IMG/VR virus record: IMGVR_UViG_3300034031_000009 | Span: 1-64,000 of that record | DNA length: 64,000 nucleotides | Reading direction: 5' to 3' (one strand) | From: a virus | In this document: positions 1 through 64,000 of the stretch, one piece after another | How the letters are laid out: each line of letters opens with the position of its first letter | How positions within the stretch are numbered: position 1 is the first letter of the stretch | The notes under the pieces: generated by a model | Databases searched by the model: none | Seen by the model: only the letters and a program-made list of their open reading frames with translations | Told to the model about the DNA's origin: nothing | Made by a program: the position numbers and the translations under genes

Positions 1-164
1 GGGCAGCGTCCAGCACGGCTGACGGGCAGCGGAGGGAGCCGGGCAGCGTCCAGCACGGCTGACGGGCAGCGGAGGGAGCCGGGCAGCGGAGGGAGCCGGG
101 CAGCGTCCAGCACGGCTGACGGGCAGCGGAGGGAGCCGGGCAGCGTCCAGCACGGCTGACGGGC
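1..164. repeat. Tandem 40-bp direct repeat array, running off the left window edge
   Basis: Unit GGGCAGCGTCCAGCACGGCTGACGGGCAGCGGAGGGAGCC at 1-40, 41-80, 98-137 and partial 138-164. A 17-bp sub-unit GGGCAGCGGAGGGAGCC lies at 81-97. No spacers. Confidence 0.9.
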
Positions 165-182
165 GCCCGATCAACCGGACTC

Positions 183-218
183 AAACAAAAAACCGGCCGG
201 AGTCACCTCCAGCCGGTT
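183..218 (-). terminator. Rho-independent terminator ending the leftward early operon
   Basis: Hairpin AACCGGC-C-GGAG-tcac-CTCC-A-GCCGGTT (191-218), followed on the minus strand by TTTTTTGTTTG. Confidence 0.7.
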
Positions 219-372
219 GTTCAGCTATTCCAAGGATACAGTAGGACAAACCAAATAATCGCCAGCACGGCCGCCAATGGCCGGTTATATCTGGCAAGCC
301 GCGCGGCCGTTTCGTTCCGTTGCGCGCGTGTCGAGCTGGCAATTCCACAAACTAGAAAGATTGCGACAAGCA

Positions 373-534
373 TTAACATTCAAGGGACTCCCGTAGGACA
401 TCTGCAACGCGCGCTAGGCGTTTCACGTCGTCCCATGTTGTCGGGCGCCCTAGTGACTGATTCAGGAGTCTCGCGGCTAACAGTTGAATGTCACTGTTGA
501 GCGCCGCGCGCGCTTTGGCTGGCGTGTCTGTCAT
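373..534 (-). CDS. Hypothetical small protein (53 aa)
   Basis: Internal Met of ORF 373..627. ATGA start/stop overlap with upstream gene 531..896. Last gene before the terminator. Confidence 0.5.
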   Translation of the reverse strand: MTDTPAKARAALNSDIQLLAARLLNQSLGRPTTWDDVKRLARVADVLRESLEC

Positions 535-896
535 TGTGCTGACTCCCTCACTAGGTCGTATTCCGCGCGGCCGCGCGTTGCCAGTTCCTCCAATGGATCG
601 TGAGTCGCGTAGGACGTGAACGCCCATAGCCGGCCGTCAATCTCCGCTTGCCCGTCATCGTCATAGGACATCGACTCGGCAACGCATGGCGCGCTAGTTA
701 ATCCAACAAACGGATTCGCCTCTCCCGCGTCAAAGGCAGTAAATCCGCCATTGCAGCTATAGGACTCGAATGCGTCCGCCATGGTCGACCAGTAACCGCG
801 AGTCTTGAGTCCCTCCGATATGCTGGCGCGCATTGCGTTGTTAGCCGTGACTCTTAGGTTGCCGTTCGGCAGGATCTTACAGGTTAGCGATTCCAT
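531..896 (-). CDS. Hypothetical acidic protein (121 aa)
   Basis: ORF track; GAGGAG SD about 8 nt upstream; no family recognised. Confidence 0.65.
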   Translation of the reverse strand: MESLTCKILPNGNLRVTANNAMRASISEGLKTRGYWSTMADAFESYSCNGGFTAFDAGEANPFVGLTSAPCVAESMSYDDDGQAEIDGRLWAFTSYATHDPLEELATRGRAEYDLVRESAQ

Positions 897-908
897 TATT
901 CTAACTCC

Positions 909-1442
909 TCAAAACAGGTGAACGAAACCGTAACCGGTTGGGCTGGACTCATCGGACTCAAAGCTGGCGTTTACTTCGCCGAACGGAGTCCGCCATCCGC
1001 ACAAAGCGGAAAGTGCATCGCCATAGGTTTGGCCGGATGACGTGAACGAGTCCGCCAGTTCCTTACGATCCCAGAATCCGACGCCATGGCCGTTCCGCGT
1101 ATAAAGAAAGTCGCGGCCGGCTTGTTCGGGCGAATAGTCGTCCAGTTCATAGGCAAGCGATAAGAGCGGCGCCGCGACTTCCTGAAAACGGGCGCAATCG
1201 GCGATGATCGACTCCAAGCTGGACGGATGCAAATCGGAGAAACCGGAGTCGTTCGGCAAGTCGCCGTCCGCTTGACCTTCGCGGATACGCTCTTGCGACT
1301 CCTCACTGTCAAATTCCACCATTGGAATCGATGACTGATTAGTGAAAAACAACGCTTCAATGTATCCGCGCGTAAATGCGTCCAGGTCCGCGAAGTCGCG
1401 GCCGTCAACCGTTCCCGTGTCGTCTAAAATAAACTCAGGCAT
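909..1442 (-). CDS. Hypothetical very acidic protein (177 aa)
   Basis: Start placed at MPEFILDD, with GAGGGAG SD 6 nt upstream. D/E-rich; carries motif RDFLYTRNGHGVGFWD. Confidence 0.65.
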   Translation of the reverse strand: MPEFILDDTGTVDGRDFADLDAFTRGYIEALFFTNQSSIPMVEFDSEESQERIREGQADGDLPNDSGFSDLHPSSLESIIADCARFQEVAAPLLSLAYELDDYSPEQAGRDFLYTRNGHGVGFWDRKELADSFTSSGQTYGDALSALCGWRTPFGEVNASFESDESSPTGYGFVHLF

Positions 1443-1506
1443 AACAGACTCCCTCATGGTTTCATCAATAGGGCGGCCGTTAAACCGCCCTACGGGGAAA
1501 CCGCGA

Positions 1507-2262
1507 TTATTCGGCCGCCTCGACAATCGCGGCCGATAGGATGCTCCAAACGTCCCGGTATTCTTCAAACATCCCGACTCCGATGCGGTCCATCATTGTG
1601 GATTCATCGGAAAGGAGTCCTTCAGCGGCTGCACTATCGCAGTAGTCGACTCGGTCCAGGTGACTCGCCAGCCATTGCAGCCGCTCCGCATTGTAAACCG
1701 GAACGAGTCCGTCAATCCGTTCCCATGCGACATCGGAGTCGGTTATGTCGGCGCTGCAATCATCCGCCAGAATTTCGGCCATGGCGTCGACGCATTCGCG
1801 CGCAATCCGATAGCTCCAATCGTTCGGCAACTTGTCCCCATGGGCGGCCCGGATTGCGTCCGACATCCATTCTGGCGAACCGTCCTTTAGACAAATGAAC
1901 GACTCCCCGTTGTCGCGTTGTTTCCGCTGAAATGCGGCCGCGAATTCCTCCGCTGCAGCCGCGCGGCGGCCATCCTCATTCGGCCAAAATCCGAAGTCCG
2001 ATCCATCGCCTTCAGTGTTGCCGAAATAGAGTCCGGCTGGCGCCCGATCGTTTAGCCGATCCTGCAATTCGGAAACCAGGTCCGAGTCCGACTCCGTTTC
2101 ATGGATGGACTCAACTCCGATCCTTTCAACGGCCGCACGCGCCTCCGCTATCAAGTCCGAGTCATCCTCATGGCCGATACGCTCCAGTTCAGCCGCGAAA
2201 CTCGACAACAGGTCGACCGTGCGCAACGTGCCGTGCGAAATGGTTCCGGCTTGAATCTTCAT
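1507..2262 (-). CDS. Hypothetical acidic protein (251 aa)
   Basis: ORF track; GAAGGAG SD upstream; D/E-rich. Confidence 0.7.
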   Translation of the reverse strand: MKIQAGTISHGTLRTVDLLSSFAAELERIGHEDDSDLIAEARAAVERIGVESIHETESDSDLVSELQDRLNDRAPAGLYFGNTEGDGSDFGFWPNEDGRRAAAAEEFAAAFQRKQRDNGESFICLKDGSPEWMSDAIRAAHGDKLPNDWSYRIARECVDAMAEILADDCSADITDSDVAWERIDGLVPVYNAERLQWLASHLDRVDYCDSAAAEGLLSDESTMMDRIGVGMFEEYRDVWSILSAAIVEAAE

Positions 2263-2307
2263 GTTAGTTACTCCTTCAGGTTGATAAGACTCGGTAAAGT
2301 TGATTGT

Positions 2308-2712
2308 TTAGGCAGACTCACGGATGCGCGGCGGCTTTTCCATGTTCCGCACGTATTCGCGCGCCTCACTAATCGCCTGCCTCACCATACCGGGGAAATA
2401 AGCGCCATAATTGCAGCCGTCCGCGCGTGACTTCGCCGCGAGTCCATAATGCTCGCAAACGAAATCTTGTGTATCAGCATAAACAGAGCCGCCTAGATAA
2501 TCGGCTGCAATCTCGACTCCGTCCAGCTCGACAGAGACTTTCGAGTCGAATGCGACGAAATCGCCTGAGTCTAGTTTCGCCTGAACTTCGCCGTCTTCGT
2601 CGTCGCCGTCATACTGATAGCCATAATCTTGCTCCAAGATCAGGGAAACCGTGAAACGGCGAGTCCTGAACGTCCAGAGTCGGCCAAACTGATTTCGCTT
2701 ATCTCTCGACAT
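2308..2712 (-). CDS. Hypothetical protein (134 aa)
   Basis: ORF track; GGGAG SD upstream; no family recognised. Confidence 0.65.
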   Translation of the reverse strand: MSRDKRNQFGRLWTFRTRRFTVSLILEQDYGYQYDGDDEDGEVQAKLDSGDFVAFDSKVSVELDGVEIAADYLGGSVYADTQDFVCEHYGLAAKSRADGCNYGAYFPGMVRQAISEAREYVRNMEKPPRIRESA

Positions 2713-2713
2713 C

Positions 2714-2824
2714 TCAGAAACTCCCCTGCAACGTCACAACCGCGCGCCCGATCATCTCGACCAGGGGCAACACAACCGCGAGCGCCGCCGCGATACTCAC
2801 AACCGGGATAAAGAGAACTTGCAT
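2714..2824 (-). CDS. Small hydrophobic peptide (36 aa), below the ORF-track cutoff
   Basis: MQVLFIPVVSIAAALAVVLPLVEMIGRAVVTLQGSF. AAGGAG SD 8 nt upstream; stop 1 nt before the next start. Confidence 0.45.
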   Translation of the reverse strand: MQVLFIPVVSIAAALAVVLPLVEMIGRAVVTLQGSF

Positions 2825-2850
2825 CGACTCGACTCCTTGACTGTCCGAAA

Positions 2851-2879
2851 AACTTAGGGGCGCCCGCGTGACGTGTCAA
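2851..2879 (-). promoter_or_regulatory. Sigma70-like promoter inside the leftward operon
   Basis: Minus strand reads TTGACA (2879-2874), N17, TAAGTT (2856-2851). The -10 overlaps a CCTAAGTTTTT box. Confidence 0.45.
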
Positions 2880-2907
2880 CCGTTTGTTGAAAAGAGGCGC
2901 GATAGGG

Positions 2908-3255
2908 TTAAGAGGTGCCGAACGTCGAATCGACATGGTCGACCGTTTCGCGCCATAGCCGTTCCGCTTCCCGTTCGGCGGCCGGCTTCAGTTCATCGGG
3001 CATAGCGCGCCCGTGAATCGGCACGCTCTTTGCGCGCCATTCGGCTGCAGCCTTCGCGCCTTCTAGGGTGAACGCCGAACTCGACATATAGCCTTGAAAC
3101 GCAATCGTCCGGCTTTCTCCAGGGCCGGTGTGACACGGGACTCCCTTATGGTCGCCGCGCCAAAAAGCCCATGGTTGCGGAGTCATGATCTTCACGCGAT
3201 AGCGGCCAATCTTGGCAACGTGTGAGCCGTTCGGCTGCTCTGTCCAGGTCGTCAT
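2908..3255 (-). CDS. Hypothetical protein (115 aa)
   Basis: ORF track; ATGA overlap with the upstream gene. Confidence 0.65.
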   Translation of the reverse strand: MTTWTEQPNGSHVAKIGRYRVKIMTPQPWAFWRGDHKGVPCHTGPGESRTIAFQGYMSSSAFTLEGAKAAAEWRAKSVPIHGRAMPDELKPAAEREAERLWRETVDHVDSTFGTS

Positions 3256-3431
3256 CTCAACATCTCCTCTACATACGAAACCGCGTCGCGGCGGCTTCCG
3301 TGCGACATCGCGCGCCCGATATGGTCGACCGTCCAGAACGTGCCTGATCGGCTGGCAATAAGAGTCACCTTTCGCCCGTTGGCGCGGTTGAGATAGGTCG
3401 ACTCGTTTCCGTTGATCGTTCCTGCGAACAT
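3252..3431 (-). CDS. Hypothetical protein (59 aa)
   Basis: Start placed at MFAGTING, with AAGGAG SD. The longer 3252..3563 form overlaps 3433..3624. Confidence 0.55.
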   Translation of the reverse strand: MFAGTINGNESTYLNRANGRKVTLIASRSGTFWTVDHIGRAMSHGSRRDAVSYVEEMLR

Positions 3432-3432
3432 T

Positions 3433-3624
3433 TCAGGCGACTCCTTCGATTGGTTCACGGCCGCACCTAATCCGATAAGATCCGGAACCGTTTTCCTGAT
3501 ATTCGCGCAACCGTGCGCGCGCCTCGCGATAGCTGGACTCCTCGCATTCGGTTTCCCAGCCATGTCCGAAACCGTAGTTCCCTTGGACGCGGTAAACGTC
3601 TCGCGTTTTCCTTTGGTATGGCAT
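3433..3624 (-). CDS. Hypothetical protein (63 aa)
   Basis: ORF track; AGGAG SD upstream. Confidence 0.6.
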   Translation of the reverse strand: MPYQRKTRDVYRVQGNYGFGHGWETECEESSYREARARLREYQENGSGSYRIRCGREPIEGVA

Positions 3625-3638
3625 TCCCTTTACTCCTG

Positions 3639-3836
3639 TTAGAGTGATTCAAAATCATCCGCGACCATGGGCGGCCGCTTCGTTCTCCGCTGATCGGACA
3701 GGCGCACGCAATCCCTGCATGCGCCCGTCGAAACGTATCGTTCGCCCGCGTGGCCGGCTCGGCATGCGGCGCCCGTGTAGAACGGTTTCTTGGCGGCCCT
3801 AGCCGCCTGTCTGTCCGCTGACTTAATGCGGGGCAT
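3639..3836 (-). CDS. Small Cys-rich basic protein (65 aa) with an acidic DDFESL C-terminus
   Basis: ORF track; Arg/Lys-rich N-terminus; CRAGH...CRDC pattern. Confidence 0.6.
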   Translation of the reverse strand: MPRIKSADRQAARAAKKPFYTGAACRAGHAGERYVSTGACRDCVRLSDQRRTKRPPMVADDFESL

Positions 3837-4003
3837 TAGCGCGCCCAGGTCCAGCCGGCTGCCAAGGCCGCGTCAAGGTCGACATAGAAACGGGCGCCCC
3901 CGTTCGGATAGGCCATGCGAACCTGTAACCGTCCCTTGCGGCGAACGTGCTGCAGGTTCGCCTCTTTCCCGTCGAAACGGTTGCGCATGCGATAGTCGAT
4001 CAT
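3836..4003 (-). CDS. Hypothetical protein (55 aa), below the ORF-track cutoff
   Basis: MIDYRMRNRFDGKEANLQHVRRKGRLQVRMAYPNGGARFYVDLDAALAAGWTWAR. GGAGTGAG SD upstream; TAATG overlap with 3639..3836. Confidence 0.5.
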   Translation of the reverse strand: MIDYRMRNRFDGKEANLQHVRRKGRLQVRMAYPNGGARFYVDLDAALAAGWTWAR

Positions 4004-4090
4004 CCGACTCACTCCAAAGTTGACGGTTCACCGTTAGCGAGTCCGCGCTCGCATGCAAGGAAAAACTTAGGGCGATTGTCTTAGGGCTGC

Positions 4091-4199
4091 AGGTCGGCAC
4101 AGGTCGGCGGCTATCCCTCGACCATGGGCAGGTCGGCACAGGTCGGCGGCTATCCCTCGACCATGGGCAGGTCGGCACAGGTCGGCGGCTATCCCTCGA
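4091..4199. repeat. Three tandem 39-bp repeats (iteron-like)
   Basis: AGGTCGGCACAGGTCGGCGGCTATCCCTCGACCATGGGC at 4091-4129, 4130-4168 and partial 4169-4199. Each unit carries 2x AGGTCGGC. Confidence 0.9.
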
Positions 4200-4342
4200 T
4201 TATCTTAGGCCGGTTCGTCCCTAAGCCTTTCACCCCTAGAGATTCCGCGCTTTCTTGCCCGCTCACCTGGCATGTGGGCGGCTGAGCTGCCGAAAAACTT
4301 AGGCAAGCCAAAAAACTTAGGATCGGACGCATTCCCTAAGTT

Positions 4343-4373
4343 TTACTGTGTTACTGTGTTAGTGTGTTACATC
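4343..4373. repeat. Four tandem 8-mers TGTGTTA(C/G)
   Basis: TTACTGTGTTACTGTGTTAGTGTGTTAC read directly from the sequence. Confidence 0.8.
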
Positions 4374-4559
4374 GCTAACTCACCTCTTAAAGCATTGATA
4401 TTGCTCGGTTTATCCGGCTATGGGTCCCTCTGTCGGTGTGTTAGCTGGGGTGAGGAGCGCTGAGCCGCCTTTCTTGGCCCTGTTCAGAGTAACCCCCAGA
4501 GCAGATGCCGTTTTTCTTAGGGGAGGCAGATGGCTGCACAGGCACACAGGGTCCGATTT

Positions 4560-4801
4560 GGACCTGTTGCAGCAAAAACGGCTGATTTGCGTGGGTTTGA
4601 ACAGATGAACAGGTGAACAGCTTTTGCTATAGAGTATATTTCTGGAAACAGGGATTCAGGGGGCCTTGCGGCATACCCGTGGTAGGGACGAGAGGGGTAA
4701 AACAGGGGGCTGGGAGAGGAGGGTTAGTAGGGAAACCCCTGTTCACCCTGTGATCCTGTGACAAACCCGCAGAAATCTGCCGTTTTTGCTGCAACAGGTC
4801 C
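4560..4801. other. Putative replication origin
   Basis: Perfect 23-bp inverted repeat: GGACCTGTTGCAGCAAAAACGGC at 4560-4582 and its reverse complement at 4779-4801. It encloses 3x TGAACAG (4597-4620), inverted CTGTTCA/CTGTGA copies (4738-4762) and the AT-rich stretch CTTTTGCTATAGAGTATATTTCT. Lies directly downstream of the primase gene. Confidence 0.5.
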
Positions 4802-4835
4802 CCTGCACAGGTGGGCGCACAGGTGCCGGATTCAT

Positions 4836-4859
4836 GAAAAAGGGGCCTTTCGGCCCCTG
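4836..4859 (-). terminator. Terminator after the primase-helicase gene
   Basis: GGGGCC-tttc-GGCCCC hairpin, followed on the minus strand by TTTTTC. Confidence 0.65.
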
Positions 4860-4897
4860 ATTCACAAGTTTCTGAGAAGGTTTTAACGAGGTTTGTT

Positions 4898-7357
4898 TCA
4901 GCCCGTTTTGATGCTCATTCGATCAAGTCGACCCTGCCATCCAAACCTCTCATAAACCCGCTGTCTTCCCCACTTGGAGAAGGTCATAAAGCGGCCGTCA
5001 GCCTTCCAAGCCGGGATCTTTGACATCGCGCGACCGAGCGTCTGGGCGGTCTGCTGGTTGTAGAGGCCACGGTCCTTACCGAGGCATTCGACCCACAGCT
5101 CGATCAGGCACGTCTCATTGCGGAAGCGGGGTTGCCCGTCAGGACCGAGGTCTTCGTCCACGCTACCGGACACAATGGGCGCGTCCAGCCATGCAGCGAT
5201 CTGCCCGGCGACCGCGTCATCGACAGACTCGACTCGAGCCGATTCCTGAAGCCGTGCGGCTATGTCTCTGGATTCCGCGTCGGCCAGGTAGAGTGGCAGG
5301 GTGCCCTTCGGCTGCGCCTTCCGCATCGCTTCGTAGAGCGCACGCGCCTCCGCCCACAACTGGTCGACCTCGGCCATCAGGCGGTCGGTGTCGATTTCAT
5401 CCACCGAGCAGAAGATCGGCCAGAAGCGACGGTTGCCGGTGTCGTCCTTGAGATATTTGTCGTCGTTGGTCGACCCGATGAAGACGCACTGCCGGTGGTA
5501 CTCCTGGGCGCGCTTGGCATAGGCCAGGCGGACCTTGTCGGAGCGGCGGCTGATGAACGCCTTGACGTGCCGCACGTCTGCGCGGACGAAGCCGCCCAGT
5601 TCAGGGATTTCGAGCAGCCACGAACCCTGCATGGCTTCAACCATCTGCCGAGGGTCTTCCATGTCGCCTTCAAGCTCGGCGAACCATGACTTTGCCAGCG
5701 TCGAGATGAACGTGGACTTCCGCTTACCCTGCAGGCCCTGAAGAATCACTGCGAAATCGAACTTGGCGCCCGGCTCGAAGATACGCGCCACGCCTGCGAC
5801 CATCATCAGGCGCGCGACGTTGCGGGTATAGGCGTCGTCCGGTGCCCCGAGATAGTCGATGAACAGACGCTCGACGCGCGGCGAGCCGTCCCATTTCACG
5901 GCGGAGAGGTATTCGCGAACCGGATGGAAGCAGTTCTTCCGACCGACGATGTCGATCGCTGCGCGCAGATCCCGGTCGGGCACCTTGATTCCGTAACCAC
6001 CCTGCGTTTTCGGTGCCTCGATCAGCGCACGGATCGCGTTGTCCTTGTCCTCGGTCCAGAAGTCGCCGTTGACCGGGTCACGCAGGAACCAAGATGAGCC
6101 GTCAAGCTGCAGAACAGGCTTGGAAGCATTCTTGCGACGCGCGGATTTGAGGCCGGGCTTGCCGCGCTGCACGACTTCCTGCGTGAACTCGTTGAACGCG
6201 ACCACACCGCGCGTCCACACGTCGTTTTCGACAACCAAGCGTAGGTTATGGAGGTTCGCCTTGATCTCACCTTCGTCGGTGATCGCCAAAAGCGACTTCC
6301 AGCTCGGCGCAGCTTCGGATTCTTCGACCTTACCTCCATCCCAGTCGTCGTCGGACGCCTGTTCAGCCGTCAGCAACTCGTCGAACTCATCCTCAACCTC
6401 GGTCTCTGCGTCCAGATCGTCGAACTCATCGGCCAATGCGACCGACTGGTCGTCGCGTGCCCAGCCAATCACCGTCCGGAAGGTTGTCGGCCGTCGACTC
6501 GTGCGCCGGCCGTAGGACCGCCACTTTCCACGAGTGCCGTTCTTCTTGTAACCGGGCCGTGACTTGGAAAACTCCTCGAACAGCTCCAATCCGACCGCGC
6601 TGGCGGCAAACTGGTGATGGATCGCCATGCCGATCTGATACCAGCTATCGTAATCGGCACCCCGATGATCGGCCAGGCGACCGAGCCACTTGCGAGCGGC
6701 ATCTTCGTCGATGTCGGACAGCGGACCTTCGTCACCGTAGAACGGCTCGCCGGTTTCTTCCTTTGCGCCGGCATCCTCTACTGCGGCAGACGGGATTTCG
6801 GGTGCGACGCCGAGGTTCAGTGCGTCCAGATCGAAGGGTGTGACCCAGACGTAGGGCTTGCCGGTGTCCGGATGGATCGACGGCGGCATGGCAACCTGTT
6901 TGCCGGTGCCGAACAGCTCGATTTCCCACGTCCAGTGCGGCCCCTTGGCGTCAGTGAACTTGACGCCGCTGACAGCCAGCTTGCGCGATTGGAAAGACTT
7001 ATCGGTGACGAAGTAGAGGTGGCGCGACTCGCCTCCGGAACCCGACTGGACGGTCGGCAGCGCGGTCAGATTGACGCCCGGGAACAGGTCGCGCAGTGCT
7101 TCCCATGCGGAACCGGTATCCGATGCGATCCGGATGTCCATGTCGATCACATGGAGGTAGCCACCTTCGACACGCGAGGGTTCACCAAGGCGAACGCCGA
7201 CGTTGTAGTCGGGCGAATAATCGCTGCGCAGCGTCGCGATCGTCGCGACCGGGCGTTCCTGCCACTTGTCACCGATTGGCCGCTTCTGTTTCGGGTGTAA
7301 CCAATGGATCGCGAAGCCGGACTCGACGAACGGGCTGACTGTTTCGATCAGGTTCAT
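4898..7357 (-). CDS. Primase-helicase (N-terminal PrimPol-like domain plus VirE/D5-type P-loop domain), 819 aa
   Basis: Walker A GLQGKRKST. VirE-type motif CVFIGSTNDDKYLKDDTGNRRFWPI. N-terminal PrimPol-like region. ATGA overlap with 7354..7827. Confidence 0.85.
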   Translation of the reverse strand: MNLIETVSPFVESGFAIHWLHPKQKRPIGDKWQERPVATIATLRSDYSPDYNVGVRLGEPSRVEGGYLHVIDMDIRIASDTGSAWEALRDLFPGVNLTALPTVQSGSGGESRHLYFVTDKSFQSRKLAVSGVKFTDAKGPHWTWEIELFGTGKQVAMPPSIHPDTGKPYVWVTPFDLDALNLGVAPEIPSAAVEDAGAKEETGEPFYGDEGPLSDIDEDAARKWLGRLADHRGADYDSWYQIGMAIHHQFAASAVGLELFEEFSKSRPGYKKNGTRGKWRSYGRRTSRRPTTFRTVIGWARDDQSVALADEFDDLDAETEVEDEFDELLTAEQASDDDWDGGKVEESEAAPSWKSLLAITDEGEIKANLHNLRLVVENDVWTRGVVAFNEFTQEVVQRGKPGLKSARRKNASKPVLQLDGSSWFLRDPVNGDFWTEDKDNAIRALIEAPKTQGGYGIKVPDRDLRAAIDIVGRKNCFHPVREYLSAVKWDGSPRVERLFIDYLGAPDDAYTRNVARLMMVAGVARIFEPGAKFDFAVILQGLQGKRKSTFISTLAKSWFAELEGDMEDPRQMVEAMQGSWLLEIPELGGFVRADVRHVKAFISRRSDKVRLAYAKRAQEYHRQCVFIGSTNDDKYLKDDTGNRRFWPIFCSVDEIDTDRLMAEVDQLWAEARALYEAMRKAQPKGTLPLYLADAESRDIAARLQESARVESVDDAVAGQIAAWLDAPIVSGSVDEDLGPDGQPRFRNETCLIELWVECLGKDRGLYNQQTAQTLGRAMSKIPAWKADGRFMTFSKWGRQRVYERFGWQGRLDRMSIKTG

Positions 7358-7827
7358 GCTGCGCCCGATTCCCCGAACTCGAAACGAGCGGAGCGGGCGG
7401 CATTGATGGCGGACCTGATGGTTTTTGGGGAGAAATCACCGATCCATGAGAGCATGCGCATCAACGGTGTCTCGGAGAAGTCGGGAGAAGCGATCTCCTC
7501 GTGAAAATCGGCTTCAAGCAAGATCGCATCGGCGCTCGGAGTACCGATCAGGAAAACTGCATACCGATTAGTCGCGGTGGTGACACCTTTCAGCTTCCGG
7601 CGCTCATTCGCATCAGGCTCAGAAGGCTTGACCTCGAAAAACGCGCTGCCAAGTAGCGTCGAGATACGGAAATCCGGCAGATAGCGGGTGCCGTCAGGCA
7701 ACTCGAAGCCTTCAACTTCGTAGTCCCATTTCACGCCGAGCGTGTCAAAAAAGACAGCCCAACGGGCTTCGGTACGGCTACGGAAACGATAGCCGCGATA
7801 GGTGGTTTCGATCGCCTTGATCGACAT
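7354..7827 (-). CDS. PD-(D/E)XK-type nuclease-like phage protein (157 aa)
   Basis: YRGYRFRSRTEARWAVFFD...YLPDF...FFEVKP pattern, typical of phage restriction-endonuclease-fold proteins. Confidence 0.65.
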   Translation of the reverse strand: MSIKAIETTYRGYRFRSRTEARWAVFFDTLGVKWDYEVEGFELPDGTRYLPDFRISTLLGSAFFEVKPSEPDANERRKLKGVTTATNRYAVFLIGTPSADAILLEADFHEEIASPDFSETPLMRMLSWIGDFSPKTIRSAINAARSARFEFGESGAA

Positions 7828-7853
7828 GGCACAGCACTCCGTCGATCGAAAAA

Positions 7854-8153
7854 TCAGGCGTAGACGAAGCGATTAAAGTCCTCGATCACGGGCGGCGTGC
7901 GACCTGCTTCGGTCAGCGCGGCGACGTTATCCGGTGTGTTGGCGAGCGCGCAGATGGCTTTGGCGTTACCCGGCGTCAGCTTCGAGTCGCGCAGCCACTG
8001 ATAGACCCGCTCGTGGGAGCGCTTGATGTCGGTCTTCAGCTTCTTCACGTCGAGGGCGCCGCGCTCGGTGACGTGCCTCGGGAATATCTGCATCAGGTAG
8101 AGGTAGAGCGGGCTGTCGGTCCAGACGCGGCCTGCTGGAATATCAATGGTCAT
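7854..8153 (-). CDS. Cro-like HTH regulator heading the leftward operon (99 aa)
   Basis: First gene left of the divergent promoter region; helix-turn-helix-like segment RSHERVYQWLRDSKLTPGNAKAICAL. Confidence 0.55.
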   Translation of the reverse strand: MTIDIPAGRVWTDSPLYLYLMQIFPRHVTERGALDVKKLKTDIKRSHERVYQWLRDSKLTPGNAKAICALANTPDNVAALTEAGRTPPVIEDFNRFVYA

Positions 8154-8184
8154 GTCGCTGGGAACTCCTGTCGATTTCGACCAG

Positions 8185-8270
8185 TCATAACCGTGGCGGC
8201 AGCTAAAATCAACACAATAGGGATTGGATCACGAAAGGGTTGAAAGTTCGTTGGGGCTGTGCGTATATGG
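8185..8270. promoter_or_regulatory. Divergent early promoter/operator region
   Basis: Leftward: TTGATT (reverse complement of 8207-8212), about N16, TATGAC (reverse complement of 8185-8190). Rightward: TTGAAA (8240-8245), about N17-18, TATATG. Contains GTTGAAAGTTC (8239-8249), also present in two other promoters. Confidence 0.45.
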
Positions 8271-8324
8271 CTGCGACTCGGCGGTCGACGCCGGGGACCA
8301 ATCAATCCAGAGGACCATACGAAT

Positions 8325-8876
8325 ATGACCGCACTGACTATCGAAGGCGTTATGACCAGCATCGTCGCACTGACGACCGCGCTGAACCGCGTCGCCGACA
8401 ACCAGGATCGTCTGATCGCCGGCCAGGCAGCAGCGATCGCAGCCGCCGAGGGCGGTAAGACCAGCACCCGGACGCCGCGTGCGTCGAAGAAGGAGGAGAC
8501 GCCTGCACCGGCTGCCGGGCAGAAGGTCGAGGAAGTCGTCGAGCCGCGCACCGTCGAGGAAGTCGTCGCCGCTGCGCCCGAAATGGCGAACGTCGATGCT
8601 CTCAAGGAATATGTGACCAAGTGGACCGGTGCCGCGACCGACGACGCCGACAAGGCCGCTCGTGTCGGCCTGCTGAAGGGTATCGCTGGCAAGTTCGGCG
8701 TGAAGCCCGCCTTCTCCGAGCTGTTCCCGCATGCCGTTCAGGCTGTGTTCCTGATCGAGCGTGCCAAGAAGCTGGGCATCTCGGCTGTCGATTTGAAGGC
8801 TGACTACGACTTCTCGGGTGATCCGGCGCAGGATGTCGGCGGCCCGGCTGCCACCAGCGACGACGAGTTCGGTTAA
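8325..8876 (+). CDS. Hypothetical protein (183 aa) with an SSB-like acidic tail ...SDDEFG
   Basis: Start placed at MTALTIEG, with AGAGGA SD. The C-terminal DDEFG is identical to the tail of the DUF2815 SSB-like protein. Confidence 0.65.
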   Translation: MTALTIEGVMTSIVALTTALNRVADNQDRLIAGQAAAIAAAEGGKTSTRTPRASKKEETPAPAAGQKVEEVVEPRTVEEVVAAAPEMANVDALKEYVTKWTGAATDDADKAARVGLLKGIAGKFGVKPAFSELFPHAVQAVFLIERAKKLGISAVDLKADYDFSGDPAQDVGGPAATSDDEFG

Positions 8877-8932
8877 GCGGGGGTGCCGGGCGGCTTCGGT
8901 CGCCCGGCGTTCCGTTGAACGCAGAGGCGATC

Positions 8933-9100
8933 ATGGCGCAGAAAGACGATCCCACCTGGGCCGCGCGGACGATGCGCGAACTGACACCCCACCAGCGCGA
9001 GTTGGCGATCGTGTACGGCATCCTTCAGGGCGTGGTTGTCGACGGCCGAGAGCGGTTTCGCCCATGGTCGGGTCACGATGATGAGGATCGAGTAGCTTGA
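8933..9100 (+). CDS. Hypothetical protein (55 aa)
   Basis: In-frame ATG of ORF 8915..9100 with a GCAGAGG SD. Confidence 0.5.
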   Translation: MAQKDDPTWAARTMRELTPHQRELAIVYGILQGVVVDGRERFRPWSGHDDEDRVA

Positions 9101-9573
9101 GCGCGAAATTCGGCGACCAGTTGCTGACCATCCGCATCCCACTGTGGAAATACGCATTTCGCCTTACTAGAGACCCTGACCATGCAGAAGATTTGCTGAG
9201 TGACACGATTTTGCGAGCGCTGGTGAATCACCATCAGTTCGAGCCGGGAACCAACCTGCTGGGATGGTGCAACTTCATCATGCGAAATCTTTTTCTGACA
9301 GGCATGCGCAGGCGGAAGTGGGACGGTGGGAGCATCGAAGATCTCGAAGTTCATCAGTTGCCGGCCATCCCGGCACCACAGGAAGCAGCGGTGTACCTGG
9401 CCGAGGCAAAGCAAGCCGTACAGCGCATGCCGGAGAAGGTACGCAAGGCCGTCCTGATGACCGGCGCAGGTGAAAGCTACGAATACGTTGCCGAGCAGAC
9501 CGGCATGGCACTCGGCACAGTCAAATCGCAGGTCTTTCGTGCCCGCCAACGTCTGATCAGGATGTCCGCATGA
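9097..9573 (+). CDS. ECF-type RNA polymerase sigma factor (158 aa)
   Basis: Region 2-like DPDHAEDLLSDTILRALVNHHQFEPGTNLLGWCNFIMRN. Region 4 HTH YEYVAEQTGMALGTVKSQVFRARQRL. Confidence 0.8.
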   Translation: MSAKFGDQLLTIRIPLWKYAFRLTRDPDHAEDLLSDTILRALVNHHQFEPGTNLLGWCNFIMRNLFLTGMRRRKWDGGSIEDLEVHQLPAIPAPQEAAVYLAEAKQAVQRMPEKVRKAVLMTGAGESYEYVAEQTGMALGTVKSQVFRARQRLIRMSA

Positions 9574-10745
9574 GCGCCGAAGAACTGCCCGATCACTCAG
9601 AGAAGTCGCCGTCATCCGCCGAAGGGTGGACGACCTGCCCGGACTACATCAACGCCAATCGCGGGCTGCCGGACATCACGTCCTACGTCGCCGCCGAGGG
9701 CACACACGCCCACCATATTCGCAACGACTGCCTGACGCAGGGCTATGACGCCGCTGGCGCGGTCGGCGAAACCATGAAGGTCGGCGACTGGACCTTCGAG
9801 TGGACGGAGGAAGACGCCTTCCTGCTCCAGAGAGGTATCGACCACGTTCGATCCTATGAGGGCACGCTGTACGGCGAACACTGGGTCGATCTGACCGAGT
9901 GGCTGGGCTTCGACAGTCACGGCCGCCGGCAGGGCGGCACGCTCGACGTGGGAATCGTCGGGGATGGGTTCTATGTGGTCAATGATCTGAAATGGGGACG
10001 CGGCATCCCGGTGCGCGCTCCGCGCAACAAGCAACTGATGCTGTACGCGCTGGGGTTCGGCCGCGAGCATGGTGTCACAGATCCCTCCACAGTATTTCAC
10101 ATCGAAATCGACCAGCCCCGGCGAATGGGCGGCGGTGGTTCCTGGTCGACGATCTGGGGCGAGCTGCTGGCGTTCGGCGAGTGGATCAAGACTGTCCCGC
10201 ACGACAGTAGCCGCGTCGCCTCGTGGCCGGGGTGCCTTTGGTGCCGGCAGGGCGGCAACTGGGCGGTCGGCAACCCGAAGTGCGCCACCTACGACAGGTT
10301 CGTGCTGGACGCCCTGCGCGCTGAGTTCGACGATTTGGAGTTGAAGATGCCGACCGAGTTGACCCCGCAGCAGCGCGCCGTGATCGCCGAGAACAAGTCG
10401 GCCATCGAATTGTGGCTGGCTGCGATCGTCGATCAGACCAAGCATGTCGCGCTGTCCGGCGGCGACGCGGGCGGACTGAAAGCGGTCAATGGGCCGCGCA
10501 ATCCGTCAAAGTGGCGCGACCGGGTGGCGGCGGAGGCCGTGCTGAAAGCGGCTCTTGGTGAGAAAGGTTTCACCAAACAGTTGATTACTCCAACGCAGGC
10601 GAGTAAGAAGGTTTCTTCGGACGATCTCGACTGGCTGCTGATCGAACCACTCATTGAGTGGGGCCAGCCGCGTGTCGAACTCGCACCGGAGGAAGACGAG
10701 CGTCCGTCAATCACGTCGGGCGCCGAGTTCGAGGATCTTGACTGA
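9570..10745 (+). CDS. DUF2800-like PD-(D/E)XK (Cas4-like) nuclease (391 aa)
   Basis: DVGIV...NDLKWGRG nuclease-like core and a C-terminal Cys cluster (CLWC...C). Occupies the canonical position before the DUF2815 gene and the polymerase. Confidence 0.65.
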   Translation: MSAEELPDHSEKSPSSAEGWTTCPDYINANRGLPDITSYVAAEGTHAHHIRNDCLTQGYDAAGAVGETMKVGDWTFEWTEEDAFLLQRGIDHVRSYEGTLYGEHWVDLTEWLGFDSHGRRQGGTLDVGIVGDGFYVVNDLKWGRGIPVRAPRNKQLMLYALGFGREHGVTDPSTVFHIEIDQPRRMGGGGSWSTIWGELLAFGEWIKTVPHDSSRVASWPGCLWCRQGGNWAVGNPKCATYDRFVLDALRAEFDDLELKMPTELTPQQRAVIAENKSAIELWLAAIVDQTKHVALSGGDAGGLKAVNGPRNPSKWRDRVAAEAVLKAALGEKGFTKQLITPTQASKKVSSDDLDWLLIEPLIEWGQPRVELAPEEDERPSITSGAEFEDLD

Positions 10746-10776
10746 TCCTCTTTGCAAAACGGAGCTACCGATAACC

Positions 10777-11463
10777 ATGACCACCGAAACCAAAAAAGAC
10801 GACGGCCGCACCGTCATGCTGAAGGGTGTCCGCCTGTCGTTCACCGACTCGCTGATGGCCGCTAAGCCTACTGTAAAAGACGGTGTGCCTAAGCATACGG
10901 CCAACGTACTGATCCAGACTGGCTCGAAAAACGAAGCCGAGAACAAGGCGAAGGTCATCGCAGCAATGCGTGCGGCCTGCGAACTGGAGTTCGGCGAGGG
11001 CAAAGGCGATATGTTCAAGACAATCGCCGACGACAATAACGCCCGAGTCTGCTACAGAAAAGGCGAGCGTTTCCGCAATAGCGACGATGAAGTGTATAAG
11101 GGTTACGAAGGCGCCATGGTCGTAGCTGGTGCTGGTCCCGGTGGCAGCAAAAGCCCGCGTCGCCCGAAGTTGTTTGATCGTCGCCGTCGTCAACTAGACG
11201 AGGTCAATCCCGCAACTGGTAAGCCACACTTCACGGTGAACGACATCCCTGAGATTTTCTATTCTGGTGTCGAAGCGGATACCAAGATTAGCTTCTATGC
11301 GGTGTCGTCGAAAGATCAAGGCGGCCGGGGCGTCTTCTGTTCGATCGAAGCTATCAGATCTCACGAGCAAGGCGACCGCATGGCCGGCGGTGCTGTTCAG
11401 ACCAGTGCAGACGAGTTCGATGATCTCGACGATGATGTCGCTGGCGACGACGAGTTCGGTTGA
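10777..11463 (+). CDS. DUF2815-like ssDNA-binding protein (228 aa)
   Basis: N-terminus VMLKGVRLSFTDSL. Acidic tail ADEFDDLDDDVAGDDEFG. Synteny with the DUF2800 gene and the polymerase. Confidence 0.65.
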   Translation: MTTETKKDDGRTVMLKGVRLSFTDSLMAAKPTVKDGVPKHTANVLIQTGSKNEAENKAKVIAAMRAACELEFGEGKGDMFKTIADDNNARVCYRKGERFRNSDDEVYKGYEGAMVVAGAGPGGSKSPRRPKLFDRRRRQLDEVNPATGKPHFTVNDIPEIFYSGVEADTKISFYAVSSKDQGGRGVFCSIEAIRSHEQGDRMAGGAVQTSADEFDDLDDDVAGDDEFG

Positions 11464-11480
11464 TCTTCACAGCATTCGGA

Positions 11481-11515
11481 CCCCGGCAGCATTGTGCTTT
11501 GCTGCCGGGGTTTGT
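11481..11515 (+). terminator. Stem-loop / weak terminator between the SSB-like and HNH genes
   Basis: CCCCGGCAGC-attgtgcttt-GCTGCCGGGG followed by TTTGT. Confidence 0.5.
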
Positions 11516-11531
11516 AAGGGCAAACTAACAA

Positions 11532-12365
11532 ATGATCGAAGTTAACCTTTGCATCAAATGTGGTGAAGAAAAACCCGTCGATCGCGATCACTGGTACTTC
11601 CGCGATACCGGCCCGCTCGGTTCGTGTAAGGAGTGCTGCAAGGCTGCCGCGATCCGGCGCTATCACGACAATCCGCAAGCGATGCGAGACGCCAAAAATG
11701 CTCGGTACGCTAGTGACCCCGACAAATTCAAGCAGCGTGAGAGGGATCGCCGAGTGCGTGATCCGGAGCGTGAGCGTGAGAAGGACCGTCTGAAAAGAGC
11801 CGCTGATCCGGAGCGTTACCGCGCACACGATGTGGCGCGGTACGATAGAAACCGTGAGGCCCGCAGGAATTTGCAGAGGCAAATCAGAGCCTCAAACCCC
11901 GAGAGACAGCGTGAAATTGAAAGCCGTCGTGACCGAGACAAACGCCGTGCCCAAATGAGAGCGCGACGGGCAGTCGACCCTATCAGGTATGCTCTTGGTG
12001 CGGCAATCGCCAATAATCTCAGGTCGAATGGATCGCGCAAGGGCGGTAGTTTTCTCTCCATCGTGCCTTGGACAATGGACCAATTGCGAACCCACATGGT
12101 CGATTTGTTCGAGGCCGGAATGTCTCTGGCAAACTACGGTGAGTGGCACATCGACCACGTCATTCCGCAAAGTGTCGTCAGTTACTCCGGCCCAGAAGAC
12201 CCTAGGTTCCAGGCACTCTGGGCACTCAGCAACTTAGCGCCTCTATGGGCTTCAGATAACCTGAAAAAGCACGCGCGCCTCGACTGGCAACTGCCGGATA
12301 CCTACGTCAACCCGAAGCTCCGGGCGATGTACGACAACCGCAATTTGGAGCTGCTGGCAGCATGA
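11532..12365 (+). CDS. HNH endonuclease (free-standing, homing-type), 277 aa
   Basis: N-terminal CxxC...CxxCC zinc motif. C-terminal HNH motif EWHIDHVIP...NLAPLWASDNLKK. Sits between the SSB-like and polymerase genes. Confidence 0.8.
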   Translation: MIEVNLCIKCGEEKPVDRDHWYFRDTGPLGSCKECCKAAAIRRYHDNPQAMRDAKNARYASDPDKFKQRERDRRVRDPEREREKDRLKRAADPERYRAHDVARYDRNREARRNLQRQIRASNPERQREIESRRDRDKRRAQMRARRAVDPIRYALGAAIANNLRSNGSRKGGSFLSIVPWTMDQLRTHMVDLFEAGMSLANYGEWHIDHVIPQSVVSYSGPEDPRFQALWALSNLAPLWASDNLKKHARLDWQLPDTYVNPKLRAMYDNRNLELLAA

Positions 12366-14389
12366 CCTTCGACCCAGCAAAAACCCTCGTCGTCGACACG
12401 GAATGCGTGCCGAACTTCTGGTCGATCGGCTTCCGTCGCGTCAGTGACGGTCATACCCGAGTGATCGAGCACAGTGCGCGCCGCCAGATGACCGACCGCG
12501 ACCGCGCTAACATTCGTCACTGGATGCTCAACAACACCATCGTCACATATAACGGCATCGGTTACGACATGCCGATGATCTTCAAGGCGATCGACGGCGC
12601 GTCGAATGCTGAACTGAAGCAGGCAAACAACAGAATCATCGAAGGCGGCATGAAACCCTGGCACGCGAAAGAGGTGCTGGGCGTGGAGGTGCCTCGCGAC
12701 TGTTTCATCCGGAAGGACGGTAGTAAGTCGGACGGCCTCGACCACATCGACCTGATGGAGCCGCAGCCCAACGCCCGCGCGTCCCTCAAGACGCTGCAGG
12801 GCCGGCTGCACGGCCGCAAGATGCAGGAGGTATACTTCGGCCACGACCGGGACTTCACCGAAGCCGAGATGGACGAAACGCTCAGCTACATGGGTAACGA
12901 TCTGGCCGCGACCCAGAACGTCCTCGACGCACTCGCCGAGCCGCTGGCGCTGCGTCACACGTTCAGTAAGGAATACGGCATCAACCTGATGTCGAAGTCG
13001 GACGCTCAAATGGGCGAGGCGGTGATCAAGAAGCGTGTCGAGCAGGAGATAGGCGAGCGGGTCTTCAAGGTCGAGACGCCCGCCGGCACCACGTTCAAGT
13101 TCAAGGCACCCGAGTATATCCACTTCCGCGAGGGTAGTGAACTCGCCGACATCTTCGCACGCGCCAAGCAGCACGATTTCATGGTGCAGGGCAACGGTAA
13201 GGTCGAACTGCCCGAGTGGCTGGCCGACAAGCTGATTCATATCGGCGAGTCCGCGTACCAGATGGGCATCGGCGGCTTGCATTCGACCGAGAAGAACCGT
13301 GCTGTGCATGCGGATGATGACTTCGCCCTGGTCGATTTCGACGTGGCCTCCTACTACCCGGCAATCATCATTAACTCGGGCCTGTACCCCAAGTCGCTCG
13401 GCCCGGCCTTCCTGAAGGTGTTCCGCGCGATCCGCGACGAGCGCGTTGCCGCGAAGAGCCGCGCGAAAGAGGTCGGGGGTGCCGAAAAAGAGTATCTGAC
13501 TGCCGTCGAGAAGGGTCTCAAGATCGCCCTCAACGGCTGCTTCGGGAAGCTCGGCTCGCCGTACAGCGTCCTTTACGCGCCGCACCTGATGATCACCACG
13601 ACCCTGACCGGCCAGTTCGCGCTGCTGATGCTGATCCAGCGCGCCGAGGACATGGGCATCTCGGTGGTGTCGGCAAACACGGACGGCGTGGTCATGCGGA
13701 TTCCGCGCGACATGATCGGCCCGATTTCCAAAGATCGCGTCACCACGGGCGCCGTGAAGGATCTGATCGAGCAATGGGAGGCCGACACCGGGTTCACCAT
13801 GGAGGCGTCGCCGTATCGGTCGGTCTACAACCGATCGGTGAACGACTACATCGCGATCACCGAAGAGGGTAAGGTGAAGTGGAAAGGGGTCATCGCGAAC
13901 CCCTGGCGCGACGGCGATGGTTTCAAGCCTGACCTGCGCGGCCAGATGATGAAAAATCCCCAGATGCCCGTCATCGCCAACGCAGTGGTCGACCTGATCC
14001 TGCATGGCAAGCCACTCGAAGACACGATTCGCGGCGACCGGGATGTCCGGAACTTCGTGACCGTCATCAATGTGCAGGGCGGTGGAACCTGGCGCGGCGA
14101 ATATCTCGGCAAGGTCGTCCGGTATTACTGGTCCACGGATGGTGACGAGATCATCAAGGGGAAGGCTCACGCGAGCACTGGCAACTTCCCGAAGGTGTCG
14201 AAGACTGACGGCTGCCGCCCACTGATGGAACTCACGGGCGAGTTTCCGGACGACATCGACTACCAGCGGTACATCGACCAGGCCAAAGAAGCTCTAATGG
14301 ACATCGGCTACGACGATCGCCCACCACCCATCAAACCACTGCGCATCTACAAGTACAACGCGATGCTCTGGTTCGCCATCGCGGTATGA
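12362..14389 (+). CDS. DNA polymerase with 3'-5' exonuclease domain (family B-like motifs), 675 aa
   Basis: Exo motifs VVDTEC and YNGIGYDMPMI. Pol motifs DFDVASYYPAII (A), KIALNGCFGKLG (B) and SANTDGVV (C). Confidence 0.8.
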   Translation: MTFDPAKTLVVDTECVPNFWSIGFRRVSDGHTRVIEHSARRQMTDRDRANIRHWMLNNTIVTYNGIGYDMPMIFKAIDGASNAELKQANNRIIEGGMKPWHAKEVLGVEVPRDCFIRKDGSKSDGLDHIDLMEPQPNARASLKTLQGRLHGRKMQEVYFGHDRDFTEAEMDETLSYMGNDLAATQNVLDALAEPLALRHTFSKEYGINLMSKSDAQMGEAVIKKRVEQEIGERVFKVETPAGTTFKFKAPEYIHFREGSELADIFARAKQHDFMVQGNGKVELPEWLADKLIHIGESAYQMGIGGLHSTEKNRAVHADDDFALVDFDVASYYPAIIINSGLYPKSLGPAFLKVFRAIRDERVAAKSRAKEVGGAEKEYLTAVEKGLKIALNGCFGKLGSPYSVLYAPHLMITTTLTGQFALLMLIQRAEDMGISVVSANTDGVVMRIPRDMIGPISKDRVTTGAVKDLIEQWEADTGFTMEASPYRSVYNRSVNDYIAITEEGKVKWKGVIANPWRDGDGFKPDLRGQMMKNPQMPVIANAVVDLILHGKPLEDTIRGDRDVRNFVTVINVQGGGTWRGEYLGKVVRYYWSTDGDEIIKGKAHASTGNFPKVSKTDGCRPLMELTGEFPDDIDYQRYIDQAKEALMDIGYDDRPPPIKPLRIYKYNAMLWFAIAV

Positions 14390-15927
14390 TGCTATCCCCG
14401 CGCGACGCGCTTTACTACAGCATCGCGGCCGGCACCTGGCCGGACATCAGCCCGTTCACCACGGTTCCGCTGAACGAGGCGCTGTTCGACGACGGGATGC
14501 ACTGGTGGCAGTTCGACCTCCTGGTCGAGGTCGCCCAGCTATACCGCGCGGGGTATCGCCGCGTCCTGCTGCAGCTCGCGACCGGCGGCGGGAAAACGGT
14601 GATTGCGCTATCGGCGCTGCTGTCCGCCCGGCGGCAAGGTCTCCAGGCGCAGTTCCTTGTGCATCGTAAGGAGCTGTTGGAGCAAACATCCAAGCGGTTC
14701 ACCAGTTCGGCGCTCGACCACAGCTTCGTGGCGGCAGATTTCCCATTCGACCCTGCTGCTGGGCTTATGTTGTCCGGTGTGCAAACGCTGATCCGGCGGC
14801 TGGCGAAGGTGTTGCCGCCGAACCTTGTGATCGTGGACGAGTGTCATCACGGAACCTCGACCACCTACGCCGAGATCCTTGAACAGTGGCCGGACGCATT
14901 CATCCTCGGCCTGACGGCCACCCCGCAGCGCCTGGACGGACGCGGCCTCGACGAACAGTTCGATGCGATGGTGCTCGGCCCGGCGCCCCGGTGGCTGATC
15001 GACAACGGTTATCTGTCCGATTACGATCTCTATGCGCCCGACATTCCCGATATGACGGGTGTCCCGTCGACAGGCGGCGACTATCAGCGCGACGCCGCAG
15101 CGGCCGTCGTGAATAAACCCCGCCTCGTAGGTCGCATGGTCGAGCATTATTTAGAACTCGGCCGAGGGCAGCAAGGAATCGTATTCGCCCAGAACCGCGA
15201 GCACAGCCGCTCCATCGCCGACGCTTTCACGGCACACGGGATTCCGGCTCTCCATGTCGACGGCGACACACCCAAGGAGGAACGCAAGCGATTCGACGCG
15301 GCTTTCCGCGCCGAGGACATCCGGATCGCGGTGAACGTGGCGCTCCTGGGCGAGGGCTATGACGTACCCAACATCGGCTATCTGGGCGTCGGAGCACGCA
15401 CGAAATCGCTGATCAACTGGTTGCAGTGGTGCGGCCGCCCGTTGCGGTTTGTTGCGGGCAAGCGCGCCGTCATCTGTGACCACGGCGGCAATGCGCTGCC
15501 GACGCATCTCGGAGGCAGTGGCCTCGGCCTCCCCGACGACGACCGAGACTGGTCGCTGCGCGGCCGGGATGCCAAGGCACCGAAGCCAAAAGACTGGACC
15601 TCGATTACGCAGTGCATGGACTGCTTCCGGGTCTACCCGTCAGCGGCCCCGTGCTGTCCGGGTTGCAACTCCGACCGGCAGGCGATGCCGCGCGCCATCA
15701 AGCAGGAAGACGGGAAACTCACCAAGCTGGAACGCGAGGCGCTGAAGCGGGCGACGGCTGCCGAGCGGAAGATGGAGGAGCGACTCTGCACCACCTTCCA
15801 GCAGTTTATCTCCCTCGGGGAGGCGCGGAATTATACCTACCCTGTAGAGTGGGCGCGGCATCAGTGTAATCTGCGGCGGATTCCCACCACCCGGGTCACA
15901 ATGAGAGAGGTGGAGTGGGACGGCTAG
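14386..15927 (+). CDS. SF2 DEAD/DEAH-box helicase with a C-terminal zinc ribbon (513 aa)
   Basis: Walker A ATGGGKT; DEAH-like VDECHH; C-terminal CMDC...CCPGC. Confidence 0.85.
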   Translation: MMLSPRDALYYSIAAGTWPDISPFTTVPLNEALFDDGMHWWQFDLLVEVAQLYRAGYRRVLLQLATGGGKTVIALSALLSARRQGLQAQFLVHRKELLEQTSKRFTSSALDHSFVAADFPFDPAAGLMLSGVQTLIRRLAKVLPPNLVIVDECHHGTSTTYAEILEQWPDAFILGLTATPQRLDGRGLDEQFDAMVLGPAPRWLIDNGYLSDYDLYAPDIPDMTGVPSTGGDYQRDAAAAVVNKPRLVGRMVEHYLELGRGQQGIVFAQNREHSRSIADAFTAHGIPALHVDGDTPKEERKRFDAAFRAEDIRIAVNVALLGEGYDVPNIGYLGVGARTKSLINWLQWCGRPLRFVAGKRAVICDHGGNALPTHLGGSGLGLPDDDRDWSLRGRDAKAPKPKDWTSITQCMDCFRVYPSAAPCCPGCNSDRQAMPRAIKQEDGKLTKLEREALKRATAAERKMEERLCTTFQQFISLGEARNYTYPVEWARHQCNLRRIPTTRVTMREVEWDG

Positions 15928-15940
15928 GCGCACCGGAAAG

Positions 15941-15969
15941 TTGACTTTTCAATGTAATGCGGTTACAAG
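15941..15969 (+). promoter_or_regulatory. Possible promoter giving a near-leaderless mRNA
   Basis: TTGACT (15941-15946), N17, TACAAG (15964-15969). The ATG lies at 15977 with no SD. Confidence 0.3.
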
Positions 15970-15976
15970 TTGCCGG

Positions 15977-16633
15977 ATGAAACCTGGCGATCAGTTTAGC
16001 CTTTGGACCGTTGTTTCGACGGATGGTGCCAACAGGGCCAACTCGTATAAAATCGAATGTCGCTGCGTTTGCGGCACAGTACGTTCGACCCAAGCAAAAT
16101 ATCTTCGCACCGGCAAGAGTAAGAGTTGCGGCTGCGATGGGTATTACGTCGGGGCGATGCTTGAAGCCGGTGAAGTCGTCGCCATTCGGGTCGACAAGAA
16201 CCGTTTCATCACAGTGCGCTGTGAGTGTGGCAATGAGTTTGAGAGTCGAGCGCAATCAGGTGGTCTGCGCTCAGGTTGTCGTAGTTGTGCAATAGGAAAT
16301 CGTTATATTCACGGTGACGCGACTGAGAAGCCCAAAGAGTACCGCGCTTGGAAGGGTATGCGTCAGCGTTGTGACAACCCAAAAAACAAATCTTACGTTT
16401 ATTATGGTGCTCGGGGCATTAGTTATTCAGCACGCTGGGATAACTATGAGAATTTCTTAGAGGACATGGGCCGCGCTCCGGAAGGTAAATACAGCATCAA
16501 TCGTATTGATAACGATGGCGACTATGGACCGGGTAACTGCCACTGGGCGACCGATGAGGAGCAAGTGGAGAGCCGACGCTACCCCGTCCGAGGAAGGCGA
16601 GAAATGTACGAGCGCTTCGGTATCCTGATATGA
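15977..16633 (+). CDS. Cys-rich DNA-binding protein with a degenerate HNH_3-like C-terminus (218 aa)
   Basis: Two CxC...CGC repeats. C-terminus YYGARGISYSARW...SINRIDNDGDYGPGNCHWATDEEQ, as in phage proteins annotated as HNH endonucleases. Confidence 0.55.
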   Translation: MKPGDQFSLWTVVSTDGANRANSYKIECRCVCGTVRSTQAKYLRTGKSKSCGCDGYYVGAMLEAGEVVAIRVDKNRFITVRCECGNEFESRAQSGGLRSGCRSCAIGNRYIHGDATEKPKEYRAWKGMRQRCDNPKNKSYVYYGARGISYSARWDNYENFLEDMGRAPEGKYSINRIDNDGDYGPGNCHWATDEEQVESRRYPVRGRREMYERFGILI

Positions 16634-17034
16634 GTGACGATTTCGACAGTCTGCTGGGCCGATCCGAACACGCGATTCTCAACGACACACTGATGGCGGT
16701 GACGGCGCTCTCGGACACGTTTGCGTACCGTCAGAACACGGGCACGGCTTGGCAAGGTCGGCCAATCAACGTGCCGCCGGGTGAATATTTCCGCGTTCTG
16801 CCGGGCATGAAGATCCTCGCCGAGGCACGACCGATCGACTTCGGCCTCGAAGGGGCAGGGGACATCGTCGGCCATCGTCGAGGCCGCGCGGTCCAAATCG
16901 AGACGAAGACTCTGAGCGGCAGGCAGCGGACGGCGCAGCAGAAGTTCGAGGCGGCTTGGGTGAAGCGCGGCGGAATCTACATCCTCGCGCGATCCGCTTC
17001 AGAAGCCGTTAACGCGCTTTCAATAATCGGTTGA
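16630..17034 (+). CDS. VRR-NUC domain nuclease (134 aa)
   Basis: GAGDIVG...AVQIETKT...Q..F pattern. N-terminus MSDDFDSLLG. Confidence 0.75.
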   Translation: MSDDFDSLLGRSEHAILNDTLMAVTALSDTFAYRQNTGTAWQGRPINVPPGEYFRVLPGMKILAEARPIDFGLEGAGDIVGHRRGRAVQIETKTLSGRQRTAQQKFEAAWVKRGGIYILARSASEAVNALSIIG

Positions 17035-17062
17035 CAGTTGGAACGACTCGGGGCATATCTGT
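17030..17062 (+). promoter_or_regulatory. Sigma70-like promoter for the HTH and tail-fibre unit
   Basis: GGTTGACAG followed by a GCATATCT-like -10 region about 16 nt downstream. Confidence 0.4.
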
Positions 17063-17095
17063 CAATACAAGGTTGAACTAGCGTAAGGAACGAAC

Positions 17096-17803
17096 ATGCC
17101 TGCCACCGTCACCAAGAGGAAGGCCGCCGTCGAGACGCTGCCGAAGGTGATTCGTTCGCCCGAGTTCGCACGTCGATTTGAGCAGGCTGCCGATCTGCAC
17201 CCCCATTGCCCGGCGAAGCATCGCGGCCGGCTGGAATGGGTCTCCGACCAGATGACCAAGAAGGGTCACTCGGTCAGCAACGAAACCGTTCGTAAGTGGT
17301 TCTCGGGTGAGGCGACACCGCGTCCTGACAAGGGCGCTGTGCTGGCCGAGATCATGGAGGTGGATGTTGCATGGCTGCAGATGGGTATCGACGCCAACCT
17401 GGCACCCCGCGAGCGCAAAGCCCGCAACGCCATGGCTGACGGCGCGGTCAACGTGGTCGCCGGTCTGATCCAGATGGATGGCGGCAACCCGGCCTTCCCC
17501 GACGACGATGACAAGCGCGCTGAGCGGGAACACATCGACCTCTATGCGATCATCCGTGGCGGCAGTTATTCGCTGAACATCACACTCGGGGAGACCGAGG
17601 GGCGCAAGGCGAAGTTCGCCGTTCCCACGGCGCTCGGCGAGAACGTGATCGCACTGGGCGTCATCCGCGAGGGCTTCACGTTTGACGTGTTCGAGTTGAC
17701 ACCGGACCTGATCGAGACTGGTGCCCGCCGTGGCGCGTCGATCGAGGTGACGGCCGACGCTTCCAAGCTGCGCCGCATCGAAGGGTTCAATCGGCGCCTA
17801 TAG
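17096..17803 (+). CDS. XRE/CI-like HTH regulator (235 aa), candidate repressor
   Basis: HTH segment HSVSNETVRKWFSGEATPRPDKGAVLAEIMEVDVAWLQMG. The C-terminal domain is unrecognised (no S24 motif). Has its own promoter. Confidence 0.6.
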   Translation: MPATVTKRKAAVETLPKVIRSPEFARRFEQAADLHPHCPAKHRGRLEWVSDQMTKKGHSVSNETVRKWFSGEATPRPDKGAVLAEIMEVDVAWLQMGIDANLAPRERKARNAMADGAVNVVAGLIQMDGGNPAFPDDDDKRAEREHIDLYAIIRGGSYSLNITLGETEGRKAKFAVPTALGENVIALGVIREGFTFDVFELTPDLIETGARRGASIEVTADASKLRRIEGFNRRL

Positions 17804-17832
17804 TTGAAGATTCACGTCTAACGTGATAATCC

Positions 17833-20154
17833 GTGGGCAACCCTCTGCCCACGGAGAACCCCACCTTGACCAGCGCAGCCCAGTTCCAAGCCAAAGTCAC
17901 TAAGGGGGTCACGAACCTAGACCGCCTCGACTCCATCGTGAACGGTGGCCCGACTGTTGACGTGACGACGGACAACGGGGTGGTTCCGTCGCTGGCAAAG
18001 CTGGCTTCTCAGTTTTCCGGCTGGTCCCCGGTGCTATCTCCGGAGAGCGACGGTACGCGCCGGGTTCTCAAGATCGTTGACTGGATCACCGCCGTCGATG
18101 TTGACGGCGCCGTCAAGCCCCCGATCAACAAATATCTGGGTTCTGCGGGTCTCGTAGATACGGCGGCTGCCGCCACCGACTTCGGTCTTCCCGGTGCCAA
18201 GGGTGATCCGGGTGCCGCAGGCAATGTCGCTGGGAACCTGGCACAGCTCAAGGCGGCAGCGACGACCAATGTCACGATGCTCTACAGCGCGAAGCTGTTC
18301 ACTTGGACGACTGGTAACTTCACCGGCCTTGCCGATGACGTGAATGTCATCAAGAGTGATGCGAATGCCCTGTCGGTCGGTGCATGGGTCAGCGCGGCTT
18401 ACGCCAATGCCACGGCAGCATTGGTTGCCGGCGGTGCGATCGACAACCCGGCCGTGCCGTATCTGCCCGGATCTGCCCGGTTCGCGGGCACCCGTGGCAA
18501 TGTGCATCTGTATGACACAGCGATCATCGGCACAACGGATCTCCTCACGAACGGCAATTTTGCCGGCTTTCCCGCTACCGGCTGGACTCTGTCGAACTTC
18601 GACTCAAACAATCTCGGCATTACGCACGCGGCTGGTTCAATCGGTAGTGCCAAGCGTTCGGTGACCGTTGCGCCCTACACCCTCTACCTGATCCGCGCGA
18701 CTATTCAGACGACCTCTCCAGGCGACGTAACCTTCTACCTGGCTGGCCGTGGTGAGTTCAACGAGGACGAGGGTACGGCGCTCACGGTCGGTACGGTTAC
18801 GCTGGAACTACCGTTTCTGACGGGCACGTCGAACGGAGATGTGGACTTCGAGTTTCGCACTGTCGACACCGCATGGGCAGGTAAACTTATATCGCTGGCG
18901 CTAATCCAGGTTCAACAGGAAGCCCCTTACGACTTCTTCAGCATGCCCTCGGACAACAAGACGTTCAACAATCTTCTCGGGATGAAGTTCGGGCGGTTCC
19001 TGGCGGGCAATATCGGCATCGGGGATCGGCAGACCAACGGACTGGTCTACGGAAGTAACGGTGCATGGAATGTCGCGCTCGGCTCGCGTGCCAACGCCTC
19101 GATCCAGAACCACTTCGAGAATACCGCAATCGGCGGACTAGCACTGGAATATAACCAGACCGACAGAGCAACAGCCGTTGGCTATTCGGCGCTACGCTAC
19201 AACACTTTCGGCATTGAGAACTCGGCTTTCGGTTACAAAGCATTCGGCCGCAACTCTGTCGGTAACCGGAACACGGGTGTCGGCTTCCATGCCGCGCTCT
19301 ACAGCAAGACGGGCAGCAGCAACACTGTCGTTGGCGATCAGGCGCTGTATTACAGCCTCACCGGAAACTTCAATGTCGCTGTAGGGGACCGGGCCGGGTT
19401 GAACGGCGGAGGTGACGCCAATGTGTATCTCGGTGCCCTCTCTGGGCCGTTCACCGCCGGCGAGTTCCGTTTCACCTATGACAACCAGGTCTGTGTCGGT
19501 CCTAATAGTAAGGCTTATGGTGACAACGCGATCGCGTTGGGGTCCGCAGCGCAGGTTGGCACCAATCCGAACACGGGCGGAGTGGCGGTTACGGACGGCG
19601 GCGTGGCGCTCGGTGCTGGTGCCCGCGCTCTGAACCAGTCCATATCGGTGGGCACCGAAGCTGGCGCGAATATCGTCGGCACACAGAACACAATCGTCGG
19701 CCACGGTGCCGATGGGGGCGCGCACAGCAACACGACGACGCTCGGATTTGGCGCATCGTCGTCCGGTAACAATCAGGTGACGCTTGGTAATGGGAGTGTC
19801 ACAGCGATCCGAGCTGCGGTCACGTCGATCAGCGCCATCTCGGACGCGCGAGACAAGGAGGACATCTCTTACATCAGCGGTGAGTTTGCCTCATCGTTCA
19901 TACTTTCGCTGGAGCCGGCGCGCTGGACGTGGGCGATGCGCGACGGTCCCGCTCGCGAAGGAGGCGATTACGGGTTCATCGCACAAGACTTGCTCGCGGC
20001 TCAAACGGCTGTGGACGCGGACTGGCTGAGCCTCGTGAACACGTCAGATCCCGAGCGACTGGAGGCCACGCCCGGCAAGCTGGTGCCGATCCTCGTGGCT
20101 GCGCTGAAAGACGCGCTGATACGGATCGAGAATCTGGAAGCCAATCAACTTTGA
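17833..20154 (+). CDS. Tail fibre/spike with a C-terminal S74 intramolecular-chaperone domain (773 aa)
   Basis: GTG start. Gly/Asn-rich beta-helix-like repeats. C-terminal SDARDKEDISY ... YGFIAQDL motifs, typical of peptidase S74. Confidence 0.8.
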   Translation: MGNPLPTENPTLTSAAQFQAKVTKGVTNLDRLDSIVNGGPTVDVTTDNGVVPSLAKLASQFSGWSPVLSPESDGTRRVLKIVDWITAVDVDGAVKPPINKYLGSAGLVDTAAAATDFGLPGAKGDPGAAGNVAGNLAQLKAAATTNVTMLYSAKLFTWTTGNFTGLADDVNVIKSDANALSVGAWVSAAYANATAALVAGGAIDNPAVPYLPGSARFAGTRGNVHLYDTAIIGTTDLLTNGNFAGFPATGWTLSNFDSNNLGITHAAGSIGSAKRSVTVAPYTLYLIRATIQTTSPGDVTFYLAGRGEFNEDEGTALTVGTVTLELPFLTGTSNGDVDFEFRTVDTAWAGKLISLALIQVQQEAPYDFFSMPSDNKTFNNLLGMKFGRFLAGNIGIGDRQTNGLVYGSNGAWNVALGSRANASIQNHFENTAIGGLALEYNQTDRATAVGYSALRYNTFGIENSAFGYKAFGRNSVGNRNTGVGFHAALYSKTGSSNTVVGDQALYYSLTGNFNVAVGDRAGLNGGGDANVYLGALSGPFTAGEFRFTYDNQVCVGPNSKAYGDNAIALGSAAQVGTNPNTGGVAVTDGGVALGAGARALNQSISVGTEAGANIVGTQNTIVGHGADGGAHSNTTTLGFGASSSGNNQVTLGNGSVTAIRAAVTSISAISDARDKEDISYISGEFASSFILSLEPARWTWAMRDGPAREGGDYGFIAQDLLAAQTAVDADWLSLVNTSDPERLEATPGKLVPILVAALKDALIRIENLEANQL

Positions 20155-20155
20155 G

Positions 20156-20183
20156 TTGACAGACTAAGTTGAAAGTCCTACTC
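20156..20183 (+). promoter_or_regulatory. Sigma70-like promoter of the plus-strand accessory arm
   Basis: GTTGACAG-actaaGTTGAAAGTCC-TACTCC. Near-identical to the minus-strand promoter at 30655-30684. Confidence 0.5.
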
Positions 20184-20284
20184 CCCGAATCGGGCTGCGG
20201 TAGGAATGTTGCAGGGTGGCCCCGGAGACGGTGAGCCACCCTGTTGCGTTCTAGCCCCGCATTGGTCGCCCGAGGAGGATTGAG

Positions 20285-20680
20285 ATGAACCTTTTCATCC
20301 GCGTGTTCGGCACACGCGATCGCCATGACGAAGAAGTGGTGCCCGGGCTTACTCGCAATCGTGACGAATGGCGTGGCCTCGCCGCTGCGATGGGCTACGA
20401 GCCTCGCGCGCACCTCGACGTGCGACCGCACTCTCAGTGGCTGATCGACCGCGTTGCGCGGTTCCGCCGACAGGCCGCGCACGAGGAGTGCCTGAAGGTG
20501 CTGCGCGAGCTGCGCGATCGGGTTTACGCGCGCATGAGCGACATCGAGATGAGCAACAGATATGGCGGCACGACGCCGATCATGTCCGAACTCGACGGCG
20601 TGTTGAGCATGATCGACGAGGCCACGGAAGCATTGTTGGCAGACGCACCTGTCGGCCCGCCGCCACGGCCTTCGCGTTAG
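20285..20680 (+). CDS. Hypothetical protein (131 aa)
   Basis: ORF track; leader GTCGCCCGAGGAGGA upstream. Confidence 0.65.
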   Translation: MNLFIRVFGTRDRHDEEVVPGLTRNRDEWRGLAAAMGYEPRAHLDVRPHSQWLIDRVARFRRQAAHEECLKVLRELRDRVYARMSDIEMSNRYGGTTPIMSELDGVLSMIDEATEALLADAPVGPPPRPSR

Positions 20681-20714
20681 ACCCCTCACCAAGTCTCCAT
20701 GTGAAAGGATCGGT

Positions 20715-20927
20715 ATGTTCAAGATTGTGAGGCGCCTGCGTGTGACGCTGACGCTAAAGAGCGGAATAGAGATCGAGTTCGATTGCGACGACCTGACGAA
20801 GAACTTCCGTGGCAACGACTTGACCGGGCTGCAGGCCGCTCGCAGTCGGAACTGGCCGTTCTATATTCGCCTGGACGACATCTCGGCTATCCAGACCCGG
20901 AAAACTGGCTGGGTCATCAGGTTGTAG
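20715..20927 (+). CDS. Hypothetical protein (70 aa)
   Basis: ORF track; GAAAGGA SD. The stop codon lies inside the box at 20921-20938. Confidence 0.6.
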   Translation: MFKIVRRLRVTLTLKSGIEIEFDCDDLTKNFRGNDLTGLQAARSRNWPFYIRLDDISAIQTRKTGWVIRL

Positions 20928-20938
20928 GATTGTTGGAG
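20921..20938 (+). promoter_or_regulatory. M-box copy GTTGTAGGATTGTTGGAG
   Basis: 18/18 identical to 25518-25535. See findings for the full copy list. Confidence 0.8.
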
Positions 20939-21010
20939 GATCGCGCGCCCACTGCGGCAGCGCCCTCCGGAACCGGAAGCCTCTAAAAGTCGCCAAATGA
21001 AAGGATGGAT

Positions 21011-21670
21011 ATGAGTGCCGCGAACGAACTGGTCGAAATGCTGAGCATTGCAGCAACCGAGGAAGGCGTGACCATCTTCGACCATACGGCCGAGGAGATC
21101 GGTCTGCATGTCATGGATAATCACCGCGAGGTGCTGGCGGCGCTCTCTTCGCGCCGCATGAACCTCGTCAAGAGCACCTGCGAGGTGCGCGACGAGCGCT
21201 GGTCGATCCACATCGACGCCGGAGACGAGCCGTGCGGCGTTCGCGTAAAGCACCGCCAGTACGGCGACTATTACGACTGGCCCGAGGCGACGTTTGAAGG
21301 ACCAGGTGGTGTTTACGGCGGCATCTGTGCCGCTGCCGATCGCGCCTACGCGATGCAGGAGGAGTCCAGCTTCCGCACCAGATCAGCCGCGATGAAGGCT
21401 GCTCACGACTTCCTGCGCAGGTTCGGCGCTGGCGAGGTCGAGTATCTGGAATGGGACGTGGACAGTCAGAGCATGGTCGTCGTCGGTCACGAGCCGCGTC
21501 GGTCGATGTGGTGGAAGCATCCTGACGACAAGCCTGATCCTCTCGCGCCCTTCCACAGTGGTAGCGATGTTGTAGACGCCGACGAGGTGAAGCCCGAACT
21601 CGACGACGAATGGTTCGAGAAAGCTGAGATTCGCGACGGTGATCGGCTGATCCGGCCGGCGCGCGATTGA
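21011..21670 (+). CDS. Hypothetical protein (219 aa; alternative start 21005)
   Basis: ORF track; leader GTCGCCAAATGAAAGGA. The second ATG has proper SD spacing. Confidence 0.65.
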   Translation: MSAANELVEMLSIAATEEGVTIFDHTAEEIGLHVMDNHREVLAALSSRRMNLVKSTCEVRDERWSIHIDAGDEPCGVRVKHRQYGDYYDWPEATFEGPGGVYGGICAAADRAYAMQEESSFRTRSAAMKAAHDFLRRFGAGEVEYLEWDVDSQSMVVVGHEPRRSMWWKHPDDKPDPLAPFHSGSDVVDADEVKPELDDEWFEKAEIRDGDRLIRPARD

Positions 21671-21703
21671 GCCTCATCTGGTCGCCAAATTGGAGTTGTA
21701 GAA

Positions 21704-21955
21704 ATGTTGGATGACAAGGCGCTTCCCTGCATCGTCTGCGATAGGGAACTGACGAACATCGACGGCCCCAACCAGCCATCGAACGGTATCGCGTTCTCGA
21801 CGCCAGGGCACTACGGCACTACCGTATTCGACCCGATGGACGGCAGCCGGTTGGAGATCAACGTCTGTGACCCGTGCATGAGGGGTGCCGCGACACGCGG
21901 TCAAGTTCTGCACTATCGACCCGGCGGGCACGGCCCGTGGAAGGCCCCTCAATAG
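21704..21955 (+). CDS. Small Cys-containing protein (83 aa)
   Basis: CIVC ... CDPC pairs; leader GTCGCCAAATTGGAG upstream. Confidence 0.6.
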   Translation: MLDDKALPCIVCDRELTNIDGPNQPSNGIAFSTPGHYGTTVFDPMDGSRLEINVCDPCMRGAATRGQVLHYRPGGHGPWKAPQ

Positions 21956-21976
21956 GTCGCCATAGGGAGAATGAAG

Positions 21977-22174
21977 ATGACCTACCTCTACATCTATTTG
22001 GCAGTCGCCATCCCGCTCGCGATGTTCGCCTGCTTCTGGGGCGGTCGCGCATGGGATTACGATCAGGCGGTCGGCGGTGCATGGTGTGCTGCGCTATGGC
22101 CGATCATTCTCGTCGCCTTCCTCATTTGGGCGCCGTTCGGTGGCATGTTTTGGCTCGGACAGAAGTTCGGCTGA
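21977..22174 (+). CDS. Small membrane protein (65 aa), paralogue of 23355..23636
   Basis: MTYLYIYLAVAIPLAMFACFWGG...; two hydrophobic segments; leader GTCGCCATAGGGAGAATGAAGATG. Confidence 0.65.
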   Translation: MTYLYIYLAVAIPLAMFACFWGGRAWDYDQAVGGAWCAALWPIILVAFLIWAPFGGMFWLGQKFG

Positions 22175-22213
22175 GTTCGACCCCCATCCGGGTCGCCAAA
22201 GGAAAGGAGATTT

Positions 22214-22675
22214 ATGAGGATCGTGTCTGAAGCCGAGTTCGACGAGCGCATCAAGCAGATCGTCAGCGAGATCCCGGCCGACATCGGATGGGTGACAGGA
22301 CCGGGACGCTCCGGCGCCGTGGCAGCGGTCTACGCCAGCCACATCCTCGGCATCCCCTTCGTTCCCTACGGCTCGCGAGCGCCGCAGAACCTCGGCCGAC
22401 TACTCCTGGTGGATACAGCTCGCGAGAGCGGACGCACGCTGCGCAAGGCTGAGCGGCGCTACGAGTTGAGCGACCCGTTCGTGTGGGTCGGCTTCGAGGA
22501 GCCTCCGCGCGTCGCCTTCTGGTATGAAGCCGCGAAGCCACAGCGCTACCGGCACGAGCGACGCTGCCTATTCATCGGCACGACCAGTGAGATGCCGAAG
22601 ATCGGAGCCGATGGCGACCGACGCTTCCTGCCGCTGTCGGTAGGGATGTTGGAGGACTCGGCTGTCGCAGCCTGA
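22214..22675 (+). CDS. Chimeric ORF (153 aa): PRTase-like N-terminus plus VirE-helicase-like C-terminal fragment
   Basis: PRPP-loop-like LLLVDTARESGRTL. The C-terminus RCLFIGTTSEMPKIGADGDRRFLPL parallels primase motif [26 protein letters not shown]. Confidence 0.6.
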   Translation: MRIVSEAEFDERIKQIVSEIPADIGWVTGPGRSGAVAAVYASHILGIPFVPYGSRAPQNLGRLLLVDTARESGRTLRKAERRYELSDPFVWVGFEEPPRVAFWYEAAKPQRYRHERRCLFIGTTSEMPKIGADGDRRFLPLSVGMLEDSAVAA

Positions 22676-22724
22676 TCACCGAGAGCAGTTCGACCCCCAC
22701 CGAGGTCGTCAAAAGGAGAATGGC

Positions 22725-22901
22725 GTGAGACTGCTTCGCTTCATCTGCCGCTGGCGCGGCTACCACAAATGGGTTGAGCGTCAGCCGTTCGACTTCATCC
22801 CGTTCGACCAGGGTGGCTATAACTGCTCGACCTGCAGCGCCTACGAAGGCGTTGTCGCGCGGGCGCGGCGCGAGCGTGCGGGGTTGCCTTATGTCGGTTA
22901 A
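22725..22901 (+). CDS. Hypothetical protein (58 aa, GTG start), below the ORF-track cutoff
   Basis: Leader GTCGTCAAAAGGAGA lies 5 nt before the GTG. Overlaps the next start (ATGTCGGTTAA). Confidence 0.45.
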   Translation: MRLLRFICRWRGYHKWVERQPFDFIPFDQGGYNCSTCSAYEGVVARARRERAGLPYVG

Positions 22902-23010
22902 GCCGATCTTCGCCTGGTACGACCTATGGGTGGGCGTCTTCGTCGACCGCCCGAAGCGTAGGCTCTACATCTTTCCGGTGCCGTGCCTTGGACTGGTTGT
23001 CCAGTTCTGA
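22891..23010 (+). CDS. Small phage protein (39 aa)
   Basis: MSVKPIFAWYDLWVGVFVDRPKRRLYIFPVPCLGLVVQF. The WYDLW.GV..D...R.LYI.P pattern recurs in prophage small ORFs. Confidence 0.5.
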   Translation: MSVKPIFAWYDLWVGVFVDRPKRRLYIFPVPCLGLVVQF

Positions 23011-23040
23011 ACAAGAGCACCACCGAAGTCGCCAAGGAGA

Positions 23041-23316
23041 ATGAACGTGCCGAAGTTTCGCGTGCCGATCCAGGTCAGCGTCGCTCCAGTGCAGACCTAT
23101 AGCAAGACGATCACCGTCGAGGCGGCGTCGCGCGCGGAGGCTGCGCGGATCATCAAGGGGCATGTTCAATACGGCAACTCCGTGCTGTCGGACGCCATCA
23201 ACTCGCCGGGCTGGAAGGTTGTTGGAGGACGACTTGAACCGATCCAACCCGACAAGACCGCATACGACCACTATCTCAATGAAGAAGCGCTGGATTCGTG
23301 GGCGGCAGATGATTGA
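23041..23316 (+). CDS. Hypothetical protein (91 aa; alternative GTG start 23047)
   Basis: ORF track; leader GTCGCCAAGGAGA. Confidence 0.6.
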   Translation: MNVPKFRVPIQVSVAPVQTYSKTITVEAASRAEAARIIKGHVQYGNSVLSDAINSPGWKVVGGRLEPIQPDKTAYDHYLNEEALDSWAADD

Positions 23317-23354
23317 AACCCGGCGACCACAGGAGTCGCCATGAAAGGAGCACG

Positions 23355-23636
23355 ATGACGTACCTCTACATTTATCTCGCCGTGGCGCTGCCAACTGGGA
23401 TGTTCGCCTGCTTCAGAGGCGGCTGGAACTATGACTACGATGACGCTATCGGCGGTTGCTTGATGGCGCTCGTATGGCCGATCGTCGCGGTAGCCCTCCT
23501 CGCATGGCTTCCGTTCGGTGGTGCCTTCTGGCTTGGTGGCAAAATCAGCGGCCAATCTCCGCGTCCCCCGGCTGGCGACTTGCCACTACCGCGTCGTTCC
23601 GATGTTGCACCGCCGCCAGCGCGCCCGTCACGGTAG
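23355..23636 (+). CDS. Small membrane protein (93 aa), paralogue of 21977..22174
   Basis: MTYLYIYLAVALPTGMFACFRGG...; leader GTCGCCATGAAAGGAG; Pro/Arg-rich C-terminal extension. Confidence 0.6.
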   Translation: MTYLYIYLAVALPTGMFACFRGGWNYDYDDAIGGCLMALVWPIVAVALLAWLPFGGAFWLGGKISGQSPRPPAGDLPLPRRSDVAPPPARPSR

Positions 23637-23639
23637 CCC

Positions 23640-23867
23640 TCACTCGATAATCATAATCGCCAGCACTGTGAAGAATCCGACCTCGATCCCGCCGAACCGT
23701 CCGCCGGCCACCATCCCCCTCACGACCTTCAGCAGGTGGCCGGGACTCTCGTAGCGGATCATGTGTTCGATCGTGTCGAGTGCGAGTTGCCGGCCAAGTT
23801 CATTGTCGCGCGCCCAGACGCCGGTCTCTGATAGATCGACCGACTCGTTGATCCTGATGACGTTCAT
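23640..23867 (-). CDS. Hypothetical small protein (75 aa) downstream of the LuxR-type gene
   Basis: Start at MNVIRINES with a GGGGG SD-like run. Hydrophobic C-terminus. Confidence 0.55.
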   Translation of the reverse strand: MNVIRINESVDLSETGVWARDNELGRQLALDTIEHMIRYESPGHLLKVVRGMVAGGRFGGIEVGFFTVLAIMIIE

Positions 23868-23934
23868 CTGTTTAGCCCCCGTTGTTGGAGGCACTGTCTC
23901 AGGTACGCAAGCGTACAGCTATCACCCTAAAGGG

Positions 23935-24696
23935 TCAGAGCAGATCCTTGAGGTCGATTCGCTGCTCGTAGAGTAAACGGATGACTGCCTGAACAGTCTT
24001 GGATGCACCTAGAATCGTTCGTGCATCTTTAAGGTGCCGCTTCACTGTTTCCTCAGAGATGCCGAGATGCTTGCCGATTTCATGCTCGGTCAGGCCGCGT
24101 CCGGCAAGCATCACACATTCGACCTGCCGATCGGTGAGGCTGTGACGTTCAATGGCGTGACTGCCTGGCGACAGGATGAATCGTCGCCCGGCCTCAAATG
24201 CGAACAGGGCCACCGTCTGCGCCATGAGCAGGTTTTCCGTGGACAACTCGCGACCGGCGTTCATGGCAAAGCTGCACGAGCCTGACGGTTGATCGGGGAG
24301 GTGGACCGGAACGACAAACGTCTCCCCGATCCCCGCGCGTGCCTCGGCCACTGTGAAATCCCTCTCCGCGTCGGTGCGGTCGCGGGGAATATCGTAGGAC
24401 CGGAAGCCGACACTGGTGCGGCGCCCGAACGCCACCACCGGGTCGATGTCGATGAAGTGGTTGCGCGTGTAGTGCTCCGCCCAAGACTCCGCATGATTAT
24501 GGAAGCAGACCATCTCCCCCTTCGCCATGTGGTCGAGGTTCGATTGGTAGCCGGATAGATCGACCCACTGGACGACAGAGTAGCGGTCGAAGCGCATGTT
24601 GCTGCCGATAGCCTCAACCAGGACGGCCACCTGCCTCGGTGTGTTTGCTAGTCGGGTGGCGTCTATGAACGATTGGATGTCAACCAAGCGGCTCAT
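23935..24696 (-). CDS. LuxR-family regulator (253 aa): autoinducer-binding-like N-domain plus LuxR HTH
   Basis: WAEHYTRNHFIDIDP has the W-x3-Y-x8-DP spacing of the conserved W57/Y61/D70/P71 positions of TraR/LuxR. C-terminal HTH LTDRQVECVMLAGRGLTEHEIGKHLGISEETVKRHL. Confidence 0.8.
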   Translation of the reverse strand: MSRLVDIQSFIDATRLANTPRQVAVLVEAIGSNMRFDRYSVVQWVDLSGYQSNLDHMAKGEMVCFHNHAESWAEHYTRNHFIDIDPVVAFGRRTSVGFRSYDIPRDRTDAERDFTVAEARAGIGETFVVPVHLPDQPSGSCSFAMNAGRELSTENLLMAQTVALFAFEAGRRFILSPGSHAIERHSLTDRQVECVMLAGRGLTEHEIGKHLGISEETVKRHLKDARTILGASKTVQAVIRLLYEQRIDLKDLL

Positions 24697-24791
24697 GGGT
24701 CGAGGTTAGCTGCGTCGCCCTGTCGCGGGCAAGACCCCTTGATGTCGCGGCTTGTTTTGTAACATGATTCGTTGTAACTTAATTGCATTGA

Positions 24792-24840
24792 ACCGGGGCG
24801 GCCTCTCAGCGATGCACACTGCCCCGGTCTTTTGGGGTTT
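24792..24840 (+). terminator. Terminator-like hairpin upstream of (antisense to) the luxR-type gene start
   Basis: ACCGGGGC-21 nt-GCCCCGGT followed by CTTTTGGGGTTT. Confidence 0.35.
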
Positions 24841-24953
24841 CAGAGGAAGGGCGCGAGCGCACCCGGTCCCCGCATAGTGCGGGATCAACGCCCCGGCGCG
24901 AACGGCCGTACCTGCTGGCAGACCAGGTGTATAATCGTCTGCCTCCTTTCCCC

Positions 24954-24997
24954 GTTGTAGGATTGCTGTAGCCCGTCATGGGAATCCCCATAACGCC
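24954..24997 (+). promoter_or_regulatory. M-box plus hairpin module
   Basis: GTTGTAGGATTGCTGTAG-cccgt-CATGGGAATCCCCATAACGCC. The last 21 nt are identical to the reverse complement of 30145-30165. TATAAT lies at 24930-24935, just upstream. Confidence 0.75.
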
Positions 24998-25048
24998 TCT
25001 GCCGTTCGACGACCATCTAGGTCGCCATCATGGCGTTTCACTTTCTGG

Positions 25049-25078
25049 TTGACACGACTCCGAATCACTCGCTAGCGA
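25049..25078 (+). promoter_or_regulatory. Sigma70-like promoter pointing into the ORF-free locus
   Basis: GGTTGACAC-N15-GCTAGCGA. Same architecture as the promoters at 2879, 20156, 30684 and 32023. Confidence 0.4.
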
Positions 25079-25084
25079 TGCGGC

Positions 25085-25500
25085 TCGCCACGGCACTGAG
25101 ACCTCGGTCTTTAGGACGGTGACGGAGCAGGATAGGCCGGACGCCTGCTCCACGAAATCGCCCCGAGTTCCACGGCGTAAGTAGGCGACGGCCCAAAGCG
25201 TGAGATGGAGCGGGAACGGCCAGGGTGGCGGTCAGTAGTTCCGGATCAGAATGTCGGAGCGAATGCCGCCACCCTGCGAGTTTCGCAGTGCAGAGAAGCG
25301 CCGAGGCACGGGCAGTAGGTGGTACGGCTCGCGAGGCCCCCATCGAAGGATCGAGAAGGCGTCAGGAACTGGTCGCTGCGTAGGGTGGCGGCGAACGTCA
25401 TGCGCTGGGCGGTAGGTTCCGTCGCATGACGGAAACGGCGCCGCCACCCACTTTATCCACAGCCCATTGAGTCCCATCTAATCCCATGCCGTCCGTCCTC
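25085..25500 (+). ncRNA. Candidate structured RNA / int leader, or attP arm region (unassigned)
   Basis: No credible ORF in six frames. 11-bp helices at 25221-25231/25266-25276 and 25383-25393/25439-25449, the latter with a nested 9-bp helix 25396-25404/25423-25431. An 8-bp hairpin at 25124-25151. Confidence 0.25.
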
Positions 25501-25517
25501 GAACCAGCGACGCGACT

Positions 25518-25560
25518 GTTGTAGGATTGTTGGAGAAAGCGTTACGGGAAATCCCGTTAC
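25518..25560 (+). promoter_or_regulatory. M-box plus hairpin module upstream of int
   Basis: GTTGTAGGATTGTTGGAG-aaagcgtt-ACGGGAAATCCCGT-TACGC. Confidence 0.75.
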
Positions 25561-25658
25561 GCAGCAATGTCAACAACTTACGATGCAGCATCGGCGACTG
25601 CCGGGGTCGCCAATCACCATTCCATGACACCTTCTGGAACCTCCCTGGACACCGCGCA

Positions 25659-25680
25659 AACCCTTTAACCATAAAGGGTT
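25659..25680 (+). promoter_or_regulatory. Perfect 9-bp stem / 4-nt loop hairpin in the int upstream region
   Basis: AACCCTTTA-acca-TAAAGGGTT; no U-tract follows. Confidence 0.6.
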
Positions 25681-25775
25681 CCTGTCTCATACGTTCCCAT
25701 ATTGCATCTGGACAGCCCGCGCCTGACTGCTAAACCTACCACGGTTTCTACAGCAGCAGAGGGACGGCCTACAAC

Positions 25776-26960
25776 ATGCTCACCGATACCGAGATTAAGC
25801 AGACTCCGACCCCAGAGGCCGTCAAGAAGATGGCTGATGGGGGTGGTCTTTATATTGAGCTGTCCCCTGCCGGCACGCGGACCTGGCGATGGGCGTTCCG
25901 ACACTGTGGCAAGCAAAAGACGCTGACGATCGGTGCCTACCCGAAGGTCACGCTTGCCCAAGCGCGCAAGGCCCGCGATCTAGCTCGGGAGCGATTGAAG
26001 GACGGGGTCGACCCTGTGATCGAACGCCAGCAGCAACGCGAACGCGCCATGGCGGCGGCTGGAACGACGTTCGAGGACATCGGCCGTGAGTGGCAAAATA
26101 AACGGAAGCAGGAGGATCTGTCTGACTCGGCGTACCGCAAGGATAAGCAGTTGCTCGACCATCACGCTTATCCGGCAATCGGGCCGCGACCCATCAACAC
26201 GATCACGCCGCCGGAAATCCTGACGCTACTGCGTCGCGTCGAGGTCCGGGGTCATGTTCACACTGCGAAGCGTCTGCGCTCCACCCTATCGCGGGTGTTT
26301 CGTTATGGCGTTGCGACCGGGCGCTGTGATCGCGATCCCGCTGCGGACCTGGTGGGCGCGCTTGTGACGAAGAAAACAGTGCATCATCCCGCACTGTTCG
26401 ATCCGAAGGAAATCGGCGCCCTGGTGCGCGCCATGGACGGATACGAAGGTAAGTTGGTTCGCTTGGCAATGCTGATCCAGCTTCACACCTTCGTTCGGCC
26501 GGGGGAACTGCGGAAGGCCATGTGGTCCGAGTTCGACTTGGATACCGCAATTTGGAGGATTTCCGGCGCACGCATGAAAATGCGACGGGACCACATCGTA
26601 CCATTGTCGCCGCAGGTCGTTACGATGTTGCGCGAGCTGCAAGAATTGAGCGGGTACGGGCACTGGCTGTTTCCGTCGATGCTTGGCAGCAAGATTTGCA
26701 TGTCGGATGCCACCGTCAACGCAGCGCTGCGGCGTCTCGGGTACGGTCGCGACCGGGTGGTCGGCCACGGGTTCCGCAGAACCGCCAGCACGATTCTAAA
26801 CGAGAGCGGACTGTGGTCGGTGGATTCGGTCGAGCTTCAGTTGGCCCACGTCGACGGCTCTGTGAGGGGAATTTACAATGCTGCATTGCGTCTCGACGAG
26901 CGCACCAAAATGATGTCCTGGTACAGCGATTGGCTCAATGAGCAAGCCGCTAAAGTCTAG
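25776..26960 (+). CDS. int: Tyrosine integrase, P4-type (DUF4102-like N-terminus), 394 aa
   Basis: N-terminus LTDTEIKQ...GGGLYIELSPAGTRTWRWAFR...TLTIGAYP. Catalytic HGFRRT, LAHV and terminal Y (IYNAA). Confidence 0.9.
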   Translation: MLTDTEIKQTPTPEAVKKMADGGGLYIELSPAGTRTWRWAFRHCGKQKTLTIGAYPKVTLAQARKARDLARERLKDGVDPVIERQQQRERAMAAAGTTFEDIGREWQNKRKQEDLSDSAYRKDKQLLDHHAYPAIGPRPINTITPPEILTLLRRVEVRGHVHTAKRLRSTLSRVFRYGVATGRCDRDPAADLVGALVTKKTVHHPALFDPKEIGALVRAMDGYEGKLVRLAMLIQLHTFVRPGELRKAMWSEFDLDTAIWRISGARMKMRRDHIVPLSPQVVTMLRELQELSGYGHWLFPSMLGSKICMSDATVNAALRRLGYGRDRVVGHGFRRTASTILNESGLWSVDSVELQLAHVDGSVRGIYNAALRLDERTKMMSWYSDWLNEQAAKV

Positions 26961-27492
26961 TCCGGCGCGGGGTGTTGAGGTAGGTGAACATCGTCATCAG
27001 CACCTCGATCGTCAGATAGGACGGACGACCAGGAGACCCGATCCGTTCAATATCGGGATTGGAGTCGATCGCCCGTTTGACGGTTCCAGTGCTGTAGCCT
27101 GTTGCGACCGCGATCTGCGGGATACGGGAGAACTTGCGCAGGCGACTTCGCACGATGAAGCCGTAGGCGAATGCGGCAAATTGCACCTCCGTCTCGCGGA
27201 GCATGTCGCGGAAACTACCTTGCCGCTTTCCGGATCGTCGCAGGATCGCAGTGAGGTTTGGCACGAACTTGTTCAGCAGCAGGCCACCCTGGCTTTTGAT
27301 GCCATATCTCTGGATCAACTCGCACTCATGCTTGAGGGCGTCGATCTCCTCGAAGTGAGATGTAAAGGTGACGCTCAGTTCCTCCGCTCGCGGAAAGTCC
27401 GGGCGGCCCAGGTGCAACAGAAAGCGATCCCCAACGCCTTTCCCGACGTAGCACGGCACCCCATTGGCGCGGAAGGTGTAAACATAGAACAT
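26950..27492 (-). CDS. GIY-YIG domain protein with a C-terminal HTH-like region (180 aa)
   Basis: FYVYTF...GVPCYVGKGVGDRFLLH matches a GIY-YIG core. Convergent with int, with an 11-bp overlap. Locally lower GC by eye. Confidence 0.7.
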   Translation of the reverse strand: MFYVYTFRANGVPCYVGKGVGDRFLLHLGRPDFPRAEELSVTFTSHFEEIDALKHECELIQRYGIKSQGGLLLNKFVPNLTAILRRSGKRQGSFRDMLRETEVQFAAFAYGFIVRSRLRKFSRIPQIAVATGYSTGTVKRAIDSNPDIERIGSPGRPSYLTIEVLMTMFTYLNTPRRTRL

Positions 27493-27535
27493 ATCTCATG
27501 CCGCCCATACCTATCCATAGCGGTCCTGTCCAGAC

Positions 27536-27564
27536 TGGACATTCACTTAAAAGGTGATTATGAG
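27536..27564 (+). promoter_or_regulatory. Promoter of alpA-type gene 1
   Basis: TGGACA-N17-TATGAG. The core AAAAGGTGATTAT is shared with the upstream region of the second alpA-type gene (32025-32038). Confidence 0.45.
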
Positions 27565-27591
27565 CGCACCCGGTTGAAGGAGTAATGTCCC

Positions 27592-27783
27592 ATGAGCAAG
27601 CGAACGGAGTTTTGGCGCATCAATATGGTGATCGCCGTGGTCGGACTATCTCGCAGCGAGATTTATCGGAGAGTCGCTGCCGGCACGTTTCCGCAGCCAC
27701 GGAAATACAGCGGCGGCAGCACCGCGAGTTTTTGGGTCTCTGACGAGATCCACCAGTGGCAGCGCCAGCAGCTAGACGGCTGA
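27592..27783 (+). CDS. alpA: AlpA-family HTH protein (63 aa), candidate excisionase/regulator
   Basis: LSRSEIYRRVAAGTFPQPRKYSGGSTASFWVSDEIHQWQ matches the AlpA/Xis-type signature. AAGGAG SD. Confidence 0.85.
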   Translation: MSKRTEFWRINMVIAVVGLSRSEIYRRVAAGTFPQPRKYSGGSTASFWVSDEIHQWQRQQLDG

Positions 27784-27803
27784 TTGGCGACCCGCGCAGG
27801 GTT

Positions 27804-28055
27804 CTAAAGTCGGCCGCAGCGATTAGGCTCGCCGTGTGCGTCCGCGTAGCAAACCCCGGCTTCATCGCATCCGACGCCCATGTTGCACGGCTTGGTCGGA
27901 AGCAGTGCCTCCAACGATCCTACAACACCGACCTCAAAGAAGCCGTCCTCGACGGCTTGGGCGTGGATCGCTTCGATAGTCCACCCTTCGCCGATCTTCT
28001 GCTCAAGGTACGATTCCTCGAACCCTGCATCGCGGAGTTCCTGGTAGAGCGTCAT
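27804..28055 (-). CDS. Hypothetical acidic protein (83 aa)
   Basis: Start at MTLYQELR, with ATGA overlap with 28052..28315. Confidence 0.55.
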   Translation of the reverse strand: MTLYQELRDAGFEESYLEQKIGEGWTIEAIHAQAVEDGFFEVGVVGSLEALLPTKPCNMGVGCDEAGVCYADAHGEPNRCGRL

Positions 28056-28315
28056 GCCTGGTTCAGCCCGAATGCGCCGGCCTCCGCACAGCGGACGCAC
28101 GCCTTGTCCAGCATGAAGTCGACCAGGGTGTTCCCCTGTTCATCTTCCTTGCGCAATTCGTGCAGCAGTTCGATCGCGAACGTGTCACCGTCGACCACCT
28201 CGATATTGTGCTCCCCATAGTGACGATCGAACGCGATCGCAGCGGCGTGGGGAACGGCATCTACAGGCACGCGGATCACGATCTCGCCGCCTTCCAATTC
28301 AACCAATCGTCTCAT
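28052..28315 (-). CDS. Hypothetical protein (87 aa; alternative start 28321)
   Basis: Leader GTCGCCATAAGGAGGATGAAGATG. The second ATG has proper SD spacing. Confidence 0.6.
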   Translation of the reverse strand: MRRLVELEGGEIVIRVPVDAVPHAAAIAFDRHYGEHNIEVVDGDTFAIELLHELRKEDEQGNTLVDFMLDKACVRCAEAGAFGLNQA

Positions 28316-28414
28316 CTTCATCCTCCTTATGGCGACGGGCGCAGGGTTCTAATCGCGACGGCGGTGCCCATACGCCCAACCCTCGTCAGCGCTCCATTAC
28401 GCAAAGCAGTCGCA

Positions 28415-28675
28415 TCATCGCTCGCGTCCCGGAGCCAAACCGTAGAAGCCCTTCCAGTCCTCCGGATATTCGGAGCCGGACTTCTCGGTAGTGTCGACGG
28501 TTTGAAGCAGTCGCAACAGAGTTTCCAGCGGCATGGTGATCGTCTCGAAACCGATCTGAAGTGTGATTTTCCGACCGCGATGAGAACGGCTCTCCAGCGG
28601 GTCAACGTCATGGTCGATAGCTGCACGGCGACCGTCCTCGCCGTGCATCTCGATTGTGATTTTCTGCACTTTCAT
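28415..28675 (-). CDS. Hypothetical protein (86 aa)
   Basis: Start at MKVQKITIE, with AAAGGA SD. The competing ORF 28327..28626 looks like an Arg-rich shadow ORF. Confidence 0.5.
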   Translation of the reverse strand: MKVQKITIEMHGEDGRRAAIDHDVDPLESRSHRGRKITLQIGFETITMPLETLLRLLQTVDTTEKSGSEYPEDWKGFYGLAPGRER

Positions 28676-28755
28676 TTCGGTCCTTTCAGTTTGCAGGCAT
28701 CGCAGGCCGACTCGTCGCCGTCGTCGCGGATCGAAGCGATGAATTGGACTTTCAT
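28672..28755 (-). CDS. Micro-ORF (27 aa) coupled at both ends
   Basis: MKVQFIASIRDDGDESACDACKLKGPK. TGATG overlap upstream and ATGA overlap downstream. The N-terminus resembles the next gene (MKVQKITIEMHGEDG). Confidence 0.35.
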   Translation of the reverse strand: MKVQFIASIRDDGDESACDACKLKGPK

Positions 28756-28898
28756 CACCCCAACACCCAGACAGCGACACCCGTGATTGTGATTAAAGCA
28801 AGCATCGCTACGATGTGATGCCAGCTAATCTCATTGTCGGCCAAGGGTACTCCGATGAGGAGCAAATTGCGGGTGCGTTCGCATTCTTTATCGTCCAT
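28755..28898 (-). CDS. Small membrane-anchored protein (47 aa)
   Basis: MDDKECERTRNLLLIGVPLADNEISWHHIVAMLALITITGVAVWVLG. Leader GTCGCCAAAGGAGAATGAAGATG. Confidence 0.5.
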   Translation of the reverse strand: MDDKECERTRNLLLIGVPLADNEISWHHIVAMLALITITGVAVWVLG

Positions 28899-28948
28899 CT
28901 TCATTCTCCTTTGGCGACTCGTTGCGGTGGTCGAACTGTTCTCGGGAG

Positions 28949-29221
28949 TCACCCCGGATGGTTGGGGTTCTCCAACATCTCTTCCAGCACACCGTTGCCG
29001 ATCGGACACCCGAGGGCGTGCATCGCGAACGGCAGGCTTACCCAGCGGACCAGGCAGAACGGACATTCGTCGCTGACCTGCATGGCTTCCTCAACCAGTG
29101 CCACGGTGATGTCAGGAAATGCCGTGCGAGCCTCGGCATTGCTCATACCGCCGTAGCGCACGAGGTCGTCGATCAGATCGTCGTAACCAACCTCGGTGAT
29201 GCGGGTTTTTGAGTCAGTCAT
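28949..29221 (-). CDS. Small Cys/His-containing protein (90 aa)
   Basis: ORF track; CPFC...H..GC pattern. No SD of its own; preceded by an 11-codon uORF that carries the SD. Confidence 0.55.
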   Translation of the reverse strand: MTDSKTRITEVGYDDLIDDLVRYGGMSNAEARTAFPDITVALVEEAMQVSDECPFCLVRWVSLPFAMHALGCPIGNGVLEEMLENPNHPG

Positions 29222-29282
29222 CGGCGCCGTTGTCCCAGGGCATCATCATTCTCCTTTGGCGACGAGTGCAGCCGCTATAGAC

Positions 29283-29705
29283 TCACTCGGTAGCGGGCGT
29301 CTCGTCGTCCGGCTCTACAACATCGCTACCACTGATGGTCTCGCCGTTGCGCGTCGCGGCAAACAAGGATGGCGTGACGAACGTGTGCCGCCACTTATCG
29401 CACCACTGGTCGAGCAGCGCTTGTAGTTCGGCGTCAGCCTCCTTGATGACCTCCGGCTTGCCATTGCGATCCGGGTCATTGCCGTCATCGTAGGAGAACA
29501 GATCGTCCGCCTCGAAATACTGCGACTCGATCAGAACATCGGCGCTGAATGAGAGGGATTGCGGCATCGCTTCAACGATGCAGAACGTCTCGCCAGGATA
29601 CTCGGCCTTGCCCTCGGCAATCGCGTCTTCACGGCTCGCCAGCGGACCCGTGCTATACCATTCTTCGTTAGAGCCGACCCACCAGCCCCATGTCGGTTTC
29701 GTCAT
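29283..29705 (-). CDS. Hypothetical acidic protein (140 aa)
   Basis: Start at MTKPTWGWW, with GGAGGA SD. The C-terminus SGSDVVEPDDETPATE is shared with the next gene upstream. Confidence 0.6.
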   Translation of the reverse strand: MTKPTWGWWVGSNEEWYSTGPLASREDAIAEGKAEYPGETFCIVEAMPQSLSFSADVLIESQYFEADDLFSYDDGNDPDRNGKPEVIKEADAELQALLDQWCDKWRHTFVTPSLFAATRNGETISGSDVVEPDDETPATE

Positions 29706-29749
29706 TTCATTTCCTCCAATTATAAGACCGTTGCGGTCGCCCGCGCGGC

Positions 29750-30088
29750 TCACTCGGCAGCGGGCGCCTCGGCGGGAGCGGCTACAACATCGCTACCACT
29801 GCGTTCCAACGTATCGGTGACGAAGCGGCTGAACAGTTGCGCGGCGCTTTCGCCCATGTGCGCCATGATGTCGTTGTCGAACACCATCGAGAATGTGATC
29901 TTTCCTTCTGTGCCGTCGAAGTTCCGGTGGCGCACGGCCTCCAGCCGCATCGGGCCAGCGCGCATCTCGGCCACGAGTTGCACGGCCTTCGCAGCACGCA
30001 GCTTCTTGCGCGTCTCCCGATGTTCGGCGCGTTCCTTGCCGAGTTGTGCGTTCAGTTCATCGACTTGGATGGAAACAGGGTCGGTCAT
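29750..30088 (-). CDS. Hypothetical protein (112 aa) with a coiled-coil-like N-terminus
   Basis: ORF track; leader GTCGCCAAATTATCCACGAAAGGAA. C-terminus SGSDVVAAPAEAPAAE. Confidence 0.6.
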   Translation of the reverse strand: MTDPVSIQVDELNAQLGKERAEHRETRKKLRAAKAVQLVAEMRAGPMRLEAVRHRNFDGTEGKITFSMVFDNDIMAHMGESAAQLFSRFVTDTLERSGSDVVAAPAEAPAAE

Positions 30089-30144
30089 CTTGCAATTCCT
30101 TTCGTGGATAATTTGGCGACTGATGAGGGGATCTAACGGGGGAG

Positions 30145-30189
30145 GGCGTTATGGGGATTCCCATGTCGGCCCTCCAACACCGCTACAAC
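30145..30189 (-). promoter_or_regulatory. M-box plus hairpin module (minus strand)
   Basis: Reverse complement reads GTTGTAGCGGTGTTGGAG-ggccga-CATGGGAATCCCCATAACGCC. Confidence 0.75.
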
Positions 30190-30190
30190 G

Positions 30191-30619
30191 TCAATCCTGC
30201 CAGACGTAGCCCTGCTGCGGCACGTCACCTACGCGCTCCTCGGGTTTGATGTCAGCCGCGAAGATGAAATCGACACGATCGCCGGTCATGTTCCGCGAGG
30301 CGCGCTTGTTCTCGATGAACTGGTCGAGTGGAATGTAGCGACCCTCGCCGTAGCGGTTGTCCGGCTCCTCGACATATCCCTTGGCCTCGGAACTGTAGCG
30401 GCAGCCACGATCGTATGCCGTCGCTTCTGCCAGTGTTTCTTCCTCGCTGATCGAGTAGTCGTCGCCGCAGCAGGTGCAGGTGACGCGCTCGGGGTTGTGG
30501 CCGAAGCGGTTGTAGAAGATCACCTTGGCCTCGGCCTCGGGAGCCTCGATATACAGGTACTCGAAATCTTCTTTCGAGCTACCGCCCGAGTGCATGTCCA
30601 TGAACCGAGTCCAAACCAC
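30191..30619 (-). CDS. Hypothetical phage protein (142 aa, GTG start)
   Basis: GAAGGGAGA SD. Motif MDMHSGG...YIEA...CTCCGDDY resembles a recurrent phage hypothetical family. Confidence 0.6.
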   Translation of the reverse strand: MVWTRFMDMHSGGSSKEDFEYLYIEAPEAEAKVIFYNRFGHNPERVTCTCCGDDYSISEEETLAEATAYDRGCRYSSEAKGYVEEPDNRYGEGRYIPLDQFIENKRASRNMTGDRVDFIFAADIKPEERVGDVPQQGYVWQD

Positions 30620-30654
30620 CGTTCTTCTCCCTTCGTGCAATGATGTTGCGACTC

Positions 30655-30684
30655 GGGGATAGGACTTTCAACCTATGCTGTCAA
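30655..30684 (-). promoter_or_regulatory. Sigma70-like promoter (minus strand), twin of 20156-20183
   Basis: Reverse complement reads GGTTGACAG-cataGGTTGAAAGTCC-TATCCC. Confidence 0.5.
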
Positions 30685-30768
30685 CCGAAAGTTGAATGGA
30701 GATTTGGCGACCCTATGGGTCCACCGCCGTCAGAGGGGAAACGGGGAAAATCGCGGCGATCCTACAAC

Positions 30769-31644
30769 TCAGATACCACACCATCCCGCTTCGCAGCCGG
30801 GCTGCGGTTCGTCTAAGTCGTCAACCGGATCGCCGAGCAGCGCGTCAAACTCGTCGGTGTCGGGCGCACGGTACTTCCCCTTGCCGCTTTGCGCCCACTT
30901 CACAACTTCGCGGATGCCGACTGCGCCCATGCGGTTAGCTGGCCGAAACAGCGCGCCCCGGATCTTGCCGTTCTTCGTGCGTGGCCCTTTGATCCCCATT
31001 TCGATCTCAAGGGCTTCGATCTCAGCGATCCGCTCCTCATCCTCGGCCAGCAGTTTCAGGTCGGCCTTGTTCGAGTTGATGCAGGGGAAGCACTCCATCG
31101 ACCGGTGCGGCAGCGGCTCGACTCCGGCGCGCACGAGAAAGGCGTCGCGTGTCTCAGCAGTCCACTCGGCCATGGGCGCGAGCATGACGCGACCGCCATG
31201 GCTGTTGCTGTTCGCGTTGAAGATAGGGAAGCTCTTGCGGTCGATCCCTTCCTCGCGCCTCACGCCCACCAAGCAGACCGCGCGCTTGTCAGGGTCGTTC
31301 TCGGCCAACCAGCGTTCACCAGGCTCGATCTTGAGGATGCCCGAGCACCACTGAACCATCTGCGTCGGGAAGGCTTTCTTCTGCCGGGCCAAGCCGACGA
31401 ACCCGATCGAGGACGTTCTGGCAGTGCGGAACCCGAGGCCGCGCGTCCATGCTTCCAGTTTCTCGACGCGCTCGGCCCATAGCCGCGCCGCCCAGCCGGT
31501 GTCTGAATAAACGCAGACCACGTCCCGCAAGCCCTGGTCGTGTGCCCACTGAATGAGCGCCACCGAGTCGTTGCCGTAGCTGGTGAAGATGACGAAGCGG
31601 GGTCGCATCGGCACGTCGCCGAGTAGGGCATCGAAATCATCCAT
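30769..31644 (-). CDS. PAPS reductase / DndC-like family protein (291 aa)
   Basis: N-terminal PP-loop-like FTSYGNDSVAL and C-terminal Cys motifs (ECFPC, CEAGWCG). DDFDALLG occurs at both termini. Confidence 0.7.
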   Translation of the reverse strand: MDDFDALLGDVPMRPRFVIFTSYGNDSVALIQWAHDQGLRDVVCVYSDTGWAARLWAERVEKLEAWTRGLGFRTARTSSIGFVGLARQKKAFPTQMVQWCSGILKIEPGERWLAENDPDKRAVCLVGVRREEGIDRKSFPIFNANSNSHGGRVMLAPMAEWTAETRDAFLVRAGVEPLPHRSMECFPCINSNKADLKLLAEDEERIAEIEALEIEMGIKGPRTKNGKIRGALFRPANRMGAVGIREVVKWAQSGKGKYRAPDTDEFDALLGDPVDDLDEPQPGCEAGWCGI

Positions 31645-31926
31645 GGGCGGACCCTAGCCCTTCTGGCGTGTTTAATCAACTTCTTGGTGAAACCACCGCC
31701 TACAACGCCGATACAACAGCCAATCTCAACGGCTTAACGCCGAAACCGACCAACATCGGCGACTTATGCAGGAACAAAGAGGGCGGCGACGGTGTCCCCA
31801 CTGGCATGGGTGAAAAACGTCGCCGCCCAGTTGCGTGTCGATGGTGTCTTTAGCGCCAGCCGAGAACCACCGAACCTCCTTCGCGGGGGAGACCGCAAGA
31901 ACGTCGCCCGGCAGCGCGGGTTCTCA

Positions 31927-31953
31927 GAAAAAAAGACCCCGACGAAGCGGGGC
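31927..31953 (-). terminator. Promoter-proximal intrinsic terminator (minus strand)
   Basis: Reverse complement reads CCCCG-cttcgt-CGGGG followed by TCTTTTTTTC. Confidence 0.5.
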
Positions 31954-31986
31954 CAAGGTGAGGGAGGGTCAGCGGGGAAGCGCTAA
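31927..31986 (-). ncRNA. Candidate ~60-nt C/U-rich small RNA or attenuated leader
   Basis: Lies between the promoter at 31993-32023 and the terminator. Contains CUUCCCCGCUGACCCUCCCUCACC, an anti-SD-like tract. Confidence 0.3.
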
Positions 31987-31992
31987 CGAGAC

Positions 31993-32023
31993 TCACTAGA
32001 CACGAGCGCGGTTGTCGTGTCAA
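31993..32023 (-). promoter_or_regulatory. Sigma70-like promoter (minus strand), back to back with the alpA2 promoter
   Basis: Reverse complement reads GGTTGACAC-gacaaccgcgctcgtgt-CTAGTG. GGTTG-N6-CAACC dyad at 32010-32025. Confidence 0.4.
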
Positions 32024-32067
32024 CCAAAAGGTGATAATCATTCGCCTGAACGGAGACCGTAAGTGCA

Positions 32068-32256
32068 GTGCCCGAACATCCTGTTGAGTTTCTTCGCCTT
32101 CGCGATGTCAAGCAACGCGCGGGCCTCTCGCGCAGCGAAATCTATCGCCGCATCGCCGCCGGCCGTTTTCCGCAGCCACGTAAATACCCCGGCACCACGA
32201 TGACCTTCTGGCTCTCGACCGAGGTACAGGCGTGGCAGCAGGAACAACTCCGGTGA
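32068..32256 (+). CDS. AlpA-family HTH protein, second copy (62 aa), first gene of the late/packaging operon
   Basis: LSRSEIYRRIAAGRFPQPRKYPGTTMTFWLSTEVQAWQ; GTG start. Confidence 0.8.
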   Translation: MPEHPVEFLRLRDVKQRAGLSRSEIYRRIAAGRFPQPRKYPGTTMTFWLSTEVQAWQQEQLR

Positions 32257-32438
32257 ACTTCGACGCGGCATGTCGCGGAAAGACCGGCTACCTGACCTGG
32301 GAGGCCGCGCGCCGCGCGCTGTCCCGGAACCGCTTCCGCCCGGACAGCCGGGAAGGGCAGGTCGCCCCATATAAATGCCGTTACTGTTCCTCGTGGCACA
32401 TCGGCAAGAGCAAGGATGCGAAGCGGCAACGTGGATGA
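32253..32438 (+). CDS. Small zinc-ribbon-like protein (61 aa)
   Basis: GTGA overlap with the alpA2 stop. C-terminal YKCRYCSSWHIG. Confidence 0.5.
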   Translation: MNFDAACRGKTGYLTWEAARRALSRNRFRPDSREGQVAPYKCRYCSSWHIGKSKDAKRQRG

Positions 32439-33168
32439 TTTTGACGATCTTCTGACCCCGACCCGGAAACGCGGCCGCCCATCGAACGCCGACCGGGCAG
32501 CGCGGATGGAACAAGCTGCCCGCGAAGCTGAGATGCAGGCCGAGTTCCGCAAGGCCGCGCAGGGCCACCAGTCGCTGCAGATCGACCAGTTCCTGAATCC
32601 GGTGCCGCAGAACTTCCTCGCACGCCTGATGAACATGGACCCGGCCACCGTCAACAAGCGGCTGGAGAAGTGCAAGCCCGCCGCCGTGGTCGGACAGCGC
32701 AAGGTCTACTGGTTTCACGAGGCGATCCACTATCTCGTGAAGCCGAAGATGACGGCAGAGCAGTTCGCGCGCACCCTGAACAAGACTGACCTGCCCGCCG
32801 AGATCAACAAGTCCTTCTGGGATGCCCAACGCAGCCGCGTCAAATACAAGATCGAGGCGCAGGAAGCATGGGAGACGGAGGACGTGCTGGAAGTCCTCGG
32901 CGACGTGGCGATGACGCTGAAGGACAGCCTGGTTTCCGTGGTCGAGGAGATGCGTAATCGTGCTAAACTGGACGATGCACAAACCGAGATCCTGTCGGCG
33001 GCGCTCGACGAAATCCGCACCGAGATTCGACGCAAGCTGATCGAGTTGCCCACGCAGAAAGCGACCGGTGCCATGTTCGCCAAGCCGATGTTCGGCGTGG
33101 CCGAGGAGATCGACCGAGAACCAGATGTGCCGGTTGACCCGTGGTCGGATGAGGATGACGACGAGTGA
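32416..33168 (+). CDS. terS: Terminase small subunit candidate (250 aa; alternative GTG start 32431)
   Basis: Lies immediately upstream of, and overlapping, TerL. HTH-like FLARLMNMDPATVNKRL. Acidic C-terminus. Confidence 0.6.
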   Translation: MRSGNVDDFDDLLTPTRKRGRPSNADRAARMEQAAREAEMQAEFRKAAQGHQSLQIDQFLNPVPQNFLARLMNMDPATVNKRLEKCKPAAVVGQRKVYWFHEAIHYLVKPKMTAEQFARTLNKTDLPAEINKSFWDAQRSRVKYKIEAQEAWETEDVLEVLGDVAMTLKDSLVSVVEEMRNRAKLDDAQTEILSAALDEIRTEIRRKLIELPTQKATGAMFAKPMFGVAEEIDREPDVPVDPWSDEDDDE

Positions 33169-35354
33169 ACGCACCCGCCAAGCGGATGCTGGTCAAGGAT
33201 CGCCCGCCTTCCTACCGCACATTGCAGGAACTGATCGTCGCCGGCACCGAGGCAATATCGCCTCCCGAGCGGCTGACCGTCAGTGAAGCTGCGACTAAGT
33301 ACGTTCGGATCAAGGAGAAGAACTACTCCGGCCCGTGGTCGTCTGAAAAGACATCCTACCTGGTTGAACCGCAAAACGTACTGACGAGTCTCGACTATCA
33401 GGGGATGGTGTTCGTCGGGCCGGCACGAACCGGAAAGTCGCAGATGTGGCTGAACTGGTTGGCACACTCAGCAATATGCGACCCGGCGGACATGCTTCTC
33501 CTGCAGATGTCAATGGCCCGCGCGCGTGAGTTCTCATTGTCCGATTTGCGGAAGCTGTTTCGCCATTCGCCTGATGTCGCCGCCAAACTGGTTCCCGGGC
33601 GCCAGAACGACAACGTGTTCGACAAGACTTTCATCTCCGGCATGCGCGCAACGATCGTCCACCCGTCGATCAACGAACTGTCCGGTAAGACCAGCGGTCG
33701 CAACTGGTCGATGGATTACGATCGTTTGCCGACCAGTATCGACGGGGAGGGTGACGCCTGGACGCTGTTGTCAAAGCGCGCCGAGACGCTGGGCCGGTAC
33801 GGAATGACCGTCGCCGAATCCTCGCCAGGCTTCGACGTGACCGACGCGAAGTGGATTGCGGAGTCGCCGCACGAGGCGCCGCCCTGCGAGGGTATCCTTT
33901 CGCTCTACAATATGGGCGACCGCCGCCGCCGTTACTGGTCCTGCCCGCAATGCTCGGGGAAGTTCGAGCCGGACTTCGGCCTGTTCCACTACCCGGAGTC
34001 GCGCGACCCGCATGAGTCCGCCGAGCAGGTGACGATGATCTGCCCGCACGACGGCTTCCCGATGACGCCTGACATGCGGCACGAACTGGAGCACGGGGGC
34101 CGGTGGATCAGGGAGGGGGAGGTGTGGCTGCCCGATGGCACGATCACTGGGACGCCGCGTCGCTCCGACATCGCGTCGTTCTGGTTGAAAGGCCCATCGG
34201 CGGCATTCAACACCTGGCCGAAGCTGGTGCTGGCGTATCTCAACGCGAAAGCCGATTACGAGCGCACCGGCAGCGAGGAGAAGCTGCGTGCCGTCGTCAA
34301 CACCTCATTTGGCATGCCGTACACTCCGAAGCAGTTGGAGGCAGGTCGCCTGCCCGACGTGCTCAAGGAGCGCGCGCGGCCGTACAACAGGCGCGGCACG
34401 GTTCCCGAGGGTGTCCGGTTCCTCATCACCACGATCGACGTGCAGAAGGCGTCCTTCGTCTGTCACACGTTCGGGATCGCGCCCGTCCAGATGGAGGGCG
34501 GCGCATGGTCGGTCGACATCTACCACGTCGATATGTGGAAGATCACCAAGTCGCGCCGTCTCGACGATGACGGCCACCCGAAGCTGATCGACCCGGCGGC
34601 GTTCCGCGAGGACTGGCACGTTCTGATCGACGAGGTGATCGAGCGTGACTACCCACTGGAGGACGGTTCGGGACGCATGATGCGGGCCAAGCTGTTCGCC
34701 TGCGACTCTGGTGGCGCGGCGAGCGCGGCGGCCGTGCGTCTGAACAAGGCGCTCGACGGGCCGGTGGTCTCCGTGACCTCGAATGCTTATGACTTCTGGC
34801 GGTATCTGCGGCTGCACGATCCGCAGCAGCGCAACTACCAGATGAAGTTTCACCTGCTGAAGGGTGAGCCGAGCCGACAGGACAATCTGATCCACGTCGA
34901 CTATCCGGACTCGCAGCAGAAGGACAAATACGCGATCGCGCGCGGCGATGTGCCGGTTTGGAAGATCAACTCGAACCGAGCCAAGGATCAGGTCGGCAAC
35001 ATGCTCGACCGTGGTGACCCAGGCGGCCGGTTTCACTTCCCCGTGTGGTACGAGGAAGACGGGTCGATGGAGAATATCGACTGGCTCTACACGCAGCTCA
35101 CCGCCGAGGTTCGGTTGCAGGCAGGCTGGGAAAACCGCAGCCGCCGTCGTAACGAGGCGTTTGACTTGGCAGCCTATTGTGTGGCGTTCCTGAAGCACCC
35201 GAGCATCAAGATCGACCGGCTCGACTGGTCGAAGCCTGCCGCCTGGTTCGCGCCGTGGGATCAGAACGACCACGTCTTCGGGGCGGCAGGGCAGTCGGTA
35301 GCCCCAATCACGCCGCGTCCCAAGATCGCAGCACTGGGCGACGCTTTGCTCTGA
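33165..35354 (+). CDS. terL: Terminase large subunit, lambda GpA family (729 aa)
   Basis: Walker A VGPARTGKS. GpA-type zinc motif YWSCPQCSGKF. Size and position fit. Confidence 0.9.
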   Translation: MNAPAKRMLVKDRPPSYRTLQELIVAGTEAISPPERLTVSEAATKYVRIKEKNYSGPWSSEKTSYLVEPQNVLTSLDYQGMVFVGPARTGKSQMWLNWLAHSAICDPADMLLLQMSMARAREFSLSDLRKLFRHSPDVAAKLVPGRQNDNVFDKTFISGMRATIVHPSINELSGKTSGRNWSMDYDRLPTSIDGEGDAWTLLSKRAETLGRYGMTVAESSPGFDVTDAKWIAESPHEAPPCEGILSLYNMGDRRRRYWSCPQCSGKFEPDFGLFHYPESRDPHESAEQVTMICPHDGFPMTPDMRHELEHGGRWIREGEVWLPDGTITGTPRRSDIASFWLKGPSAAFNTWPKLVLAYLNAKADYERTGSEEKLRAVVNTSFGMPYTPKQLEAGRLPDVLKERARPYNRRGTVPEGVRFLITTIDVQKASFVCHTFGIAPVQMEGGAWSVDIYHVDMWKITKSRRLDDDGHPKLIDPAAFREDWHVLIDEVIERDYPLEDGSGRMMRAKLFACDSGGAASAAAVRLNKALDGPVVSVTSNAYDFWRYLRLHDPQQRNYQMKFHLLKGEPSRQDNLIHVDYPDSQQKDKYAIARGDVPVWKINSNRAKDQVGNMLDRGDPGGRFHFPVWYEEDGSMENIDWLYTQLTAEVRLQAGWENRSRRRNEAFDLAAYCVAFLKHPSIKIDRLDWSKPAAWFAPWDQNDHVFGAAGQSVAPITPRPKIAALGDALL

Positions 35355-35370
35355 TTGGTTGCCGAGTCAC

Positions 35371-35391
35371 CTATTTCGTGATAGTGACGGG
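35371..35391 (+). promoter_or_regulatory. Late junction box, variant copy
   Basis: CTATTTCGTGATAGTGAC; compare the 24-nt box at 52757 and 57405. Confidence 0.5.
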
Positions 35392-35417
35392 CACCGCGAA
35401 GAAGGAGTCTGCCCGAC

Positions 35418-35870
35418 ATGCCAGCCGGTTCTGTGACCATTCAGGAGTCGATCGACCGGATCAAGCGGTCGCTGCGGTTCTGGTCGAGCGACGCGACCGA
35501 CAAGGGTGCGTTGATGCCCATGATGGCGCTGGGCACGCCTAGCGGTACTCCGCTGAATCTCGACCCGCCTGAATGTCTCAGCCACTATGTGCTGACTGCC
35601 GACACCTCGTTCGCTGGCAATACACTGGCCGCGCTGCTGGGCGGGACCGTACTGGTCGATCAGGTCGCGGCAGGTCTGTCTGCAATCACCGTCACGGTCA
35701 CCGGCTTCCCGATCCGTGTCCGCTTCGACGGTGGCGACCCCTCGACCATCGGCCACATTTACGGGGTCGATAACGTCCAGCCTTATGTCTGGGACGCTGC
35801 CGACTTCGCCGACATTGCGTTCGTCGGCATCGGCGGCGCGGCGACCGTCAACATCGCATTGTGGGCCTGA
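35418..35870 (+). CDS. Hypothetical beta-rich protein (150 aa), first gene of the TerL-gpW insertion
   Basis: ORF track; GAAGGAG SD. Confidence 0.65.
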   Translation: MPAGSVTIQESIDRIKRSLRFWSSDATDKGALMPMMALGTPSGTPLNLDPPECLSHYVLTADTSFAGNTLAALLGGTVLVDQVAAGLSAITVTVTGFPIRVRFDGGDPSTIGHIYGVDNVQPYVWDAADFADIAFVGIGGAATVNIALWA

Positions 35871-36733
35871 GCACCATGCTGCGTTCGCAAGGTATCCTAT
35901 CGCCGCCGCCGCTGGTTGTGACGGGCGGCACTCCGACCCCGACGCCAACGCCTACACCGACTGCGGCATCCCTGACCTTCGGCGCCTATGGCCTGAACAC
36001 ATCGCTGGCGACGCACACCACTGGAGCGGCCAACGCCAAAGGCACCGCAACCTCGCTCGGCACCTTGAGCCAAGCCGTCGACCTGATCCGCATGGCCTTC
36101 TTCACGGCCAATAGCCGCCCGTTCCTGATCGACTTGCGGCTCGCCGGGGCGTTGATCGCCACTGACGTACCTGTTGTTTTCACCAACACCACGGCTCGAA
36201 TGAACCTGCCGCTGCGGGTCTCGGCTGGCGAGTTGACCTTTCAGGCATCCTACGGCGGCACAGCCACCTCGATCGAGGCAATCGCATTCGCCGCCACGTC
36301 CACCGTGCAAGAGACCGCGACGGTCTGCGAGCCAATCGCAGCAGTTGGCGCAGGCGCGGAGCTTACCGGCATCACCGGCATCCAGCCGGGCGACATTGGT
36401 GTGTCGAGTGGGTGGGTCGAGATCGGAACCAGCGCCAACGCGGTCAAAGGAGTTCTGCCCTTTGTCGGCCGCTCGAACGTCACCACTGGCCGCGCCGACG
36501 AGCGGTACAAGCTGGAGATCGGGACCGGAGCCACTATTGGCGTCGTCGCCTCGATTGGTATTTCGTCTCTGTTCCGATCTTCTGCGGCGATCATCATCGG
36601 CGACAATCTCCAACCGATCATGCAGGCTTTCGCGGCAGGCACGAAGTTCTGGGCGCGGCTGACCACCCTGGCGACGACTGCCAGCGCCGGCACGACGCGC
36701 ACGATGAACGTCCAAATTCACGGGATACGCTAA
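35861..36733 (+). CDS. Hypothetical beta-rich protein (290 aa) with an N-terminal (TP)n linker
   Basis: ORF track; TGGTPTPTPTPTPTAAS linker. Overlaps both neighbouring genes. Confidence 0.65.
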   Translation: MGLSTMLRSQGILSPPPLVVTGGTPTPTPTPTPTAASLTFGAYGLNTSLATHTTGAANAKGTATSLGTLSQAVDLIRMAFFTANSRPFLIDLRLAGALIATDVPVVFTNTTARMNLPLRVSAGELTFQASYGGTATSIEAIAFAATSTVQETATVCEPIAAVGAGAELTGITGIQPGDIGVSSGWVEIGTSANAVKGVLPFVGRSNVTTGRADERYKLEIGTGATIGVVASIGISSLFRSSAAIIIGDNLQPIMQAFAAGTKFWARLTTLATTASAGTTRTMNVQIHGIR

Positions 36734-39700
36734 TGAGGGCACGCCACTGGTTCCTCTGTAGCGCGCGCCCGGTAACTGGCCCGACCCCAGACCCGTCGCC
36801 GACACCAACCCCGACTCCGCCGACCGACACCCCGACACCACAGCCGGCGCCGACACCTCCCCCGGCGCCGACGCCGACCCCCACACCCTCGGCGGCCTTT
36901 ATGGCGTCCTCAGTCTCGTTTGACGGCGCGACATTCCATTTCGTCGACAGCAACGAAACAACCCCCAAACAGGAGCTTGTCGGCTACTCCGCGACCGGCG
37001 AGCCGTATGTCGTGGCCGGCGCCAACCCGATCCGCATCAAGCAGATATTCCCGTTGTGCGTGCAGCGCGCGGCCGGCACGCGCAGATTCCACAGCTACGT
37101 CAACGGGATTGATGCCGCCGCCTTTACGGGGGCGAGCGTCGATGGAGACGGCAATACGCACGTCCCCTATGCGTCGTGGATCAACGGCACCCAGGTTAAC
37201 CCCGGCTCGAAAAGCTGGACGAAGTTCTATCGGACGGGCGAGGCCCGTGCGCCCGTCATCGTCCCCGACAGCGGCGCCCGGTTCCCTGCGCCTTCTAGCG
37301 TCACTCCTGGCAGCGCCACCCTGACCAACAGCGAGTTTCAGGAATATACCTCGTTCGACGTAATCGACCACGCATCGGAGAAGCAGGGCTATGACGAATA
37401 CCCCCGCACCCCCTCAGAAGGCTCGATCTCCGGCGAGTACGACGACAAGCTGAACGTCGACCCTGTTCGGCTGGCGGCGCGCGGGCATGGCAACAGTCTC
37501 GTCGTCTATGCCGGTGACAGCGTGGTCAAGGCGATCAGCCACGACGAGATCGTCCCGAAAGAGGCGCGCGGCGTCCTGCAAAAGTTTGTCGTCCTATCGG
37601 TGCTGGCGTCCGAGCCTGCAGTCGGCGACTTCCGGCCACCTTACGCCTGCGATCCCGCGATCAAGCTGGCGATGCCAAGCTGGAACGTCAGCGATCTGGA
37701 TTACAGCTTTCTCTCCAACGTCACCCCGCCCGCAGTCGACGGCCTCATCACCGCCGCAATGGCGCTCGGCTATGTCCAGCGCCCGATGGAGTTAAGCGCC
37801 AGCGATCAGTGCCGCTCGATTGCGCCAACGCTGCATCAGGCCGAATATGGCCGCGACATTTGGCGCCAGAACACGCGCGCCCTGCTCTGGCTGCACCACA
37901 ACAACTCGAACGCGACCAAGCTGCCTGTCCTGCGGGCGATGGTGCAGCGCGGCATCGACGTATGGGGCGCGGTCAAGAACGGGCGCGTCTGGCTGACCAA
38001 CGGCGGCCACAATGCCAAGTGCAAGACCCCGCTCGTCGTCGCGGCGCTCGCGCTGGGTGATGCCGAGTTGGCGACCTGGGCGCAGCGCGACGATCTGTTC
38101 CAAGAGGACTTGCAGGTTTTCACCGTGCAAGAGGGCGGCGGCCCCGGCTCGTTCGACAGCGACATTCTGCGCAAGCACACGCTCGACAACGGCGCGGTTC
38201 TGGCAGTCGGAGTCGGTGGCTCGGGCTATCAGGCAAATGATCTCGTGCGCCTGCGCGTCGGGACGCCACTGAGCGAGGATGACTATCCCGTCTATGAGAT
38301 CGACGCGACCCGCATCAACGGAGCGGGCGCTATCATCGCATGGAACGAGAGCGACTGCGAACGCTTCCCCCGGCTGATGCGCGGCGCGGGGCCGGGTACG
38401 ACATGGCCGGTCGAGACGATCACCGGCAGCGGCAGCGGCGCTACCATCAAGATTCCGCGCACCGTCGAGACCCGGCTTGAGCATGAGCTTGGCTCGGCCG
38501 ACTTCTACGCGACCTATAATCGCTACAGCGGCGGCGGCACCGATGCGGTCGATCTTGCCGGCGTGCCGATCACCAACGGCGACTTCTACGCCACCTATGC
38601 CAACACCCGCACTTACGATCAGTCGTATCGCGGCACGAACGCCTCGAACACCGCACTGAACTCGCTGGCGATCCGCATGTGTACGGGCGGCGTGGCGATG
38701 TGGAACTACGCTCCGTTCCACGAGTGGGGCGACCGTTCCTACTATGCCGCGATCCCGACCGATCCCTATCTGGATTGGTCGACCATTGCGCCGACTGCAT
38801 ACGAGAAAGCCTTGTGGGACGCGCATCGGGCGATGCCGAACCCTGGCGCTCCGACCATTGTGTCGGCGCATGTCAAGGACAACCGCGTCGCGATCATCTT
38901 CGATCAGTTGCTCCACGAGGGCTATGTCCCCTCGACTGACGACTTCGCTCTTAGTTCCGGTTCCACGACCATTGGTGCCACCTATGTCGAGGTGCGCGGC
39001 AGGGGCGTGCTGCTTCTGACTAATGCGACGATTCCTACCGGCACCAAGGTTCCCGTCACCTATCGGCAGACGCCGAACGGGCTTCGCAATCTGGCCGGAA
39101 CCCTCGTCGCCGACATAAACGGCGCGGTCCTGCGCGACGGCACCGGCTCTGGCGCTGCGCCTGTGTTCAGCGGCGACCCCGTTGTCACCGGCAACACAGC
39201 GCCAGAAGGCGACCTGAACGCGACCACCGGCACAGCATCGGGCAATCCGCTGTTCACCCGGCGCTGGTTTAGCAATGCCGCACAGACCGACGACACCGAC
39301 CTGACCTATACCAAGGGGACGGCAGATAGCGGCAACTCGCTTAGCTGTAAGAGCTACGCCATGAACGGCTATGGCATCGCCACCGCGACGAGCAACGCCG
39401 TGGTCATCGTCGCCGCGCCCGTCACCCGTACCTACAACTTCAACGACGCAGACGGCACCAAGCTGACGGCAATCGGCTTCAAGCAGGTGATCGGCGACGG
39501 AACGGTTGTGGTCGATGCTGCTACCACCGCAGTCAAGAAAACCTCCGGCTCGGCTGGCGTCAACCTGCTCACCGCCGAAGGGCTGACTTACAAGACGCAG
39601 CACGTCACCGGCACATGGCAGGCCAACCAATCGACGCAATGGATCGGGGTGCTGGCGTCCTATGGCGGTGCTGGCGTTACTGGGTATTTCCTGCGTCGCA

Positions 39701-39984
39701 GCGGCGACACATCGGCGCGTCTGTCCAAATATACCAACGGCATCGCCACCTCGATCCAGGCCAGTATTGCCGGCGTCGTCGCGGGCGGCAGCTTGCGACT
39801 GGAGGCGGTTGTCGCGGCCAACAATCTGAGCGTGTCGCTCAAGGTCTATCAGGGCGCGACCCTGCTTTACGATGGCTCCGACACCACTTCGCCTCACACC
39901 AGCGGCGCCACGGCGATCTTCATGGGCGGAACCGGCGCGGTCGCTCCATGGCTCGCCCAACTCGTCACCTATGCGGCACCATAG
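36733..39984 (+). CDS. Large (1083 aa) protein with a Pro/Thr linker; possible glycan-binding/degrading virion or secreted protein
   Basis: TAATG overlap with the upstream stop. N-terminus MRARHWFLCSARP followed by a PT-rich 45-aa linker. The C-terminal ~170 aa look like a lectin/jelly-roll fold. ORF-track start 36412 rejected. Confidence 0.7.
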   Translation: MRARHWFLCSARPVTGPTPDPSPTPTPTPPTDTPTPQPAPTPPPAPTPTPTPSAAFMASSVSFDGATFHFVDSNETTPKQELVGYSATGEPYVVAGANPIRIKQIFPLCVQRAAGTRRFHSYVNGIDAAAFTGASVDGDGNTHVPYASWINGTQVNPGSKSWTKFYRTGEARAPVIVPDSGARFPAPSSVTPGSATLTNSEFQEYTSFDVIDHASEKQGYDEYPRTPSEGSISGEYDDKLNVDPVRLAARGHGNSLVVYAGDSVVKAISHDEIVPKEARGVLQKFVVLSVLASEPAVGDFRPPYACDPAIKLAMPSWNVSDLDYSFLSNVTPPAVDGLITAAMALGYVQRPMELSASDQCRSIAPTLHQAEYGRDIWRQNTRALLWLHHNNSNATKLPVLRAMVQRGIDVWGAVKNGRVWLTNGGHNAKCKTPLVVAALALGDAELATWAQRDDLFQEDLQVFTVQEGGGPGSFDSDILRKHTLDNGAVLAVGVGGSGYQANDLVRLRVGTPLSEDDYPVYEIDATRINGAGAIIAWNESDCERFPRLMRGAGPGTTWPVETITGSGSGATIKIPRTVETRLEHELGSADFYATYNRYSGGGTDAVDLAGVPITNGDFYATYANTRTYDQSYRGTNASNTALNSLAIRMCTGGVAMWNYAPFHEWGDRSYYAAIPTDPYLDWSTIAPTAYEKALWDAHRAMPNPGAPTIVSAHVKDNRVAIIFDQLLHEGYVPSTDDFALSSGSTTIGATYVEVRGRGVLLLTNATIPTGTKVPVTYRQTPNGLRNLAGTLVADINGAVLRDGTGSGAAPVFSGDPVVTGNTAPEGDLNATTGTASGNPLFTRRWFSNAAQTDDTDLTYTKGTADSGNSLSCKSYAMNGYGIATATSNAVVIVAAPVTRTYNFNDADGTKLTAIGFKQVIGDGTVVVDAATTAVKKTSGSAGVNLLTAEGLTYKTQHVTGTWQANQSTQWIGVLASYGGAGVTGYFLRRSGDTSARLSKYTNGIATSIQASIAGVVAGGSLRLEAVVAANNLSVSLKVYQGATLLYDGSDTTSPHTSGATAIFMGGTGAVAPWLAQLVTYAAP

Positions 39985-40053
39985 AAGTTCAACTTCAACT
40001 TGACAAATCAACCTAATGTTGCCTCAACACGCGAGTCGTGATACTCCACTGCT

Positions 40054-40281
40054 ATGGCGACCCTTGCTGAACGTCTCGTTGAAGCTGAAGCTGCGTATCA
40101 CGATCTCCAGATCGGGAAGTCGGCGCGAGTCTATGCCGACCAGAATGGCGAACGTGTCGAGTTCACGGCAGCCAATGCGGCCCGTCTGCTCGGCTACATC
40201 AAGGATCTGAAGCTGCAAATCGCCAACGAGAACGCCGGTACGACCCAGAGTGAGGGTCCGATGCGGCCCTTCTTCCTCTGA
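40054..40281 (+). CDS. Head-tail joining protein, lambda gpW-like (75 aa)
   Basis: Size, position before the portal, and the pattern L..A..A...L..G....V....G..V.F......L..YI..L. Confidence 0.65.
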   Translation: MATLAERLVEAEAAYHDLQIGKSARVYADQNGERVEFTAANAARLLGYIKDLKLQIANENAGTTQSEGPMRPFFL

Positions 40282-42020
40282 TGGGTGACAGCTTCGACGA
40301 ACTGCTGGGCGGCACCCCTTCCGCTGCACCGGTAGAGTCCCCTGCCTCGGTGCTGGTCCCCGCTGGGGCAGGGGGCGAACGTGCCATGGGTGCATTCGAG
40401 GGCGCTGACCGACTGAACAGTTCGATCGCGCTGTGGGGCAGCCCGCTGCAGTCGGTCGATCTCGACATCCTCCCCGAGAAGAACGTCATCGACGGCCGTG
40501 CGCGTGACATGCTGCGCAACGACGCCTTCGTGCAGGGCGGCGCGTCGCTCCACAAGGACAACATCGTCGGCTCACACTATCTGCTGAACTGCCGCCCGGC
40601 GACCCGGGTGCTGTTCGGCAAGGAAGACGACCTCTGGGAGGAAGAGTTCCAGGAGGAAGTCGAGGCGAAGTGGGAACTCTACGCCGACTCTCCGGACAAC
40701 TGGATCGACGCGGCGCGGACGAACAACTTCACGTCGCTGGTCCGCATGGCGGTCGGCATTCACCTGATGGCCGGCGAAGTGCTTGCCGCCGCCGAGTGGG
40801 TGACGGACGACGGGTCGCCATACAGCACGGCGATCCAGATGATCGACCTCGATCGCCTCACCGATCCGCAGGACGCTGACAAGTGGAACTGGGTCAACTC
40901 GCCGAACCAGCGGGCCGGCGTCCGCTACAACAGTCGCGGCGCCCCGGTTTCCTATTTCATCCGCAGCACGCATCCGAACGACTATGGTCCCGTCAGCTTC
41001 CAACTGGCCGATCAGAAGTGGAAGGAAGTCGACCGCGTCAAGCCATGGGGCCGCTTGCAGGTCGTCCACCTGTTCGAGCAGCTTCGTCCCGAGCAGACGC
41101 GCGGCGTCACGGAAATGGCCGCCGCCCTGAAGGCGATGAAGATCACGCACACATGGCGCGACATCACCGTCCAGCACGCGGTCAGCCAGGCGCTCTACGC
41201 GGCAGCGATCACGTCCGAGTTGCCGATGGCCGACATCATGCAGCGCATGGGCACCGGGGACTCCGCCGAGGGCGCGCAAGCCGCAATCACCGCCTATGCG
41301 GAAGGCTATCTCGGCTCGGTCGCCCAGTATGTCGGCGAGAAGCGCGGCCTCGCGATCGACGGTGTCCGGATTCCGCGCCTCTATCCGGGTGAGAAGCTGG
41401 ACCTGAAGTCGCCGAGCAACGGCGGGCCGCTGGGTTCCAACTTCGAGCAGTCGCTGCTGCGCTACATCGCGGCGTCCATGGGCGTCAGCTACGAACAGCT
41501 CAGCCGCGACTACACGAACACCAACTATTCCTCCGCGCGCGCCGCCCTGGCCGAGACGTGGAAGTTCATGTCGGCTCGCAAGAAGCTGATCGCAGATCGG
41601 TTCGCCACGATCATGTTCCGCCTGTGGCTGGAAGAGGCCATCAACGCGGGCAAGATTGAAACCGCGAAGCGCATCCGGATTTACGACTCGCCGCGCGGCG
41701 GCCGGGCCTATGGGCGCCTGAACGATAACTTCGACGCGCTGTCGCGCTGCGAGTGGGTCGGTGCATCGCGCGGCCAGATCGACGAGTTGAAGGAGACGCA
41801 GGCTGCGGTGCTGCGGATCTCCAACGGCCTCTCGACCGCCGAAGACGAACTCGCCCGCCTCGGCAAGGATTGGCGCAAGGTCTACCGGCAGCTCAAGCGC
41901 GAGCAGGTGCTGCGCGAGGCACTGGGCCTGACCTTCATGGCGACCGATCCCGCCACCATGGCCGCGATGAACGCACTCTCCGGCAACACCCCTGATGACG
42001 GAGGGAAGCCCCGTGAGTAA
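40281..42020 (+). CDS. Portal protein, lambda family (579 aa)
   Basis: FEGADRLN...RARDMLRNDAFVQGGASLHKDNIVG matches the lambda gpB-type N-terminal region. TGATG overlap with the gpW-like gene. Confidence 0.85.
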   Translation: MGDSFDELLGGTPSAAPVESPASVLVPAGAGGERAMGAFEGADRLNSSIALWGSPLQSVDLDILPEKNVIDGRARDMLRNDAFVQGGASLHKDNIVGSHYLLNCRPATRVLFGKEDDLWEEEFQEEVEAKWELYADSPDNWIDAARTNNFTSLVRMAVGIHLMAGEVLAAAEWVTDDGSPYSTAIQMIDLDRLTDPQDADKWNWVNSPNQRAGVRYNSRGAPVSYFIRSTHPNDYGPVSFQLADQKWKEVDRVKPWGRLQVVHLFEQLRPEQTRGVTEMAAALKAMKITHTWRDITVQHAVSQALYAAAITSELPMADIMQRMGTGDSAEGAQAAITAYAEGYLGSVAQYVGEKRGLAIDGVRIPRLYPGEKLDLKSPSNGGPLGSNFEQSLLRYIAASMGVSYEQLSRDYTNTNYSSARAALAETWKFMSARKKLIADRFATIMFRLWLEEAINAGKIETAKRIRIYDSPRGGRAYGRLNDNFDALSRCEWVGASRGQIDELKETQAAVLRISNGLSTAEDELARLGKDWRKVYRQLKREQVLREALGLTFMATDPATMAAMNALSGNTPDDGGKPRE

Positions 42021-43335
42021 TCCGCTGATCGCCCGGTTTGCCGGCGAACCCGTGCTCGTGGCCGAGACTGCTGCCGAGCGTGTTCAGGTCAATCTGGACT
42101 CCGCACAGACGTTCCTTCGCGAGAACGCCGAGCAGTTCGCCGCCGTCGAGGCTGCCGAGGACTTCTGGGGCGTCGATGGCGACCGCTGGCTGGCGCGGCT
42201 GCGCCCATACACCGTGGTCGACGGGGTTCTCCAGATCCCGGTCAAGGGTGTCCTGCTGAACAACTTCCCGTATCAACTCTACGACTGGGCTACCGGGTAC
42301 GAGTATATCTGGGAAGCCTTCAAGCGCGGTTGCGGCGACTACGCGACCGGTGCGATCCGTGGCATCGCGTTCGTCAGTGACTCGCCGGGCGGCATGGTCG
42401 CCGGCTGCTTCGATGCGCTCGACAAGATGATCGCGGCCAAGGAGAAGGTCGGCGTGCCCGTGGCAGCGTTCGCGCACGAGTCCGCTTACTCGGCAGCCTA
42501 TGCGACGATCATGGTCGCTGATCCCGGCCAGATTTACGTCAGCCGTACCGGCGGCGTCGGGTCGATCGGCGTCGTGACCAGCCACACCGACATGAGCGGT
42601 GCGCTGGAGCAGCGCGGCCTCAAGATCACGTTCATTGCCAGTGACCCGTCAAAGGTCGAGGGCAACGCGGCCGAACCGCTATCGGCCGACGCGAAGGCGC
42701 GCATCCAGGCGCGCATCGACGAACTTTACAGCATCTTCGTGTCCGCAGTGGCACGGGGTCGTGGATTGGAGGAGTCCGTCATCAGGGAAGACCTGAAGGC
42801 GTACTGCTACACCGCCACGCAATCAGTGTCCAACGGGCTGGCCGATCAGATCGGCAGCCTGGAAGACGCCACGTCCGCATTCGCGGGCTTCCTGGACGAC
42901 CAGTCCGACAACAGTGGAGACGACGAAATGACCACCCAGGTCGAGACGGTCGAAAAGGCCGTCCACGAAAAGGCTGTAGGCGACGCCGCAGCCGCAGCCG
43001 CCACGGCGATGCAGGCACGCATCGGCGCGATCCTCGGCAGCGAAGAAGCCAAGGGCCGCGAAGACCTCGCCCAGCACTTTGCGTTCTCGACCGACATGCC
43101 GGCGGAAGCCGCTGTTGCCGCGCTCGCCAAGGCACCGAAGGCTGCTGCCCCGGAGCCGAAGAAGGAAGAGGCTGCTGCCCCGACCTTCGAGGCGGCGATG
43201 TCGCAGAACAACCCGGAAGTCGGCGCCGAAGCCGGCAAGCAGCCGGAAGCCGACAAGGACGGGCCGGACGGCGTCGCCGCTCTCGCTGCGTCGATGGGCC
43301 TGAAGGGCTTCGCCAAGCCCGCAGCCGCCAAGTAA
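42013..43335 (+). CDS. Head maturation protease, S49/ClpP-like (gpC-like) with a scaffold-like Ala/Glu/Lys-rich C-terminus
   Basis: FVSDSPGGMVAGCFD motif. GTG start with GGAGGGAAG SD (ORF-track start 41995). Confidence 0.8.
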   Translation: MSNPLIARFAGEPVLVAETAAERVQVNLDSAQTFLRENAEQFAAVEAAEDFWGVDGDRWLARLRPYTVVDGVLQIPVKGVLLNNFPYQLYDWATGYEYIWEAFKRGCGDYATGAIRGIAFVSDSPGGMVAGCFDALDKMIAAKEKVGVPVAAFAHESAYSAAYATIMVADPGQIYVSRTGGVGSIGVVTSHTDMSGALEQRGLKITFIASDPSKVEGNAAEPLSADAKARIQARIDELYSIFVSAVARGRGLEESVIREDLKAYCYTATQSVSNGLADQIGSLEDATSAFAGFLDDQSDNSGDDEMTTQVETVEKAVHEKAVGDAAAAAATAMQARIGAILGSEEAKGREDLAQHFAFSTDMPAEAAVAALAKAPKAAAPEPKKEEAAAPTFEAAMSQNNPEVGAEAGKQPEADKDGPDGVAALAASMGLKGFAKPAAAK

Positions 43336-43347
43336 GGAGACACGGAC

Positions 43348-43800
43348 ATGGCAACCAGCAACATCAACACGTCCTACAAGAACGCCGGGGTGCGCGGCAC
43401 GCCCGACTTTCAGGTGATGGACACCTATCTCGACTCGAACCTGGTGGCGGGCGCGGAGCCTGCAATCCAGTCGCCGCGTCGCATCCTGCTCGGTGACTCG
43501 CTCGATCTCGCGCAGTTCACTGTGGTCGGCTTCACTGGCGGCAAGCTGGTCAAGGCGGTCTCCGGCAGCGTAACGGCGATCGGCGTGCTCGCGTATGCGG
43601 CGACTTCGGGTGCCGCAAACTCGACCATCTACGGCGAGGTCTTCCTGACCGGCAACTACAACGCCGGCTCCGATGACGGGGGCACCGATAGCCCGCTCGT
43701 CTGGGATGCTTCGTTCGACACGCTGGCGAAGAAGGAAGCGGCTGTTGTCAACAACCCGCTGCTCGTCTTCCGCAGCCGCCTGAAGCGCGACGCTTCGTAA
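43348..43800 (+). CDS. Head decoration protein (gpD-like), 150 aa
   Basis: Position between the protease and the gpE-type capsid gene; size; GGAGA SD. Confidence 0.6.
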   Translation: MATSNINTSYKNAGVRGTPDFQVMDTYLDSNLVAGAEPAIQSPRRILLGDSLDLAQFTVVGFTGGKLVKAVSGSVTAIGVLAYAATSGAANSTIYGEVFLTGNYNAGSDDGGTDSPLVWDASFDTLAKKEAAVVNNPLLVFRSRLKRDAS

Positions 43801-43827
43801 GCCCTCCGGTAGAAGGAACACAACACA

Positions 43828-44937
43828 ATGACCACCTATTCTCCGGCGGGCAATACGCCGTATGCACCGTGGACGACCCACCAGTTGCTCGGCGTCTTCC
43901 GCGACATGCAGCCCGAAACCTGGTACTTCGGCCAGTTCTTCACGGGCGGCCAGATGCGGTCGACCGACGAGTGGATCGACTTCGAGAAGCTGCCGATCCG
44001 CAGCCGCAAGCTCGCGCCCTTCGTCAAGCCGATGGGCCGTGGCAAGGGTTCGTTCACCGACAAGGTGACGGGCTACCGCTTCAAGCCGGCGAACATCGTC
44101 GCCGAGGATGCGGTCGATCCGTTCCGTCCGCTGTCGTTCGCGCCCGGTATCGACGCCTCCGCGCTGCACATGAACGTCAACGCGATCTCGCCGATGCAGC
44201 GTCTGAACCTGATCAAGGCTCAGATGGTCCAGCAGTACCAGGAAGAGGTGATGCGGACCTGGGAGTGGATGAAGGCCCGCGCCATCATCGACGGCAAGGT
44301 GACGTGCAGCTACCTTGACGGTTCCTCGGTTCTGGTCGACTTCCAGCGTGATGCCGATCACACCGAAACCCTGACCGGTGGCAATCGCTGGGGTGACTCG
44401 GGCGTGTCGATCCTCGACCACGTCAAGGCGATCATGGACACCATGTTCGACGCCGAGTTCGGTGGCCTGATGTCGCGCATCACGATGGGCGGCGGCGCTG
44501 CTTCGGTCATTCGTGAGGATTCCGAGATCCTTGACCACATGGACATGACGCTGCGCGGCGGACTCCACACGGTCGATCGCGGCATCGCCCAGTCGGACAA
44601 GGTCTACAAGTTCGGCGAGCTGTTCGTGGGTGGCAACTCCGGCCACAAGATCGAACTGTGGGTCAACAACGAGACCTATCAGGCTGCGGACGGCACGCTG
44701 ACCCGCTATCTCGGCTCCAACGAGATCGTCGCCACCGCGAATCCTGCCGCGATCAACGGCTGGGAATGCTTCGGCATGATCGTCGACAAGGACGCCGGCT
44801 ACCAGGCGCTTCCGCTGTTCCCGAAGAACTTCGAGACCGGCGAGCGCACCAAGGTCGAGAACATCTCGGTCGAGTCGGCGCCGCTGTTCGTGCCGATCAA
44901 CCCGAACTCGACCTACAAGGCGACCGTCCTCGCCTAA
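43828..44937 (+). CDS. Major capsid protein, lambda gpE family (369 aa)
   Basis: N-terminal FGQFF...DEWIDFEKLPIRSRKLAPFVKPMGRGK is the characteristic gpE-family signature. Confidence 0.85.
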   Translation: MTTYSPAGNTPYAPWTTHQLLGVFRDMQPETWYFGQFFTGGQMRSTDEWIDFEKLPIRSRKLAPFVKPMGRGKGSFTDKVTGYRFKPANIVAEDAVDPFRPLSFAPGIDASALHMNVNAISPMQRLNLIKAQMVQQYQEEVMRTWEWMKARAIIDGKVTCSYLDGSSVLVDFQRDADHTETLTGGNRWGDSGVSILDHVKAIMDTMFDAEFGGLMSRITMGGGAASVIREDSEILDHMDMTLRGGLHTVDRGIAQSDKVYKFGELFVGGNSGHKIELWVNNETYQAADGTLTRYLGSNEIVATANPAAINGWECFGMIVDKDAGYQALPLFPKNFETGERTKVENISVESAPLFVPINPNSTYKATVLA

Positions 44938-44950
44938 GTCGTGACCAGGA

Positions 44951-44977
44951 ACGGCGGGCTGCCATGCCCGCCGTTTC
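44951..44977 (+). terminator. Stem-loop / attenuator after the major capsid gene
   Basis: ACGGCGGGC-tgccat-GCCCGCCGT followed by TTC. Confidence 0.5.
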
Positions 44978-44992
44978 AACATAGGAGTGATT

Positions 44993-45289
44993 ATGGCAAC
45001 CGAACGTGGGAATCGCGGCCGTCAGCAGGCCGCCCCGAAGAAGGAACCCTTCATCCGTGAACCACGGCCCGAGGTTTCCGTCGAAGATGGCGTGGCGCAG
45101 GTCTGTGCGCTGAACAAGGTCACTTACGGTGCAGGTCAAACTGCGCCGGCTCGCTCGATCTTCACGCCAGTTTCGGAGGCAGAACGCAATGAACTCCTCG
45201 CCTGTGGTGCCGTTCGCGAACTCACCGAGGATGAAGCGAAGATCTTTGCCGTGGCTCCGGCCGCCGACCCCTCCGACGTGATCGCCTGA
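44993..45289 (+). CDS. Hypothetical head/connector-region protein (98 aa)
   Basis: AGGAG SD before the second ATG; called by position only. Confidence 0.55.
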   Translation: MATERGNRGRQQAAPKKEPFIREPRPEVSVEDGVAQVCALNKVTYGAGQTAPARSIFTPVSEAERNELLACGAVRELTEDEAKIFAVAPAADPSDVIA

Positions 45290-45295
45290 TCCGTC

Positions 45296-45673
45296 ATGGC
45301 AGGCATCCGCGACATCAAGCGTGACGCCCGCCTGCGTCTGCACCGCAACAACGCGGTGCCGGCGTTCTATATTCCGTCGACGGGGGCCACACCGGTCCCC
45401 GTCACGGTTCGTGTCTGGGGTAAGGGCAACCCGATCTCCCTCGGTGATCTTCCCGGTTTTCAAGGTTCCGCCGAGCGCGTCGAGCCGGAAGACCGTATCC
45501 GTTTCATGCTCTCCGAACTCCCGACTTTCCGGCGCCAGAACGCCGTCGTCTCGGTCGAGGCCGGTGAAGCCTATCGCATCGACCATTGGTATCCGGTGGA
45601 CGACCAGTTCATCACTGCCCGCGTGATCCGGCTGACTGATGCCGAGATGACCGGGCTGCCGGTGCCGGCATGA
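45296..45673 (+). CDS. Head-tail adaptor/joining protein candidate (125 aa)
   Basis: ORF track; called by position between the capsid and tail-completion genes. Confidence 0.55.
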   Translation: MAGIRDIKRDARLRLHRNNAVPAFYIPSTGATPVPVTVRVWGKGNPISLGDLPGFQGSAERVEPEDRIRFMLSELPTFRRQNAVVSVEAGEAYRIDHWYPVDDQFITARVIRLTDAEMTGLPVPA

Positions 45674-45780
45674 TCCAGTTTATCCGTTGCATGTTCGGCA
45701 AGCACATCTGGGTGGCCGGAGCCGGTCACTGGCGCCGCTGGTGCGTGGTGTGCGGCCATGGGGATGGGCGGTCCAAATGA
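45670..45780 (+). CDS. Micro-ORF (36 aa), Cys/His-containing, ATGA-coupled at both ends
   Basis: MIQFIRCMFGKHIWVAGAGHWRRWCVVCGHGDGRSK. The start overlaps the stop of 45296..45673. The stop overlaps the ATG at 45777. Confidence 0.4.
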   Translation: MIQFIRCMFGKHIWVAGAGHWRRWCVVCGHGDGRSK

Positions 45781-46394
45781 AGTTCGGCAACGACCTCTAT
45801 GTGGTCGCTCTGGACGGGCTGGCGGATACCCGGCCACTGGAAGCGATCCCCGAGCGGATCAAGAAGAACGCCGTGCGCGCGGTGAACTACGCCGCTGGTC
45901 GCGCCCGCACCCGTTCGGCCAAGGAAATGCGCGAGCAGGTCAACTTCCCCGCACGGTATCTGTCCGGCAACGACGGTCGGCTGACGCTCAGCACGGCCAA
46001 GGGATTCGGCGACCAGGCGGAGATCACCGGCCGGTTCCGGCCAACCAGTCTCGCCCGGTTCGCGACGCGGGGGACTCCTGGGGTTCCGGGCGTCTCCTTC
46101 ATGGTGAAGCCCGGCTTCGCGACGCGCTCCAACCGGATGTTCCTGATCCGGCTCCGCGCCGGCACGGCTGACCTCGATACCAAGTCGAACCTCGGCGTGG
46201 CGATCCGGCTGCGCGAGGGTGAGACGATCCGCAACAAGAAGGTGTCGTTGCAACGCATGGGCAAGACGGGGCTGTATCTACTCTATGGACCTAGCGTGTC
46301 GCACGTTTTCAGGTCCGTCGCCGGGGAACAGGTGCCCGAGGTCGAACAGGATCTGGCGCGCGAGTTCGAGCGGTTGATGGAGGCGGGCGTATGA
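45777..46394 (+). CDS. Tail completion protein candidate (gpZ / HK97 gp10-like position), 205 aa
   Basis: Start at MKFGNDLY (internal Met of ORF 45687..46394); called by position. Confidence 0.55.
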   Translation: MKFGNDLYVVALDGLADTRPLEAIPERIKKNAVRAVNYAAGRARTRSAKEMREQVNFPARYLSGNDGRLTLSTAKGFGDQAEITGRFRPTSLARFATRGTPGVPGVSFMVKPGFATRSNRMFLIRLRAGTADLDTKSNLGVAIRLREGETIRNKKVSLQRMGKTGLYLLYGPSVSHVFRSVAGEQVPEVEQDLAREFERLMEAGV

Positions 46395-46486
46395 GGTGCG
46401 CGGTGTGTTTTCTAGCTGGCATCGGTGTTAGCGCAGCCACTCTGGCGACCGTCGTCGCTGTCACTGTTCGCAGGATAACACGATGA
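46391..46486 (+). CDS. Micro-ORF (31 aa), hydrophobic, ATGA-coupled at both ends
   Basis: MRCAVCFLAGIGVSAATLATVVAVTVRRITR. Fills the gap between two tail genes exactly. Confidence 0.4.
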   Translation: MRCAVCFLAGIGVSAATLATVVAVTVRRITR

Positions 46487-47046
46487 CCTTCGACCACCCC
46501 TTCAAGCTGCGCGTCCTCCGCGCGCTCACCGACACGCTGAAAGAGATCACGCCCGCGAATGGCTACGTCTCCGACATGGCCGACTTCGATCCCGGCGACG
46601 GGGTTGATACGGCGCGCGTCTTCCGTGGTCGCGCGTGGTTCGGCGAAAGCGATTCACTGCCGATGCTGAGCATTCTGGAAGGCGTCGATCCTGCTGACGA
46701 GGTGGCCGAGCCACCGGTTGACACTCCCGTCTCGGAGTATGACCTGCAGCTTCTGATCCAAGGCTTCGTCACGGACGATCCGCAGAATCCCACTGACCCG
46801 GCTTATGTCCTTCTCGCCGACGTGCGGAAGCGTCTTGCGGCCGAGGTGAAGCGCAAGATGGTTGGTGATCCAACCGAGCGCGACATCTTCGGACTCAAGG
46901 CTGCCGGGTCCAGCCGCAACGAAATCACCGGGCTTCGGTTCGGGACCGGGGTGGTACGCCCCGCTGACGATGTCTCATCGAACGCCTGGTTCTGGCTATC
47001 GGTGACGATCCGCGTGGTTGACCACGCGGCGCTGCCCTATGCTTGA
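46483..47046 (+). CDS. Tail terminator/completion protein candidate (187 aa)
   Basis: ORF track; lies immediately upstream of the major tail gene. Confidence 0.55.
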   Translation: MTFDHPFKLRVLRALTDTLKEITPANGYVSDMADFDPGDGVDTARVFRGRAWFGESDSLPMLSILEGVDPADEVAEPPVDTPVSEYDLQLLIQGFVTDDPQNPTDPAYVLLADVRKRLAAEVKRKMVGDPTERDIFGLKAAGSSRNEITGLRFGTGVVRPADDVSSNAWFWLSVTIRVVDHAALPYA

Positions 47047-47094
47047 GGGCATTTTCACGTTATATGAGTATCAACACTAGCGGAGTGAAAACGA

Positions 47095-47865
47095 ATGGGC
47101 AATCAAACGCTGGGCCGTGGCAAGGTCTACTTCAGTCAGATCGGTGGCACGGACGGCTTTACGCCGCTCGGCTGGCGCTACCTGGGCAACACGCCTGAGT
47201 TTAACCTGACCATCGACAACGAAACGCTCGATCACTTTTCCTCGGACGAAGGTATTCGTCAGAAGGACAAGTCGATCGTCTTGGAGACGACCGCCACGGG
47301 TTCTTTGACCTGCGATGACATTTCGCTGGAAAACCTCGCGCTGTTCTTCTTCGGCACGTCGGACACCATCGTCCAGACTTCGGCAACCGGTCAGACTTAC
47401 ACCATCGTTGATGTCGTTCCGGGCATGATGTATCAGGTTGGCCGCACGTCGCTGCTGCCGACCGGCGTCCGTTCGCTGAGCAACATCGTCGTCAAGGTCG
47501 GCGCGACCGTGAAGGCGATCAACACCGACTACACGGTTGACGCCGAACTTGGCCTGGTGACCATCGTCAAGGGCGGCACCATCGTCGCCAATGACGACGT
47601 GATTGTCGAGTTCGACCGTGCCGCCAAGAGCCGCACACAGGTCATCTCCGGCGACAGCCAGGTGGAAGGCGCCATCCTCTACGTCTCGGCCAATCCCGAG
47701 GGCGACAAGATGGACTACTATTTGCCGCTGGTGAAGCTCGGCCCGAACGGCGACTTCGCGCTGAAGTCGGACGAATGGCAGACGCTCAGCCTCAACGTAG
47801 AAATCCTCAAGGCCACCGGCTTCGAGCGCATCTATGTTGATGGGCGGCCGTTCACCGCGTCGTAA
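47095..47865 (+). CDS. Major tail (tube) protein candidate (256 aa)
   Basis: Lies before the G/GT chaperone pair. GRGKVYF...LGNTPEFNL beta-rich sequence. Confidence 0.65.
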   Translation: MGNQTLGRGKVYFSQIGGTDGFTPLGWRYLGNTPEFNLTIDNETLDHFSSDEGIRQKDKSIVLETTATGSLTCDDISLENLALFFFGTSDTIVQTSATGQTYTIVDVVPGMMYQVGRTSLLPTGVRSLSNIVVKVGATVKAINTDYTVDAELGLVTIVKGGTIVANDDVIVEFDRAAKSRTQVISGDSQVEGAILYVSANPEGDKMDYYLPLVKLGPNGDFALKSDEWQTLSLNVEILKATGFERIYVDGRPFTAS

Positions 47866-47877
47866 GGAGAGGAAGCG

Positions 47878-48375
47878 ATGGGACTACGCAACCTCACCTT
47901 CGCTGAAACCAAGGTGGAGATCCCGGGCGGTGACTCGTTCACTGTTCGGGGTCTCTCCCCTGACATGGTGGTCAGCCTCTATCAGCGGCACGCCGGGCAG
48001 CTTTCGATGCTGTTCGACCGGGTCATGGCGAACGCCAAGGGCGAGACGGAAGCCGTGGGCGACGTTCAGGTGCTCGCGGGCATGCTGATCGGCCAGGCAC
48101 CCGAGATCATGGCCGAACTGGTCGCGCTCGCCAGCGGCAGCGATGCCAACTCGAACTACGTCGATCCGGATGTCACGGTGAACCCGCTCGGATTGACCGA
48201 TTGGCACGCCGACGTGGCCGCTGCCCGCCGACTGCCGCTGCCCGTTCAGGTGGATGCACTCGTCAAGGTCGCTGAGATGACCTTCTCGTCGAGTATGCCG
48301 CCGGGAAAGTTCCTAGCCGTGATCGTCCAAATGGCGGGGGCAACCACGGCCGCGCTGAGTCCGCCGAAAAACTGA
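47878..48375 (+). CDS. Tail assembly chaperone (gpG-like), 165 aa
   Basis: Lies between the tail tube and tape-measure genes. Contains the slippery site near its 3' end. Confidence 0.75.
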   Translation: MGLRNLTFAETKVEIPGGDSFTVRGLSPDMVVSLYQRHAGQLSMLFDRVMANAKGETEAVGDVQVLAGMLIGQAPEIMAELVALASGSDANSNYVDPDVTVNPLGLTDWHADVAAARRLPLPVQVDALVKVAEMTFSSSMPPGKFLAVIVQMAGATTAALSPPKN

Positions 48376-48614
48376 CGCTGGAGAAGTGGGTGTGGGAGAT
48401 GCGGCGGAAGACCAGCCTGCTTCTCTCCCACGGCCACCTCGACGCCGGCTGCTACCCGCTTGGCTTCTTGGGTGACGAAGTTGCTCTCGTGATCGAACGG
48501 CAGAACGCTCTCATGGCTACCGAGGGTGTTGTGATGCAGGCGGCAGCAGCGTCGGTCATGTCGAAGGAGGGGGGCAAGCATTTCACCAAGCTGCTGAAGC
48601 AGATGACGGAGTAA
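47878..48614 (+). CDS. Tail assembly chaperone -1 frameshift product (gpGT-like), join(47878..48309,48309..48614)
   Basis: The -1 frame is open from the slippery heptamer through ORF 48390..48614, which is 81 nt (27 codons) downstream in the same frame. Confidence 0.7.
48303..48309 (+). promoter_or_regulatory. Programmed -1 ribosomal frameshift heptamer G GGA AAG
   Basis: Zero-frame codons ccG GGA AAG; same heptamer as the lambda G/GT site. Confidence 0.7.
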
Positions 48615-48621
48615 CGACAGC

Positions 48622-51600
48622 ATGGCGACCCGGGGTCAGAGCGACGTAAGTTTGGTCGTCCGCGCCAAGGACGAAGCGACCCGGGCGCTCACCACCATTG
48701 AGAGCGCGCTTTCCGATCTGATTTCGACGCAGCGTGAACTCGCCACCGGCTCCCAGAATACCGCCTCGGGTCTCTCGAAGGTTGTCACCACCCTGGCCGG
48801 GCTGGACTCGGCGTATGCGAAGATCAGCGGCGCTGCCGACATGGGCGCCGCAGCATTCCGGCGGCAGGAATCCGCGATCGCTGCCAACCAGTCGCAGCTC
48901 GCCGCGCTGAAGGGTCAGTCGGAAGGCGCGGCCCGCGCACTGGATGCCCTCGGCGCCAAGCTGGTCGACGCGCTGCTGAACAAGGCCGACGCCGGGCCAC
49001 TGCGCGCCCAGATCACCGAAGTCCGCAATGAGATGACCCGCCTCGACCGCGAGGCCGGGAAACTCCAGCGCACCATCGAACAGCAGCAGACCGGCTACCA
49101 GCGGTCGGCGTCCTCGCTCGGCGAGTTGGAACGGCAGACGCAACTGGTCGGCTCGGTCACGACATTCGCGAAGCAGGAAGCCGACCAACTCACCCGCTCC
49201 CTGAACTCGCAGGCCGACGCCGCGCAGAATGCCGCCCGGGTGCAGGCTTCGATTGCCCGCGCGACCGATAGCCGTGGTGGATTGTCGGCGCGCGACTCGG
49301 CCGATGCGTTCACTGCTGCCGGGCTGACTCGTGTCGAGAAGCAGATCGAGGCCGAAGCTGCGGCCACTGCGCGGGCGACACAGGCCGAACGCGACCGGTC
49401 GGCCCAGATCGAGTTGACCAACAACGCGCTGCGGGCACGCGCGCGGATCGAGGGTAACGGTGGCTCGGCAGGTTCGGCCGCCGACACCGCGTTCGCCCAG
49501 CAACTCCGCGAAGAGGAACAGGCGGCGATCGAGGCCGCGCGCGCCGAGAAGGAGTTGATACAGGCTGCGGCTCGACTGAAGGCGGAACTCAACCCGCTCG
49601 CCGTGATTCAGGATCGCCTGAACAAGGAACTGGCCGAGGCGAACACCCTCTACCGGGCTGGCAAGATCAGCGCGACCGAACTCGCACAGGCACAGGCCCT
49701 GCTGAAGGCGAACGCCGACAAGGCCGCCGGGGCGCTCGGGCAGCAGTCGTCGGCCGGCGGCAAGCCGACGCTGTTCGGCCTGAAGCCCTACGACGTTCAG
49801 AATCTGGGCTTCCAGGTCAACGACATCGTCACGCAGCTCGGCTCCGGCACGTCGCTGACGCAGACGCTCGCTCAGCAGGGCGGCCAGATCCTCCAGATTT
49901 TCCCGCGCGTCGGTTCGGCGATCGTGGCCGCGTTCACCAACCCGGTAGTGCTCGCGTTCGCGGTAACGCTCGGCACCATCGTCGTCGGCCTCAAGGAAGT
50001 CGGCGACGAGGCTGACCGGGTGCGCGGCTTCTTGGGTCTGCTCGCCACGTCGGCGGACGGCGGCGACTATAACGCGGGTGCCCTGAACAACGCTGCCGAG
50101 GCGCTGGACAAGTACGGCCTGTCCGCCGCCGACGCCGTGAAGGCGGTTCGCATCTTCGTCAAGGAAGGCGTCGACCAGTCGCGCCTGGAAGAGTTCGGCA
50201 AGACGGCGACCGACCTGGCCGAAGTCATGGGCGTCGAACTGAAGCAGGCCGCCGAGGAAGTCGCGAAGGCTTTCACGGGCGGCTACACCGAGATCAAGAA
50301 ACTCGACGACTCGTACAACTTCCTCACCGCCGCCCAGCGTGAGAGCATCAAGACGATGTTCGAGGAAGGCGGCGCGGCCGAGGCGCGCAACGAAGCGCTG
50401 CTGATTTTCTCCGGCCAGCAGGAAGACGCGGCCAACAAGATGCGCGGCCCGTGGGCGAGCGCCGTCCGGGAACTCAGCGGCGCATGGCAGGAGTTCAAGT
50501 CGTTCCTGTCCGACCTCGCACCGATTCGCGGGGCTTCTGCGGCTCTTGAAGGGCTGGGCCGCCTCGCGCGCACGGTCATTCGTTCGCTGCGGTCCACCAG
50601 CGACGCCGCGTCGGCGGCGCAGGGTATCGCCGAGAAACAGAAGCAGATCGCTGATCTTGAGCGGACGCTGGCGACCAGTCCGAACGATCGACTGGCAACG
50701 CAGCAACTGGCGAACGCTCGCCGACAACTCGAATTCATGCAGCGCCAGCTTGCGACGGTTGAAAAGACCGGCGAAGCTGAGAAGGTGATTGCCGATACCC
50801 GTGCGGTACAGGCCGAGGCTACCAAGAAGGCCAGTGAGGATCTATCCCGGCAGACTCGTGAAGCCGAGCAGCGCAAGACACTGGAAGGCGATGTCGCCAA
50901 GGCTCGCCGTGAGGCGCAGGAATATGTCGAGCGCGAGTTCAAACTGGCTGACCAGGCGACCAAGAACGCCTACATCAACCAGAAGGTCGAGGAAGCCCGC
51001 ACCGAGGCACTGAAGCGCGCCGCCGACGCCCGGAAGCGTGAGGCCGACGAAGCCCGTCGCGCGGCCGAGGAGCGGCGCCGTGGCTATGCGGCTGACATCG
51101 ACGACAACGGCCGCGAAGGTCTCGTCAGCACCGCCCGCCGATTCCAGGGCATGAACGAAACTCAGAACCGGGGAGACCTGCAGAGTTTCTTCCGCCAGAA
51201 CGGGATCAACGTCGATCCTAAGATGACCGCGTGGTGCGCCGCGTTCGTCAATGCGGTGCTCGCGACCAATGGTCTGCCGGGCACCGGGTCGCTGGCGGCG
51301 CGGTCGTTCCTCGGTTACGGCAGCGACGTGAACGCGGCCAATGCGAAGGAGGGCGACATCGTTGTCCTGAAGCGCGGCGGGAACAACGCGCAGGGTCACG
51401 TCGGCTTCTTCCAGGGCTTCGACGACAAAGGTAACGTCCGCGTGCTGGGCGGCAACCAGAGCGACGGCGTCAACACCAAGTCGTTCGCTCGCGACGATGT
51501 GCTGGGCTTCCGGCGCGCACCGAATGCTGCGCAGGTGGCGAAAGAGGAGTTCGTCCAAGCCGAGAAGCTGGCTGAGAAGCAAGAGCAATACGGCGAAGCG

Positions 51601-52746
51601 GTCGACCGCAGCGTCCGTGCCCGCGAGCAGGATACCCAGCAGCTTCGTGAGCAGTTCGGGCTACAGGGTGAGGCGCTGCTGGCAAAGCAGCGTGAAGCCG
51701 CGATCGAGGACGCCATCCGTAAGGCGAAGGAAGACGCCAAGAAGGCTGGCATCGCCGAGAACGACCCCGAACTCCTCAAGCGCATCGAAAAGCTGCGCGA
51801 GGTGGAGGGGGCATATTTCGACGCCGCTAACGCCAAGAACAAGTTCGACAACGAGCGTAACGCCGTCCAGCAGCCCGTGGACGACCTCACTGCGCTGCGC
51901 GATCGCATTCAGCAGCAGATTCAGTATTTCCAGGAGACCGGGCAGACGGGTCTCGCCAACCAGTTGACCCCGCAGCTCGACGCGGTGAACCTGAAGCTGG
52001 GCGAAGCGATCCAGAAGGCGCAGGCGTTCTACGCAGCGCTGGCGAACAATCCGACTGCGATGGCGGCGCTCGGGCTGACGAAGGACCAGATCGAGGCGAT
52101 CCGCATCGGCCTCACTGCCTCGGCGCAGGCCGGGCAGAGCCTCGGCTATGTGATGGGTATCTCCGGGCAGCAGATTGCGCAGACCTTCGCGTCCACTGCC
52201 GTCAGCGCGATCGACAAGTTCTCTCAGGCGATCGCGAACGGCGAGAACGTGATGGGTGCCCTCAAGGACGCCTTCCTGCAGTTCGCCTCGGACTTCCTCC
52301 GGCAGATCGCCACGATGATCCTCCAGCAGTTGATCTTCAACGCGATCTCGGCGGGCCTGAAAGCAATCGGCCTCGGCGGCGTTGGCGTCCCCGTCGCCCA
52401 CGGCGGCGGCGTGGTCGGCGGTGCAATGGGCGTCAACCGCAGCGTGTCGCCGGCATGGTTCGGCGCGGCCGCGCGCTACCACACGGGCGGGATCGCCGGG
52501 CTGCGGCCCAACGAGGTGCCGGCCATTCTCGAACGCGGTGAGGAAGTGTTGACCCGTGACGATCCCCGCCACCGGGCGAACGGTGCCACCGGCGGTGCCA
52601 GCAGCGCGGAGGACCGGGTGAAGAACGTCGTGTTCTTCGATCCAGCCGACGCCATGGCCGCCGCGCTGAATACGCGGGCTGGTGAGAAGGCAATCCTGAC
52701 GTGGATGCGGGCGAACGGTCGCGCGGTGCAGCAGGCGATTGGCTGA
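48622..52746 (+). CDS. Tape measure protein (1374 aa) with an embedded cell-wall hydrolase-like domain
   Basis: Long Ala/Glu/Gln-rich coiled coil. Internal TAWCAAFVNAVL...GDIVVLKRGGNNAQGHVGFF domain (about 51170-51510), TIGR02594/NlpC-P60-like. C-terminal hydrophobic segment. Confidence 0.85.
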   Translation: MATRGQSDVSLVVRAKDEATRALTTIESALSDLISTQRELATGSQNTASGLSKVVTTLAGLDSAYAKISGAADMGAAAFRRQESAIAANQSQLAALKGQSEGAARALDALGAKLVDALLNKADAGPLRAQITEVRNEMTRLDREAGKLQRTIEQQQTGYQRSASSLGELERQTQLVGSVTTFAKQEADQLTRSLNSQADAAQNAARVQASIARATDSRGGLSARDSADAFTAAGLTRVEKQIEAEAAATARATQAERDRSAQIELTNNALRARARIEGNGGSAGSAADTAFAQQLREEEQAAIEAARAEKELIQAAARLKAELNPLAVIQDRLNKELAEANTLYRAGKISATELAQAQALLKANADKAAGALGQQSSAGGKPTLFGLKPYDVQNLGFQVNDIVTQLGSGTSLTQTLAQQGGQILQIFPRVGSAIVAAFTNPVVLAFAVTLGTIVVGLKEVGDEADRVRGFLGLLATSADGGDYNAGALNNAAEALDKYGLSAADAVKAVRIFVKEGVDQSRLEEFGKTATDLAEVMGVELKQAAEEVAKAFTGGYTEIKKLDDSYNFLTAAQRESIKTMFEEGGAAEARNEALLIFSGQQEDAANKMRGPWASAVRELSGAWQEFKSFLSDLAPIRGASAALEGLGRLARTVIRSLRSTSDAASAAQGIAEKQKQIADLERTLATSPNDRLATQQLANARRQLEFMQRQLATVEKTGEAEKVIADTRAVQAEATKKASEDLSRQTREAEQRKTLEGDVAKARREAQEYVEREFKLADQATKNAYINQKVEEARTEALKRAADARKREADEARRAAEERRRGYAADIDDNGREGLVSTARRFQGMNETQNRGDLQSFFRQNGINVDPKMTAWCAAFVNAVLATNGLPGTGSLAARSFLGYGSDVNAANAKEGDIVVLKRGGNNAQGHVGFFQGFDDKGNVRVLGGNQSDGVNTKSFARDDVLGFRRAPNAAQVAKEEFVQAEKLAEKQEQYGEAVDRSVRAREQDTQQLREQFGLQGEALLAKQREAAIEDAIRKAKEDAKKAGIAENDPELLKRIEKLREVEGAYFDAANAKNKFDNERNAVQQPVDDLTALRDRIQQQIQYFQETGQTGLANQLTPQLDAVNLKLGEAIQKAQAFYAALANNPTAMAALGLTKDQIEAIRIGLTASAQAGQSLGYVMGISGQQIAQTFASTAVSAIDKFSQAIANGENVMGALKDAFLQFASDFLRQIATMILQQLIFNAISAGLKAIGLGGVGVPVAHGGGVVGGAMGVNRSVSPAWFGAAARYHTGGIAGLRPNEVPAILERGEEVLTRDDPRHRANGATGGASSAEDRVKNVVFFDPADAMAAALNTRAGEKAILTWMRANGRAVQQAIG

Positions 52747-52756
52747 CGCTTCCACT

Positions 52757-52780
52757 ATCAACCGTTTCGTGATAAGTCAC
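52757..52780 (+). promoter_or_regulatory. Late junction box ATCAACCGTTTCGTGATAAGTCAC
   Basis: 24/24 identical to 57405-57428. Ends 5 nt before the SD-less ATG at 52786. Confidence 0.8.
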
Positions 52781-52785
52781 GCAGC

Positions 52786-53757
52786 ATGACAGCCTTCGCG
52801 ACCGGCACGGCTACCAGCCACACCGACCTGTTCGGCAAACTGACCACCTTCCTCACCTCCAACGCTGCCCTCGTGGCAGCCGACGAGGAGTGGGAGGTGG
52901 CAGCGAATCACGGCACCTATGAGAAGGTGCTGCGCGGCCCCGGCCTGTCCGCCGCCGACGAAGTTCTGGTCGGCCTGAAGCTCGTCGAACGTCCCACCGA
53001 GGACGAATACGAGATCCAGTTGACCGGGATGTCGGGCGTGCTGGCCGGTGCGACCACGTTCGACGGGCACGTCAATACCGCGCCGACCCACGTCCGCATG
53101 TTCGTGGACTCTGGCGCGGTAAGTTACTGGTTCGTCGCCAACGGTCGCCGGTTCGTCGTCGTGCTGAAAATCTCGACCGTGTTCCAGACGATGTACGCGG
53201 GCTTCTTCCTGCCCTACGCGGCACCAACCGAGTATGCCTATCCGCTGTTCATCGGTGGCAGCGCAGGCCAGAGCAGCACCGCCATCTCACCGTCCTCGTG
53301 GCGCTCGGTTGACGTGGGGCACCGCCACTTCCCGCACAGCTACTACGATACGTCGATCATCTCCCTGCATCCGCCCTGCGCGTTGATGCTCAGCCCGCAG
53401 GGCGACTGGCTGACGGTCGCCGCGACCGGCGTCGACGCCAACGTCGCGATAGCCCCGCGTCGATTCCACTCGGGCTTCAGCGTCAACACGACTGCCGGGC
53501 TGTCGGGATACGGCTACCAGTCGATCCGTGAACGGCTCCAGTCCTGCTTCGGCGGCGACCTGCTGCTGACCCCGCTGACGCTGGTGCAGTCGTCTCCGTC
53601 CGACCAGTGCTACGGTATCCTCGACGGCTGCTACCATGTGCCGGGCTTCGGTAACTCGTCCGAGAACATCGTGACCGTTGGCGCGGTCGACCACCTCACC
53701 GTCCAGGACGCCTTCCGCTCGGAAATCGGCGAATACTGGGCGCTCGCGCTGGAGTAA
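52786..53757 (+). CDS. Hypothetical virion/tail-region protein (323 aa)
   Basis: ORF track; no SD; preceded by the junction box. Confidence 0.65.
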   Translation: MTAFATGTATSHTDLFGKLTTFLTSNAALVAADEEWEVAANHGTYEKVLRGPGLSAADEVLVGLKLVERPTEDEYEIQLTGMSGVLAGATTFDGHVNTAPTHVRMFVDSGAVSYWFVANGRRFVVVLKISTVFQTMYAGFFLPYAAPTEYAYPLFIGGSAGQSSTAISPSSWRSVDVGHRHFPHSYYDTSIISLHPPCALMLSPQGDWLTVAATGVDANVAIAPRRFHSGFSVNTTAGLSGYGYQSIRERLQSCFGGDLLLTPLTLVQSSPSDQCYGILDGCYHVPGFGNSSENIVTVGAVDHLTVQDAFRSEIGEYWALALE

Positions 53758-53763
53758 CCGGGG

Positions 53764-54693
53764 ATGTTCGAGCAGCACGCCATCACGGCCATGGCCGACA
53801 TTCCACCTCTGGTCGCTGCGTTCGCGGCCGATGCCGGGTGGACGGTCGTCGGAACGACGCTCACGCGAGCAGGCGGCGGATTGTCGTTCACACTCGCTGC
53901 CGCGATCGCCGGCTACGATCACACGCTGACGTGGACGAACGGTGTCAACAACGCGCGCATCGTCAGCCCGAAGCTGGGCGGCACGGCTTCCGTTCCTGTG
54001 GTGTCGATCCCGTCGAAGGTCTACCTGTTCGGCGACGCCGACTTCATCGCGATCGTGGTCGAGTATGGCTTCAACAGCTACCGGCACCTGTATCTCGGCA
54101 ACATGGTCAAGGCGGGCGACTATACCGGCGGCGAAGTTATTTCCGGCTGTACGCCGCTCGCCAGCAACAGCGGGTCGTCATACCCGATGAGTTTCCGGGC
54201 TGCTGCGTATCTGTTCGCGGCCCGGCAGACGGTTCACTCGTCGGCCAACTGCGGCGGCGTCAACGTCAGCCATGTCGACAACCCGACCCAGTGGCGCAAG
54301 TTCAGCGGCCCGGTCAACGATGCTACGCCGCTCGACGGCTTCAACAACGCCACGGCACTCGGCGGCTATGTCGACGACATCAATGACGCCTATGTCGCGC
54401 GCGGCCGCAGCAGCTATGCCGGCGCGCAGATCCTCGTGCCGATCAACCTCTACGCCTCCATGCCGATTACGGGCGACACGCGCTTCGCGCCGCTCGGCCA
54501 CCCGGCTGGCGTGCGGATGGTCAACATGGCCGACATCGACCCGGCAGGCACGTTTATGATCGGCGCAGAGACCTGGCAGTGCTTCCCGGCGCTCGCCAAG
54601 TCCGTGTCCACCACGGTCGCGCAGACTTCGGGCGGTGCCTGGGCGGTGGGTGAAACCTCCTACCTCGTCGGCTACGCCTATCCCCATGGCTGA
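53764..54693 (+). CDS. Hypothetical virion/tail-region protein (309 aa)
   Basis: ORF track; loosely resembles the preceding protein. Confidence 0.65.
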   Translation: MFEQHAITAMADIPPLVAAFAADAGWTVVGTTLTRAGGGLSFTLAAAIAGYDHTLTWTNGVNNARIVSPKLGGTASVPVVSIPSKVYLFGDADFIAIVVEYGFNSYRHLYLGNMVKAGDYTGGEVISGCTPLASNSGSSYPMSFRAAAYLFAARQTVHSSANCGGVNVSHVDNPTQWRKFSGPVNDATPLDGFNNATALGGYVDDINDAYVARGRSSYAGAQILVPINLYASMPITGDTRFAPLGHPAGVRMVNMADIDPAGTFMIGAETWQCFPALAKSVSTTVAQTSGGAWAVGETSYLVGYAYPHG

Positions 54694-56575
54694 CGGTGTC
54701 CTCGCACCACTGCTGACGGCTATCCCGCAGACAGGTCTCGCGGCGAATCTTCCGCAGACGCATCCGGCGCGGCCCGAGCACGGGCTGATCGTCGCTACCG
54801 TTCCATTGGTCGGCGAGGTCACGGATACCCAGCCGATCACCGTCCGTTCGATGGGTCGCACGGGTGCGCGCGCCGGCTCCTATTTCGACGACTATTACAA
54901 CCGCGTCCACATCCTGCCGGCGAACATCGACCTCGGTGCCGTGGCCGATTCGACCGACCGAACGACGACGCTGTGGAACGCCTATCTCGGGCCGTCGACT
55001 CTGCTCGCGGTTCCGCCTCCGGAAGACGGCGTCGTCATCTCGGGCATCACGGCGCCGCGCATCTTCAAGCCGCTCGAAACCGTGTCGGTACGCGCGACAG
55101 TCAACGCCAGCGGCCCGGCGACCATCGACGCCCTGTTCCTGTTCAACTTCAACACCGGGGATGCGGTCGGACTCACCGTGTCCGGCACCCGTGCGCGTCT
55201 GTGGCCTTTCGCCCCGAACTGGCGTTCCCCGCCCGAAGTGGAAATCAGCTATCGGACGGACATCATCACGTCGCGGTCGGGCAGGGAACAGCGCCGCGCG
55301 CTGCGCGCCACCCCACGCAAGCGTATCGGCTACACGATCACGGTTGACCGCACCGACCGGCAGCGACTGACGCAACTCCTGTCCACCTGGCAGGGTCGCA
55401 CGATGCTGATGGCGGACCCGACGCGGCGGGTCACGCTGGAGACCGGCAGTCCGGCCGCCGCTGGCCTGATGACCGTGCCCGAGATCCCTGCATGGCTGGC
55501 CGTCGATCGGCAGATCATGGTCGGCGCCGACCTCGCGACCGTGACCGAGGTTGACGGTGAAACCGTCGCGTTCGAGCCTGCCAACGCGACCACCCTGCTG
55601 CCGGGGACGATTGTGCGGCCGGCGCTGCAGGGTCAGCTCACCGGCACCCTCGGCGCCGCGCATCCGACGAGCCGGGTAGCCGAGGCGCGCGTCAACTTCG
55701 CGCTCGACCCGGCATCCGAGTTGATCGACGAAGGGGAAGCGTCGCTCTACATCCACGGCGGCCGCGAGGTGTTCACCTTCCGGCCCAACTGGGCGGAAAC
55801 GCTCGACCAGAACTTCGACTGGCCGGTGGAGCAGGTCGATTTCGGCCACGGGCGCATCCGCACTTATCAGCCGATCGAGATGGGGTGGTTCACCCAGTCG
55901 GCCACGTTCGTCGGTGCGACTCCTGCCGAAGCCAACGACCTGGAGGCGTTCTTCCACCGGATGCGCGGCCGCCGGGGTGAGTTCTTCATGCCAACCGGCA
56001 CCGACGACATCACGATGCGGACGACGGCGGCCGCCGACACCGCGTTCCTGCGCGCCGTTGGTACGGATCTGTACGATAACTACCGGAACGACACCCGCTA
56101 CCGGGCGATCGCCGTCAGGACGCGCGACGGGCGCCTGATCCTGCGGTCGATCGGCAGCATGTATCTGGTCGATGACGGCCTCGGTAGCGACACGATCATT
56201 GAACTGACCGAGAACTGGTTCTTCGATCTCCACCCCGATGAGGTGGCGACGATCTCGTGGCTGTCGGTGTTCCGGTTTGCGGCGGACGACGTGGCATTCG
56301 AGTGGCCGGCGTCGCACGTCGCGCAGGTCAAACTCGCGATGCGTAGCCTTGAGAACCTACCGGCTGAGAAGCCGCTGACGGGCCTCGACGGTGCTGCGCA
56401 GTGGGTGTTGGAGGCGTGGGGGCCGCTGTATCAGTTCGACGATTTGGATTACGCGGTCAACGTCCGCTACCCGGCGATCTTCTGGCACGCGCTGCCGTGG
56501 GTCATGGTCAATGAGGCCGTGGTCGATGCGTTCGACGCACTGGTCAACGAGGAATATCCGGATGTCTTTTACTGA
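54686..56575 (+). CDS. Distal-tail-type protein candidate (629 aa)
   Basis: Start at MADGVLAPL, overlapping the previous stop. SRSGREQRRALRATPRKRIGY resembles the DUF2460 / GTA g12-type motif. Confidence 0.6.
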   Translation: MADGVLAPLLTAIPQTGLAANLPQTHPARPEHGLIVATVPLVGEVTDTQPITVRSMGRTGARAGSYFDDYYNRVHILPANIDLGAVADSTDRTTTLWNAYLGPSTLLAVPPPEDGVVISGITAPRIFKPLETVSVRATVNASGPATIDALFLFNFNTGDAVGLTVSGTRARLWPFAPNWRSPPEVEISYRTDIITSRSGREQRRALRATPRKRIGYTITVDRTDRQRLTQLLSTWQGRTMLMADPTRRVTLETGSPAAAGLMTVPEIPAWLAVDRQIMVGADLATVTEVDGETVAFEPANATTLLPGTIVRPALQGQLTGTLGAAHPTSRVAEARVNFALDPASELIDEGEASLYIHGGREVFTFRPNWAETLDQNFDWPVEQVDFGHGRIRTYQPIEMGWFTQSATFVGATPAEANDLEAFFHRMRGRRGEFFMPTGTDDITMRTTAAADTAFLRAVGTDLYDNYRNDTRYRAIAVRTRDGRLILRSIGSMYLVDDGLGSDTIIELTENWFFDLHPDEVATISWLSVFRFAADDVAFEWPASHVAQVKLAMRSLENLPAEKPLTGLDGAAQWVLEAWGPLYQFDDLDYAVNVRYPAIFWHALPWVMVNEAVVDAFDALVNEEYPDVFY

Positions 56576-57389
56576 GTACGAGGAATCCCGTTCGCTCGGC
56601 CAGCCGGACACGCTGTATCGGTTCACGATCGGCAACAGCGTCTATGCCTATACGGATGGCGAGGATGCGGTGGTCTATGCCAGCGTCACCTATCAGCCGA
56701 TTCCCATCGACCGGGATTCCGTCAGCACCTCGGGGACGCTCGACAAGTCATCCCTGAAGGTGATGATGCCGCACGACACGCCGATCGCCGAACTGTTCAA
56801 GGTGTTTCCGCCTTCCGAGGTGGTCGCTCTGACCATCTTCCAGGGGCACGGCAACGACGAGGCCAACGAGTATTCGGCGATCTGGGTCGGCCGCGTGCTG
56901 TCCTGCAAGCGCGAAGGCTCGGAAGCATCGCTCGACTGCGAGCCGATCAGCACGTCCATGCGGCGCACGGGGCTGCGGATTCGTGACCAGTATCAGTGCA
57001 TGCACGCGCTCTATGGCCCGAGCTGCGGCGTCAACCGGGCAGCGTTCACCAGCACGGCCACTGTGGTCGGGATCAACGGCGCGTTCGTGACGCTGGCGAG
57101 CGGGTGGAACGGCAGCATGGCTGAGAGCCGATTCACCAACGGCATTCTGCGGTGGACGGTTGACGGCCGCACCGAGCAGCGGTCGATCCTGAAGGTCAAC
57201 ACGGCCAACAACCGGCTGCACATCGGCGGGACGATGCCGGGCCTGGGCAACGGGTCAACGGTTGAGGTGTCGCGGGGATGCAATCATAATTCGGAACACT
57301 GCAACGAGTTTTCTAACATTCTCAACTTTGGTGGTTGTAAATGGATTCCCAAAACTAATCCGATCGGTATGCGGAACACCTTTTTCTAA
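56562..57389 (+). CDS. Tail hub protein, DUF2163 + BR0599-type C-terminus (RcGTA g13-like), 275 aa
   Basis: C-terminal GCNHNSEHCNEFSNILNFGGCKWIPKTNP is the BR0599-family signature. Confidence 0.75.
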   Translation: MSFTEYEESRSLGQPDTLYRFTIGNSVYAYTDGEDAVVYASVTYQPIPIDRDSVSTSGTLDKSSLKVMMPHDTPIAELFKVFPPSEVVALTIFQGHGNDEANEYSAIWVGRVLSCKREGSEASLDCEPISTSMRRTGLRIRDQYQCMHALYGPSCGVNRAAFTSTATVVGINGAFVTLASGWNGSMAESRFTNGILRWTVDGRTEQRSILKVNTANNRLHIGGTMPGLGNGSTVEVSRGCNHNSEHCNEFSNILNFGGCKWIPKTNPIGMRNTFF

Positions 57390-57404
57390 CCACGCGCTAC
57401 CCAA

Positions 57405-57428
57405 ATCAACCGTTTCGTGATAAGTCAC
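57405..57428 (+). promoter_or_regulatory. Late junction box ATCAACCGTTTCGTGATAAGTCAC (second copy)
   Basis: Identical to 52757-52780. Ends 4 nt before the SD-less ATG at 57433. Confidence 0.8.
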
Positions 57429-57432
57429 CCGG

Positions 57433-57663
57433 ATGCCCGCTTTCCTCGTGACCCTGCTGATCGCCGTCGCCATGATGGTGATCAGTTATTTAATTGCGCC
57501 GAAGCCCAAGCAGCCGAAGCCCGAAGCTGCGAAGCAGATGGAAGATCCCACTGCGGAGGCGGGCAAGGAGCGGCCGGTCATCTTCGGGACGATCACCCTG
57601 AAAGACCCCAACTGTCTGTGGTTCGGCGACAAGGCCATGACCACCTATCAGATCAAAGCATGA
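57433..57663 (+). CDS. Tail tip assembly protein resembling the lambda gpI C-terminal region (76 aa)
   Basis: N-terminal TM-like segment, PKPKQPKP, then ERPVIFGTITL motif as in the gpI / GTA g15 N-terminal region. Confidence 0.6.
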   Translation: MPAFLVTLLIAVAMMVISYLIAPKPKQPKPEAAKQMEDPTAEAGKERPVIFGTITLKDPNCLWFGDKAMTTYQIKA

Positions 57664-57863
57664 CCCACCTCGTCACCATCTCCGACATGCGGAAGGCGGG
57701 CTACTGTCCGACCGGCGCACGGCGCTGGTTCGAGGCGCATGGGCTGGACTTCCGCGACTTCCTGAAACACGGCATCGACATCGAAGTGCTGCGCGCTACC
57801 GGCGACGCCTTTGCTGTCCGCGCCATCGAACTGCACGAGGCGCGCAATGGGCACGGGGGGTAA
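57660..57863 (+). CDS. Small intervening ORF (67 aa) between the gpI-like and gpJ-like genes
   Basis: ATGA overlap upstream. MTHLVTISDMRKAGYCPTGARRWFEAHGLDFRDFLKHG... Confidence 0.5.
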   Translation: MTHLVTISDMRKAGYCPTGARRWFEAHGLDFRDFLKHGIDIEVLRATGDAFAVRAIELHEARNGHGG

Positions 57864-60237
57864 AGCCGGCGGCAAAGTCGAGGTTACGGACTACCGTCTC
57901 TCGATCCACTACCGCATCTGTCATGGTCCGATCGACGCGCTGCTCGGCATCTATGTCGGCGAAAAGGAAGCGTGGACGGGCGAGATCGCCGCCGAGACCG
58001 ACATCGTCATCAACCGGCCGGACCTGTTCGGTGGCCCCAAGAAGGAAGGAGGCGTGGCCGGTGTCGCGCGCTTCCTGCCCGGCGGCCCGTCACAGGTCAT
58101 GCCGGAACACCTCGCCTCGCGCCTCGGGCTGACCAGCGCCACCTGTCCCGGCTACCGGGGCATGGCGTCCCTGTTCTTCGCGGGCAGCAGTGGTTCCTCC
58201 GACTTCTTCGGGCAGACATTCACCTATGGGGCGCAGGGCTTCCTATGGGCGTCGAACAACCCGTATCTGAAGACGATCTGGATGAAGATTCGTCGGAAGC
58301 CGCGCGGCCTGAATCAGTCGATCGCGCTGATCGGCCCCGACGCCAACCCGGCCCACATCATCTATGAGTGCCTGACCAACCAGGACTGGGGGCAGGGCGG
58401 CGCCCCATCGGGCATCAACACCGCCAGCTTCCAGGCTGCCGCGCAGACGCTCTTTAATGAGGGCTTCGGTCTGTCCCTGATGTGGACGAAGCAGGCCACC
58501 ATCGAAGCGTTCGTCAGCGAAATCCTCGACCACATTCAGGCGACGCTGTTCGTGAACCCGCGCGACGGGCTGATGACGATCAAGCTGATCCGCGACGACT
58601 ATGACATCGACGACCTGCCGATCCTCAACGCGGACAACTGCAAGGTTATCGAGTTCGATCGCAAGGCATGGGGCGAGACGATCAACGAGATCGTCGTCAC
58701 TTGGACCAACCCGGAGAACGAGAAAGAGGAAACCGTCGCCGCCCAGAACAACGCGAACATCGCGGTGCAGGGCGGCATCATCTCGGATAGCCGCAACTAT
58801 TACGGGGTGCGCAACGCGGAGTTGGCGCAGGAACTCGCCTTCCGTGACCTCGCCCAGTCGTCGGCACCGCTGGCCGTCTTCAAGATCAACGTCGACCGGA
58901 CGGCATGGGACTTCGTCCCCGGCGGCTGCGCGCGCCTGCAGTATCCGGAATACGGCATCGACGACGTGGTCGTTCGCCTCACCGACATCAACTACGGCAA
59001 ACCTGGCGCCCCTACAATCGAACTCTCGGTGATCGAGGACATATTCTCCATCTCCCGGGCTGATTACGACACTGCCGATGGGACGCAGTGGGAAGACCCA
59101 TCGGTCGACCCGGCTGCCCCGGCCTATTCGCGACTGATCACCGCGCCTGCCTATCTCGTGACGCAGGCGCTGCCGTCGTCACAGGCAACCGCCGAATATC
59201 CTTCGGTGTTCGCAGCGGCCCTGGTCAGCCAGAACAACGACGACACCTTCGCCTACGACCTCTATGGCGAGGCAACCCTGGCGAACGGCGACCCCGTCGC
59301 CGAGCTGATCGGAACACGGCCCACCATCGGCCATTCGATCCTGCCGACACCACTCGCGGCCGAGGCGTCAACGCTGCTGCCCAGTTTCGGAACGTCGGTC
59401 GGTGGCGCTGGCCCGCGACCCGGCGGCTTCGCGATTATCGGCAACGTCTCCGAACGCGGGCAGGAGATCGCCATGATCGACAGCTTCGGCGAGACCGGGT
59501 GGACGCTGGTCCGGGGCGCCCTCGACACCGTTCCACGCGCATGGCCGGATGGCACGGTCGTCTGGTTCGTCAGCACCGACACCAACATCATCGTCGACTC
59601 CACCGTTTACTCGGATGCGGAAACCGCCCGCTTCAAAATCGCCCCGTACACGTCTCGCGGGGTGCTGCCGCTCAGTGAGGCGCCGATCTTGGCAGCCGCG
59701 CTGACGGGGCGCCCACACCTGCCACTGCGACCCGCCAACGTGGTTGCCGGTGGCGCGGCATTCGGGTCGGTCGATCTGTCTGGATCGCTGCCTGCCACCG
59801 TCACAGTCACATGGGCGAACCGTAACCGGACACTCGAAGACAACCAGGTGCTCGCATGGGCGGACTCGACCGTGGTGCCGGAGGCGGGGCAGACCACGAC
59901 TATCAAGGTCATCTCGACCGCTGGCACCGTGCTGACGACGCATTCCGGCCTGACCGGAACCAGTTTCGCAGTACCGGCGGCGTCGTTCGGCGGCGAGAAC
60001 GTGGCCGACATCGCCGTCTATGCCGAGCGTGACGGGTTGGAGTCGTTCCAGAGCCACCGCGTCCGCGTGAAGATCCGGCCCGGCGGCTGGGGTGACGACT
60101 GGGGCAACAACTGGGGCAGCGGTGGCACCGACAGTCCGATCGGCGACCCAGAGCCTGAACCGGTGCCTGCTGATCCCGAACCCGGCACCGGCTTCCCGTC
60201 GCGCGCGCCTTGGTATCCGGGCGTCAACATTCCATGA
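57847..60237 (+). CDS. Host-specificity / central tail fibre protein, gpJ-like (796 aa)
   Basis: N-terminus MGTGGKAGGKVEVTDYRLSIHYRICHGPIDAL parallels lambda J MGKGSSKG...ISEGPIEG. Confidence 0.75.
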   Translation: MGTGGKAGGKVEVTDYRLSIHYRICHGPIDALLGIYVGEKEAWTGEIAAETDIVINRPDLFGGPKKEGGVAGVARFLPGGPSQVMPEHLASRLGLTSATCPGYRGMASLFFAGSSGSSDFFGQTFTYGAQGFLWASNNPYLKTIWMKIRRKPRGLNQSIALIGPDANPAHIIYECLTNQDWGQGGAPSGINTASFQAAAQTLFNEGFGLSLMWTKQATIEAFVSEILDHIQATLFVNPRDGLMTIKLIRDDYDIDDLPILNADNCKVIEFDRKAWGETINEIVVTWTNPENEKEETVAAQNNANIAVQGGIISDSRNYYGVRNAELAQELAFRDLAQSSAPLAVFKINVDRTAWDFVPGGCARLQYPEYGIDDVVVRLTDINYGKPGAPTIELSVIEDIFSISRADYDTADGTQWEDPSVDPAAPAYSRLITAPAYLVTQALPSSQATAEYPSVFAAALVSQNNDDTFAYDLYGEATLANGDPVAELIGTRPTIGHSILPTPLAAEASTLLPSFGTSVGGAGPRPGGFAIIGNVSERGQEIAMIDSFGETGWTLVRGALDTVPRAWPDGTVVWFVSTDTNIIVDSTVYSDAETARFKIAPYTSRGVLPLSEAPILAAALTGRPHLPLRPANVVAGGAAFGSVDLSGSLPATVTVTWANRNRTLEDNQVLAWADSTVVPEAGQTTTIKVISTAGTVLTTHSGLTGTSFAVPAASFGGENVADIAVYAERDGLESFQSHRVRVKIRPGGWGDDWGNNWGSGGTDSPIGDPEPEPVPADPEPGTGFPSRAPWYPGVNIP

Positions 60238-60251
60238 TGGAGAACTGAACC

Positions 60252-60908
60252 ATGGCCGCTCGCACTCTGCCCGGCATCGGGCTGACTGGAGGCCGTTCAG
60301 CCGGTGAAAACGGCTGGGCGACCGAGATGAACGCCAACCTGCTGAAACTGACCACGCTGATCCAGGCGTCCGTCAAGTCACGGGTGACGGCGCTGCCCGG
60401 CAGCCCGGCCAACGGGGACATCTACATCGTCCCGTCGCCGGACAACCGAATCGCCGTGCGCGACGACGGTGCGTGGACCTATTACACGGCCACTGAGGGC
60501 TGGCGAGCATGGGTGCAGGACGAAGACGCGCAGGTGGTCTGGACCGGCACCGCATGGAAGCAGATCGCCCCGTCGATCGTTGCGGTCGGCACGTTCAGCG
60601 AAGCGGCGCCCACGTCGTCCCAGATCCTGCTCGATTGGGTGTTCGTGGAAGACGTGACGTTCGCCGACGATTTCGCCGGTAGCCGTGCGACGGTCGGCAC
60701 GACTCCTACCTCCACGTTCATTGCGACAATCCAGAAGAACGGCTCCAATGTCGGCACCGTCTCGATCTCGACCGGCGGCATGGCGACGTTTGCAACCACT
60801 GCCGGCGCACTGTCCTGCGTGGCCGGCGACCTGTTGACCGTGGTCGCCCCGGCGTCTGCTGACGCGACGATCGCGCGGCTGCGCATCACCCTGAAAGGAA
60901 CCCGCTGA
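60252..60908 (+). CDS. DUF2793-like tail fibre-associated protein (218 aa)
   Basis: ALPGSPANGDIYIV ... GAWTYYTATEGWRAWV pattern, typical of DUF2793. Confidence 0.6.
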   Translation: MAARTLPGIGLTGGRSAGENGWATEMNANLLKLTTLIQASVKSRVTALPGSPANGDIYIVPSPDNRIAVRDDGAWTYYTATEGWRAWVQDEDAQVVWTGTAWKQIAPSIVAVGTFSEAAPTSSQILLDWVFVEDVTFADDFAGSRATVGTTPTSTFIATIQKNGSNVGTVSISTGGMATFATTAGALSCVAGDLLTVVAPASADATIARLRITLKGTR

Positions 60909-61864
60909 TGACCATCCTGTTCGCTGGTGGGGAACTGTCCGCCTTCAGCGCGAGCGATTTCACCAACGTAACAGAGGCCACGGCCAGCACTGGGCGCGAT
61001 ACCACCTACACACGATCTGCCATCGTTATCACCAACCCTGCCGCATGGATCGAGACGCCAGTTTTCGCATCGGCGACAACACTGTGGGTGCATGCCGAAT
61101 GGCAGACCGGGTCCGCCTCGGTCAGTGGGGTGCCGATCACCTTCTACAACAGCGTCGGTACGGCAGTATTTCGATTGAACGGTACTGCCGGTCCCGTTCT
61201 TCAGATGCAATACTGGAACGGCTCAACGTGGACGAACATCGGCACATCGTTCGGCTACACCTCCGCCACTCGTTATACGATAGACATCAAACTTGTCTGC
61301 GGTAGCAGTGGTAGCGCCGAACTCTATGTGTCCGGTTCGCTGATTTCTTCGGCATCAGCGACGATGACTGCTGTGACCAACGTCAACAAATTGCGCTTGA
61401 GCAATACTATCAGTTCGTCATACTGGACACAGATCATCGCCGCAGACGAGTCGACGGTTGGTTGGAAACTCGCGACGTTGGCGCCTACTGCTGATGGTGC
61501 CAACACCACGTGGACAGGCACTTATGCCGATGTGGATGAGGCCACAACTGTCAGTGATACGGATTTCATTTCCTCCGCTAATGCCGATGAGGTTGAGACT
61601 TTCACCGCGAGTGATGCGTCCGGCGCAGGTTTCACGGTCAAGGCACTCGTGGTCGCGGCCCGCGCCCGTTCTGGATCAGGGCCGCAGAACATTCAGATGG
61701 CAGTGCGCTCGGCCGGGGCAAACTATTTTTCCAGCAGCGTGGCGAACATCGGTGCAGGTTACGCTGGTTTGCAAGCTGTATTCTCCACTGATCCTGCAAC
61801 CGGTTCTGCATGGACTCTAGCCAATGCGAACAGCGCCGAGATTGGCGTGAAGTCGGTGGCTTGA
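60908..61864 (+). CDS. Hypothetical tail-fibre-region protein (318 aa), beta-rich
   Basis: ORF track; ATGA-type overlap with the upstream gene. Confidence 0.65.
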   Translation: MTILFAGGELSAFSASDFTNVTEATASTGRDTTYTRSAIVITNPAAWIETPVFASATTLWVHAEWQTGSASVSGVPITFYNSVGTAVFRLNGTAGPVLQMQYWNGSTWTNIGTSFGYTSATRYTIDIKLVCGSSGSAELYVSGSLISSASATMTAVTNVNKLRLSNTISSSYWTQIIAADESTVGWKLATLAPTADGANTTWTGTYADVDEATTVSDTDFISSANADEVETFTASDASGAGFTVKALVVAARARSGSGPQNIQMAVRSAGANYFSSSVANIGAGYAGLQAVFSTDPATGSAWTLANANSAEIGVKSVA

Positions 61865-61865
61865 G

Positions 61866-62012
61866 ATGGCTGATGTTTCCAAGCTGACCGGATTTGCGGT
61901 CCTCGCGCCGGCCTCGACTGCCGTGGTGGTGAGCAAAGTGACCGGCTTCGTCGTGCTGGCACCGGCTACGATTACGACTTCCCGGCGACCGATCGTCAAC
62001 TGTTGCTCGTGA
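61866..62012 (+). CDS. Small ORF (48 aa) with an internal duplicated motif, below the ORF-track cutoff
   Basis: MADVSKLTGFAVLAPASTAVVVSKVTGFVVLAPATITTSRRPIVNCCS. Starts 2 nt after the previous stop. Confidence 0.35.
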   Translation: MADVSKLTGFAVLAPASTAVVVSKVTGFVVLAPATITTSRRPIVNCCS

Positions 62013-62090
62013 TTCGACAGAGTGGCCGATCTGTGACATAACAATCAACAATCGCGTGTGTCTTCAACTGATAAATGAGGAACTTACGGC

Positions 62091-62453
62091 ATGGCGAACA
62101 CGACGAATCTCTCCCTACCTACCAGCACCCTCGGCGACTCCAAGTTCAAGCGGTCCTTCCGCGAAGCCATGGTGCTGCTCGACGCGGCTGTCGGTCAGAT
62201 CCTGACTGGGTCCAAGACGCACGACTTTGCCAGCATCGCAACTGGCACTGCCGAGACGACCACTGTCACCGTTACCGGTGCCGCACTCGGCGACTTCGTG
62301 GTCGGCGTGTCGGTCGGCGTCGATGCCGCCGGTCTCCGACTGACGGGCTACGTCTCGGCCGCCAACACCGTCACCGTGATTGCCCGCAACGATACCGGCG
62401 GCGCAGTCAACCTGGCCTCCACCACGCTCCGCGTACTGGTACGCGGCGCTTAA
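62091..62453 (+). CDS. Hypothetical protein (120 aa)
   Basis: ORF track; GAGGA SD. Confidence 0.6.
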   Translation: MANTTNLSLPTSTLGDSKFKRSFREAMVLLDAAVGQILTGSKTHDFASIATGTAETTTVTVTGAALGDFVVGVSVGVDAAGLRLTGYVSAANTVTVIARNDTGGAVNLASTTLRVLVRGA

Positions 62454-62456
62454 CTC

Positions 62457-62756
62457 GTGTCTCGGGCCGGTCGCATCTGGGCAGCCATGCTTACCGCAGC
62501 ACCGCTGCGGATGTGGGCGCTATTTGCGGCCGGTCCCGTGCTGACGCTCGGTACAGCAGCTCTGGTCTTAATCGTCAAAGACTCACAGTGGCCGGATCGA
62601 CTGCGCGAGCGTCAGCTAGATTTCCTGGGCTGGGCGATGCTCGGCTCCCTCGCGATCGTTGCCGTCATCGTCATCACGCTTGCCGCAGTGCGCGTGAAGG
62701 GTCGGGCAGGCATCGCTGAGTTCGACGTTGGAGGCGACCGCGATGAAGCTGCATAA
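62457..62756 (+). CDS. Holin candidate (99 aa)
   Basis: Two to three hydrophobic segments, a charged C-terminus, and a position immediately upstream of (and overlapping) the endolysin gene. Confidence 0.6.
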   Translation: MSRAGRIWAAMLTAAPLRMWALFAAGPVLTLGTAALVLIVKDSQWPDRLRERQLDFLGWAMLGSLAIVAVIVITLAAVRVKGRAGIAEFDVGGDRDEAA

Positions 62757-63390
62757 CGCGCTCAAGTTCTTCGCCGCGATCCGTCAGAATCCGTTCGGCA
62801 AGGCACTCGCACAGCCGCAGGTCGATGGGACGAACCATCTGCTCAAGGCAATGGGTGACGCCGGGTGGCCGATCGCGTGGACCGCCTACGGTCTCGCGAC
62901 AGCCTTCCACGAGGTCGCCGGCACCATGCAGCCGATCCGCGAACGTGGCTCTGGCGACCGTGACCGCGATGGCGAGGACGACCACTTCGAGAAGTACGAC
63001 ACCGGCCGCATCGCGGCTGCGCTCGGTAACACGCCCGCCGATGACAATGACGGCGAGAAGTGGTGTGGCCGTGGTTACCCGCAGGTCACGGGTGCCGCCA
63101 ACTACGCGAAGATCGACGCCGCGCTCGGACTCGATGGTACGCTGATTGCCAACCCGGCGCTGATGCTGCAACCGCGCATCGCGGCTGACGGGATGGTGTG
63201 GGCCATGAAAGCCGGAGCCTTCACTGGCAAGGCGCTGAAGCACTATCTCCCGCCGAGCGGACTTGCCACGCGCGCCGAGTTCCGGGCTGCACGGCGTATC
63301 ATCAACGGCATGGACCGGGCCGACGACATCGCCGGTTACGCGCTGGCATTTCAGGATGCGCTCGCAGCGGGCCAGTGGAGGGCGCACTGA
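62743..63390 (+). CDS. Endolysin, glycoside hydrolase family 19-like (215 aa)
   Basis: FHEVAGTMQPIRE (two Glu residues 8-9 aa apart) and KWCGRGYPQVTGAANY are typical of GH19 phage lysins. Confidence 0.75.
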   Translation: MKLHNALKFFAAIRQNPFGKALAQPQVDGTNHLLKAMGDAGWPIAWTAYGLATAFHEVAGTMQPIRERGSGDRDRDGEDDHFEKYDTGRIAAALGNTPADDNDGEKWCGRGYPQVTGAANYAKIDAALGLDGTLIANPALMLQPRIAADGMVWAMKAGAFTGKALKHYLPPSGLATRAEFRAARRIINGMDRADDIAGYALAFQDALAAGQWRAH

Positions 63391-63761
63391 TGTTCGCCTC
63401 GCTCGGCTTCCGCATCGCTGGCGCTGCCGGCATCCTCGGCACTCTGTTGCTCGGGCTGCTGCTGATCGCCGCAAAGGGTGAAATCCGTCACCTGACGAAG
63501 GTAAATCAGGGACTGGAAGAACGCCTCGCCGTGTGTGTGGGCAACACCGCTGTCCTCGAAAACGCGATCGCCCGGCAGAACGCCGCCATGGCTGTGCGCG
63601 CCGCCGCCGACGCACGGAAGCTGGCCGACAGCACCGCGCGCCTGGCCGCCGTTCAGGCTGCACAGCGCCGCTCATCGAAACTGGACGCCGCCCCCAAGGG
63701 TGACACGCTGGACGCGCGAGTCCGCGACGTGGATGCGCGTCTGCTGGAGACCCTGCAATGA
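63390..63761 (+). CDS. i-spanin candidate (123 aa)
   Basis: N-terminal TM segment, then a coiled-coil-like periplasmic part. TGATG overlap with the endolysin gene. Confidence 0.6.
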   Translation: MFASLGFRIAGAAGILGTLLLGLLLIAAKGEIRHLTKVNQGLEERLAVCVGNTAVLENAIARQNAAMAVRAAADARKLADSTARLAAVQAAQRRSSKLDAAPKGDTLDARVRDVDARLLETLQ

Positions 63762-64000
63762 CCACGACCCGCATGCCACGTTGGCTGCGCCGCTTCTTCG
63801 ACGCAGTAGCCTTCACGATCGGCCTTGCTGGTTGCACGTCTCCGGGTGGAGATCGTGTCCGCACCGTCGAGGTAGCCGTACCGACGCGCGCCGAGTGCGT
63901 CCCGGCCAACCTTGGCTCGGCACCGATCTACCCAGATACCGATATTGCGCTCCGCGCGGCACCCGATGCCGCCGAACGCTTCCGTCTCCTCGCGCAGGGG
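63758..64000 (+). CDS. o-spanin lipoprotein candidate (partial, runs off the window)
   Basis: MTTTRMPRWLRRFFDAVAFTIGLAGCTSPGG has the lipobox LAGC. ATGA overlap with the i-spanin gene. Open to position 64000. Confidence 0.6.
   Translation, partial: MTTTRMPRWLRRFFDAVAFTIGLAGCTSPGGDRVRTVEVAVPTRAECVPANLGSAPIYPDTDIALRAAPDAAERFRLLAQG

Follow-up and report, generated by a model that had tools for sequence, protein, structure and literature searches.

Junctions between accessory genes of a temperate phage resemble partial copies of its putative attachment site

We analyzed a 64,000-nt window of viral DNA (IMG/VR record IMGVR_UViG_3300034031_000009), a temperate siphovirus-like genome in which about twenty promoterless ORFan genes form two arrays converging on a P4-type tyrosine integrase gene (int; Table 1). 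Most array ORFs are preceded by GTCGCCA(A/T) and an SD, often with a pair of direct M-box units ~65 bp farther upstream; about a third of junctions have no M-box. The M-box and GTCGCCA boxes are very probably parts of attachment (att) sites, and we lean towards reading the junction modules as incomplete copies of the phage's own site, comprising P arm plus core, that recur along the arrays. What separates the roughly twenty small accessory genes would then, somewhat more plausibly than not, be partial att copies, not promoters or RNA leaders. An arm-type site pair is the most likely identity of the M-box, predicted to be bound by the N-terminal domain of the integrase, while AGTTCGACC...GTCGCCA would be a copy of the att core with the SD directly after it.

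The boxes are strongly enriched and ordered. The M-box GTAGNNNNGTTGNAG, with at most one mismatch, had 17 matches in the 64-kb window compared to 1.9 expected, a count reached in 0 of 100 shuffles; 14 of these lie within 20200-31714, and the other three are weak one-mismatch matches. For GTCGCCAA there were 14 matches compared to 3.3 expected, ten of them within 20989-30711 and four elsewhere. All seven M-boxes left of int are on the plus strand and all seven to its right on the minus strand, a rule that the ten clustered GTCGCCAA copies also obey. When 19 full modules were combined into a profile and run against the 64-kb window, matches were confined to 20191-30768, every one in gene orientation. 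The M-box occurs in three reading frames or between genes and is translated by ribosomes in more than half of copies, and its codons GGT AGC GAT GTT GTA show zero synonymous variation over five copies, indicating constraint on nucleic acid rather than protein. These results bear out the original prediction of a repeated cassette, mirror-oriented on two arms, that acts as a nucleic-acid signal. Its positions for GTCGCC/GGCGAC and AGTTCGACC were all correct, but the box placed at 28980-28997 lies at 28969-28989 (minus strand), those at 23221 and 23881 are only half boxes, and the box-to-GTCGCC spacing, given as ~60-100 nt, is tighter: GTAG to GTCGCC spans 64-66 nt in seven window copies and in 12 copies on related contigs. 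Copies at 21556-21576 (plus), 27908-27928 (minus) and 30755-30770 (minus), and the degenerate module at 20622-20699, had not been listed.

Table 1 Junctions, promoters and attachment-site-like features in the window.
Feature	Position	Strand	Details
Plus-arm sigma-70-type promoter	20156..20181	+	TTGACAG-N6-GTTGAAAGTCCTAC; conserved in L032, L083, L084
Junction 1	20195..20271	+	Just downstream of plus-arm promoter; M-box 20195-20215, long hairpin, core-like GTCGCCC, SD, ORF 20285-20680
Degenerate junction	20622..20699	+	M-box-like GCATTGTTGGCAG; GTTAGACCCC...GTCTCCA; before ORF 20715-20927
Junction	20919..20996	+	M-box 20919-20939 (its TAG is the upstream ORF's stop codon), GTCGCCAA 20989, then ORF 21005-21670
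M-box within ORF 21005-21670	21556..21576	+	Read SGSDVV; next GTCGCC 120 nt away
Rearranged junction	21681..21713	+	GTCGCCAA, then directly M-box containing start codon of ORF 21704-21955
Core-like copy, no M-box	21956..21970	+	GTCGCCAT + SD before ORF 21971-22174
Junction	22171..22213	+	AGTTCGACCCCCATCCGG-GTCGCCAA + SD before ORF 22214-22675; 13/18 identity to left core of L084 attP
Full junction	22635..22724	+	M-box 22635-22655, AGTTCGACC 22687, GTCGTCAA 22705, SD, ORF 22725-22901
Junction	23028..23040	+	GTCGCCAA + SD before ORF 23041-23316
Junction, complete core geometry	23322..23354	+	GGCGAC-N7-GTCGCCA + SD before ORF 23355-23636
Terminal junction, no SD or gene	24952..25027	+	M-box 24952-24972, GACGAC-N7-GTCGCCA 25008-25027; promoter 25049-25076 directly after
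Int-proximal copy, putative attP	25516-25788		Layout of boxes around core
Putative attP P-arm	25516..25536	+	M-box, two direct units GTTGTAG / GTTGGAG, 11 bp apart
Putative attP core	25593..25612	+	GGCGAC-TGCCGGG-GTCGCCA; inverted half-sites, 7-bp spacer
P'-arm, inverted M-box-like units	25735..25788	-	25735-25753, plus 25768-25788 overlapping int start codon; minus-strand PWM score 13.4
Tyrosine integrase, P4 type	25776..26960	+	N-terminal arm-DNA-binding domain; PF13356, PF22022, PF00589
Innermost minus-arm copy	27782..27928	-	M-box 27908-27928, 9-bp hairpin inside ORF 27804-28055
Its terminal core-like part	27782-27799	-	CTGCGCGGGTCGCCAATC; inverted near-copy of attP core right half
Junction, no M-box	28329..28367	-	GATTAGAACCCTGCGCCC-GTCGCCAT + SD before ORF 28052-28321
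Full junction	28911..28989	-	M-box, AGTTCGACC, GTCGCCAAAGGAGAATGAAGATG, before ORF 28755-28898; 3' 42 nt 93% identical to L083 8901-8942
Full junction	29256..29334	-	Before ORF 28949-29221; over 84 nt, 83% identity to a junction of metagenome contig L091 that has unrelated flanking ORFs
Junction	29726..29801	-	M-box (read SGSDVV) + diverged core GGGCGACCGCAACGGTC, before ORF 29283-29705
Full intergenic junction	30113..30191	-	Before ORF 29750-30088
Sigma-70-type promoter	30659..30684	-	Minus-arm copy of plus-arm promoter
Terminal junction	30704..30770	-	Half M-box, GACCC-ATA-GGGTCGCCAA, no SD; directly before minus-arm promoter
Weak M-box variant	31699..31719	-	Upstream of promoter of PAPS-reductase-like gene (30769-31644); orthologous boxes at L032 9822, L030 9856

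The same two boxes recur directly upstream of int in an attP layout, which the original prediction had also missed. Judged solely by this architecture, the int-proximal copy looks like the phage attP. A 14-mer within its core, TGCCGGGGTCGCCA, is invariant in six related phages and forms the sole invariant block upstream of int in a four-phage alignment; it occurs once, next to int, in each of L030, L032, L083, L084 and the window, and L085 has two copies. The P-arm direct units lie 85 and 74 bp upstream of GGGGTCGCCA, a position kept to within 2 bp, or at exactly one helical turn less, in L030, L032, L083, L084 and L085. Inverted units over or near the int ATG are also found in L083, L084 and L085, and the last repeat unit overlaps this codon in L084, L085 and the window, whereas in L030 and L083 it is found a short way upstream. 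The arm-DNA-binding domain supports the att-site reading, as it would make the integrase the right type. The core itself would mimic a tRNA gene, the likely attB, from its T-loop to the CCA end, and the fixed 65-bp distance in the junctions may reflect a need for arm-bound and core-bound integrase to lie on the same helix face.

Relatives of the phage offered a comparison of sites with their integrases. Five of them keep the putative attP core, and the lineage-specific repeats differ in three of these, with direct units in the P arm and both direct and inverted units in the P' arm. All nine TGTTGCAA copies of L085 lie within ~155 bp of a core and all four GTAGGTA(A/G)G copies of L084 within ~160 bp; L030 has GTTGGA(C/T), and the window, L083 and L032 have M-box units. 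The integrase arm-binding domain diverges together with these repeats: that of the window shares 78% identity with the L083 domain and 68% with the L032 domain, both from phages that also have M-box units, compared to only 47-49% for L084, L085 and L030, whose units differ. The corresponding values are 65-80% for the core-binding domain and 61-68% for the catalytic one. The proximal unit lies ~54-55 bp from the core in junctions, 63-65 bp in L083 and L085, and 74-76 bp in the window, L030, L032 and L084, distances that differ by steps of one helical turn.

Junctions carry traces of the core geometry. A spacer of 7 bp was the only one to give a peak in complementarity between GTCGCC and its left flank (3.29/6 matches compared to 1.1-2.3 at other spacings), and all six left flanks with at least 5/6 matches to the complement have that spacer. 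Across 36 junctions, the 18 nt left of GTCGCC matched the left core of the L084 attP at 7.9 positions compared to a background of 4.7 (p = 6e-10). The 7-bp 'overlap' is nonetheless the least conserved junction part, with TGCCGGG present only in int-proximal copies, so strand exchange with attP by the canonical, homology-dependent route should fail today. P'-arm repeats are lacking from junctions, and most have no good left half-site. Selection seems to keep binding sites rather than recombination competence, and we doubt that junctions still serve as substrates for recombination.

Cargo turns over among related phages. Core genes are 60-85% identical among the window, L032 and L083, while their arm ORFs are unrelated except for one 84-aa ORF (23640-23894); apart from this ORF, the three share only junctions and arm promoters in the arms. 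The PAPS-reductase module occupies different places in the window and in L032, its breakpoints coinciding with junctions, and L085 carries a 2.9-kb insert with a complete att-like site on either side, the two being in direct orientation. The suggestion that the repeats mark recombination boundaries thus fared well: accessory-gene content of related phages differs at repeat-marked boundaries, and boxes are conserved at orthologous positions. More speculatively, our preferred mechanism is that the arrays were built, and possibly are still reshuffled, by integrase accreting small circular cassettes, each consisting of a core right half, SD, ORF and arm-type pair, that would insert at attP or at resident junctions. 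An inserted ORF would bring a ribosome-binding site fused to the core and would be transcribed from the arm promoter (that at 20156..20181 is predicted to drive the plus-arm array), and the conserved patches could double as homology for ordinary recombination. We give site-specific accretion a little under an even chance as the origin of the arrays. A single attP leaves the mirror orientation of the minus arm unexplained, and the missing P'-arm repeats, the poor left half-sites and the absence of the M-box from about a third of junctions speak against the att-copy reading as a whole.

An alternative, which we regard as unlikely though worth weighing, is that the boxes, their att-like anatomy being unchanged, are sites where integrase and/or an AlpA-type excisionase regulate the accessory arrays, as an orientation-dependent, stoperator-like roadblock or an upstream activator site, the arrays having arisen by homologous or illegitimate recombination. 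This would suit the conservation of the arm-type pair and right half-site but not the crossover region, the autoregulation-like layout of the inverted unit over or close upstream of the int start, the two alpA genes flanking the minus arm and the co-orientation of all copies with transcription; were GTCGCC near the transcription start, box centers would fall at about -60, -70 and -81, a phasing like that of class I activators. However, regulation alone would not need a whole tRNA-like core at each gene and leaves cargo replacement at junction boundaries unexplained, the spacer has no conserved -10/-35 elements, and silencing fits poorly with the frequent expression of att-adjacent accessory genes in lysogens. 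Sigma-54-type promoters are far less probable. The M-box has -24/-12 geometry (TGG-N9-TTG) in a rigid register in all copies, the L083 copy TGGCACGGATGTTGG fits 11/12 consensus positions and that at 20199 has GG-N10-GC with TTGCA, but nearly all copies read TTGG rather than TTGC, TG replaces GG at -24 in ~40%, the L030 box clearly consists of tandem repeats (GTTGGACAAC/GTTGGACAGC) and the window encodes no enhancer-binding protein. Equally remote is tRNA-like punctuation, in which a tRNA-like fold or hairpin-RCCA minihelix would be cut by RNase P/RNase Z, releasing monocistronic mRNAs that start at the SD. At least ten copies do have the exact T-loop/T-stem/acceptor/CCA spacing from a TTCGA-type box to GCCA, with the SD directly after CCA; yet ARAGORN gave zero matches, a threshold of E <= 10 still gave no match to tRNA or any other Rfam family, acceptor-stem pairing (p = 0.09), T-stem and anticodon arm are absent, and an att core that copies a tRNA gene end is the simpler account of the likeness.

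The att-site reading must also be set against the PeSL-like leader originally proposed, or an SAS-like one, in which the M-box serves as a promoter or as an RNA box for protein binding, with a regulatory hairpin after it, and GTCGCCAA with the SD is an extended initiation signal for RNA polymerase, the ribosome or a phage RNA-binding factor, with recombination as a by-product. We consider it improbable. A sigma-70 -35/-10 pair was looked for within the module and not found; nor was the ECF sigma named in the original prediction found in the window, where sigma-70 region 4 matches came only from the HTH of a LuxR-type protein. Some copies fold significantly better than shuffles and GTCGCC shows a tendency to pair with the 23 nt before it (z = -2.8), but the supposed variable hairpin is significant in only ~6/13 copies, with half of copies lacking one and no consensus structure. 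Strict 7-bp half-site spacing and helical phasing point instead to double-stranded DNA, the M-box is translated through in more than half of copies, and inverted boxes around the int-proximal core would be useless to an RNA leader. Terminal copies retain M-box and GTCGCCA with no SD or gene behind, so GTCGCCAA is more than a mere component of the ribosome-binding site, although the SD part of the junction very likely does work as a translation start region. What favors a leader is the strong SD at a fixed distance after GTCGCCA, with up to 23 nt, GTCGCCA(A/T)AGGAGAATGAAGATG, common to genes, and the presence in relatives of their own start-associated sequences, such as GGACT(T/C)CGAAC in L084. 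These lineage-specific sequences resemble the SAS of cluster K mycobacteriophages (PMC3203893).

The window (62% G+C) covers most of a ~69-73-kb phage contig from a sequencing-run assembly, and it encodes a lambda-type large terminase, portal, S49 protease, capsid E and tape measure protein together with prim-pol/VapE, DUF2800, an Enc34-type ssDNA-binding protein and a helicase. The closest isolate was Rhizobium phage RHph_X2_30 (Casjensviridae), with a terminase identity of only 49%. Two arrays of small ORFs with high GC3, one running rightward from 20285 and the other leftward from 31644, converge on the gene for a P4-type tyrosine integrase (int), and none of their ORFs matched a Pfam family above the curated cut-off. 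Both arrays begin at the same sigma-70-type promoter, here called the arm promoter (see table).

Positions of the integrase gene, neighboring genes and landmarks of the two small-ORF arrays
Feature	Position	Strand	Remarks
P4-type tyrosine integrase gene (int)	25776-26960		PF13356 (residues 2-87, N-terminal arm-DNA-binding), PF22022, PF00589
LuxR-type protein gene	23935-24696	minus	Autoinducer-binding domain and GerE HTH
AlpA-type gene	27592-27783		
AlpA-type gene	32068-32256	plus	
Arm promoter, left array	20156-20181	plus	TTGACAG-N6-GTTGAAAGTCCTA
Arm promoter, right array	30659-30684	minus	TTGACAG-N6-GTTGAAAGTCCTA
Array-end copies, box and GTCGCCA kept	24952-25027; 30704-30770; 27782-27799		No SD or gene
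Putative attP	25516-25788		P arm 25516-25536, P' arm 25735-25788
Core of the putative attP	25593-25612		GGCGAC-TGCCGGG-GTCGCC

The arm promoter is kept across lineages (window, 20141-20190 and 30650-30700; relative phage contigs L032, 8100-8160; L083, 1690-1745 and 8084-8147; L084, 18100-18150). It carries an upstream inverted GTTGA copy (TTCAACT-N4-GTTGACAG-N6-GTTGAAAGTCCTA) and a conserved GAGTC past the -10, so that by its sequence it looks like an operator-bearing and possibly methylation-sensitive promoter. Another sigma-70-type promoter, TTGACACGAC...TCTAGT, is followed ~40 nt on by a strong intrinsic terminator (GGCCCCGCTTCGTCGGGGTC plus T7) at 31928-32023 (minus), divergent from the plus-strand AlpA-type gene, and has a twin at 25049-25076 (plus). 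By analogy, this promoter-terminator pair recalls AlpA/Q-type antitermination control, here of the minus arm. A third small-ORF array occupies window positions 1-4300 on the minus strand, downstream of the prim-pol/VapE gene. In that region the CcrM-type methylation site GANTC, mostly GACTC or GAGTC, is over-represented 4-5x, with 32, 25 and 12 sites in consecutive 2-kb bins and ~7 (expected and observed) elsewhere.

Between the array ORFs recurs a bipartite repeat of roughly (T/G)GTAG-N4-TGTTG-N-AG (the M-box), which together with ~65 bp of following sequence, a copy of GTCGCCA and often an SD makes up what we call a junction. The enrichment described in the original prediction was borne out, the window containing 17 matches to the M-box pattern (1.9 expected) and 14 to GTCGCCAA (3.3 expected). 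So was its mirror orientation: within the array region, matches left of int lie on the plus strand and those right of int on the minus strand. Elsewhere in the 64 kb, a profile made from 19 complete modules found no matches. The distance from box to GTCGCC was 64-66 nt in 7 copies from the window and 12 from relatives, with almost unalignable sequence in between, and the motif associated with start codons was GTCGCCA(A/T)AGGAGAATGA.

The box is either intergenic or translated in three different frames, and GGTAGCGATGTTGTA, common to five M-box copies, showed no synonymous changes, which places the constraint on the nucleic acid; the earlier view that the box is not a protein motif therefore held, and a C-terminal peptide motif (SGSDVV...) was rejected. 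In addition, array-end copies retain the box and GTCGCCA without an SD or gene, both in the window and in relatives (L032, 9822-9893; L083, 4647, 5864 and 8147), which indicates that GTCGCCA is more than part of a ribosome-binding site; several of these copies directly precede the next promoter.

Several further features were seen within the arrays. The LuxR-type gene and an 84-amino-acid ORF are inverted within the plus arm (23640-24696, minus), with a relic half M-box (23878-23895, plus) between them, and L084 has a LuxR homologue at a different place. Paralogous genes for small membrane proteins at 21971-22174 and 23355-23636, in the same arm, both begin MTYLYIYLAVA... and each lies behind its own GTCGCCAT-type junction. 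A mini-ORF of 11 codons (ATGATGATGCCC...GACTGA; 29221-29252, minus) follows the SD of the junction at 29256-29334, and its stop overlaps the start of ORF 28949-29221, suggesting translational coupling.

The original prediction had likened the modules to the promoter/stem-loop (PeSL) cassettes of T4-type phages. Some PeSL-like traits are present, namely an SD and start codon at the module 3' end, an ORFan-rich plastic region and indel boundaries between relatives. The promoter part of the proposal did not survive, as no module contained a promoter-like site of the sigma-70 type and the aligned copies lacked conserved -10 or -35 columns. The proposed variable hairpin stood in part: 6 of 13 copies folded better than shuffled sequences (z <= -2.2), and RNAalifold returned no consensus pairs and no U-tracts were found, which makes a conserved RNA hairpin unlikely. 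Pairing of the M-box 3' half with downstream sequence gave a summed p of ~0.007, a signal driven by five copies, and pairing between the M-box and SD region amounted to only 4 bp, with no co-variation in the L083 variant. Known RNA families were absent at the gathering score in the window, with none relevant at E <= 10 in the arms, and no tRNA or tRNA-like cloverleaf (acceptor plus T arms) was present.

Protein-binding and translational readings were also set aside. A sigma-54 promoter (GG-N10-GC, -24/-12) would fit poorly, with GC found only in the copy at 20199, GG or GT at -12 in the others, TG at -24 in many and a tandem repeat as the box of L030; the ECF sigma factor suggested earlier as a binding partner was not found in the window. 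The M-box has TGTAGGATCGT in common with the V. fischeri lux box, but a LuxR box was rejected on the distribution of the two elements: L083 has boxes and no LuxR in the 17 kb examined, and L084 has LuxR and no boxes. Likeness to the RfaH ops element, GGCGGTAGnnTG, falls in the less conserved half of the box with spacing off by one. Many copies lack the GGA of CsrA sites, GANTC was not enriched in junctions, and an upstream mini-ORF starting at an ATG in the box would leave too short an SD spacing.

A probable explanation for the repeats emerged from the region beside int. The only invariant block in a four-phage alignment upstream of int was the 14-mer TGCCGGGGTCGCCA. A single copy of it lies next to int in the window and in L083, L032, L030 and L084; L085 has two copies. 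The window core consists of inverted half-sites around a 7-bp spacer. Two direct M-box units lie upstream of TGCCGGGGTCGCCA, at 85/74 bp in the window, 86/75 bp in L030, 87/76 bp in L032 and 74/63 bp in L083. Downstream, at 125-166 bp, there are inverted units, of which one spans the int ATG. The nine copies of TGTTGCAA present in 20.5 kb of L085 all fall within ~155 bp of a core, direct upstream and both direct and inverted downstream, the last covering the int ATG; all four GTAGGTA(A/G)G copies of L084 show the same layout. In six phages, the int-proximal copy is flanked by arm-type repeats that face opposite ways on the two sides of the core, whereas the junction copies of the arms contain just the P-side pair, with no opposite-side repeats.

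The units vary with the integrase. The N-terminal domain is 78% (L083) and 68% (L032) identical to that of the window in phages sharing its repeat units, compared with 47-49% in L084, L085 and L030, which have other units; core-binding and catalytic domains are 61-80% identical throughout. Arm-type plus core-type sites are the attP architecture of heterobivalent integrases (PMC4880445). From these sequence patterns we concluded that 25516-25788 is a putative attP, with the M-box as its pair of arm-type sites and GTCGCCA as the right core half-site.

The L084 core AGTTCGAGCCCTGCCGGGGTCGCCA reproduces the G53-A76 geometry of a tRNA exactly (T-loop, T-stem, acceptor strand, G73 and CCA), and tRNA gene 3' ends are the usual targets of P4-type integrases. 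The predicted attB would accordingly be of tRNA type, in a gene ending ...GGTTCGAGCCC(C/T)GCCGGGGTCGCCA; scans of the sequence collections turned up no attB, and a search of plasmids gave no informative match. Other observations concern the same region in relatives. In L085, two complete att-like sites in direct orientation (6860-7060 and 9770-10000; P repeats, core TGCCGGGGTCGCCA and P' repeats) bracket a 2.9-kb four-gene segment, and an inverted tRNA T-arm-like relic (GGGCTCGAACCCGCGACC) lies at ~7145. In L032, a ~440-bp insertion between the att-like region and int (12407-12860) holds an 85-nt tRNA gene (Cys according to ARAGORN), and its left edge duplicates the first 13 nt of the int start region. 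A non-coding stretch of 73 nt at 25157-25228, ~550 nt upstream of int, matches L083 5444-5516 at 92% identity, well beyond the flanking similarity, and is missing from the other relatives.

Comparison of junctions with the putative attP indicates that, in their anatomy, they are very probably partial copies of it. The M-box of the junctions is the P-arm motif of the putative attP, 20921-20937 and 25518-25534 having 17 identical nt. When the left flanks of 35 junction copies were scored for complementarity to GTCGCC, a peak appeared at a 7-bp spacer and at no other (3.29/6 versus 1.1-2.3 elsewhere). This spacing occurs in all six near-perfect inverted half-site cases, 23322-23341 and 25008-25027 among them. 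Over the 18 nt that precede GTCGCC, junctions matched the left core of the L084 attP (AGTTCGAGCCCTGCCGGG) at 7.9 positions versus a background of 4.7 (p = 6e-10), which explains the AGTTCGACC box noted in the original prediction. Depending on site class, about 55, 64 or 75 bp separate the proximal box unit from the core, steps of one helical turn which indicate that the constraint acts on double-stranded DNA. Of all junction parts, the 7-bp crossover region shows the lowest conservation.

The analysis as a whole is based on six to eight uncultured contigs. Motif carriers fall into three groups, comprising L032 (integrase 69% identical; at least 4 copies), L083 (integrase 74% identical; GTCGCCATAGGAGAATGA x11, mirror-oriented around int, with box variants such as TGTTGGTAGCGCTGTTGGAG 65-66 nt upstream) and short rhizosphere contigs. 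The last were recovered in a second scan of JGI metagenomes, which otherwise gave mostly chance matches: L087 and L091 have several copies each and L105 has one. The first JGI scan yielded no junction carriers, exact-pattern scans of IMG/VR and GTDB genomes gave no matches or chance-level ones, GenBank isolate phages included none with a junction and distant relatives found through a PAPS-reductase-like gene lacked the motif. RHph_X2_30 (MW980061) has an unrelated repeat of its own, TCACAGCGTTAC, found 13x on the plus strand when up to one mismatch is allowed. The copies cluster at the left genome end (74-530, 1550), and the repeat occupies the spacer of two promoters.

Core genes are 60-85% identical among the window, L032 and L083. 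Their arm ORFs are unrelated, except for one 84-amino-acid ORF common to the window and L083, and the only other arm sequences in common are the junctions and arm promoters. The window and L091 share one whole 84-nt junction at 83% identity, flanked on either side by unrelated genes. The PAPS-reductase module occupies opposite array ends in the window and in L032, and its breakpoints coincide with junctions. Both the conservation of the boxes in relatives and their coincidence with gene-content breakpoints, as anticipated earlier, were thus confirmed. Relatives without the module have lineage-specific start-associated sequences (TTAGAACCC...GGACT(T/C)CGAAC in L084 and AGGGATCGAAC in L085), suggesting that standardized junctions are a habit of the wider clade.

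The gain or swap of small accessory genes in plastic phage regions is little explained beyond illegitimate recombination and a few linker cases such as PeSLs. To our knowledge, and in limited literature searches, no phage has been described with repeated arm-type-plus-core attP modules between accessory genes. If the boundaries of ~20 ORFan cassettes are copies of the phage's integrase recognition elements, as their sequences suggest, a site-specific route becomes testable, in which a standard phage integrase would accrete cassettes by analogy with integrons and with ICE/CIME accretion. In this reading, which we prefer, the integrase would have built the arrays by adding small cassettes at attP or at junctions, and the RBS fused to the core would let each ORF be expressed from the arm promoter, in an integron-like or CIME-like process (PMC5704250). 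We consider this origin plausible, if not quite probable. It draws support from L085, where two att-like sites in direct orientation flank an insert. Present-day activity of the junctions is another matter: the poorly conserved crossover region, the missing P' arms and the unexplained mirror orientation of the right arm all count against it. Selection on the binding elements with none on the overlap would suit a regulatory device of the same anatomy, in which integrase or AlpA binding acts as a roadblock or activator; we regard this alternative, the main rival, as rather unlikely. Were it correct, integrase or excisionase would govern an accessory-gene regulon, tying lysogeny decisions to expression.

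A stronger version of the accretion reading would be a phage-borne, integron-like cassette system run by an ordinary heterobivalent (P4-type) integrase, in which small circular cassettes are captured at attP or resident junctions, excised and exchanged between co-infecting phages. Each circle would consist of the core right half, SD, ORFan and arm-type pair, the two expression arrays would grow toward int and, with the RBS fused to the recombination core, a captured ORF would at once be expressed from the arm promoter. This version is doubtful in our judgment. The analysis also predicts, for a clade of uncultured phages related to Casjensviridae, the attP with its arm-type sites and an attB of tRNA type; within this clade, arm-type specificity and the integrase N-terminal domain co-vary while one core is kept.

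Finally, we compared the junctions with known systems. Like heterobivalent (lambda/P4-type) attP sites (PMC4880445), the putative attP combines an integrase bearing an N-terminal arm-binding domain with inverted half-sites around a 7-bp spacer and helically phased repeats, tandem and direct on one arm and inverted on the other; it adjoins int, one repeat overlaps the int start and the core resembles a tRNA gene 3' end. It differs in that, beyond one complete site, ~20 partial copies (P arm and core, no P' arm) extend across 11 kb, most having an RBS fused to the core and an ORFan behind. In cluster K mycobacteriophages, SAS is a 13-bp motif, GGGATAGGAGCCC, 3-8 bp before start codons, and ESAS are imperfect 17-bp inverted repeats adjoining it (PMC3203893, PMC12699233). 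Both systems have an asymmetric motif overlapping the SD a few bases before non-structural gene starts, in a single orientation and lineage-specific, with some copies carrying an upstream second element thought to bind protein. The present motif is nevertheless an analogue rather than a member, being GTCGCCA(A/T)AGGAGAATGA instead of GGGATAGGAGCCC, with a direct repeat pair ~55-65 bp off as its upstream element, in a different host phylum and with a link to attP and integrase not described for SAS/ESAS. Cluster A stoperators, single 13-bp sites matching the immunity-repressor operator at the early promoter and found genome-wide (PMC9283540), are likewise numerous asymmetric protein-binding sites at gene boundaries, co-oriented with transcription on two arms converging on the integrase gene; the M-box, however, is absent from the arm promoters and module profile matches are confined to 20-32 kb, and the likeness is one of polarity only.

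PeSLs (PMC2839356, PMC4122927) are also ~100-bp conserved intergenic modules that end in an SD and start codon, occur in hyperplastic regions rich in ORFans and mark the boundaries of indels or replacements by which relatives differ. They are strong sigma-70 promoters with a terminator stem-loop and recombine by homology, whereas the modules here have no promoter or consistent stem-loop and their boxes belong to a putative site-specific recombination site. By analogy, the modules may act somewhat like PeSLs as portable boundaries in an ORFan region, but they lack the defining promoter. Integron arrays (attC, IntI) similarly place a tyrosine recombinase gene beside mostly promoterless, co-oriented ORF cassettes bounded by ~60-140-bp elements with conserved ends and a variable middle, expressed from an outside promoter and differing in cargo between relatives. 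Here, a phage integrase with the P4-type domain set, which includes an arm-binding domain, takes the place of IntI, the junctions have no R''/R' bulged-hairpin cores or consensus fold, the arrays lie on both sides of int and are transcribed toward it, and the crossover region is not conserved. Where integrative elements and CIMEs accrete in tandem at att sites in tRNA genes, direct repeats of a tRNA-end-mimicking core also divide the acquired pieces, and non-autonomous pieces depend on a neighbor's integrase (PMC5704250); the arrays described here differ in lying inside a phage genome, in having single ORFs of 0.2-0.7 kb as units and in repeats that include arm-type sites.

Follow-up and report, generated by a model that had tools for sequence, protein, structure and literature searches.

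A phage-borne luxR gene with a putative lux box and a small open reading frame in the position of luxI

A LuxR-type receptor gene that is carried by a phage and has no luxI beside it raises the question of what this receptor perceives and which gene it controls. To our knowledge, phage eavesdropping on quorum sensing (QS) is established in only a few systems, i.e. VqmA of Vibrio phage VP882, the XRE–LuxR/smORF system of Aeromonas phages and the xre-luxR-luxI modules of Roseobacter prophages. Here, we address this question for luxR and its small neighbour ORF75 on a stretch of viral DNA of 64,000 nucleotides, the whole of which is referred to as the window (table 1).

Table 1. Features of the luxR–ORF75 region and its surroundings, numbered from the first nucleotide of the window.
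Feature	Position	Strand	Remarks
ORF75	23640..23867	(-)	75 aa from ATG; holds the position of luxI in homologous bacterial loci
Shine–Dalgarno-like GGGGG	23876..23880	(-)	8 nt upstream of the ORF75 ATG, read off the sequence
Palindrome GTACGCAAGCGTAC	23903..23916	.	between the putative lux box and the ORF75 ribosome-binding site
Putative lux box TGACCCTTTAGGGTGA	23922..23937	(-)	16-bp dyad ACCCT-TT-AGGGT; overlaps the luxR TGA stop codon
luxR	23935..24696	(-)	253 aa, ATG start; N-terminal autoinducer-binding domain and C-terminal GerE/LuxR HTH
Non-coding spacer between the divergent genes luxR and int	24697..25775	.	1,079 bp; no coding-type ORF
M-boxes in the luxR–int spacer	24954 and 25518		two copies
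Conserved terminator-like element in the luxR–int spacer	25023-25053		hairpin and conserved 22-mer
Tyrosine integrase (int)	25776..26960	(+)	Pfam Arm-DNA-bind_3, Phage_int_M and Phage_integrase; context, outside the cassette

The receptor and its phage

Profile matches and predicted structure mark the luxR product as a true LuxR-type receptor of two domains, with an autoinducer-binding fold. Pfam assigns residues 26–169 to Autoind_bind (PF03472; E=8.3e-18, 64.8 bits at a cut-off of 23) and residues 185–239 to GerE (PF00196; E=3.2e-9, 36.7 bits at a cut-off of 23.5). The AF2 model (pLDDT 90.6, pTM 0.84) finds its best Foldseek matches in the PDB in SdiA, TraR, QscR, RhlR, LasR and CviR, with LuxR-type QS receptors making up all of the top 50 matches (50/50) and TM-scores of 0.77–0.82, normalised to the target, against the ligand-binding domains of LasR. 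Within the putative pocket, the motif WAEHYTRNHFIDIDP comprises W72, Y76, D85 and P86, which align with the W57/Y61/D70/P71 block in TraR, SdiA, RhlR and LasR. Five of the six TraR residues W57, Y61, D70, P71, W85 and G113 are kept (as W72, Y76, D85, P86 and G122); S100 stands at the position of W85, and H68 at that of Y53. In the DNA-binding part, a HMMER alignment with TraR of NGR234 places Q191, V195 and G201 at the positions of E178, L182 and G188. Since Q191 is invariant across the whole clade (LTxRQxEC), it is a clade trait and not a sign of decay. Thus, the positions of both ORFs, the pairing of a LuxR HTH with an autoinducer-binding N-domain, the W-x3-Y-x8-DP motif and the loss of W85, all of which an earlier note had read from the DNA, are borne out, and the comparison of the fold by AlphaFold and Foldseek that this note had proposed yields a predicted autoinducer-binding fold resembling SdiA, TraR and LasR.

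The altered pocket positions (Y53 to H and W85 to S), taken together with the closest bacterial solos that lack the Trp as well, suggest that the ligand is perhaps not an acyl-homoserine lactone (AHL) or that the protein is ligand-independent. If so, the LuxR fold would have been kept while H68 and S100 reflect the sensing of some other small molecule or of none, and the protein would act as an ordinary transcription factor of the phage, not as an eavesdropper on quorum sensing. Among similar bacterial proteins there are indeed Trp-less solos that do not adjoin luxI, and LuxR solos with non-AHL ligands are established, the plant-associated ones being discussed in PMC4288048. We nevertheless consider this reading somewhat unlikely, because the equivalents of W57, Y61, D70, P71 and G113 are all kept, the sister protein in a second phage contig (L202, see below) retains a Trp at the W85 position, AHL production is common in sphingomonads (PMC4288048, PMC5012321) and the phage LuxRs tested to date bind host AHLs (PMC6456758).

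The luxR locus has phage DNA on both sides, i.e. replication genes to its left and int, AlpA and terminase genes to its right, and it is therefore phage-borne and close to int, as had been claimed, with the integrase gene 1079 bp from the luxR start. The spacer between these two divergent genes contains the luxR promoter. In related prophages, a tRNA gene directly upstream of int serves as attachment site, which makes it sound to place attP in this spacer, where it presumably lies. A core sequence was found neither by short-word BLAST against the tRNA–int junctions of the relatives nor with 16-mers against all fetched loci. The same search turned up the conserved terminator-like element in the spacer.

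The phage itself is a temperate, integrase-bearing siphophage whose terminase is chi-like/DSS3-P1-like and whose replication module is T7-like. It shares with its relatives the gene order pol–reg235–int–alpA–terS–terL, and 76% identity was found between its TerL and the TerL of a Sphingomonas sp. RB3P16 prophage. Judged from its relatives only, the host is probably Sphingomonas or a related bacterium. GenBank phages gave no megablast match to 20–30 kb of the window, and in the window as a whole there was no Rfam match and no tRNA gene.

A putative lux box and a small gene in the luxI slot

The proteins closest to the phage receptor are LuxRs of sphingomonads and Parvularculales (42–47% identity), and nearly all of the corresponding bacterial luxR genes are followed downstream by luxI and phyH, an arrangement documented in Sphingomonadaceae (Gan et al. 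2015, PMC4288048). With these chromosomal loci the phage locus has in common the LuxR clade, the sequence of the lux box, its position just past luxR and the spacing from box to start codon; it differs in being phage-borne, in the altered Y53 and W85 pocket positions and in having a gene for a 75-aa protein where luxI and phyH stand in the bacteria. In the 64-kb window, beyond which the source contig extends for another ~5–9 kb, three LuxI proteins of homologous loci, used as tblastn queries, gave no match below E=0.2, nor was there any similarity to PhyH below this value. The description of the protein as a LuxR solo without luxI in the window was thus correct. The top 'phage' match to the receptor, GenBank MT835580 (36.7% identity), is an unverified record with the full luxR-luxI-phyH set and is therefore no parallel case.

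What has been retained from the bacterial arrangement, however, seems to include the luxI promoter. The palindrome TGACCCTTTAGGGTGA, overlooked in the earlier note, is a likely candidate for the operator of an ORF75 promoter. It occurs once in the window and ranks first among 63,979 positions when scored with a PWM trained on 29 bacterial boxes from the clade of the phage luxR, in which the box reads TCCCC-N6-GGGGA / TGACCCTTTAGGGGGA. Its score of 10.4 is lower than that of every training box and lower than the mean maximum of shuffled sequence (12.1); its significance stems from its position and from the match between loci, not from the genome-wide score. In about 50 of 60 bacterial loci, a palindrome lies 0–35 nt from the luxR stop codon (in a few up to ~55 nt), and TGACCCTTTAGGGTGA shares 15 of its 16 positions with the box ahead of luxI in L214, which belongs to the closest luxR-luxI-phyH loci of bacteria. 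From the centre of the box to the ORF75 ATG the distance is 62.5 nt, compared with 58.5–73.5 nt between box and luxI at the six bacterial loci. Furthermore, TGACCCTTT.GGG.GA is invariant between the window, L202, L214 and L213, and the remainder of the spacer cannot be aligned. With a box at the position of the luxI promoter and a matching spacing, ORF75 stands in the place of luxI, and LuxR probably activates it.

The gap between luxR and ORF75 measures 67 nt. A terminator scan called no terminator in it, which would allow a low basal read-through from luxR into ORF75, and no sigma-70-like promoter was detected there. The hairpin that had been described between the two genes does exist as the palindrome GTACGCAAGCGTAC, but it forms no significant structure (folding z-score -1.07); with no T-run and a negative scan, a role as intrinsic terminator is ruled out. 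At a comparable place, L202 carries a different palindrome, TGCCTAAGTTATAGGCA. Lying within the promoter spacer, GTACGCAAGCGTAC could be a second operator.

The earlier note had also tentatively linked the receptor to a dispersed M-box on account of a match to the Vibrio fischeri lux box. TGTAGGAT occurs five times versus 0.5 expected. As a LuxR site, however, the M-box was rejected, since it has no dyad symmetry, is unlike the clade box TCCCC-N6-GGGGA and gives no PWM signal, and what it shares with the V. fischeri box has no relevance for the clade of the phage luxR. The proposed link is thus unsupported.

ORF75 and the recurrence of the cassette

ORF75 is a real gene and belongs to an unnamed family of small proteins. 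An independent gene caller run on the public contig gave the 75-aa form too (a longer form of 84 aa would start at an upstream GTG), its GC content per codon position (0.61/0.37/0.79) resembles that of other genes of the phage, and at least 95 homologous clusters share the motif W..ETGDW..DN..GR...GRYGGVEVGF. The AF2 model (pLDDT 90.2) consists of three helices. The sequence has no informative match in Pfam, PHROGs, NCBIfam or the PDB, and for the model, Foldseek against the PDB and BFVD yielded no match of E below 2. The neighbourhoods of other homologues (L200, L203–L205 and L215) contain DNA methylase, tape measure and integrase genes, and no partner recurs across these five. Some homologues reside in prophages without any luxR, so ORF75 needs no LuxR.

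The same luxR–box–small ORF cassette is present in the viral contig L202, with a luxR 50% and an ORF75 homologue 51% identical to those of the window phage and with the small gene again immediately 3' of luxR. One box is located at the luxR stop codon and a second, near-perfect copy 70–90 nt upstream of luxR, where the sequence is identical to TGACCCTTTAGGGTGA at 15 of 16 positions. The two phages are related (TerL 74% identical), yet position and orientation of the cassette differ between them. Neither in the window nor in L202 does an XRE or HTH ORF adjoin luxR. A first pattern set used to scan IMG/VR for the LuxR profile gave no match; with a LuxR profile built from both phages, only the L202 contig was matched in IMG/VR and the metagenomes, which brings the count of cassettes to two, and further members may exist. 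That luxR and ORF75 occur together again in another phage contig strengthens the case for a functional link between them.

The box might still be a mere relic of the capture of a luxR-luxI fragment, with luxR and ORF75 constitutively co-transcribed from the luxR promoter and ORF75 expressed independently of LuxR and of any signal. The short gap of 67 nt free of a terminator and of promoter-like hexamers, the sub-threshold score of the box on a genome-wide scale and the ORF75 relatives that function elsewhere without LuxR would all fit such a scenario. In the two phage cassettes, however, proteins have diverged to about 50% identity and spacers to the point of being unalignable, yet the box has stayed at the identical place at the stop codon; the spacing from box to start codon has been kept and L202 has even an extra copy upstream of luxR. 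Since this combination points to selection on the site, we regard a relic as quite improbable.

Alternatively, the phage LuxR may chiefly target host promoters, i.e. act in lysogenic conversion by raising, lowering or rewiring host AHL synthesis or the host QS regulon, with ORF75 as a passenger or as an accessory such as an anti-activator acting on a host LuxR. The box is 15/16 identical to bacterial luxI promoter boxes and the region of the recognition helix is conserved as well (GISEETVKRHLKDAR for the phage protein versus GISDETVKRHLKEAR for L214), so the phage LuxR could occupy lux boxes of the host. Small helical anti-activators under LuxR control are also known, with traM itself being activated by TraR. 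Moreover, the cassette is situated at the prophage end by attP/attR, a typical location for morons, and prophages of Phaeobacter exhibit cross-regulation between phage and host QS (PMC13345283). On the other hand, both phages retain the box at the 3' end of luxR together with the small ORF, which argues for a cis target within the cassette, and ORF75 homologues occur in prophages devoid of luxR. Neither in sequence nor in fold does ORF75 resemble the PDB chains of the LuxR anti-activators TraM, QslA and Aqs1. A primary role in the host appears unlikely. In TraR–TraM of the Ti plasmid and Aqs1–LasR of phage DMS3, too, a LuxR-type receptor is coupled, by genetics or by function, with a small helical protein, but with no sequence or structural similarity of ORF75 to any PDB chain this is a functional analogy only.

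A possible sensor–effector device among phage quorum-sensing systems

On balance, it seems probable that luxR, the putative lux box and the small ORF constitute a self-contained two-gene accessory module with ORF75 as its LuxR-activated output. The cassette would derive from a luxR-luxI-phyH locus of the sphingomonad type, from which it would have retained the receptor gene as well as the luxI promoter and lux box, while luxI was swapped for the gene of a three-helix 75-aa protein during the descent of the cassette. The phage LuxR would fold or dimerise upon binding a host-made acyl-homoserine lactone or a related ligand. As suggested by the homology of both the box and the DNA-binding helix, it would then bind TGACCCTTTAGGGTGA, where the luxR gene ends, and, given the conserved spacing, turn on ORF75 via a luxI-type promoter. 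As the output of this module, ORF75 would most likely serve a density-dependent decision of the phage, e.g. induction, immunity or host manipulation.

More tentatively, a sphingomonad phage lineage may have converted the self-amplifying luxR-luxI circuit into a sensor–effector device in which ORF75 is set off at quorum; this is a possibility rather than an expectation. If true, ORF75, switched on at host quorum, would set the fate of the phage towards induction or immunity, or disarm a conserved host function. In a new phage effector family of at least 95 clusters, it would be the first to be given a functional place, and the cassette would represent a quorum-triggered switch that is portable and works without an XRE partner.

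Phage LuxR receptors that drive small ORFs have precedents (PMC6456758, PMC10432266), and the luxR–box–ORF75 cassette is a variant of this theme. With the XRE–LuxR and smORF of the Aeromonas phages ARM81ld and Apop (Silpe & Bassler 2019, PMC6456758; PMC10432266), it shares a phage LuxR-type receptor without a phage luxI, a receptor diverged from host receptors and an adjacent small ORF as presumed regulatory output. Beyond this theme, however, the precedent from Vibrio and Aeromonas phages invoked in the earlier note does not extend to the architecture. The two receptors are only 24.6% identical; the Aeromonas receptor depends on an XRE partner from its own operon, whereas the present cassette has none; the Aeromonas smORF is divergent and without homologues, whereas ORF75 is co-oriented, takes the place of luxI behind a putative lux box typical of the clade and has homologues in at least 95 clusters. 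The Aeromonas phages are also linear, plasmid-like and found in Gammaproteobacteria, in contrast to the integrase-bearing siphophage described here with its probable sphingomonad host. In the module studied by Silpe et al. 2023 (PMC10432266), the smORF product inactivates the phage cI repressor. For the Aeromonas smORF, antirepressor activity has thus been shown, whereas for ORF75 it is pure conjecture; by Pfam, there is no clear CI-type repressor among the candidate early ORFs, and the 235-aa HTH protein encoded at 17096–17803 has only a weak HTH_3 match (E=0.006).

The present locus extends the theme to another host group, probably Sphingomonadaceae, and to another type of phage, an integrase-bearing chi-like siphophage. 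Its architecture is simpler, and its origin appears readable from the sequence as a replacement of luxI by a small effector behind a lux box. It offers a testable triplet of promoter, operator and receptor, and ORF75 provides a handle on a widespread family of small proteins.

A second comparison concerns the xre-luxR-luxI and hth switches of Roseobacter (Bunsick et al. 2026 preprint, PMC13345283), which are likewise exchangeable LuxR-based QS modules of alphaproteobacterial prophages and behave as mobile cassettes within phage genera. These lysis–lysogeny switches have their own luxI, i.e. a phage-made signal, an upstream xre and a counter-oriented hth, whereas none of xre, luxI and hth was found flanking the phage luxR. 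The survey in that study proceeded from luxI and reported prophage modules in the Roseobacter clade only; cassettes with luxR alone would have been missed by it. Thus, surveys of phage QS that are keyed on luxI overlook receptor-only cassettes.

A LuxR-type receptor beside the integrase

Both ORFs proposed in the earlier note are present (see table). The product of luxR carries the Pfam domains Autoind_bind (E=8.3e-18, residues 26-169) and GerE (E=3.2e-9, residues 185-239), and in a HMMER alignment with the solved receptors RhlR, TraR(NGR234), SdiA, LasR, CviR and QscR its residues W72, Y76, D85 and P86 fall on the W57/Y61/D70/P71 block, which bears out the proposed combination of a LuxR HTH with an N-domain keeping the pocket motif. 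Also as proposed, the W85 position of TraR is not conserved; this unusual pocket position is taken by Ser100, and a second one, corresponding to TraR Y53, by His68. At the E178 position of the DNA-binding domain, the whole clade has Gln. An AlphaFold2 model with 26 homologues as input (mean pLDDT 90.6) gave TM-scores of 0.77-0.82 with LasR ligand-binding domains, and its best 50 Foldseek matches in the PDB were LuxR-type quorum-sensing receptors without exception; the absence of an autoinducer-binding fold, named in the earlier note as a refutation, was therefore not what the model showed.

luxR does have int as its neighbour, and phage genes lie on both flanks, namely primase/helicase, exonuclease, Gp2.5-like SSB, endonuclease VII, family-A DNA polymerase, helicase, an HNH protein, a 235-aa regulator and a Peptidase_S74 tail-spike-like protein on the left, and integrase, two AlpA genes, a PAPS-reductase-like gene, TerS and TerL on the right. 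That a LuxR-type receptor is carried on a phage is thus hardly in doubt, and we lean slightly towards an AHL as its ligand.

The closest proteins, from Sphingomonadales and Parvularculales, show just 42-47% identity, and nearly all of their loci are luxR-luxI-phyH, an arrangement described for Sphingomonadaceae (PMC4288048). One bacterial sub-clade consists of solos that likewise do not have the W85 Trp. LuxI and PhyH homologues were not found in the 64 kb, in agreement with the earlier note as to the synthase. A full luxR-luxI-phyH set occurs in an 'UNVERIFIED Bacteriophage sp.' entry from human faeces (GenBank MT835580.1, 19533-26186), which is either a phage with a complete sphingomonad-type quorum-sensing system or bacterial DNA deposited under a phage name.

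Features of the window
Feature	Position	Strand	Remarks
luxR	23935-24696	-	253 aa, ATG start
Putative lux box TGACCCTTTAGGGTGA	23922-23937		overlaps luxR TGA stop codon
Palindrome GTACGCAAGCGTAC	23903-23916		between lux box and RBS
ORF75	23640-23867	-	75 aa from ATG; 84 aa from upstream GTG
M-box copies, within 10 kb around int	20921-20938, 24954-24971, 25518-25535	+
	27909-27926, 30751-30768	-
lux-box PWM runner-up TCACTTAAAAGGTGA	27539-27560		score 8.4
lux-box PWM runner-up	2379-2400		score 10.0
Hairpin CGCCATCATGGCG, then TTTCACTTTCTGGTTGAC	25023-25053	+	GC hairpin, luxR-int spacer
Palindrome AACCCTTTAACCATAAAGGGTT	25664-25685		9-bp arms, ~90 nt upstream of int start
Small hydrophobic proteins	21971-22174, 23355-23636	+	paralogous
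Tail-spike-like protein	17833-20154	+	773 aa, Peptidase_S74 chaperone domain
AlpA paralogues	27592-27783	+	adjoins int
	32068-32256	+	immediately precedes terS
Perfect tandem repeats	1-164		40/57-bp units at very start
Perfect tandem repeat	4089-4199		39-bp unit x 2.8

A putative lux box between luxR and ORF75

About 50 of 60 bacterial loci have a palindrome (consensus TCCCC-N6-GGGGA) upstream of luxI and 0-35 nt from the luxR stop codon, with up to ~55 nt in a few. The phage box, a 16-mer with a single occurrence in the window, agrees at 15/16 positions with TGACCCTTTAGGGGGA, the box preceding luxI in L214, the nearest bacterial locus; that of another fetched locus, L213, is TGACCCTTTGGGGGGA. 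Four-way alignment shows TGACCCTTT.GGG.GA without variation; the remaining spacer cannot be aligned. The distance from the box centre to the ORF75 start codon is 62.5 nt, that to the luxI start codon 58.5-73.5 nt in six bacterial loci. With a PWM trained on 29 bacterial boxes, the phage box ranks first among 63,979 positions; its score of 10.4 falls short both of the training range and of the maximum reached on average in shuffled sequence (12.1). The argument is thus built on where the box lies and on direct matches, and the genome-wide score does not carry it. Overall, the phage box is probably a LuxR operator controlling ORF75.

The hairpin reported after luxR in the earlier note does exist as a palindrome, GTACGCAAGCGTAC; it shows no significant folding signal and no terminator was found between luxR and ORF75, which rules out a terminator role. 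It may be a second operator; a different palindrome occupies a similar position in the related viral contig L202.

In the best-supported reading, the cassette would stem from a sphingomonad quorum-sensing locus whose receptor and LuxR-dependent luxI promoter the phage retained while a small effector took the former synthase position. Once it has bound its ligand, LuxR would attach to the box and activate ORF75, and since no terminator intervenes, basal read-through from luxR into ORF75 is also likely.

Of the PWM runner-up sites, TCACTTAAAAGGTGA is a weak match in the gap separating ORF180 from alpA1, which encodes an excisionase-like regulator; this site would be of interest should LuxR also act on excision control. 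In L012, an Allosphingosinicella MAG, the box TGCCCCTTTAGGGGGA (3811-3832) comes after the gene of a LuxR solo from the Trp-less sub-clade and before a 718-aa ORF (3951-6107), ABC-exporter-like by eye only. If so, this box type has non-luxI targets in bacteria too.

The ORF75 family and a second cassette

The 75-aa form of ORF75 is also called by an independent gene caller on a public contig, and its GC by codon position is of the coding type. In an exhaustive HMMER search its family comes to at least 95 clusters; the proteins are 60-120 aa long and show the motif W..ETGDW..DN..GR...GRYGGVEVGF, and none of Pfam, PHROGs and NCBIfam has a family for ORF75. AF2 models it with confidence (pLDDT 90.2) as a bundle of three helices, for which PDB and BFVD gave no match. 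Further homologues occur in prophages without luxR, beside a DNA methylase, tape-measure gene or integrase, and ORF75 is therefore a phage protein able to work without LuxR. Sequence conservation, fairly strong for its small size, hints at a conserved target. By analogy with Aeromonas phages (PMC10432266), an antirepressor role is possible; no clear CI-type repressor was found, and that ORF75 governs lysis-lysogeny is less likely than not. The second of two paralogous small hydrophobic proteins (MTYLYIYLAVA...FGG.FWLG.K) is encoded convergently with ORF75 and ends 4 nt from its stop codon.

An ORF75 homologue (51% identity) is also found in L202 (IMGVR_UViG_3300020156_000063), directly 3' of a LuxR with 50% identity to phage LuxR, i.e. 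above every bacterial LuxR found; the two are sisters in a crude NJ tree. The L202 box TGACCCTTTGAGGGGA likewise overlaps the luxR stop codon, and 70-90 nt 5' of this luxR there is a further, near-perfect copy, TGACCCTTTAGGGGGA. The two phages are related (TerL 74%, TerS 44%), and the L202 cassette, ~3 kb upstream of alpA-terS, points the other way from the terminase; no integrase was seen within the 10 kb fetched. From this different position and orientation it follows that the luxR-ORF75 pair acts as a mobile, self-contained module.

Phage LuxR receptors as such are already known. Those of ARM81ld/Apop bind host C4-HSL (PMC6456758); acting with an XRE partner, they switch on a divergent smORF, which in turn inactivates cI (PMC10432266). 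In Roseobacter prophages there are xre-luxR-luxI + hth switches, and the prophage modules found by that luxI-based survey were confined to the Roseobacter clade (PMC13345283). In contrast to the former, the present cassette has neither XRE nor a divergent partner, and in contrast to the latter it also lacks luxI. It also differs in phage type and probable host group, and its small ORF belongs to a sizeable family.

Phage setting and elements around the integrase

TerL shows 44-49% identity to chi-like/DSS3-P1-like siphophages, 73-79% to uncultivated viral contigs and 76% to a prophage in Sphingomonas sp. RB3P16, and the order pol - regulator - int - alpA - terS - terL is common to several relatives. 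Prophage relatives start with int, with a tRNA gene immediately 5' of it in two genomes; attP therefore almost certainly lies within the 1,079-bp luxR-int spacer, where a search pinned down no core.

The M-box, GTTGTAGGAT[TC]G[TC]TGGAG, has five copies in 20.9-30.8 kb (expected 0.5 for the 8-mer), each oriented like the next downstream gene, and is absent from all other fetched loci, related phages included. One possible role is that of a phage-specific promoter or regulator site. The earlier note rightly saw no dyad symmetry; with neither likeness to the clade lux box nor a PWM signal, the M-box was rejected as a LuxR site, and the regulon link suggested there is unsupported.

The element at 25023-25053 contains the 22-mer GGCGTTTCACTTTCTGGTTGAC, which two related viral contigs (L186 and L195) have unchanged; the hairpin ahead of it differs in sequence there, with pairing kept. 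The element resembles a conserved terminator or RNA 3' end and could, with the M-box ~70 nt upstream, bound a small RNA. The palindrome AACCCTTTAACCATAAAGGGTT has ACCCTTTA in common with the lux box, with different arm spacing.

Logan contig SRR10954971_3811 matches the window with 0 mismatches over 20.7 kb (window coordinate = Logan coordinate + 4169). The tail-spike-like gene, in the same variable region as luxR, adjoins replication/regulator genes, distant from the structural module. Two AlpA-family paralogues occur in this one phage. ORFs with coding-type GC3 are scarce in the repeat-bearing region 1-4.9 kb, a possible origin, iteron or packaging region.

Follow-up and report, generated by a model that had tools for sequence, protein, structure and literature searches.

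The gene-free stretch of about 1 kb just 5' of the integrase gene of this phage, at 24697-25775 of the window (the whole 64,000-nucleotide stretch of viral DNA that was analysed), is probably a composite in which the control region of a divergent luxR gene (24697-25048), a non-coding insert (about 25049-25450) and, in the last ~260 bases, a phage attachment site (25518-25775) follow one another. The first-pass annotation had called this locus ORF-free, and rightly so: the ORF list holds only short ORFs here, none of them conserved, and a protein-coding gene was rejected after a six-frame comparison with the homologous region of the closest relative, L021, in which stops break the alignments in every frame and no frame is kept open. 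The hairpins, the TTGACA, the TATAAT and both M-box modules that had been listed were checked in the sequence and in the inverted-repeat listing and lie where they had been placed, including the 8-bp hairpin (arms visible in the sequence) and the perfect 9-bp hairpin (Table 1), the perfect 11-bp hairpin 25221-25231/25266-25276, and the perfect 11-bp hairpin 25383-25393/25439-25449 with its nested 9-bp helix 25396-25404/25423-25431. The description as helix-rich holds for the two long hairpins; taken in full, the locus is so to a mild degree only, with z = -1.8 (+ strand) and -2.2 (- strand) for 25150-25520. The window has perfect inverted repeats of 11 bp or more (within 80 nt) at seven places; two of these lie inside the locus, which makes up 1.7% of the window, and have one stem sequence in common.

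Table 1. Features of the locus and the adjoining integrase gene, by position in the window.
Feature	Position	Strand	Remarks
Terminator-like hairpin ACCGGGGC/GCCCCGGT, then CTTTTGGGGTT	24792-24839	+	Read off the sequence; luxR upstream region
Lux-box-like palindrome ACCTGCTGGCAGACCAGGT (24910-24928) and perfect TATAAT (24930-24935)	24910-24935	+	Abutting
Module A: tandem GTTGTAGG-type repeat (24954-24971), small hairpin (24978-24991), box GTTCGACGACCATCTAGGTCGCCA (25004-25027)	24954-25027	+	
Candidate promoter: TTGACA (25049-25054), 17-nt spacer, CTAGCG in GCTAGCGA (25071-25078)	25049-25078	+	Faces the central element
8-bp hairpin GGAGCAGG/CCTGCTCC	25124-25151	+	Read off the sequence; near the predicted transcript 5' end
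H0, sequence-conserved block without predicted structure	25157-25220	+	Compared with L021 5444-5516
H1, 12-bp GC-rich hairpin (25221-25276) with invariant 3' flank CGAGTTTCG	25221-25285	+	Compared with L021
H2, 11-bp hairpin GGGTGGCGGCG/CGCCGCCACCC with nested 9-bp hairpin	25383-25449	+	z = -5.1
C-rich, G-poor tract with GTCCCAT-type repeats, junction to attP	25450-25517	+	Partly kept in all relatives
Putative attP P arm, direct repeats GTTGTAGG and GTTGGAGA, 11 nt apart	25518-25536	+	Position kept across relatives
Putative attP core GGCGAC-TGCCGGG-GTCGCC-A	25593-25612	+	Core 15-mer CTGCCGGGGTCGCCA at 25598-25612
Perfect 9-bp hairpin AACCCTTTA/TAAAGGGTT (25659-25667/25672-25680)	25659-25680	+	Inverted-repeat listing; kept in L021
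Putative attP P' arm, inverted repeats CCTACCAC (25735-25742), CTACAGCA (25748-25755), CCTACAAC (25768-25775)	25735-25775	-	
Tyrosine integrase (Int) with arm-binding domain	25776-26960	+	Pfam Arm-DNA-bind_3 (8e-26), Phage_int_M, Phage_integrase

Judged by its sequence, the int-proximal part is an ordinary tRNA-targeting attP. The 15-nt core, placed on the same strand as int and 163 nt upstream of its ATG, matches letter for letter the 3'-terminal sequence of bacterial tRNA-Arg(UCU/CCU) genes, and the earlier expectation that the core of an attP at this place would be a tRNA 3' end was thus borne out. It is unchanged in six of the seven Int-related phages, whose flanks differ; in L023 and L024 the core is longer, covering the T-loop through CCA in 24 nt (GTTCGAGCCCTGCCGGGGTCGCCA). 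When viral contigs were scanned for TTCRANNCCTGCCGGGGTCGCCA, 73 loci came up: 50 are exact tRNA-Arg 3' ends (45 tct, 4 cct, 1 tcg), the other 23 partial att-type copies. Some contigs carry both one full and one partial copy, and generic tRNA-Arg genes ending in this sequence exist. An AlpA-type gene at 27592-27783 is also in support of an attP. The attB, attL or attR of the phage or of a close relative was not found, as the genome-contig scan with Int gave relatives of at most 45% identity, distant integrases only and no prophage of this phage group, and both metagenome-contig scans were empty; the R. capsulatus phage paper gives neither attP nor attB (PMC8601537). A chromosomal Int relative (48% identity; Sphingopyxis attL) lies 178 nt after a tRNA-Leu gene on the same strand, and the gap is filled by direct and inverted repeats, laid out as in the P' arm of the phage, the last of which, ATGCCCCCA, lies over the int ATG.

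The first-pass annotation had already offered attP as one of two readings, and its placement was right, as the core lies inside the interval, but its anatomy was wrong: the copies of GGGTGGCGG that it took for Int arm sites are hairpin stems. There are five copies in the window, four of them in the locus where 1.2 would be expected, and they were rejected as arm sites because the two arms of a hairpin change pairwise and independently of the other hairpin, with variable spacing; five of the seven Int relatives have no copy at all. Instead, the putative Int arm-type repeats are the 'M-box' copies of GTTGTAGG that lie at 25518-25536 and at 25735-25775. In lambda, two plus three arm-type repeats of opposite orientation flank the core, and the arrangement in this phage is alike. 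Every Int relative has its own repeat type at the same place flanking the core, and the similarity of the repeats tracks that of the N-terminal arm-binding domain of Int, which diverges faster than the remainder of the protein. An equal layout of direct and inverted repeats around the core is found in the Casjensviridae phage RcPutin, which this LuxR-carrying phage group resembles in its layout around int. M-box modules had also been said to bracket the locus, and direct repeats GTTGTAGGATTG do stand at 24954 and 25518, but the motif is not specific for the locus; because it recurs at three other intergenic sites (20921, 27926(-) and 30768(-)), it may be the operator of another regulator, instead of or besides being an Int arm site. 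The 9-bp hairpin that begins 47 nt after the core, and whose motif TTAACCATAA recurs in a second L025 module, may be a terminator for the regenerated tRNA or a protein site.

In the mechanism that we propose, the N-terminal arm domain of Int would bind the two direct and three inverted repeats, and its core domains would contact the inverted half-sites GGCGAC/GTCGCC. Strand exchange would take place within or close to the 7-nt spacer TGCCGGG, with a host tRNA-Arg(UCU or CCU) gene as partner at its 3' end. Since the 15-nt identity runs to the CCA end, integration would regenerate an intact tRNA-Arg beside int, and the tRNA end that is displaced would stay at the opposite junction of the prophage; as the last arm repeat CCTACAAC abuts the int ATG and covers the start codon, Int probably limits its own synthesis. 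Such a site resembles the attP of heterobivalent tyrosine integrases acting on tRNA 3' ends (lambda/P4 type; KplE1 attL-intS, PMC2951348; Islander principle, PMC4383910): Int carries an arm-binding domain; the core, 150-180 nt 5' of int and on its strand, equals a tRNA gene 3' end; an identity block would restore the tRNA; and a repeat lies over the int start, as in the self-repressed intS. Unlike in these systems, the arm-type repeat also stands at other promoters of the genome, and the final 7 nt of the core are repeated 5' of many genes. A tRNA-dependent lysogeny (PMC10865867) is not applicable, as the phage core runs to the CCA end and ARAGORN finds no tRNA gene. Placing the putative core on a tRNA-Arg 3' end offers, for a phage group that is uncultured, a host target and a prophage orientation that can be tested.

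At the opposite end of the locus, the divergent luxR gene, whose product has Autoind_bind and GerE domains (Pfam), has its control region (24697-25048). The palindrome, which we take to resemble lux/las boxes, lies 214 nt upstream of the luxR ATG and is the sole ACCTG-N8-11-CAGGT site in 64 kb (0.12 expected). The terminator-like hairpin in this region was missed by the terminator scan because of its 21-nt loop, and it is not kept in L021; the scan gave no canonical intrinsic terminator and only a weak call at 25023-25035. Module A, with its tRNA-Arg-3'-end-like box, has a paralogue in the promoter module that spans 30778-30680(-).

Between these two parts, in the middle ~300 bases of the gene-free stretch, lies the insert, which has a homologue in L021 only. 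The first-pass annotation saw a sigma70-like promoter here, and its TTGACA is indeed in place, but an E. coli-type promoter scan finds nothing; the -10 part presumably fits the Caulobacter-type -10 GCTA, and with the motif TTTCACYTTTCTG(G)TTGACA recurring at L021 5281 (5' of the central element), at 30690(-) of the window and near 7225 of L025, this is a candidate for a conserved alphaproteobacterial-type promoter. The 8-bp hairpin downstream of it has a weak parallel in L021. The H0 block (~63 nt) is 92% identical to its L021 counterpart, against 72% for the int coding sequence, and it has a fold z of about 0, stops in all + frames, and non-synonymous substitutions in the open - frame. H1 (z = -5.1 on the + strand, -3.4 on the - strand against shuffles) differs from its L021 counterpart by four compensatory pairs and one GU to GC change, with none of the 12 pairs broken, a comparison of two sequences only, for which chance was put at 1e-4 to 4e-2, according to the model used; both phages have the same flanks, but loops that differ in sequence and length (32 vs 55 nt). 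The H2 stem is identical in L021, where it has 13 bp and a 19-nt loop, so that the arm spacing is 45 vs 19 nt. The z of the hairpins is about -5, and for three of the four the + strand is the more stable one. The claim that H1 and H2 are homologous holds for the common stem; the apical GTAG(G/T)TTCCG is present in both in the window but absent from L021, which has other loops. The GC skew is +0.13 to +0.36 across the central element, which is not AT-rich, and falls to -0.48 at 25435-25504, after H2, where the C-rich tract is a possible Rho-loading region.

Our best guess from these features is that the insert is a candidate gene for a rightward non-coding RNA, in favour of which we count the conserved promoter motif, the covariation of the hairpin between two sequences and the absence of coding potential. 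The unexceptional fold of the entire element (z = -1.8) and the lack of structure in H0 count against it. A structured RNA that forms or regulates an int leader had been the second reading of the first-pass annotation, and it is possible for about 25085-25450 only; since most relatives lack the element, yet keep the int-proximal region, it is not a general int leader. Rightward transcription would give one RNA of ~370 nt or two shorter RNAs, which would act through the conserved, single-stranded H0 block and end in the stable hairpins; in a lysogen, the place of the RNA would be at the prophage end formed by attR. The earlier statement that no known RNA family is recognisable agrees with our Rfam check, as no covariance model matches the window at gathering score, and Rfam 15 at a permissive threshold (E up to 10) gives only noise in 24500-26000 and in L021 5200-6050. 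Neither a tRNA nor a tmRNA is found in the window by ARAGORN. The H2 stem also occurs 3' of phage-borne tmRNA genes in L115 and L119, in L115 with the 5' flank GCGGGAACGGC that it has in common with H1; because an H2-like hairpin follows these permuted genes, an origin of the insert from a tmRNA fragment was tested, and it was rejected, as H0 matches the two tmRNA regions no better than shuffles do and has no Rfam hit. No further homologue of the insert was obtained by exact H0/H1 patterns in viral and metagenome contig scans, by blastn against phages and plasmids, or beside homologues of the neighbouring 84-aa protein, and nothing similar lies alongside the 73 tRNA-Arg loci. Exact 11-mers and duplex energies against all translation starts of the phage gave no outlier as antisense target.

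Known small regulatory RNAs of phages and prophages are DicF and the immunity RNAs P4 CI and P1 C4. The insert is like these in being non-coding, in having its own candidate promoter and an unstructured conserved stretch followed by GC-rich hairpins, and in its place in an accessory/lysogeny region at what would be a prophage end. Unlike them, it has no U-tract terminator and gave no target among the translation starts of the phage, and it has no sequence or Rfam relation to any of them; H1 and H2 have long loops and, in contrast to an intrinsic terminator, no U-tract. Only expression would make the insert important, as it would then be a new phage non-coding RNA at a prophage end beside a quorum-sensing regulator.

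Three other explanations of the insert have to be weighed. The central element could be a long 5' leader of int, transcribed from the promoter at 25049, perhaps also from the LuxR-linked TATAAT at 24930, through H0, H1, H2 and attP into int, with the hairpins as attenuators or processing sites by which the amount of Int is set. The 25049 promoter does face int, no canonical terminator lies between them, an equal promoter module drives another operon at 30690(-), and the lux-box-like site is just upstream. We nevertheless consider such a leader unlikely: five of the seven relatives and RcPutin keep the int-proximal 300 nt without the element, which shows that int can do without it; once the phage has integrated, the whole prophage would lie between the element and int; and the C-rich, G-poor tract after H2 could back Rho termination. 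Inverted repeats with compensatory changes are equally compatible with DNA hairpins, and H0 and the hairpins might work as DNA, by protein binding, as a cruciform or single-stranded extension of the P arm, or in replication or packaging. The position directly beside the P arm, a hairpin stability that is alike on both strands, the fact that compensatory change preserves inverted repeats in DNA as well, and one perfect DnaA-type box TTATCCACA at 25456-25464 would fit this; the variable arm spacing (32/55 nt and 45/19 nt) is, however, a poor fit to dimer binding, the element is missing in most relatives, the DnaA-like box is not kept in L021, and the region is not AT-rich, which makes a role as DNA quite improbable.

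We give just as little credence to the idea that the element is inert cargo, a foreign or host remnant that an earlier recombination trapped between duplicated half-att modules (module A and attP), with hairpins derived from terminators of the source. Its location between direct repeats of M-box plus tRNA-end-like box, its patchy distribution and the H2-like hairpin with the same 5' flank 3' of a phage-borne tmRNA gene in unrelated phages would suit a remnant of this kind. Against it, H0 is more conserved than the adjoining int gene and the change in H1 is compensatory, not random, and these two observations point to selection; nor did any of the 73 tRNA-Arg loci have something similar beside it.

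A point against the attP reading is that the final 7-8 nt of its core, GTCGCCA, recur 5' of many accessory genes, so that part of the core motif has a second use. Boxes of the type TTMGAC-N10-GTCGCCA(T/A) stand a fixed few bases 5' of the RBS or the start codon in many small genes. At 16-19 of 24 positions they agree with the tRNA-Arg 3' end, which is also the attP core, and they are imperfect inverted repeats like that core, but with a different spacer. Promoters or RNase P-type tRNA mimics were rejected as explanations of the GTCGCCA box, as its spacing suits neither the -35/-10 pair of sigma-70 nor a T-arm that could fold. We would rate it as a long shot that the accessory gene arms flanking int are cassette arrays built by the integrase, with a box of this type 5' of most small genes; the hairpin element, lying between two modules of arm repeat plus box and directly beside attP, would then be the cassette acquired last, taken up at attP in an integron attI-like manner. 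In a linked option, the phage LuxR would turn on the RNA of the element through the lux-box-like site at 24910-24928 and so couple quorum sensing to the attachment site. We know of no start-associated sequences that resemble a tRNA 3' end. The start-associated sequences of Cluster K mycobacteriophages are likewise a short motif at a fixed distance of a few bases 5' of the RBS or start of many small genes in one phage group, but they differ in sequence from the boxes of this phage, which resemble the tRNA-Arg 3' end (PMC3203893). The recurrence of such tRNA-end-like boxes before accessory genes may hint at a way in which these phages shuffle small genes.

The window represents the genome of a temperate phage (about 60% GC) in its unintegrated arrangement, with int flanked by phage genes on either side, and it encodes a PrimPol/VapE helicase, a family-A-like DNA polymerase, a helicase, a tailspike and a gpA-type large terminase. 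The closest cultured kin of its integrase are in the RcD-cluster phages of Rhodobacter capsulatus (about 42% identity), which are Casjensviridae with the same gene order (helicase, HTH, gap, int, excise, terminase), and chromosomal kin are found in Sphingomonadales (about 48-50% identity). A search of 5.8 billion proteins detected integrases that are 60-74% identical in six phage lineages. The gene-free gap 5' of int spans 1079 nt in the window, 1135 nt in the closest relative L021, 973 nt in L022, and 304-410 nt in the remaining four lineages. As the alignment of the related contigs shows three sharing patterns, the gap splits into three parts: positions 24697 to about 25150 have no counterpart and belong to the window phage alone, about 25150-25450 are common to the window and L021 only, and about 25470-25775 are common to the window and all relatives.

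Genes, tRNA-end-like boxes and tandem attP repeats in the window and in contigs with related integrases
Feature	Record	Position	Strand	Remark
LuxR-type gene	window	23935-24696	minus	Autoind_bind and GerE domains
Tyrosine integrase, arm-binding domain	window	25776-26960	plus	domain match
AlpA-type gene	window	27592-27783		domain match
TTMGAC-N10-GTCGCCA(T/A) boxes	window	20990, 21680, 21955, 22191, 22688, 25020	+	
TTMGAC-N10-GTCGCCA(T/A) boxes	window	27792, 28330, 30114, 30712	-	
TTMGAC-N10-GTCGCCA(T/A) boxes	L021	2120-4647 and 8147-8924		reads GTCGCCATAGGAGAATGAAGATG
Tandem attP repeat	window			GTTGTAGG
Tandem attP repeat	L023			GTAGGTAGG
Tandem attP repeat	L025			TGTTGCAA
Tandem attP repeat	L027/L029			GTTGGACAGAT

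Judged by its sequence layout, the int-proximal part is attP, which is ordinary biology whose position is now precise. In the window and in all relatives, a phage-specific repeat of 9-11 nt occurs twice in tandem about 250 nt 5' of int, with an 11-nt period, and inverted copies of each phage's own repeat follow at most 40 nt from the int ATG, the final copy overlapping it. The same layout is seen in RcPutin, where the repeat is TATGGTCTA, and at the attL of a Sphingopyxis island, in which int begins 178 nt 3' of tRNA-Leu on the same strand. Between the two repeat sets, the window contains CTGCCGGGGTCGCCA (25598-25612), a core that is unchanged in six of the seven phages despite differing flanks. 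The L023/L024 version of this block comprises 24 nt, GTTCGAGCCCTGCCGGGGTCGCCA, and has exactly the format of a T-loop, T-stem 3' strand, acceptor 3' strand, discriminator and CCA. A scan of IMG/VR with the pattern TTCRANNCCTGCCGGGGTCGCCA gave 73 loci, and ARAGORN assigned exact tRNA-Arg 3' ends to 45 (tct), 4 (cct) and 1 (tcg) of them; the remaining 23 loci hold incomplete tRNA copies of the type left at att sites, and several contigs carry one full and one partial copy together. The window core therefore corresponds to the 3'-terminal 15 nt of tRNA-Arg, with the int ATG 163 nt downstream on the same strand. This is the canonical arrangement for an element that rebuilds the tRNA gene disrupted by its integration (the Islander principle, PMC4383910). 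The core is nested in the inverted repeat GGCGAC-TGCCGGG-GTCGCC, whose 7-nt spacer TGCCGGG is likely the overlap region; the end of the tRNA identity after CTGCCGGG in L029, the sole relative in which this occurs, fits a crossover in this spacer. In the integrase, the N-terminal domain diverges faster (47-79%) than the remaining sequence (60-79%), and its similarity tracks that of the repeats, with window-L021 (79%) and L027-L029 (61%) as top pairs, which fits a role of the repeats as arm-type sites. Neither an attB nor a lysogen was found, and a set of 185,579 species genomes contained no close prophage.

The first-pass annotation had read the gap as attP, as a 400-700-nt structured RNA that forms or controls the int leader, or as both. 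All its listed features were found, at most one base displaced, and the gap indeed contains only short ORFs: in the six-frame comparison with L021, the sole homologous region, every frame is interrupted by stops. Its description as helix-rich holds for the two long hairpins H1 (25221-25276) and H2 (25383-25449), each far more stable than shuffled sequences (z about -5) and together two of only seven perfect inverted repeats (at least 11 bp, arms within 80 nt) across the 64 kb, whereas the whole region barely exceeds shuffles (z -1.8 and -2.2). The attP reading was right in location and in target type, a tRNA 3' end, but misassigned the arm sites to the stem copies of H1 and H2. Within each hairpin the two arms change jointly, without a matching change in the other hairpin, and arm spacing is unconstrained, which argues that pairing is conserved rather than four copies of a protein site.

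The structured-RNA reading is reasonable, if unproven, for 25085-25450, and does not apply to the remainder of the gap. Homology to L021 begins at 25157 with the segment H0 (25157-25220), which is 92% identical, clearly more than the coding sequence of int (72%); H0 has no usable reading frame and no significant structure relative to shuffles (fold z about 0). H1 follows directly, with a 15-nt 5' flank and a 9-nt 3' flank (CGAGTTTCG) that are identical in both phages and with unrelated loops of 32 and 55 nt. Nine positions of its 12-bp stem differ; four pairs carry compensatory double changes, a fifth changes from G-U to G-C, and zero pairs are lost between the two sequences compared. The chance of keeping all 12 pairs is about 1e-4 under random substitution and 4e-2 with transitions only and wobbles counted; a simple count puts the share of transition-only sets with an all-Watson-Crick stem at about 5e-4. 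The H2 stem sequence is shared by the window and L021, and the loops measure 45 nt and 19 nt, respectively.

A promoter-like motif, TTTCACYTTTCTG(G)TTGACA followed after 16-18 nt by (G/C)CTA or TA, lies 106 nt (window) or 162 nt (L021) upstream of H0, and heads operons at window 30690(-) and in L025. Three of four hairpins are more stable in the + strand form, one terminal H1 pair is G-U on + only, and the + strand is G-rich over the element and abruptly C-rich past H2. Motif, strand bias and composition switch together favour transcription to the right, into an RNA of about 370 nt. A scan of the gap yielded a single weak terminator call and no promoter of the E. coli type, no canonical terminator was found for the element, and it has no Rfam relative. 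Its only further trace is a hairpin that combines the stem of H2 with the 5' flank of H1 (GCGGGAACGGC) and lies 3' of the permuted tmRNA genes carried by two unrelated phage tail clusters; H0 is unrelated to these tmRNAs, so that a derivation from them was rejected. In a prophage, the attP orientation would place the element at the attR end, beside the luxR gene, which we infer to be a typical place for lysogeny-expressed cargo. The insert is presented as a candidate new ncRNA, resting on one homologue. The H1-H2 spacer (25362-25375) has a 14-nt exact reverse-complement match at 32583-32596, in a DUF1441 (small terminase-like) gene, with about 0.2 expected by chance, and this may be meaningless.

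In the luxR-side part, module A (24954-25027; tandem repeat, small hairpin and tRNA-end-like box) and the promoter at 25049 form a paralogue of a module at 30778-30680(-), and module A holds a degenerate tRNA-Arg end copy (16 of 24 positions). The palindrome ACCTGCTGGCAGACCAGGT (24910-24928) is the sole ACCTG-N8-11-CAGGT site in the window (0.12 expected), adjoins a perfect TATAAT (to 24935) and lies 214 nt from the start of the divergent luxR. We take it to resemble lux/las boxes and propose it as a possible target of the phage LuxR.

Boxes matching the tRNA-Arg 3' end at 16-19 of 24 positions, and also resembling the attP core, precede the RBS/ATG of many small accessory genes by 8-25 nt in both arms around int. 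This resemblance gave rise to the idea that the arms are cassette arrays built by the integrase at such boxes, to which we assign a low probability; the box may function as a start-associated sequence or represent a pseudo-att site. Near-perfect tandem GTTGTAGGATYGTTGGAG copies also occur at intergenic or promoter-like positions (20921-20938, 27909-27926(-) and 30757-30768(-)), and the arm-type repeat may therefore double as the operator of a phage regulator, or the integrase may control those operons. Downstream of the 27926(-) repeat, and 2 nt past the alpA stop, CTGCGCGGGTCGCCA (27785-27799(-)) agrees with the attP core in 13 of 15 nt and could be a pseudo-attP.

Several other contigs showed further peculiarities. 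In L029 (3079-3087) and L030, the attP-like block has only CTGCCGGG in common with the tRNA-Arg end, so that integration of L029 would not rebuild the tRNA, and a complete tRNA-Arg(tct) gene (L029 4504-4580) lies 3 nt beyond the int stop on the opposite strand. Both are hallmarks of tRNA-dependent lysogeny, reported so far in actinobacteriophages (PMC10865867). L022 carries a 430-bp insertion (9563-10001) between duplicated ACATGCTG right at the int start; the insertion encodes an 85-nt tRNA-Cys(gca) in the opposite orientation and leaves the first copy of the int start truncated. In the tmRNA-bearing contigs L115 (3792-4339) and L119 (6806-8576), baseplate genes V and W of P2/Mu-like tail clusters (n=2) enclose a permuted tmRNA gene of the alphaproteobacterial type, and a long non-coding stretch with GGGTGGC(GGCG) hairpins comes after it; L119 additionally has tRNA-Met and a tRNA-like sequence. 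L025 contains a second, paralogous attP-like layout (6866-7286), 3 kb upstream of the int-proximal one, with tandem TGTTGCAA repeats, CTGCCGGGGTCGCCA, TTAACCATAA and inverted repeats; beyond it lie a TTGACA promoter and an unrelated gene of 225 aa.
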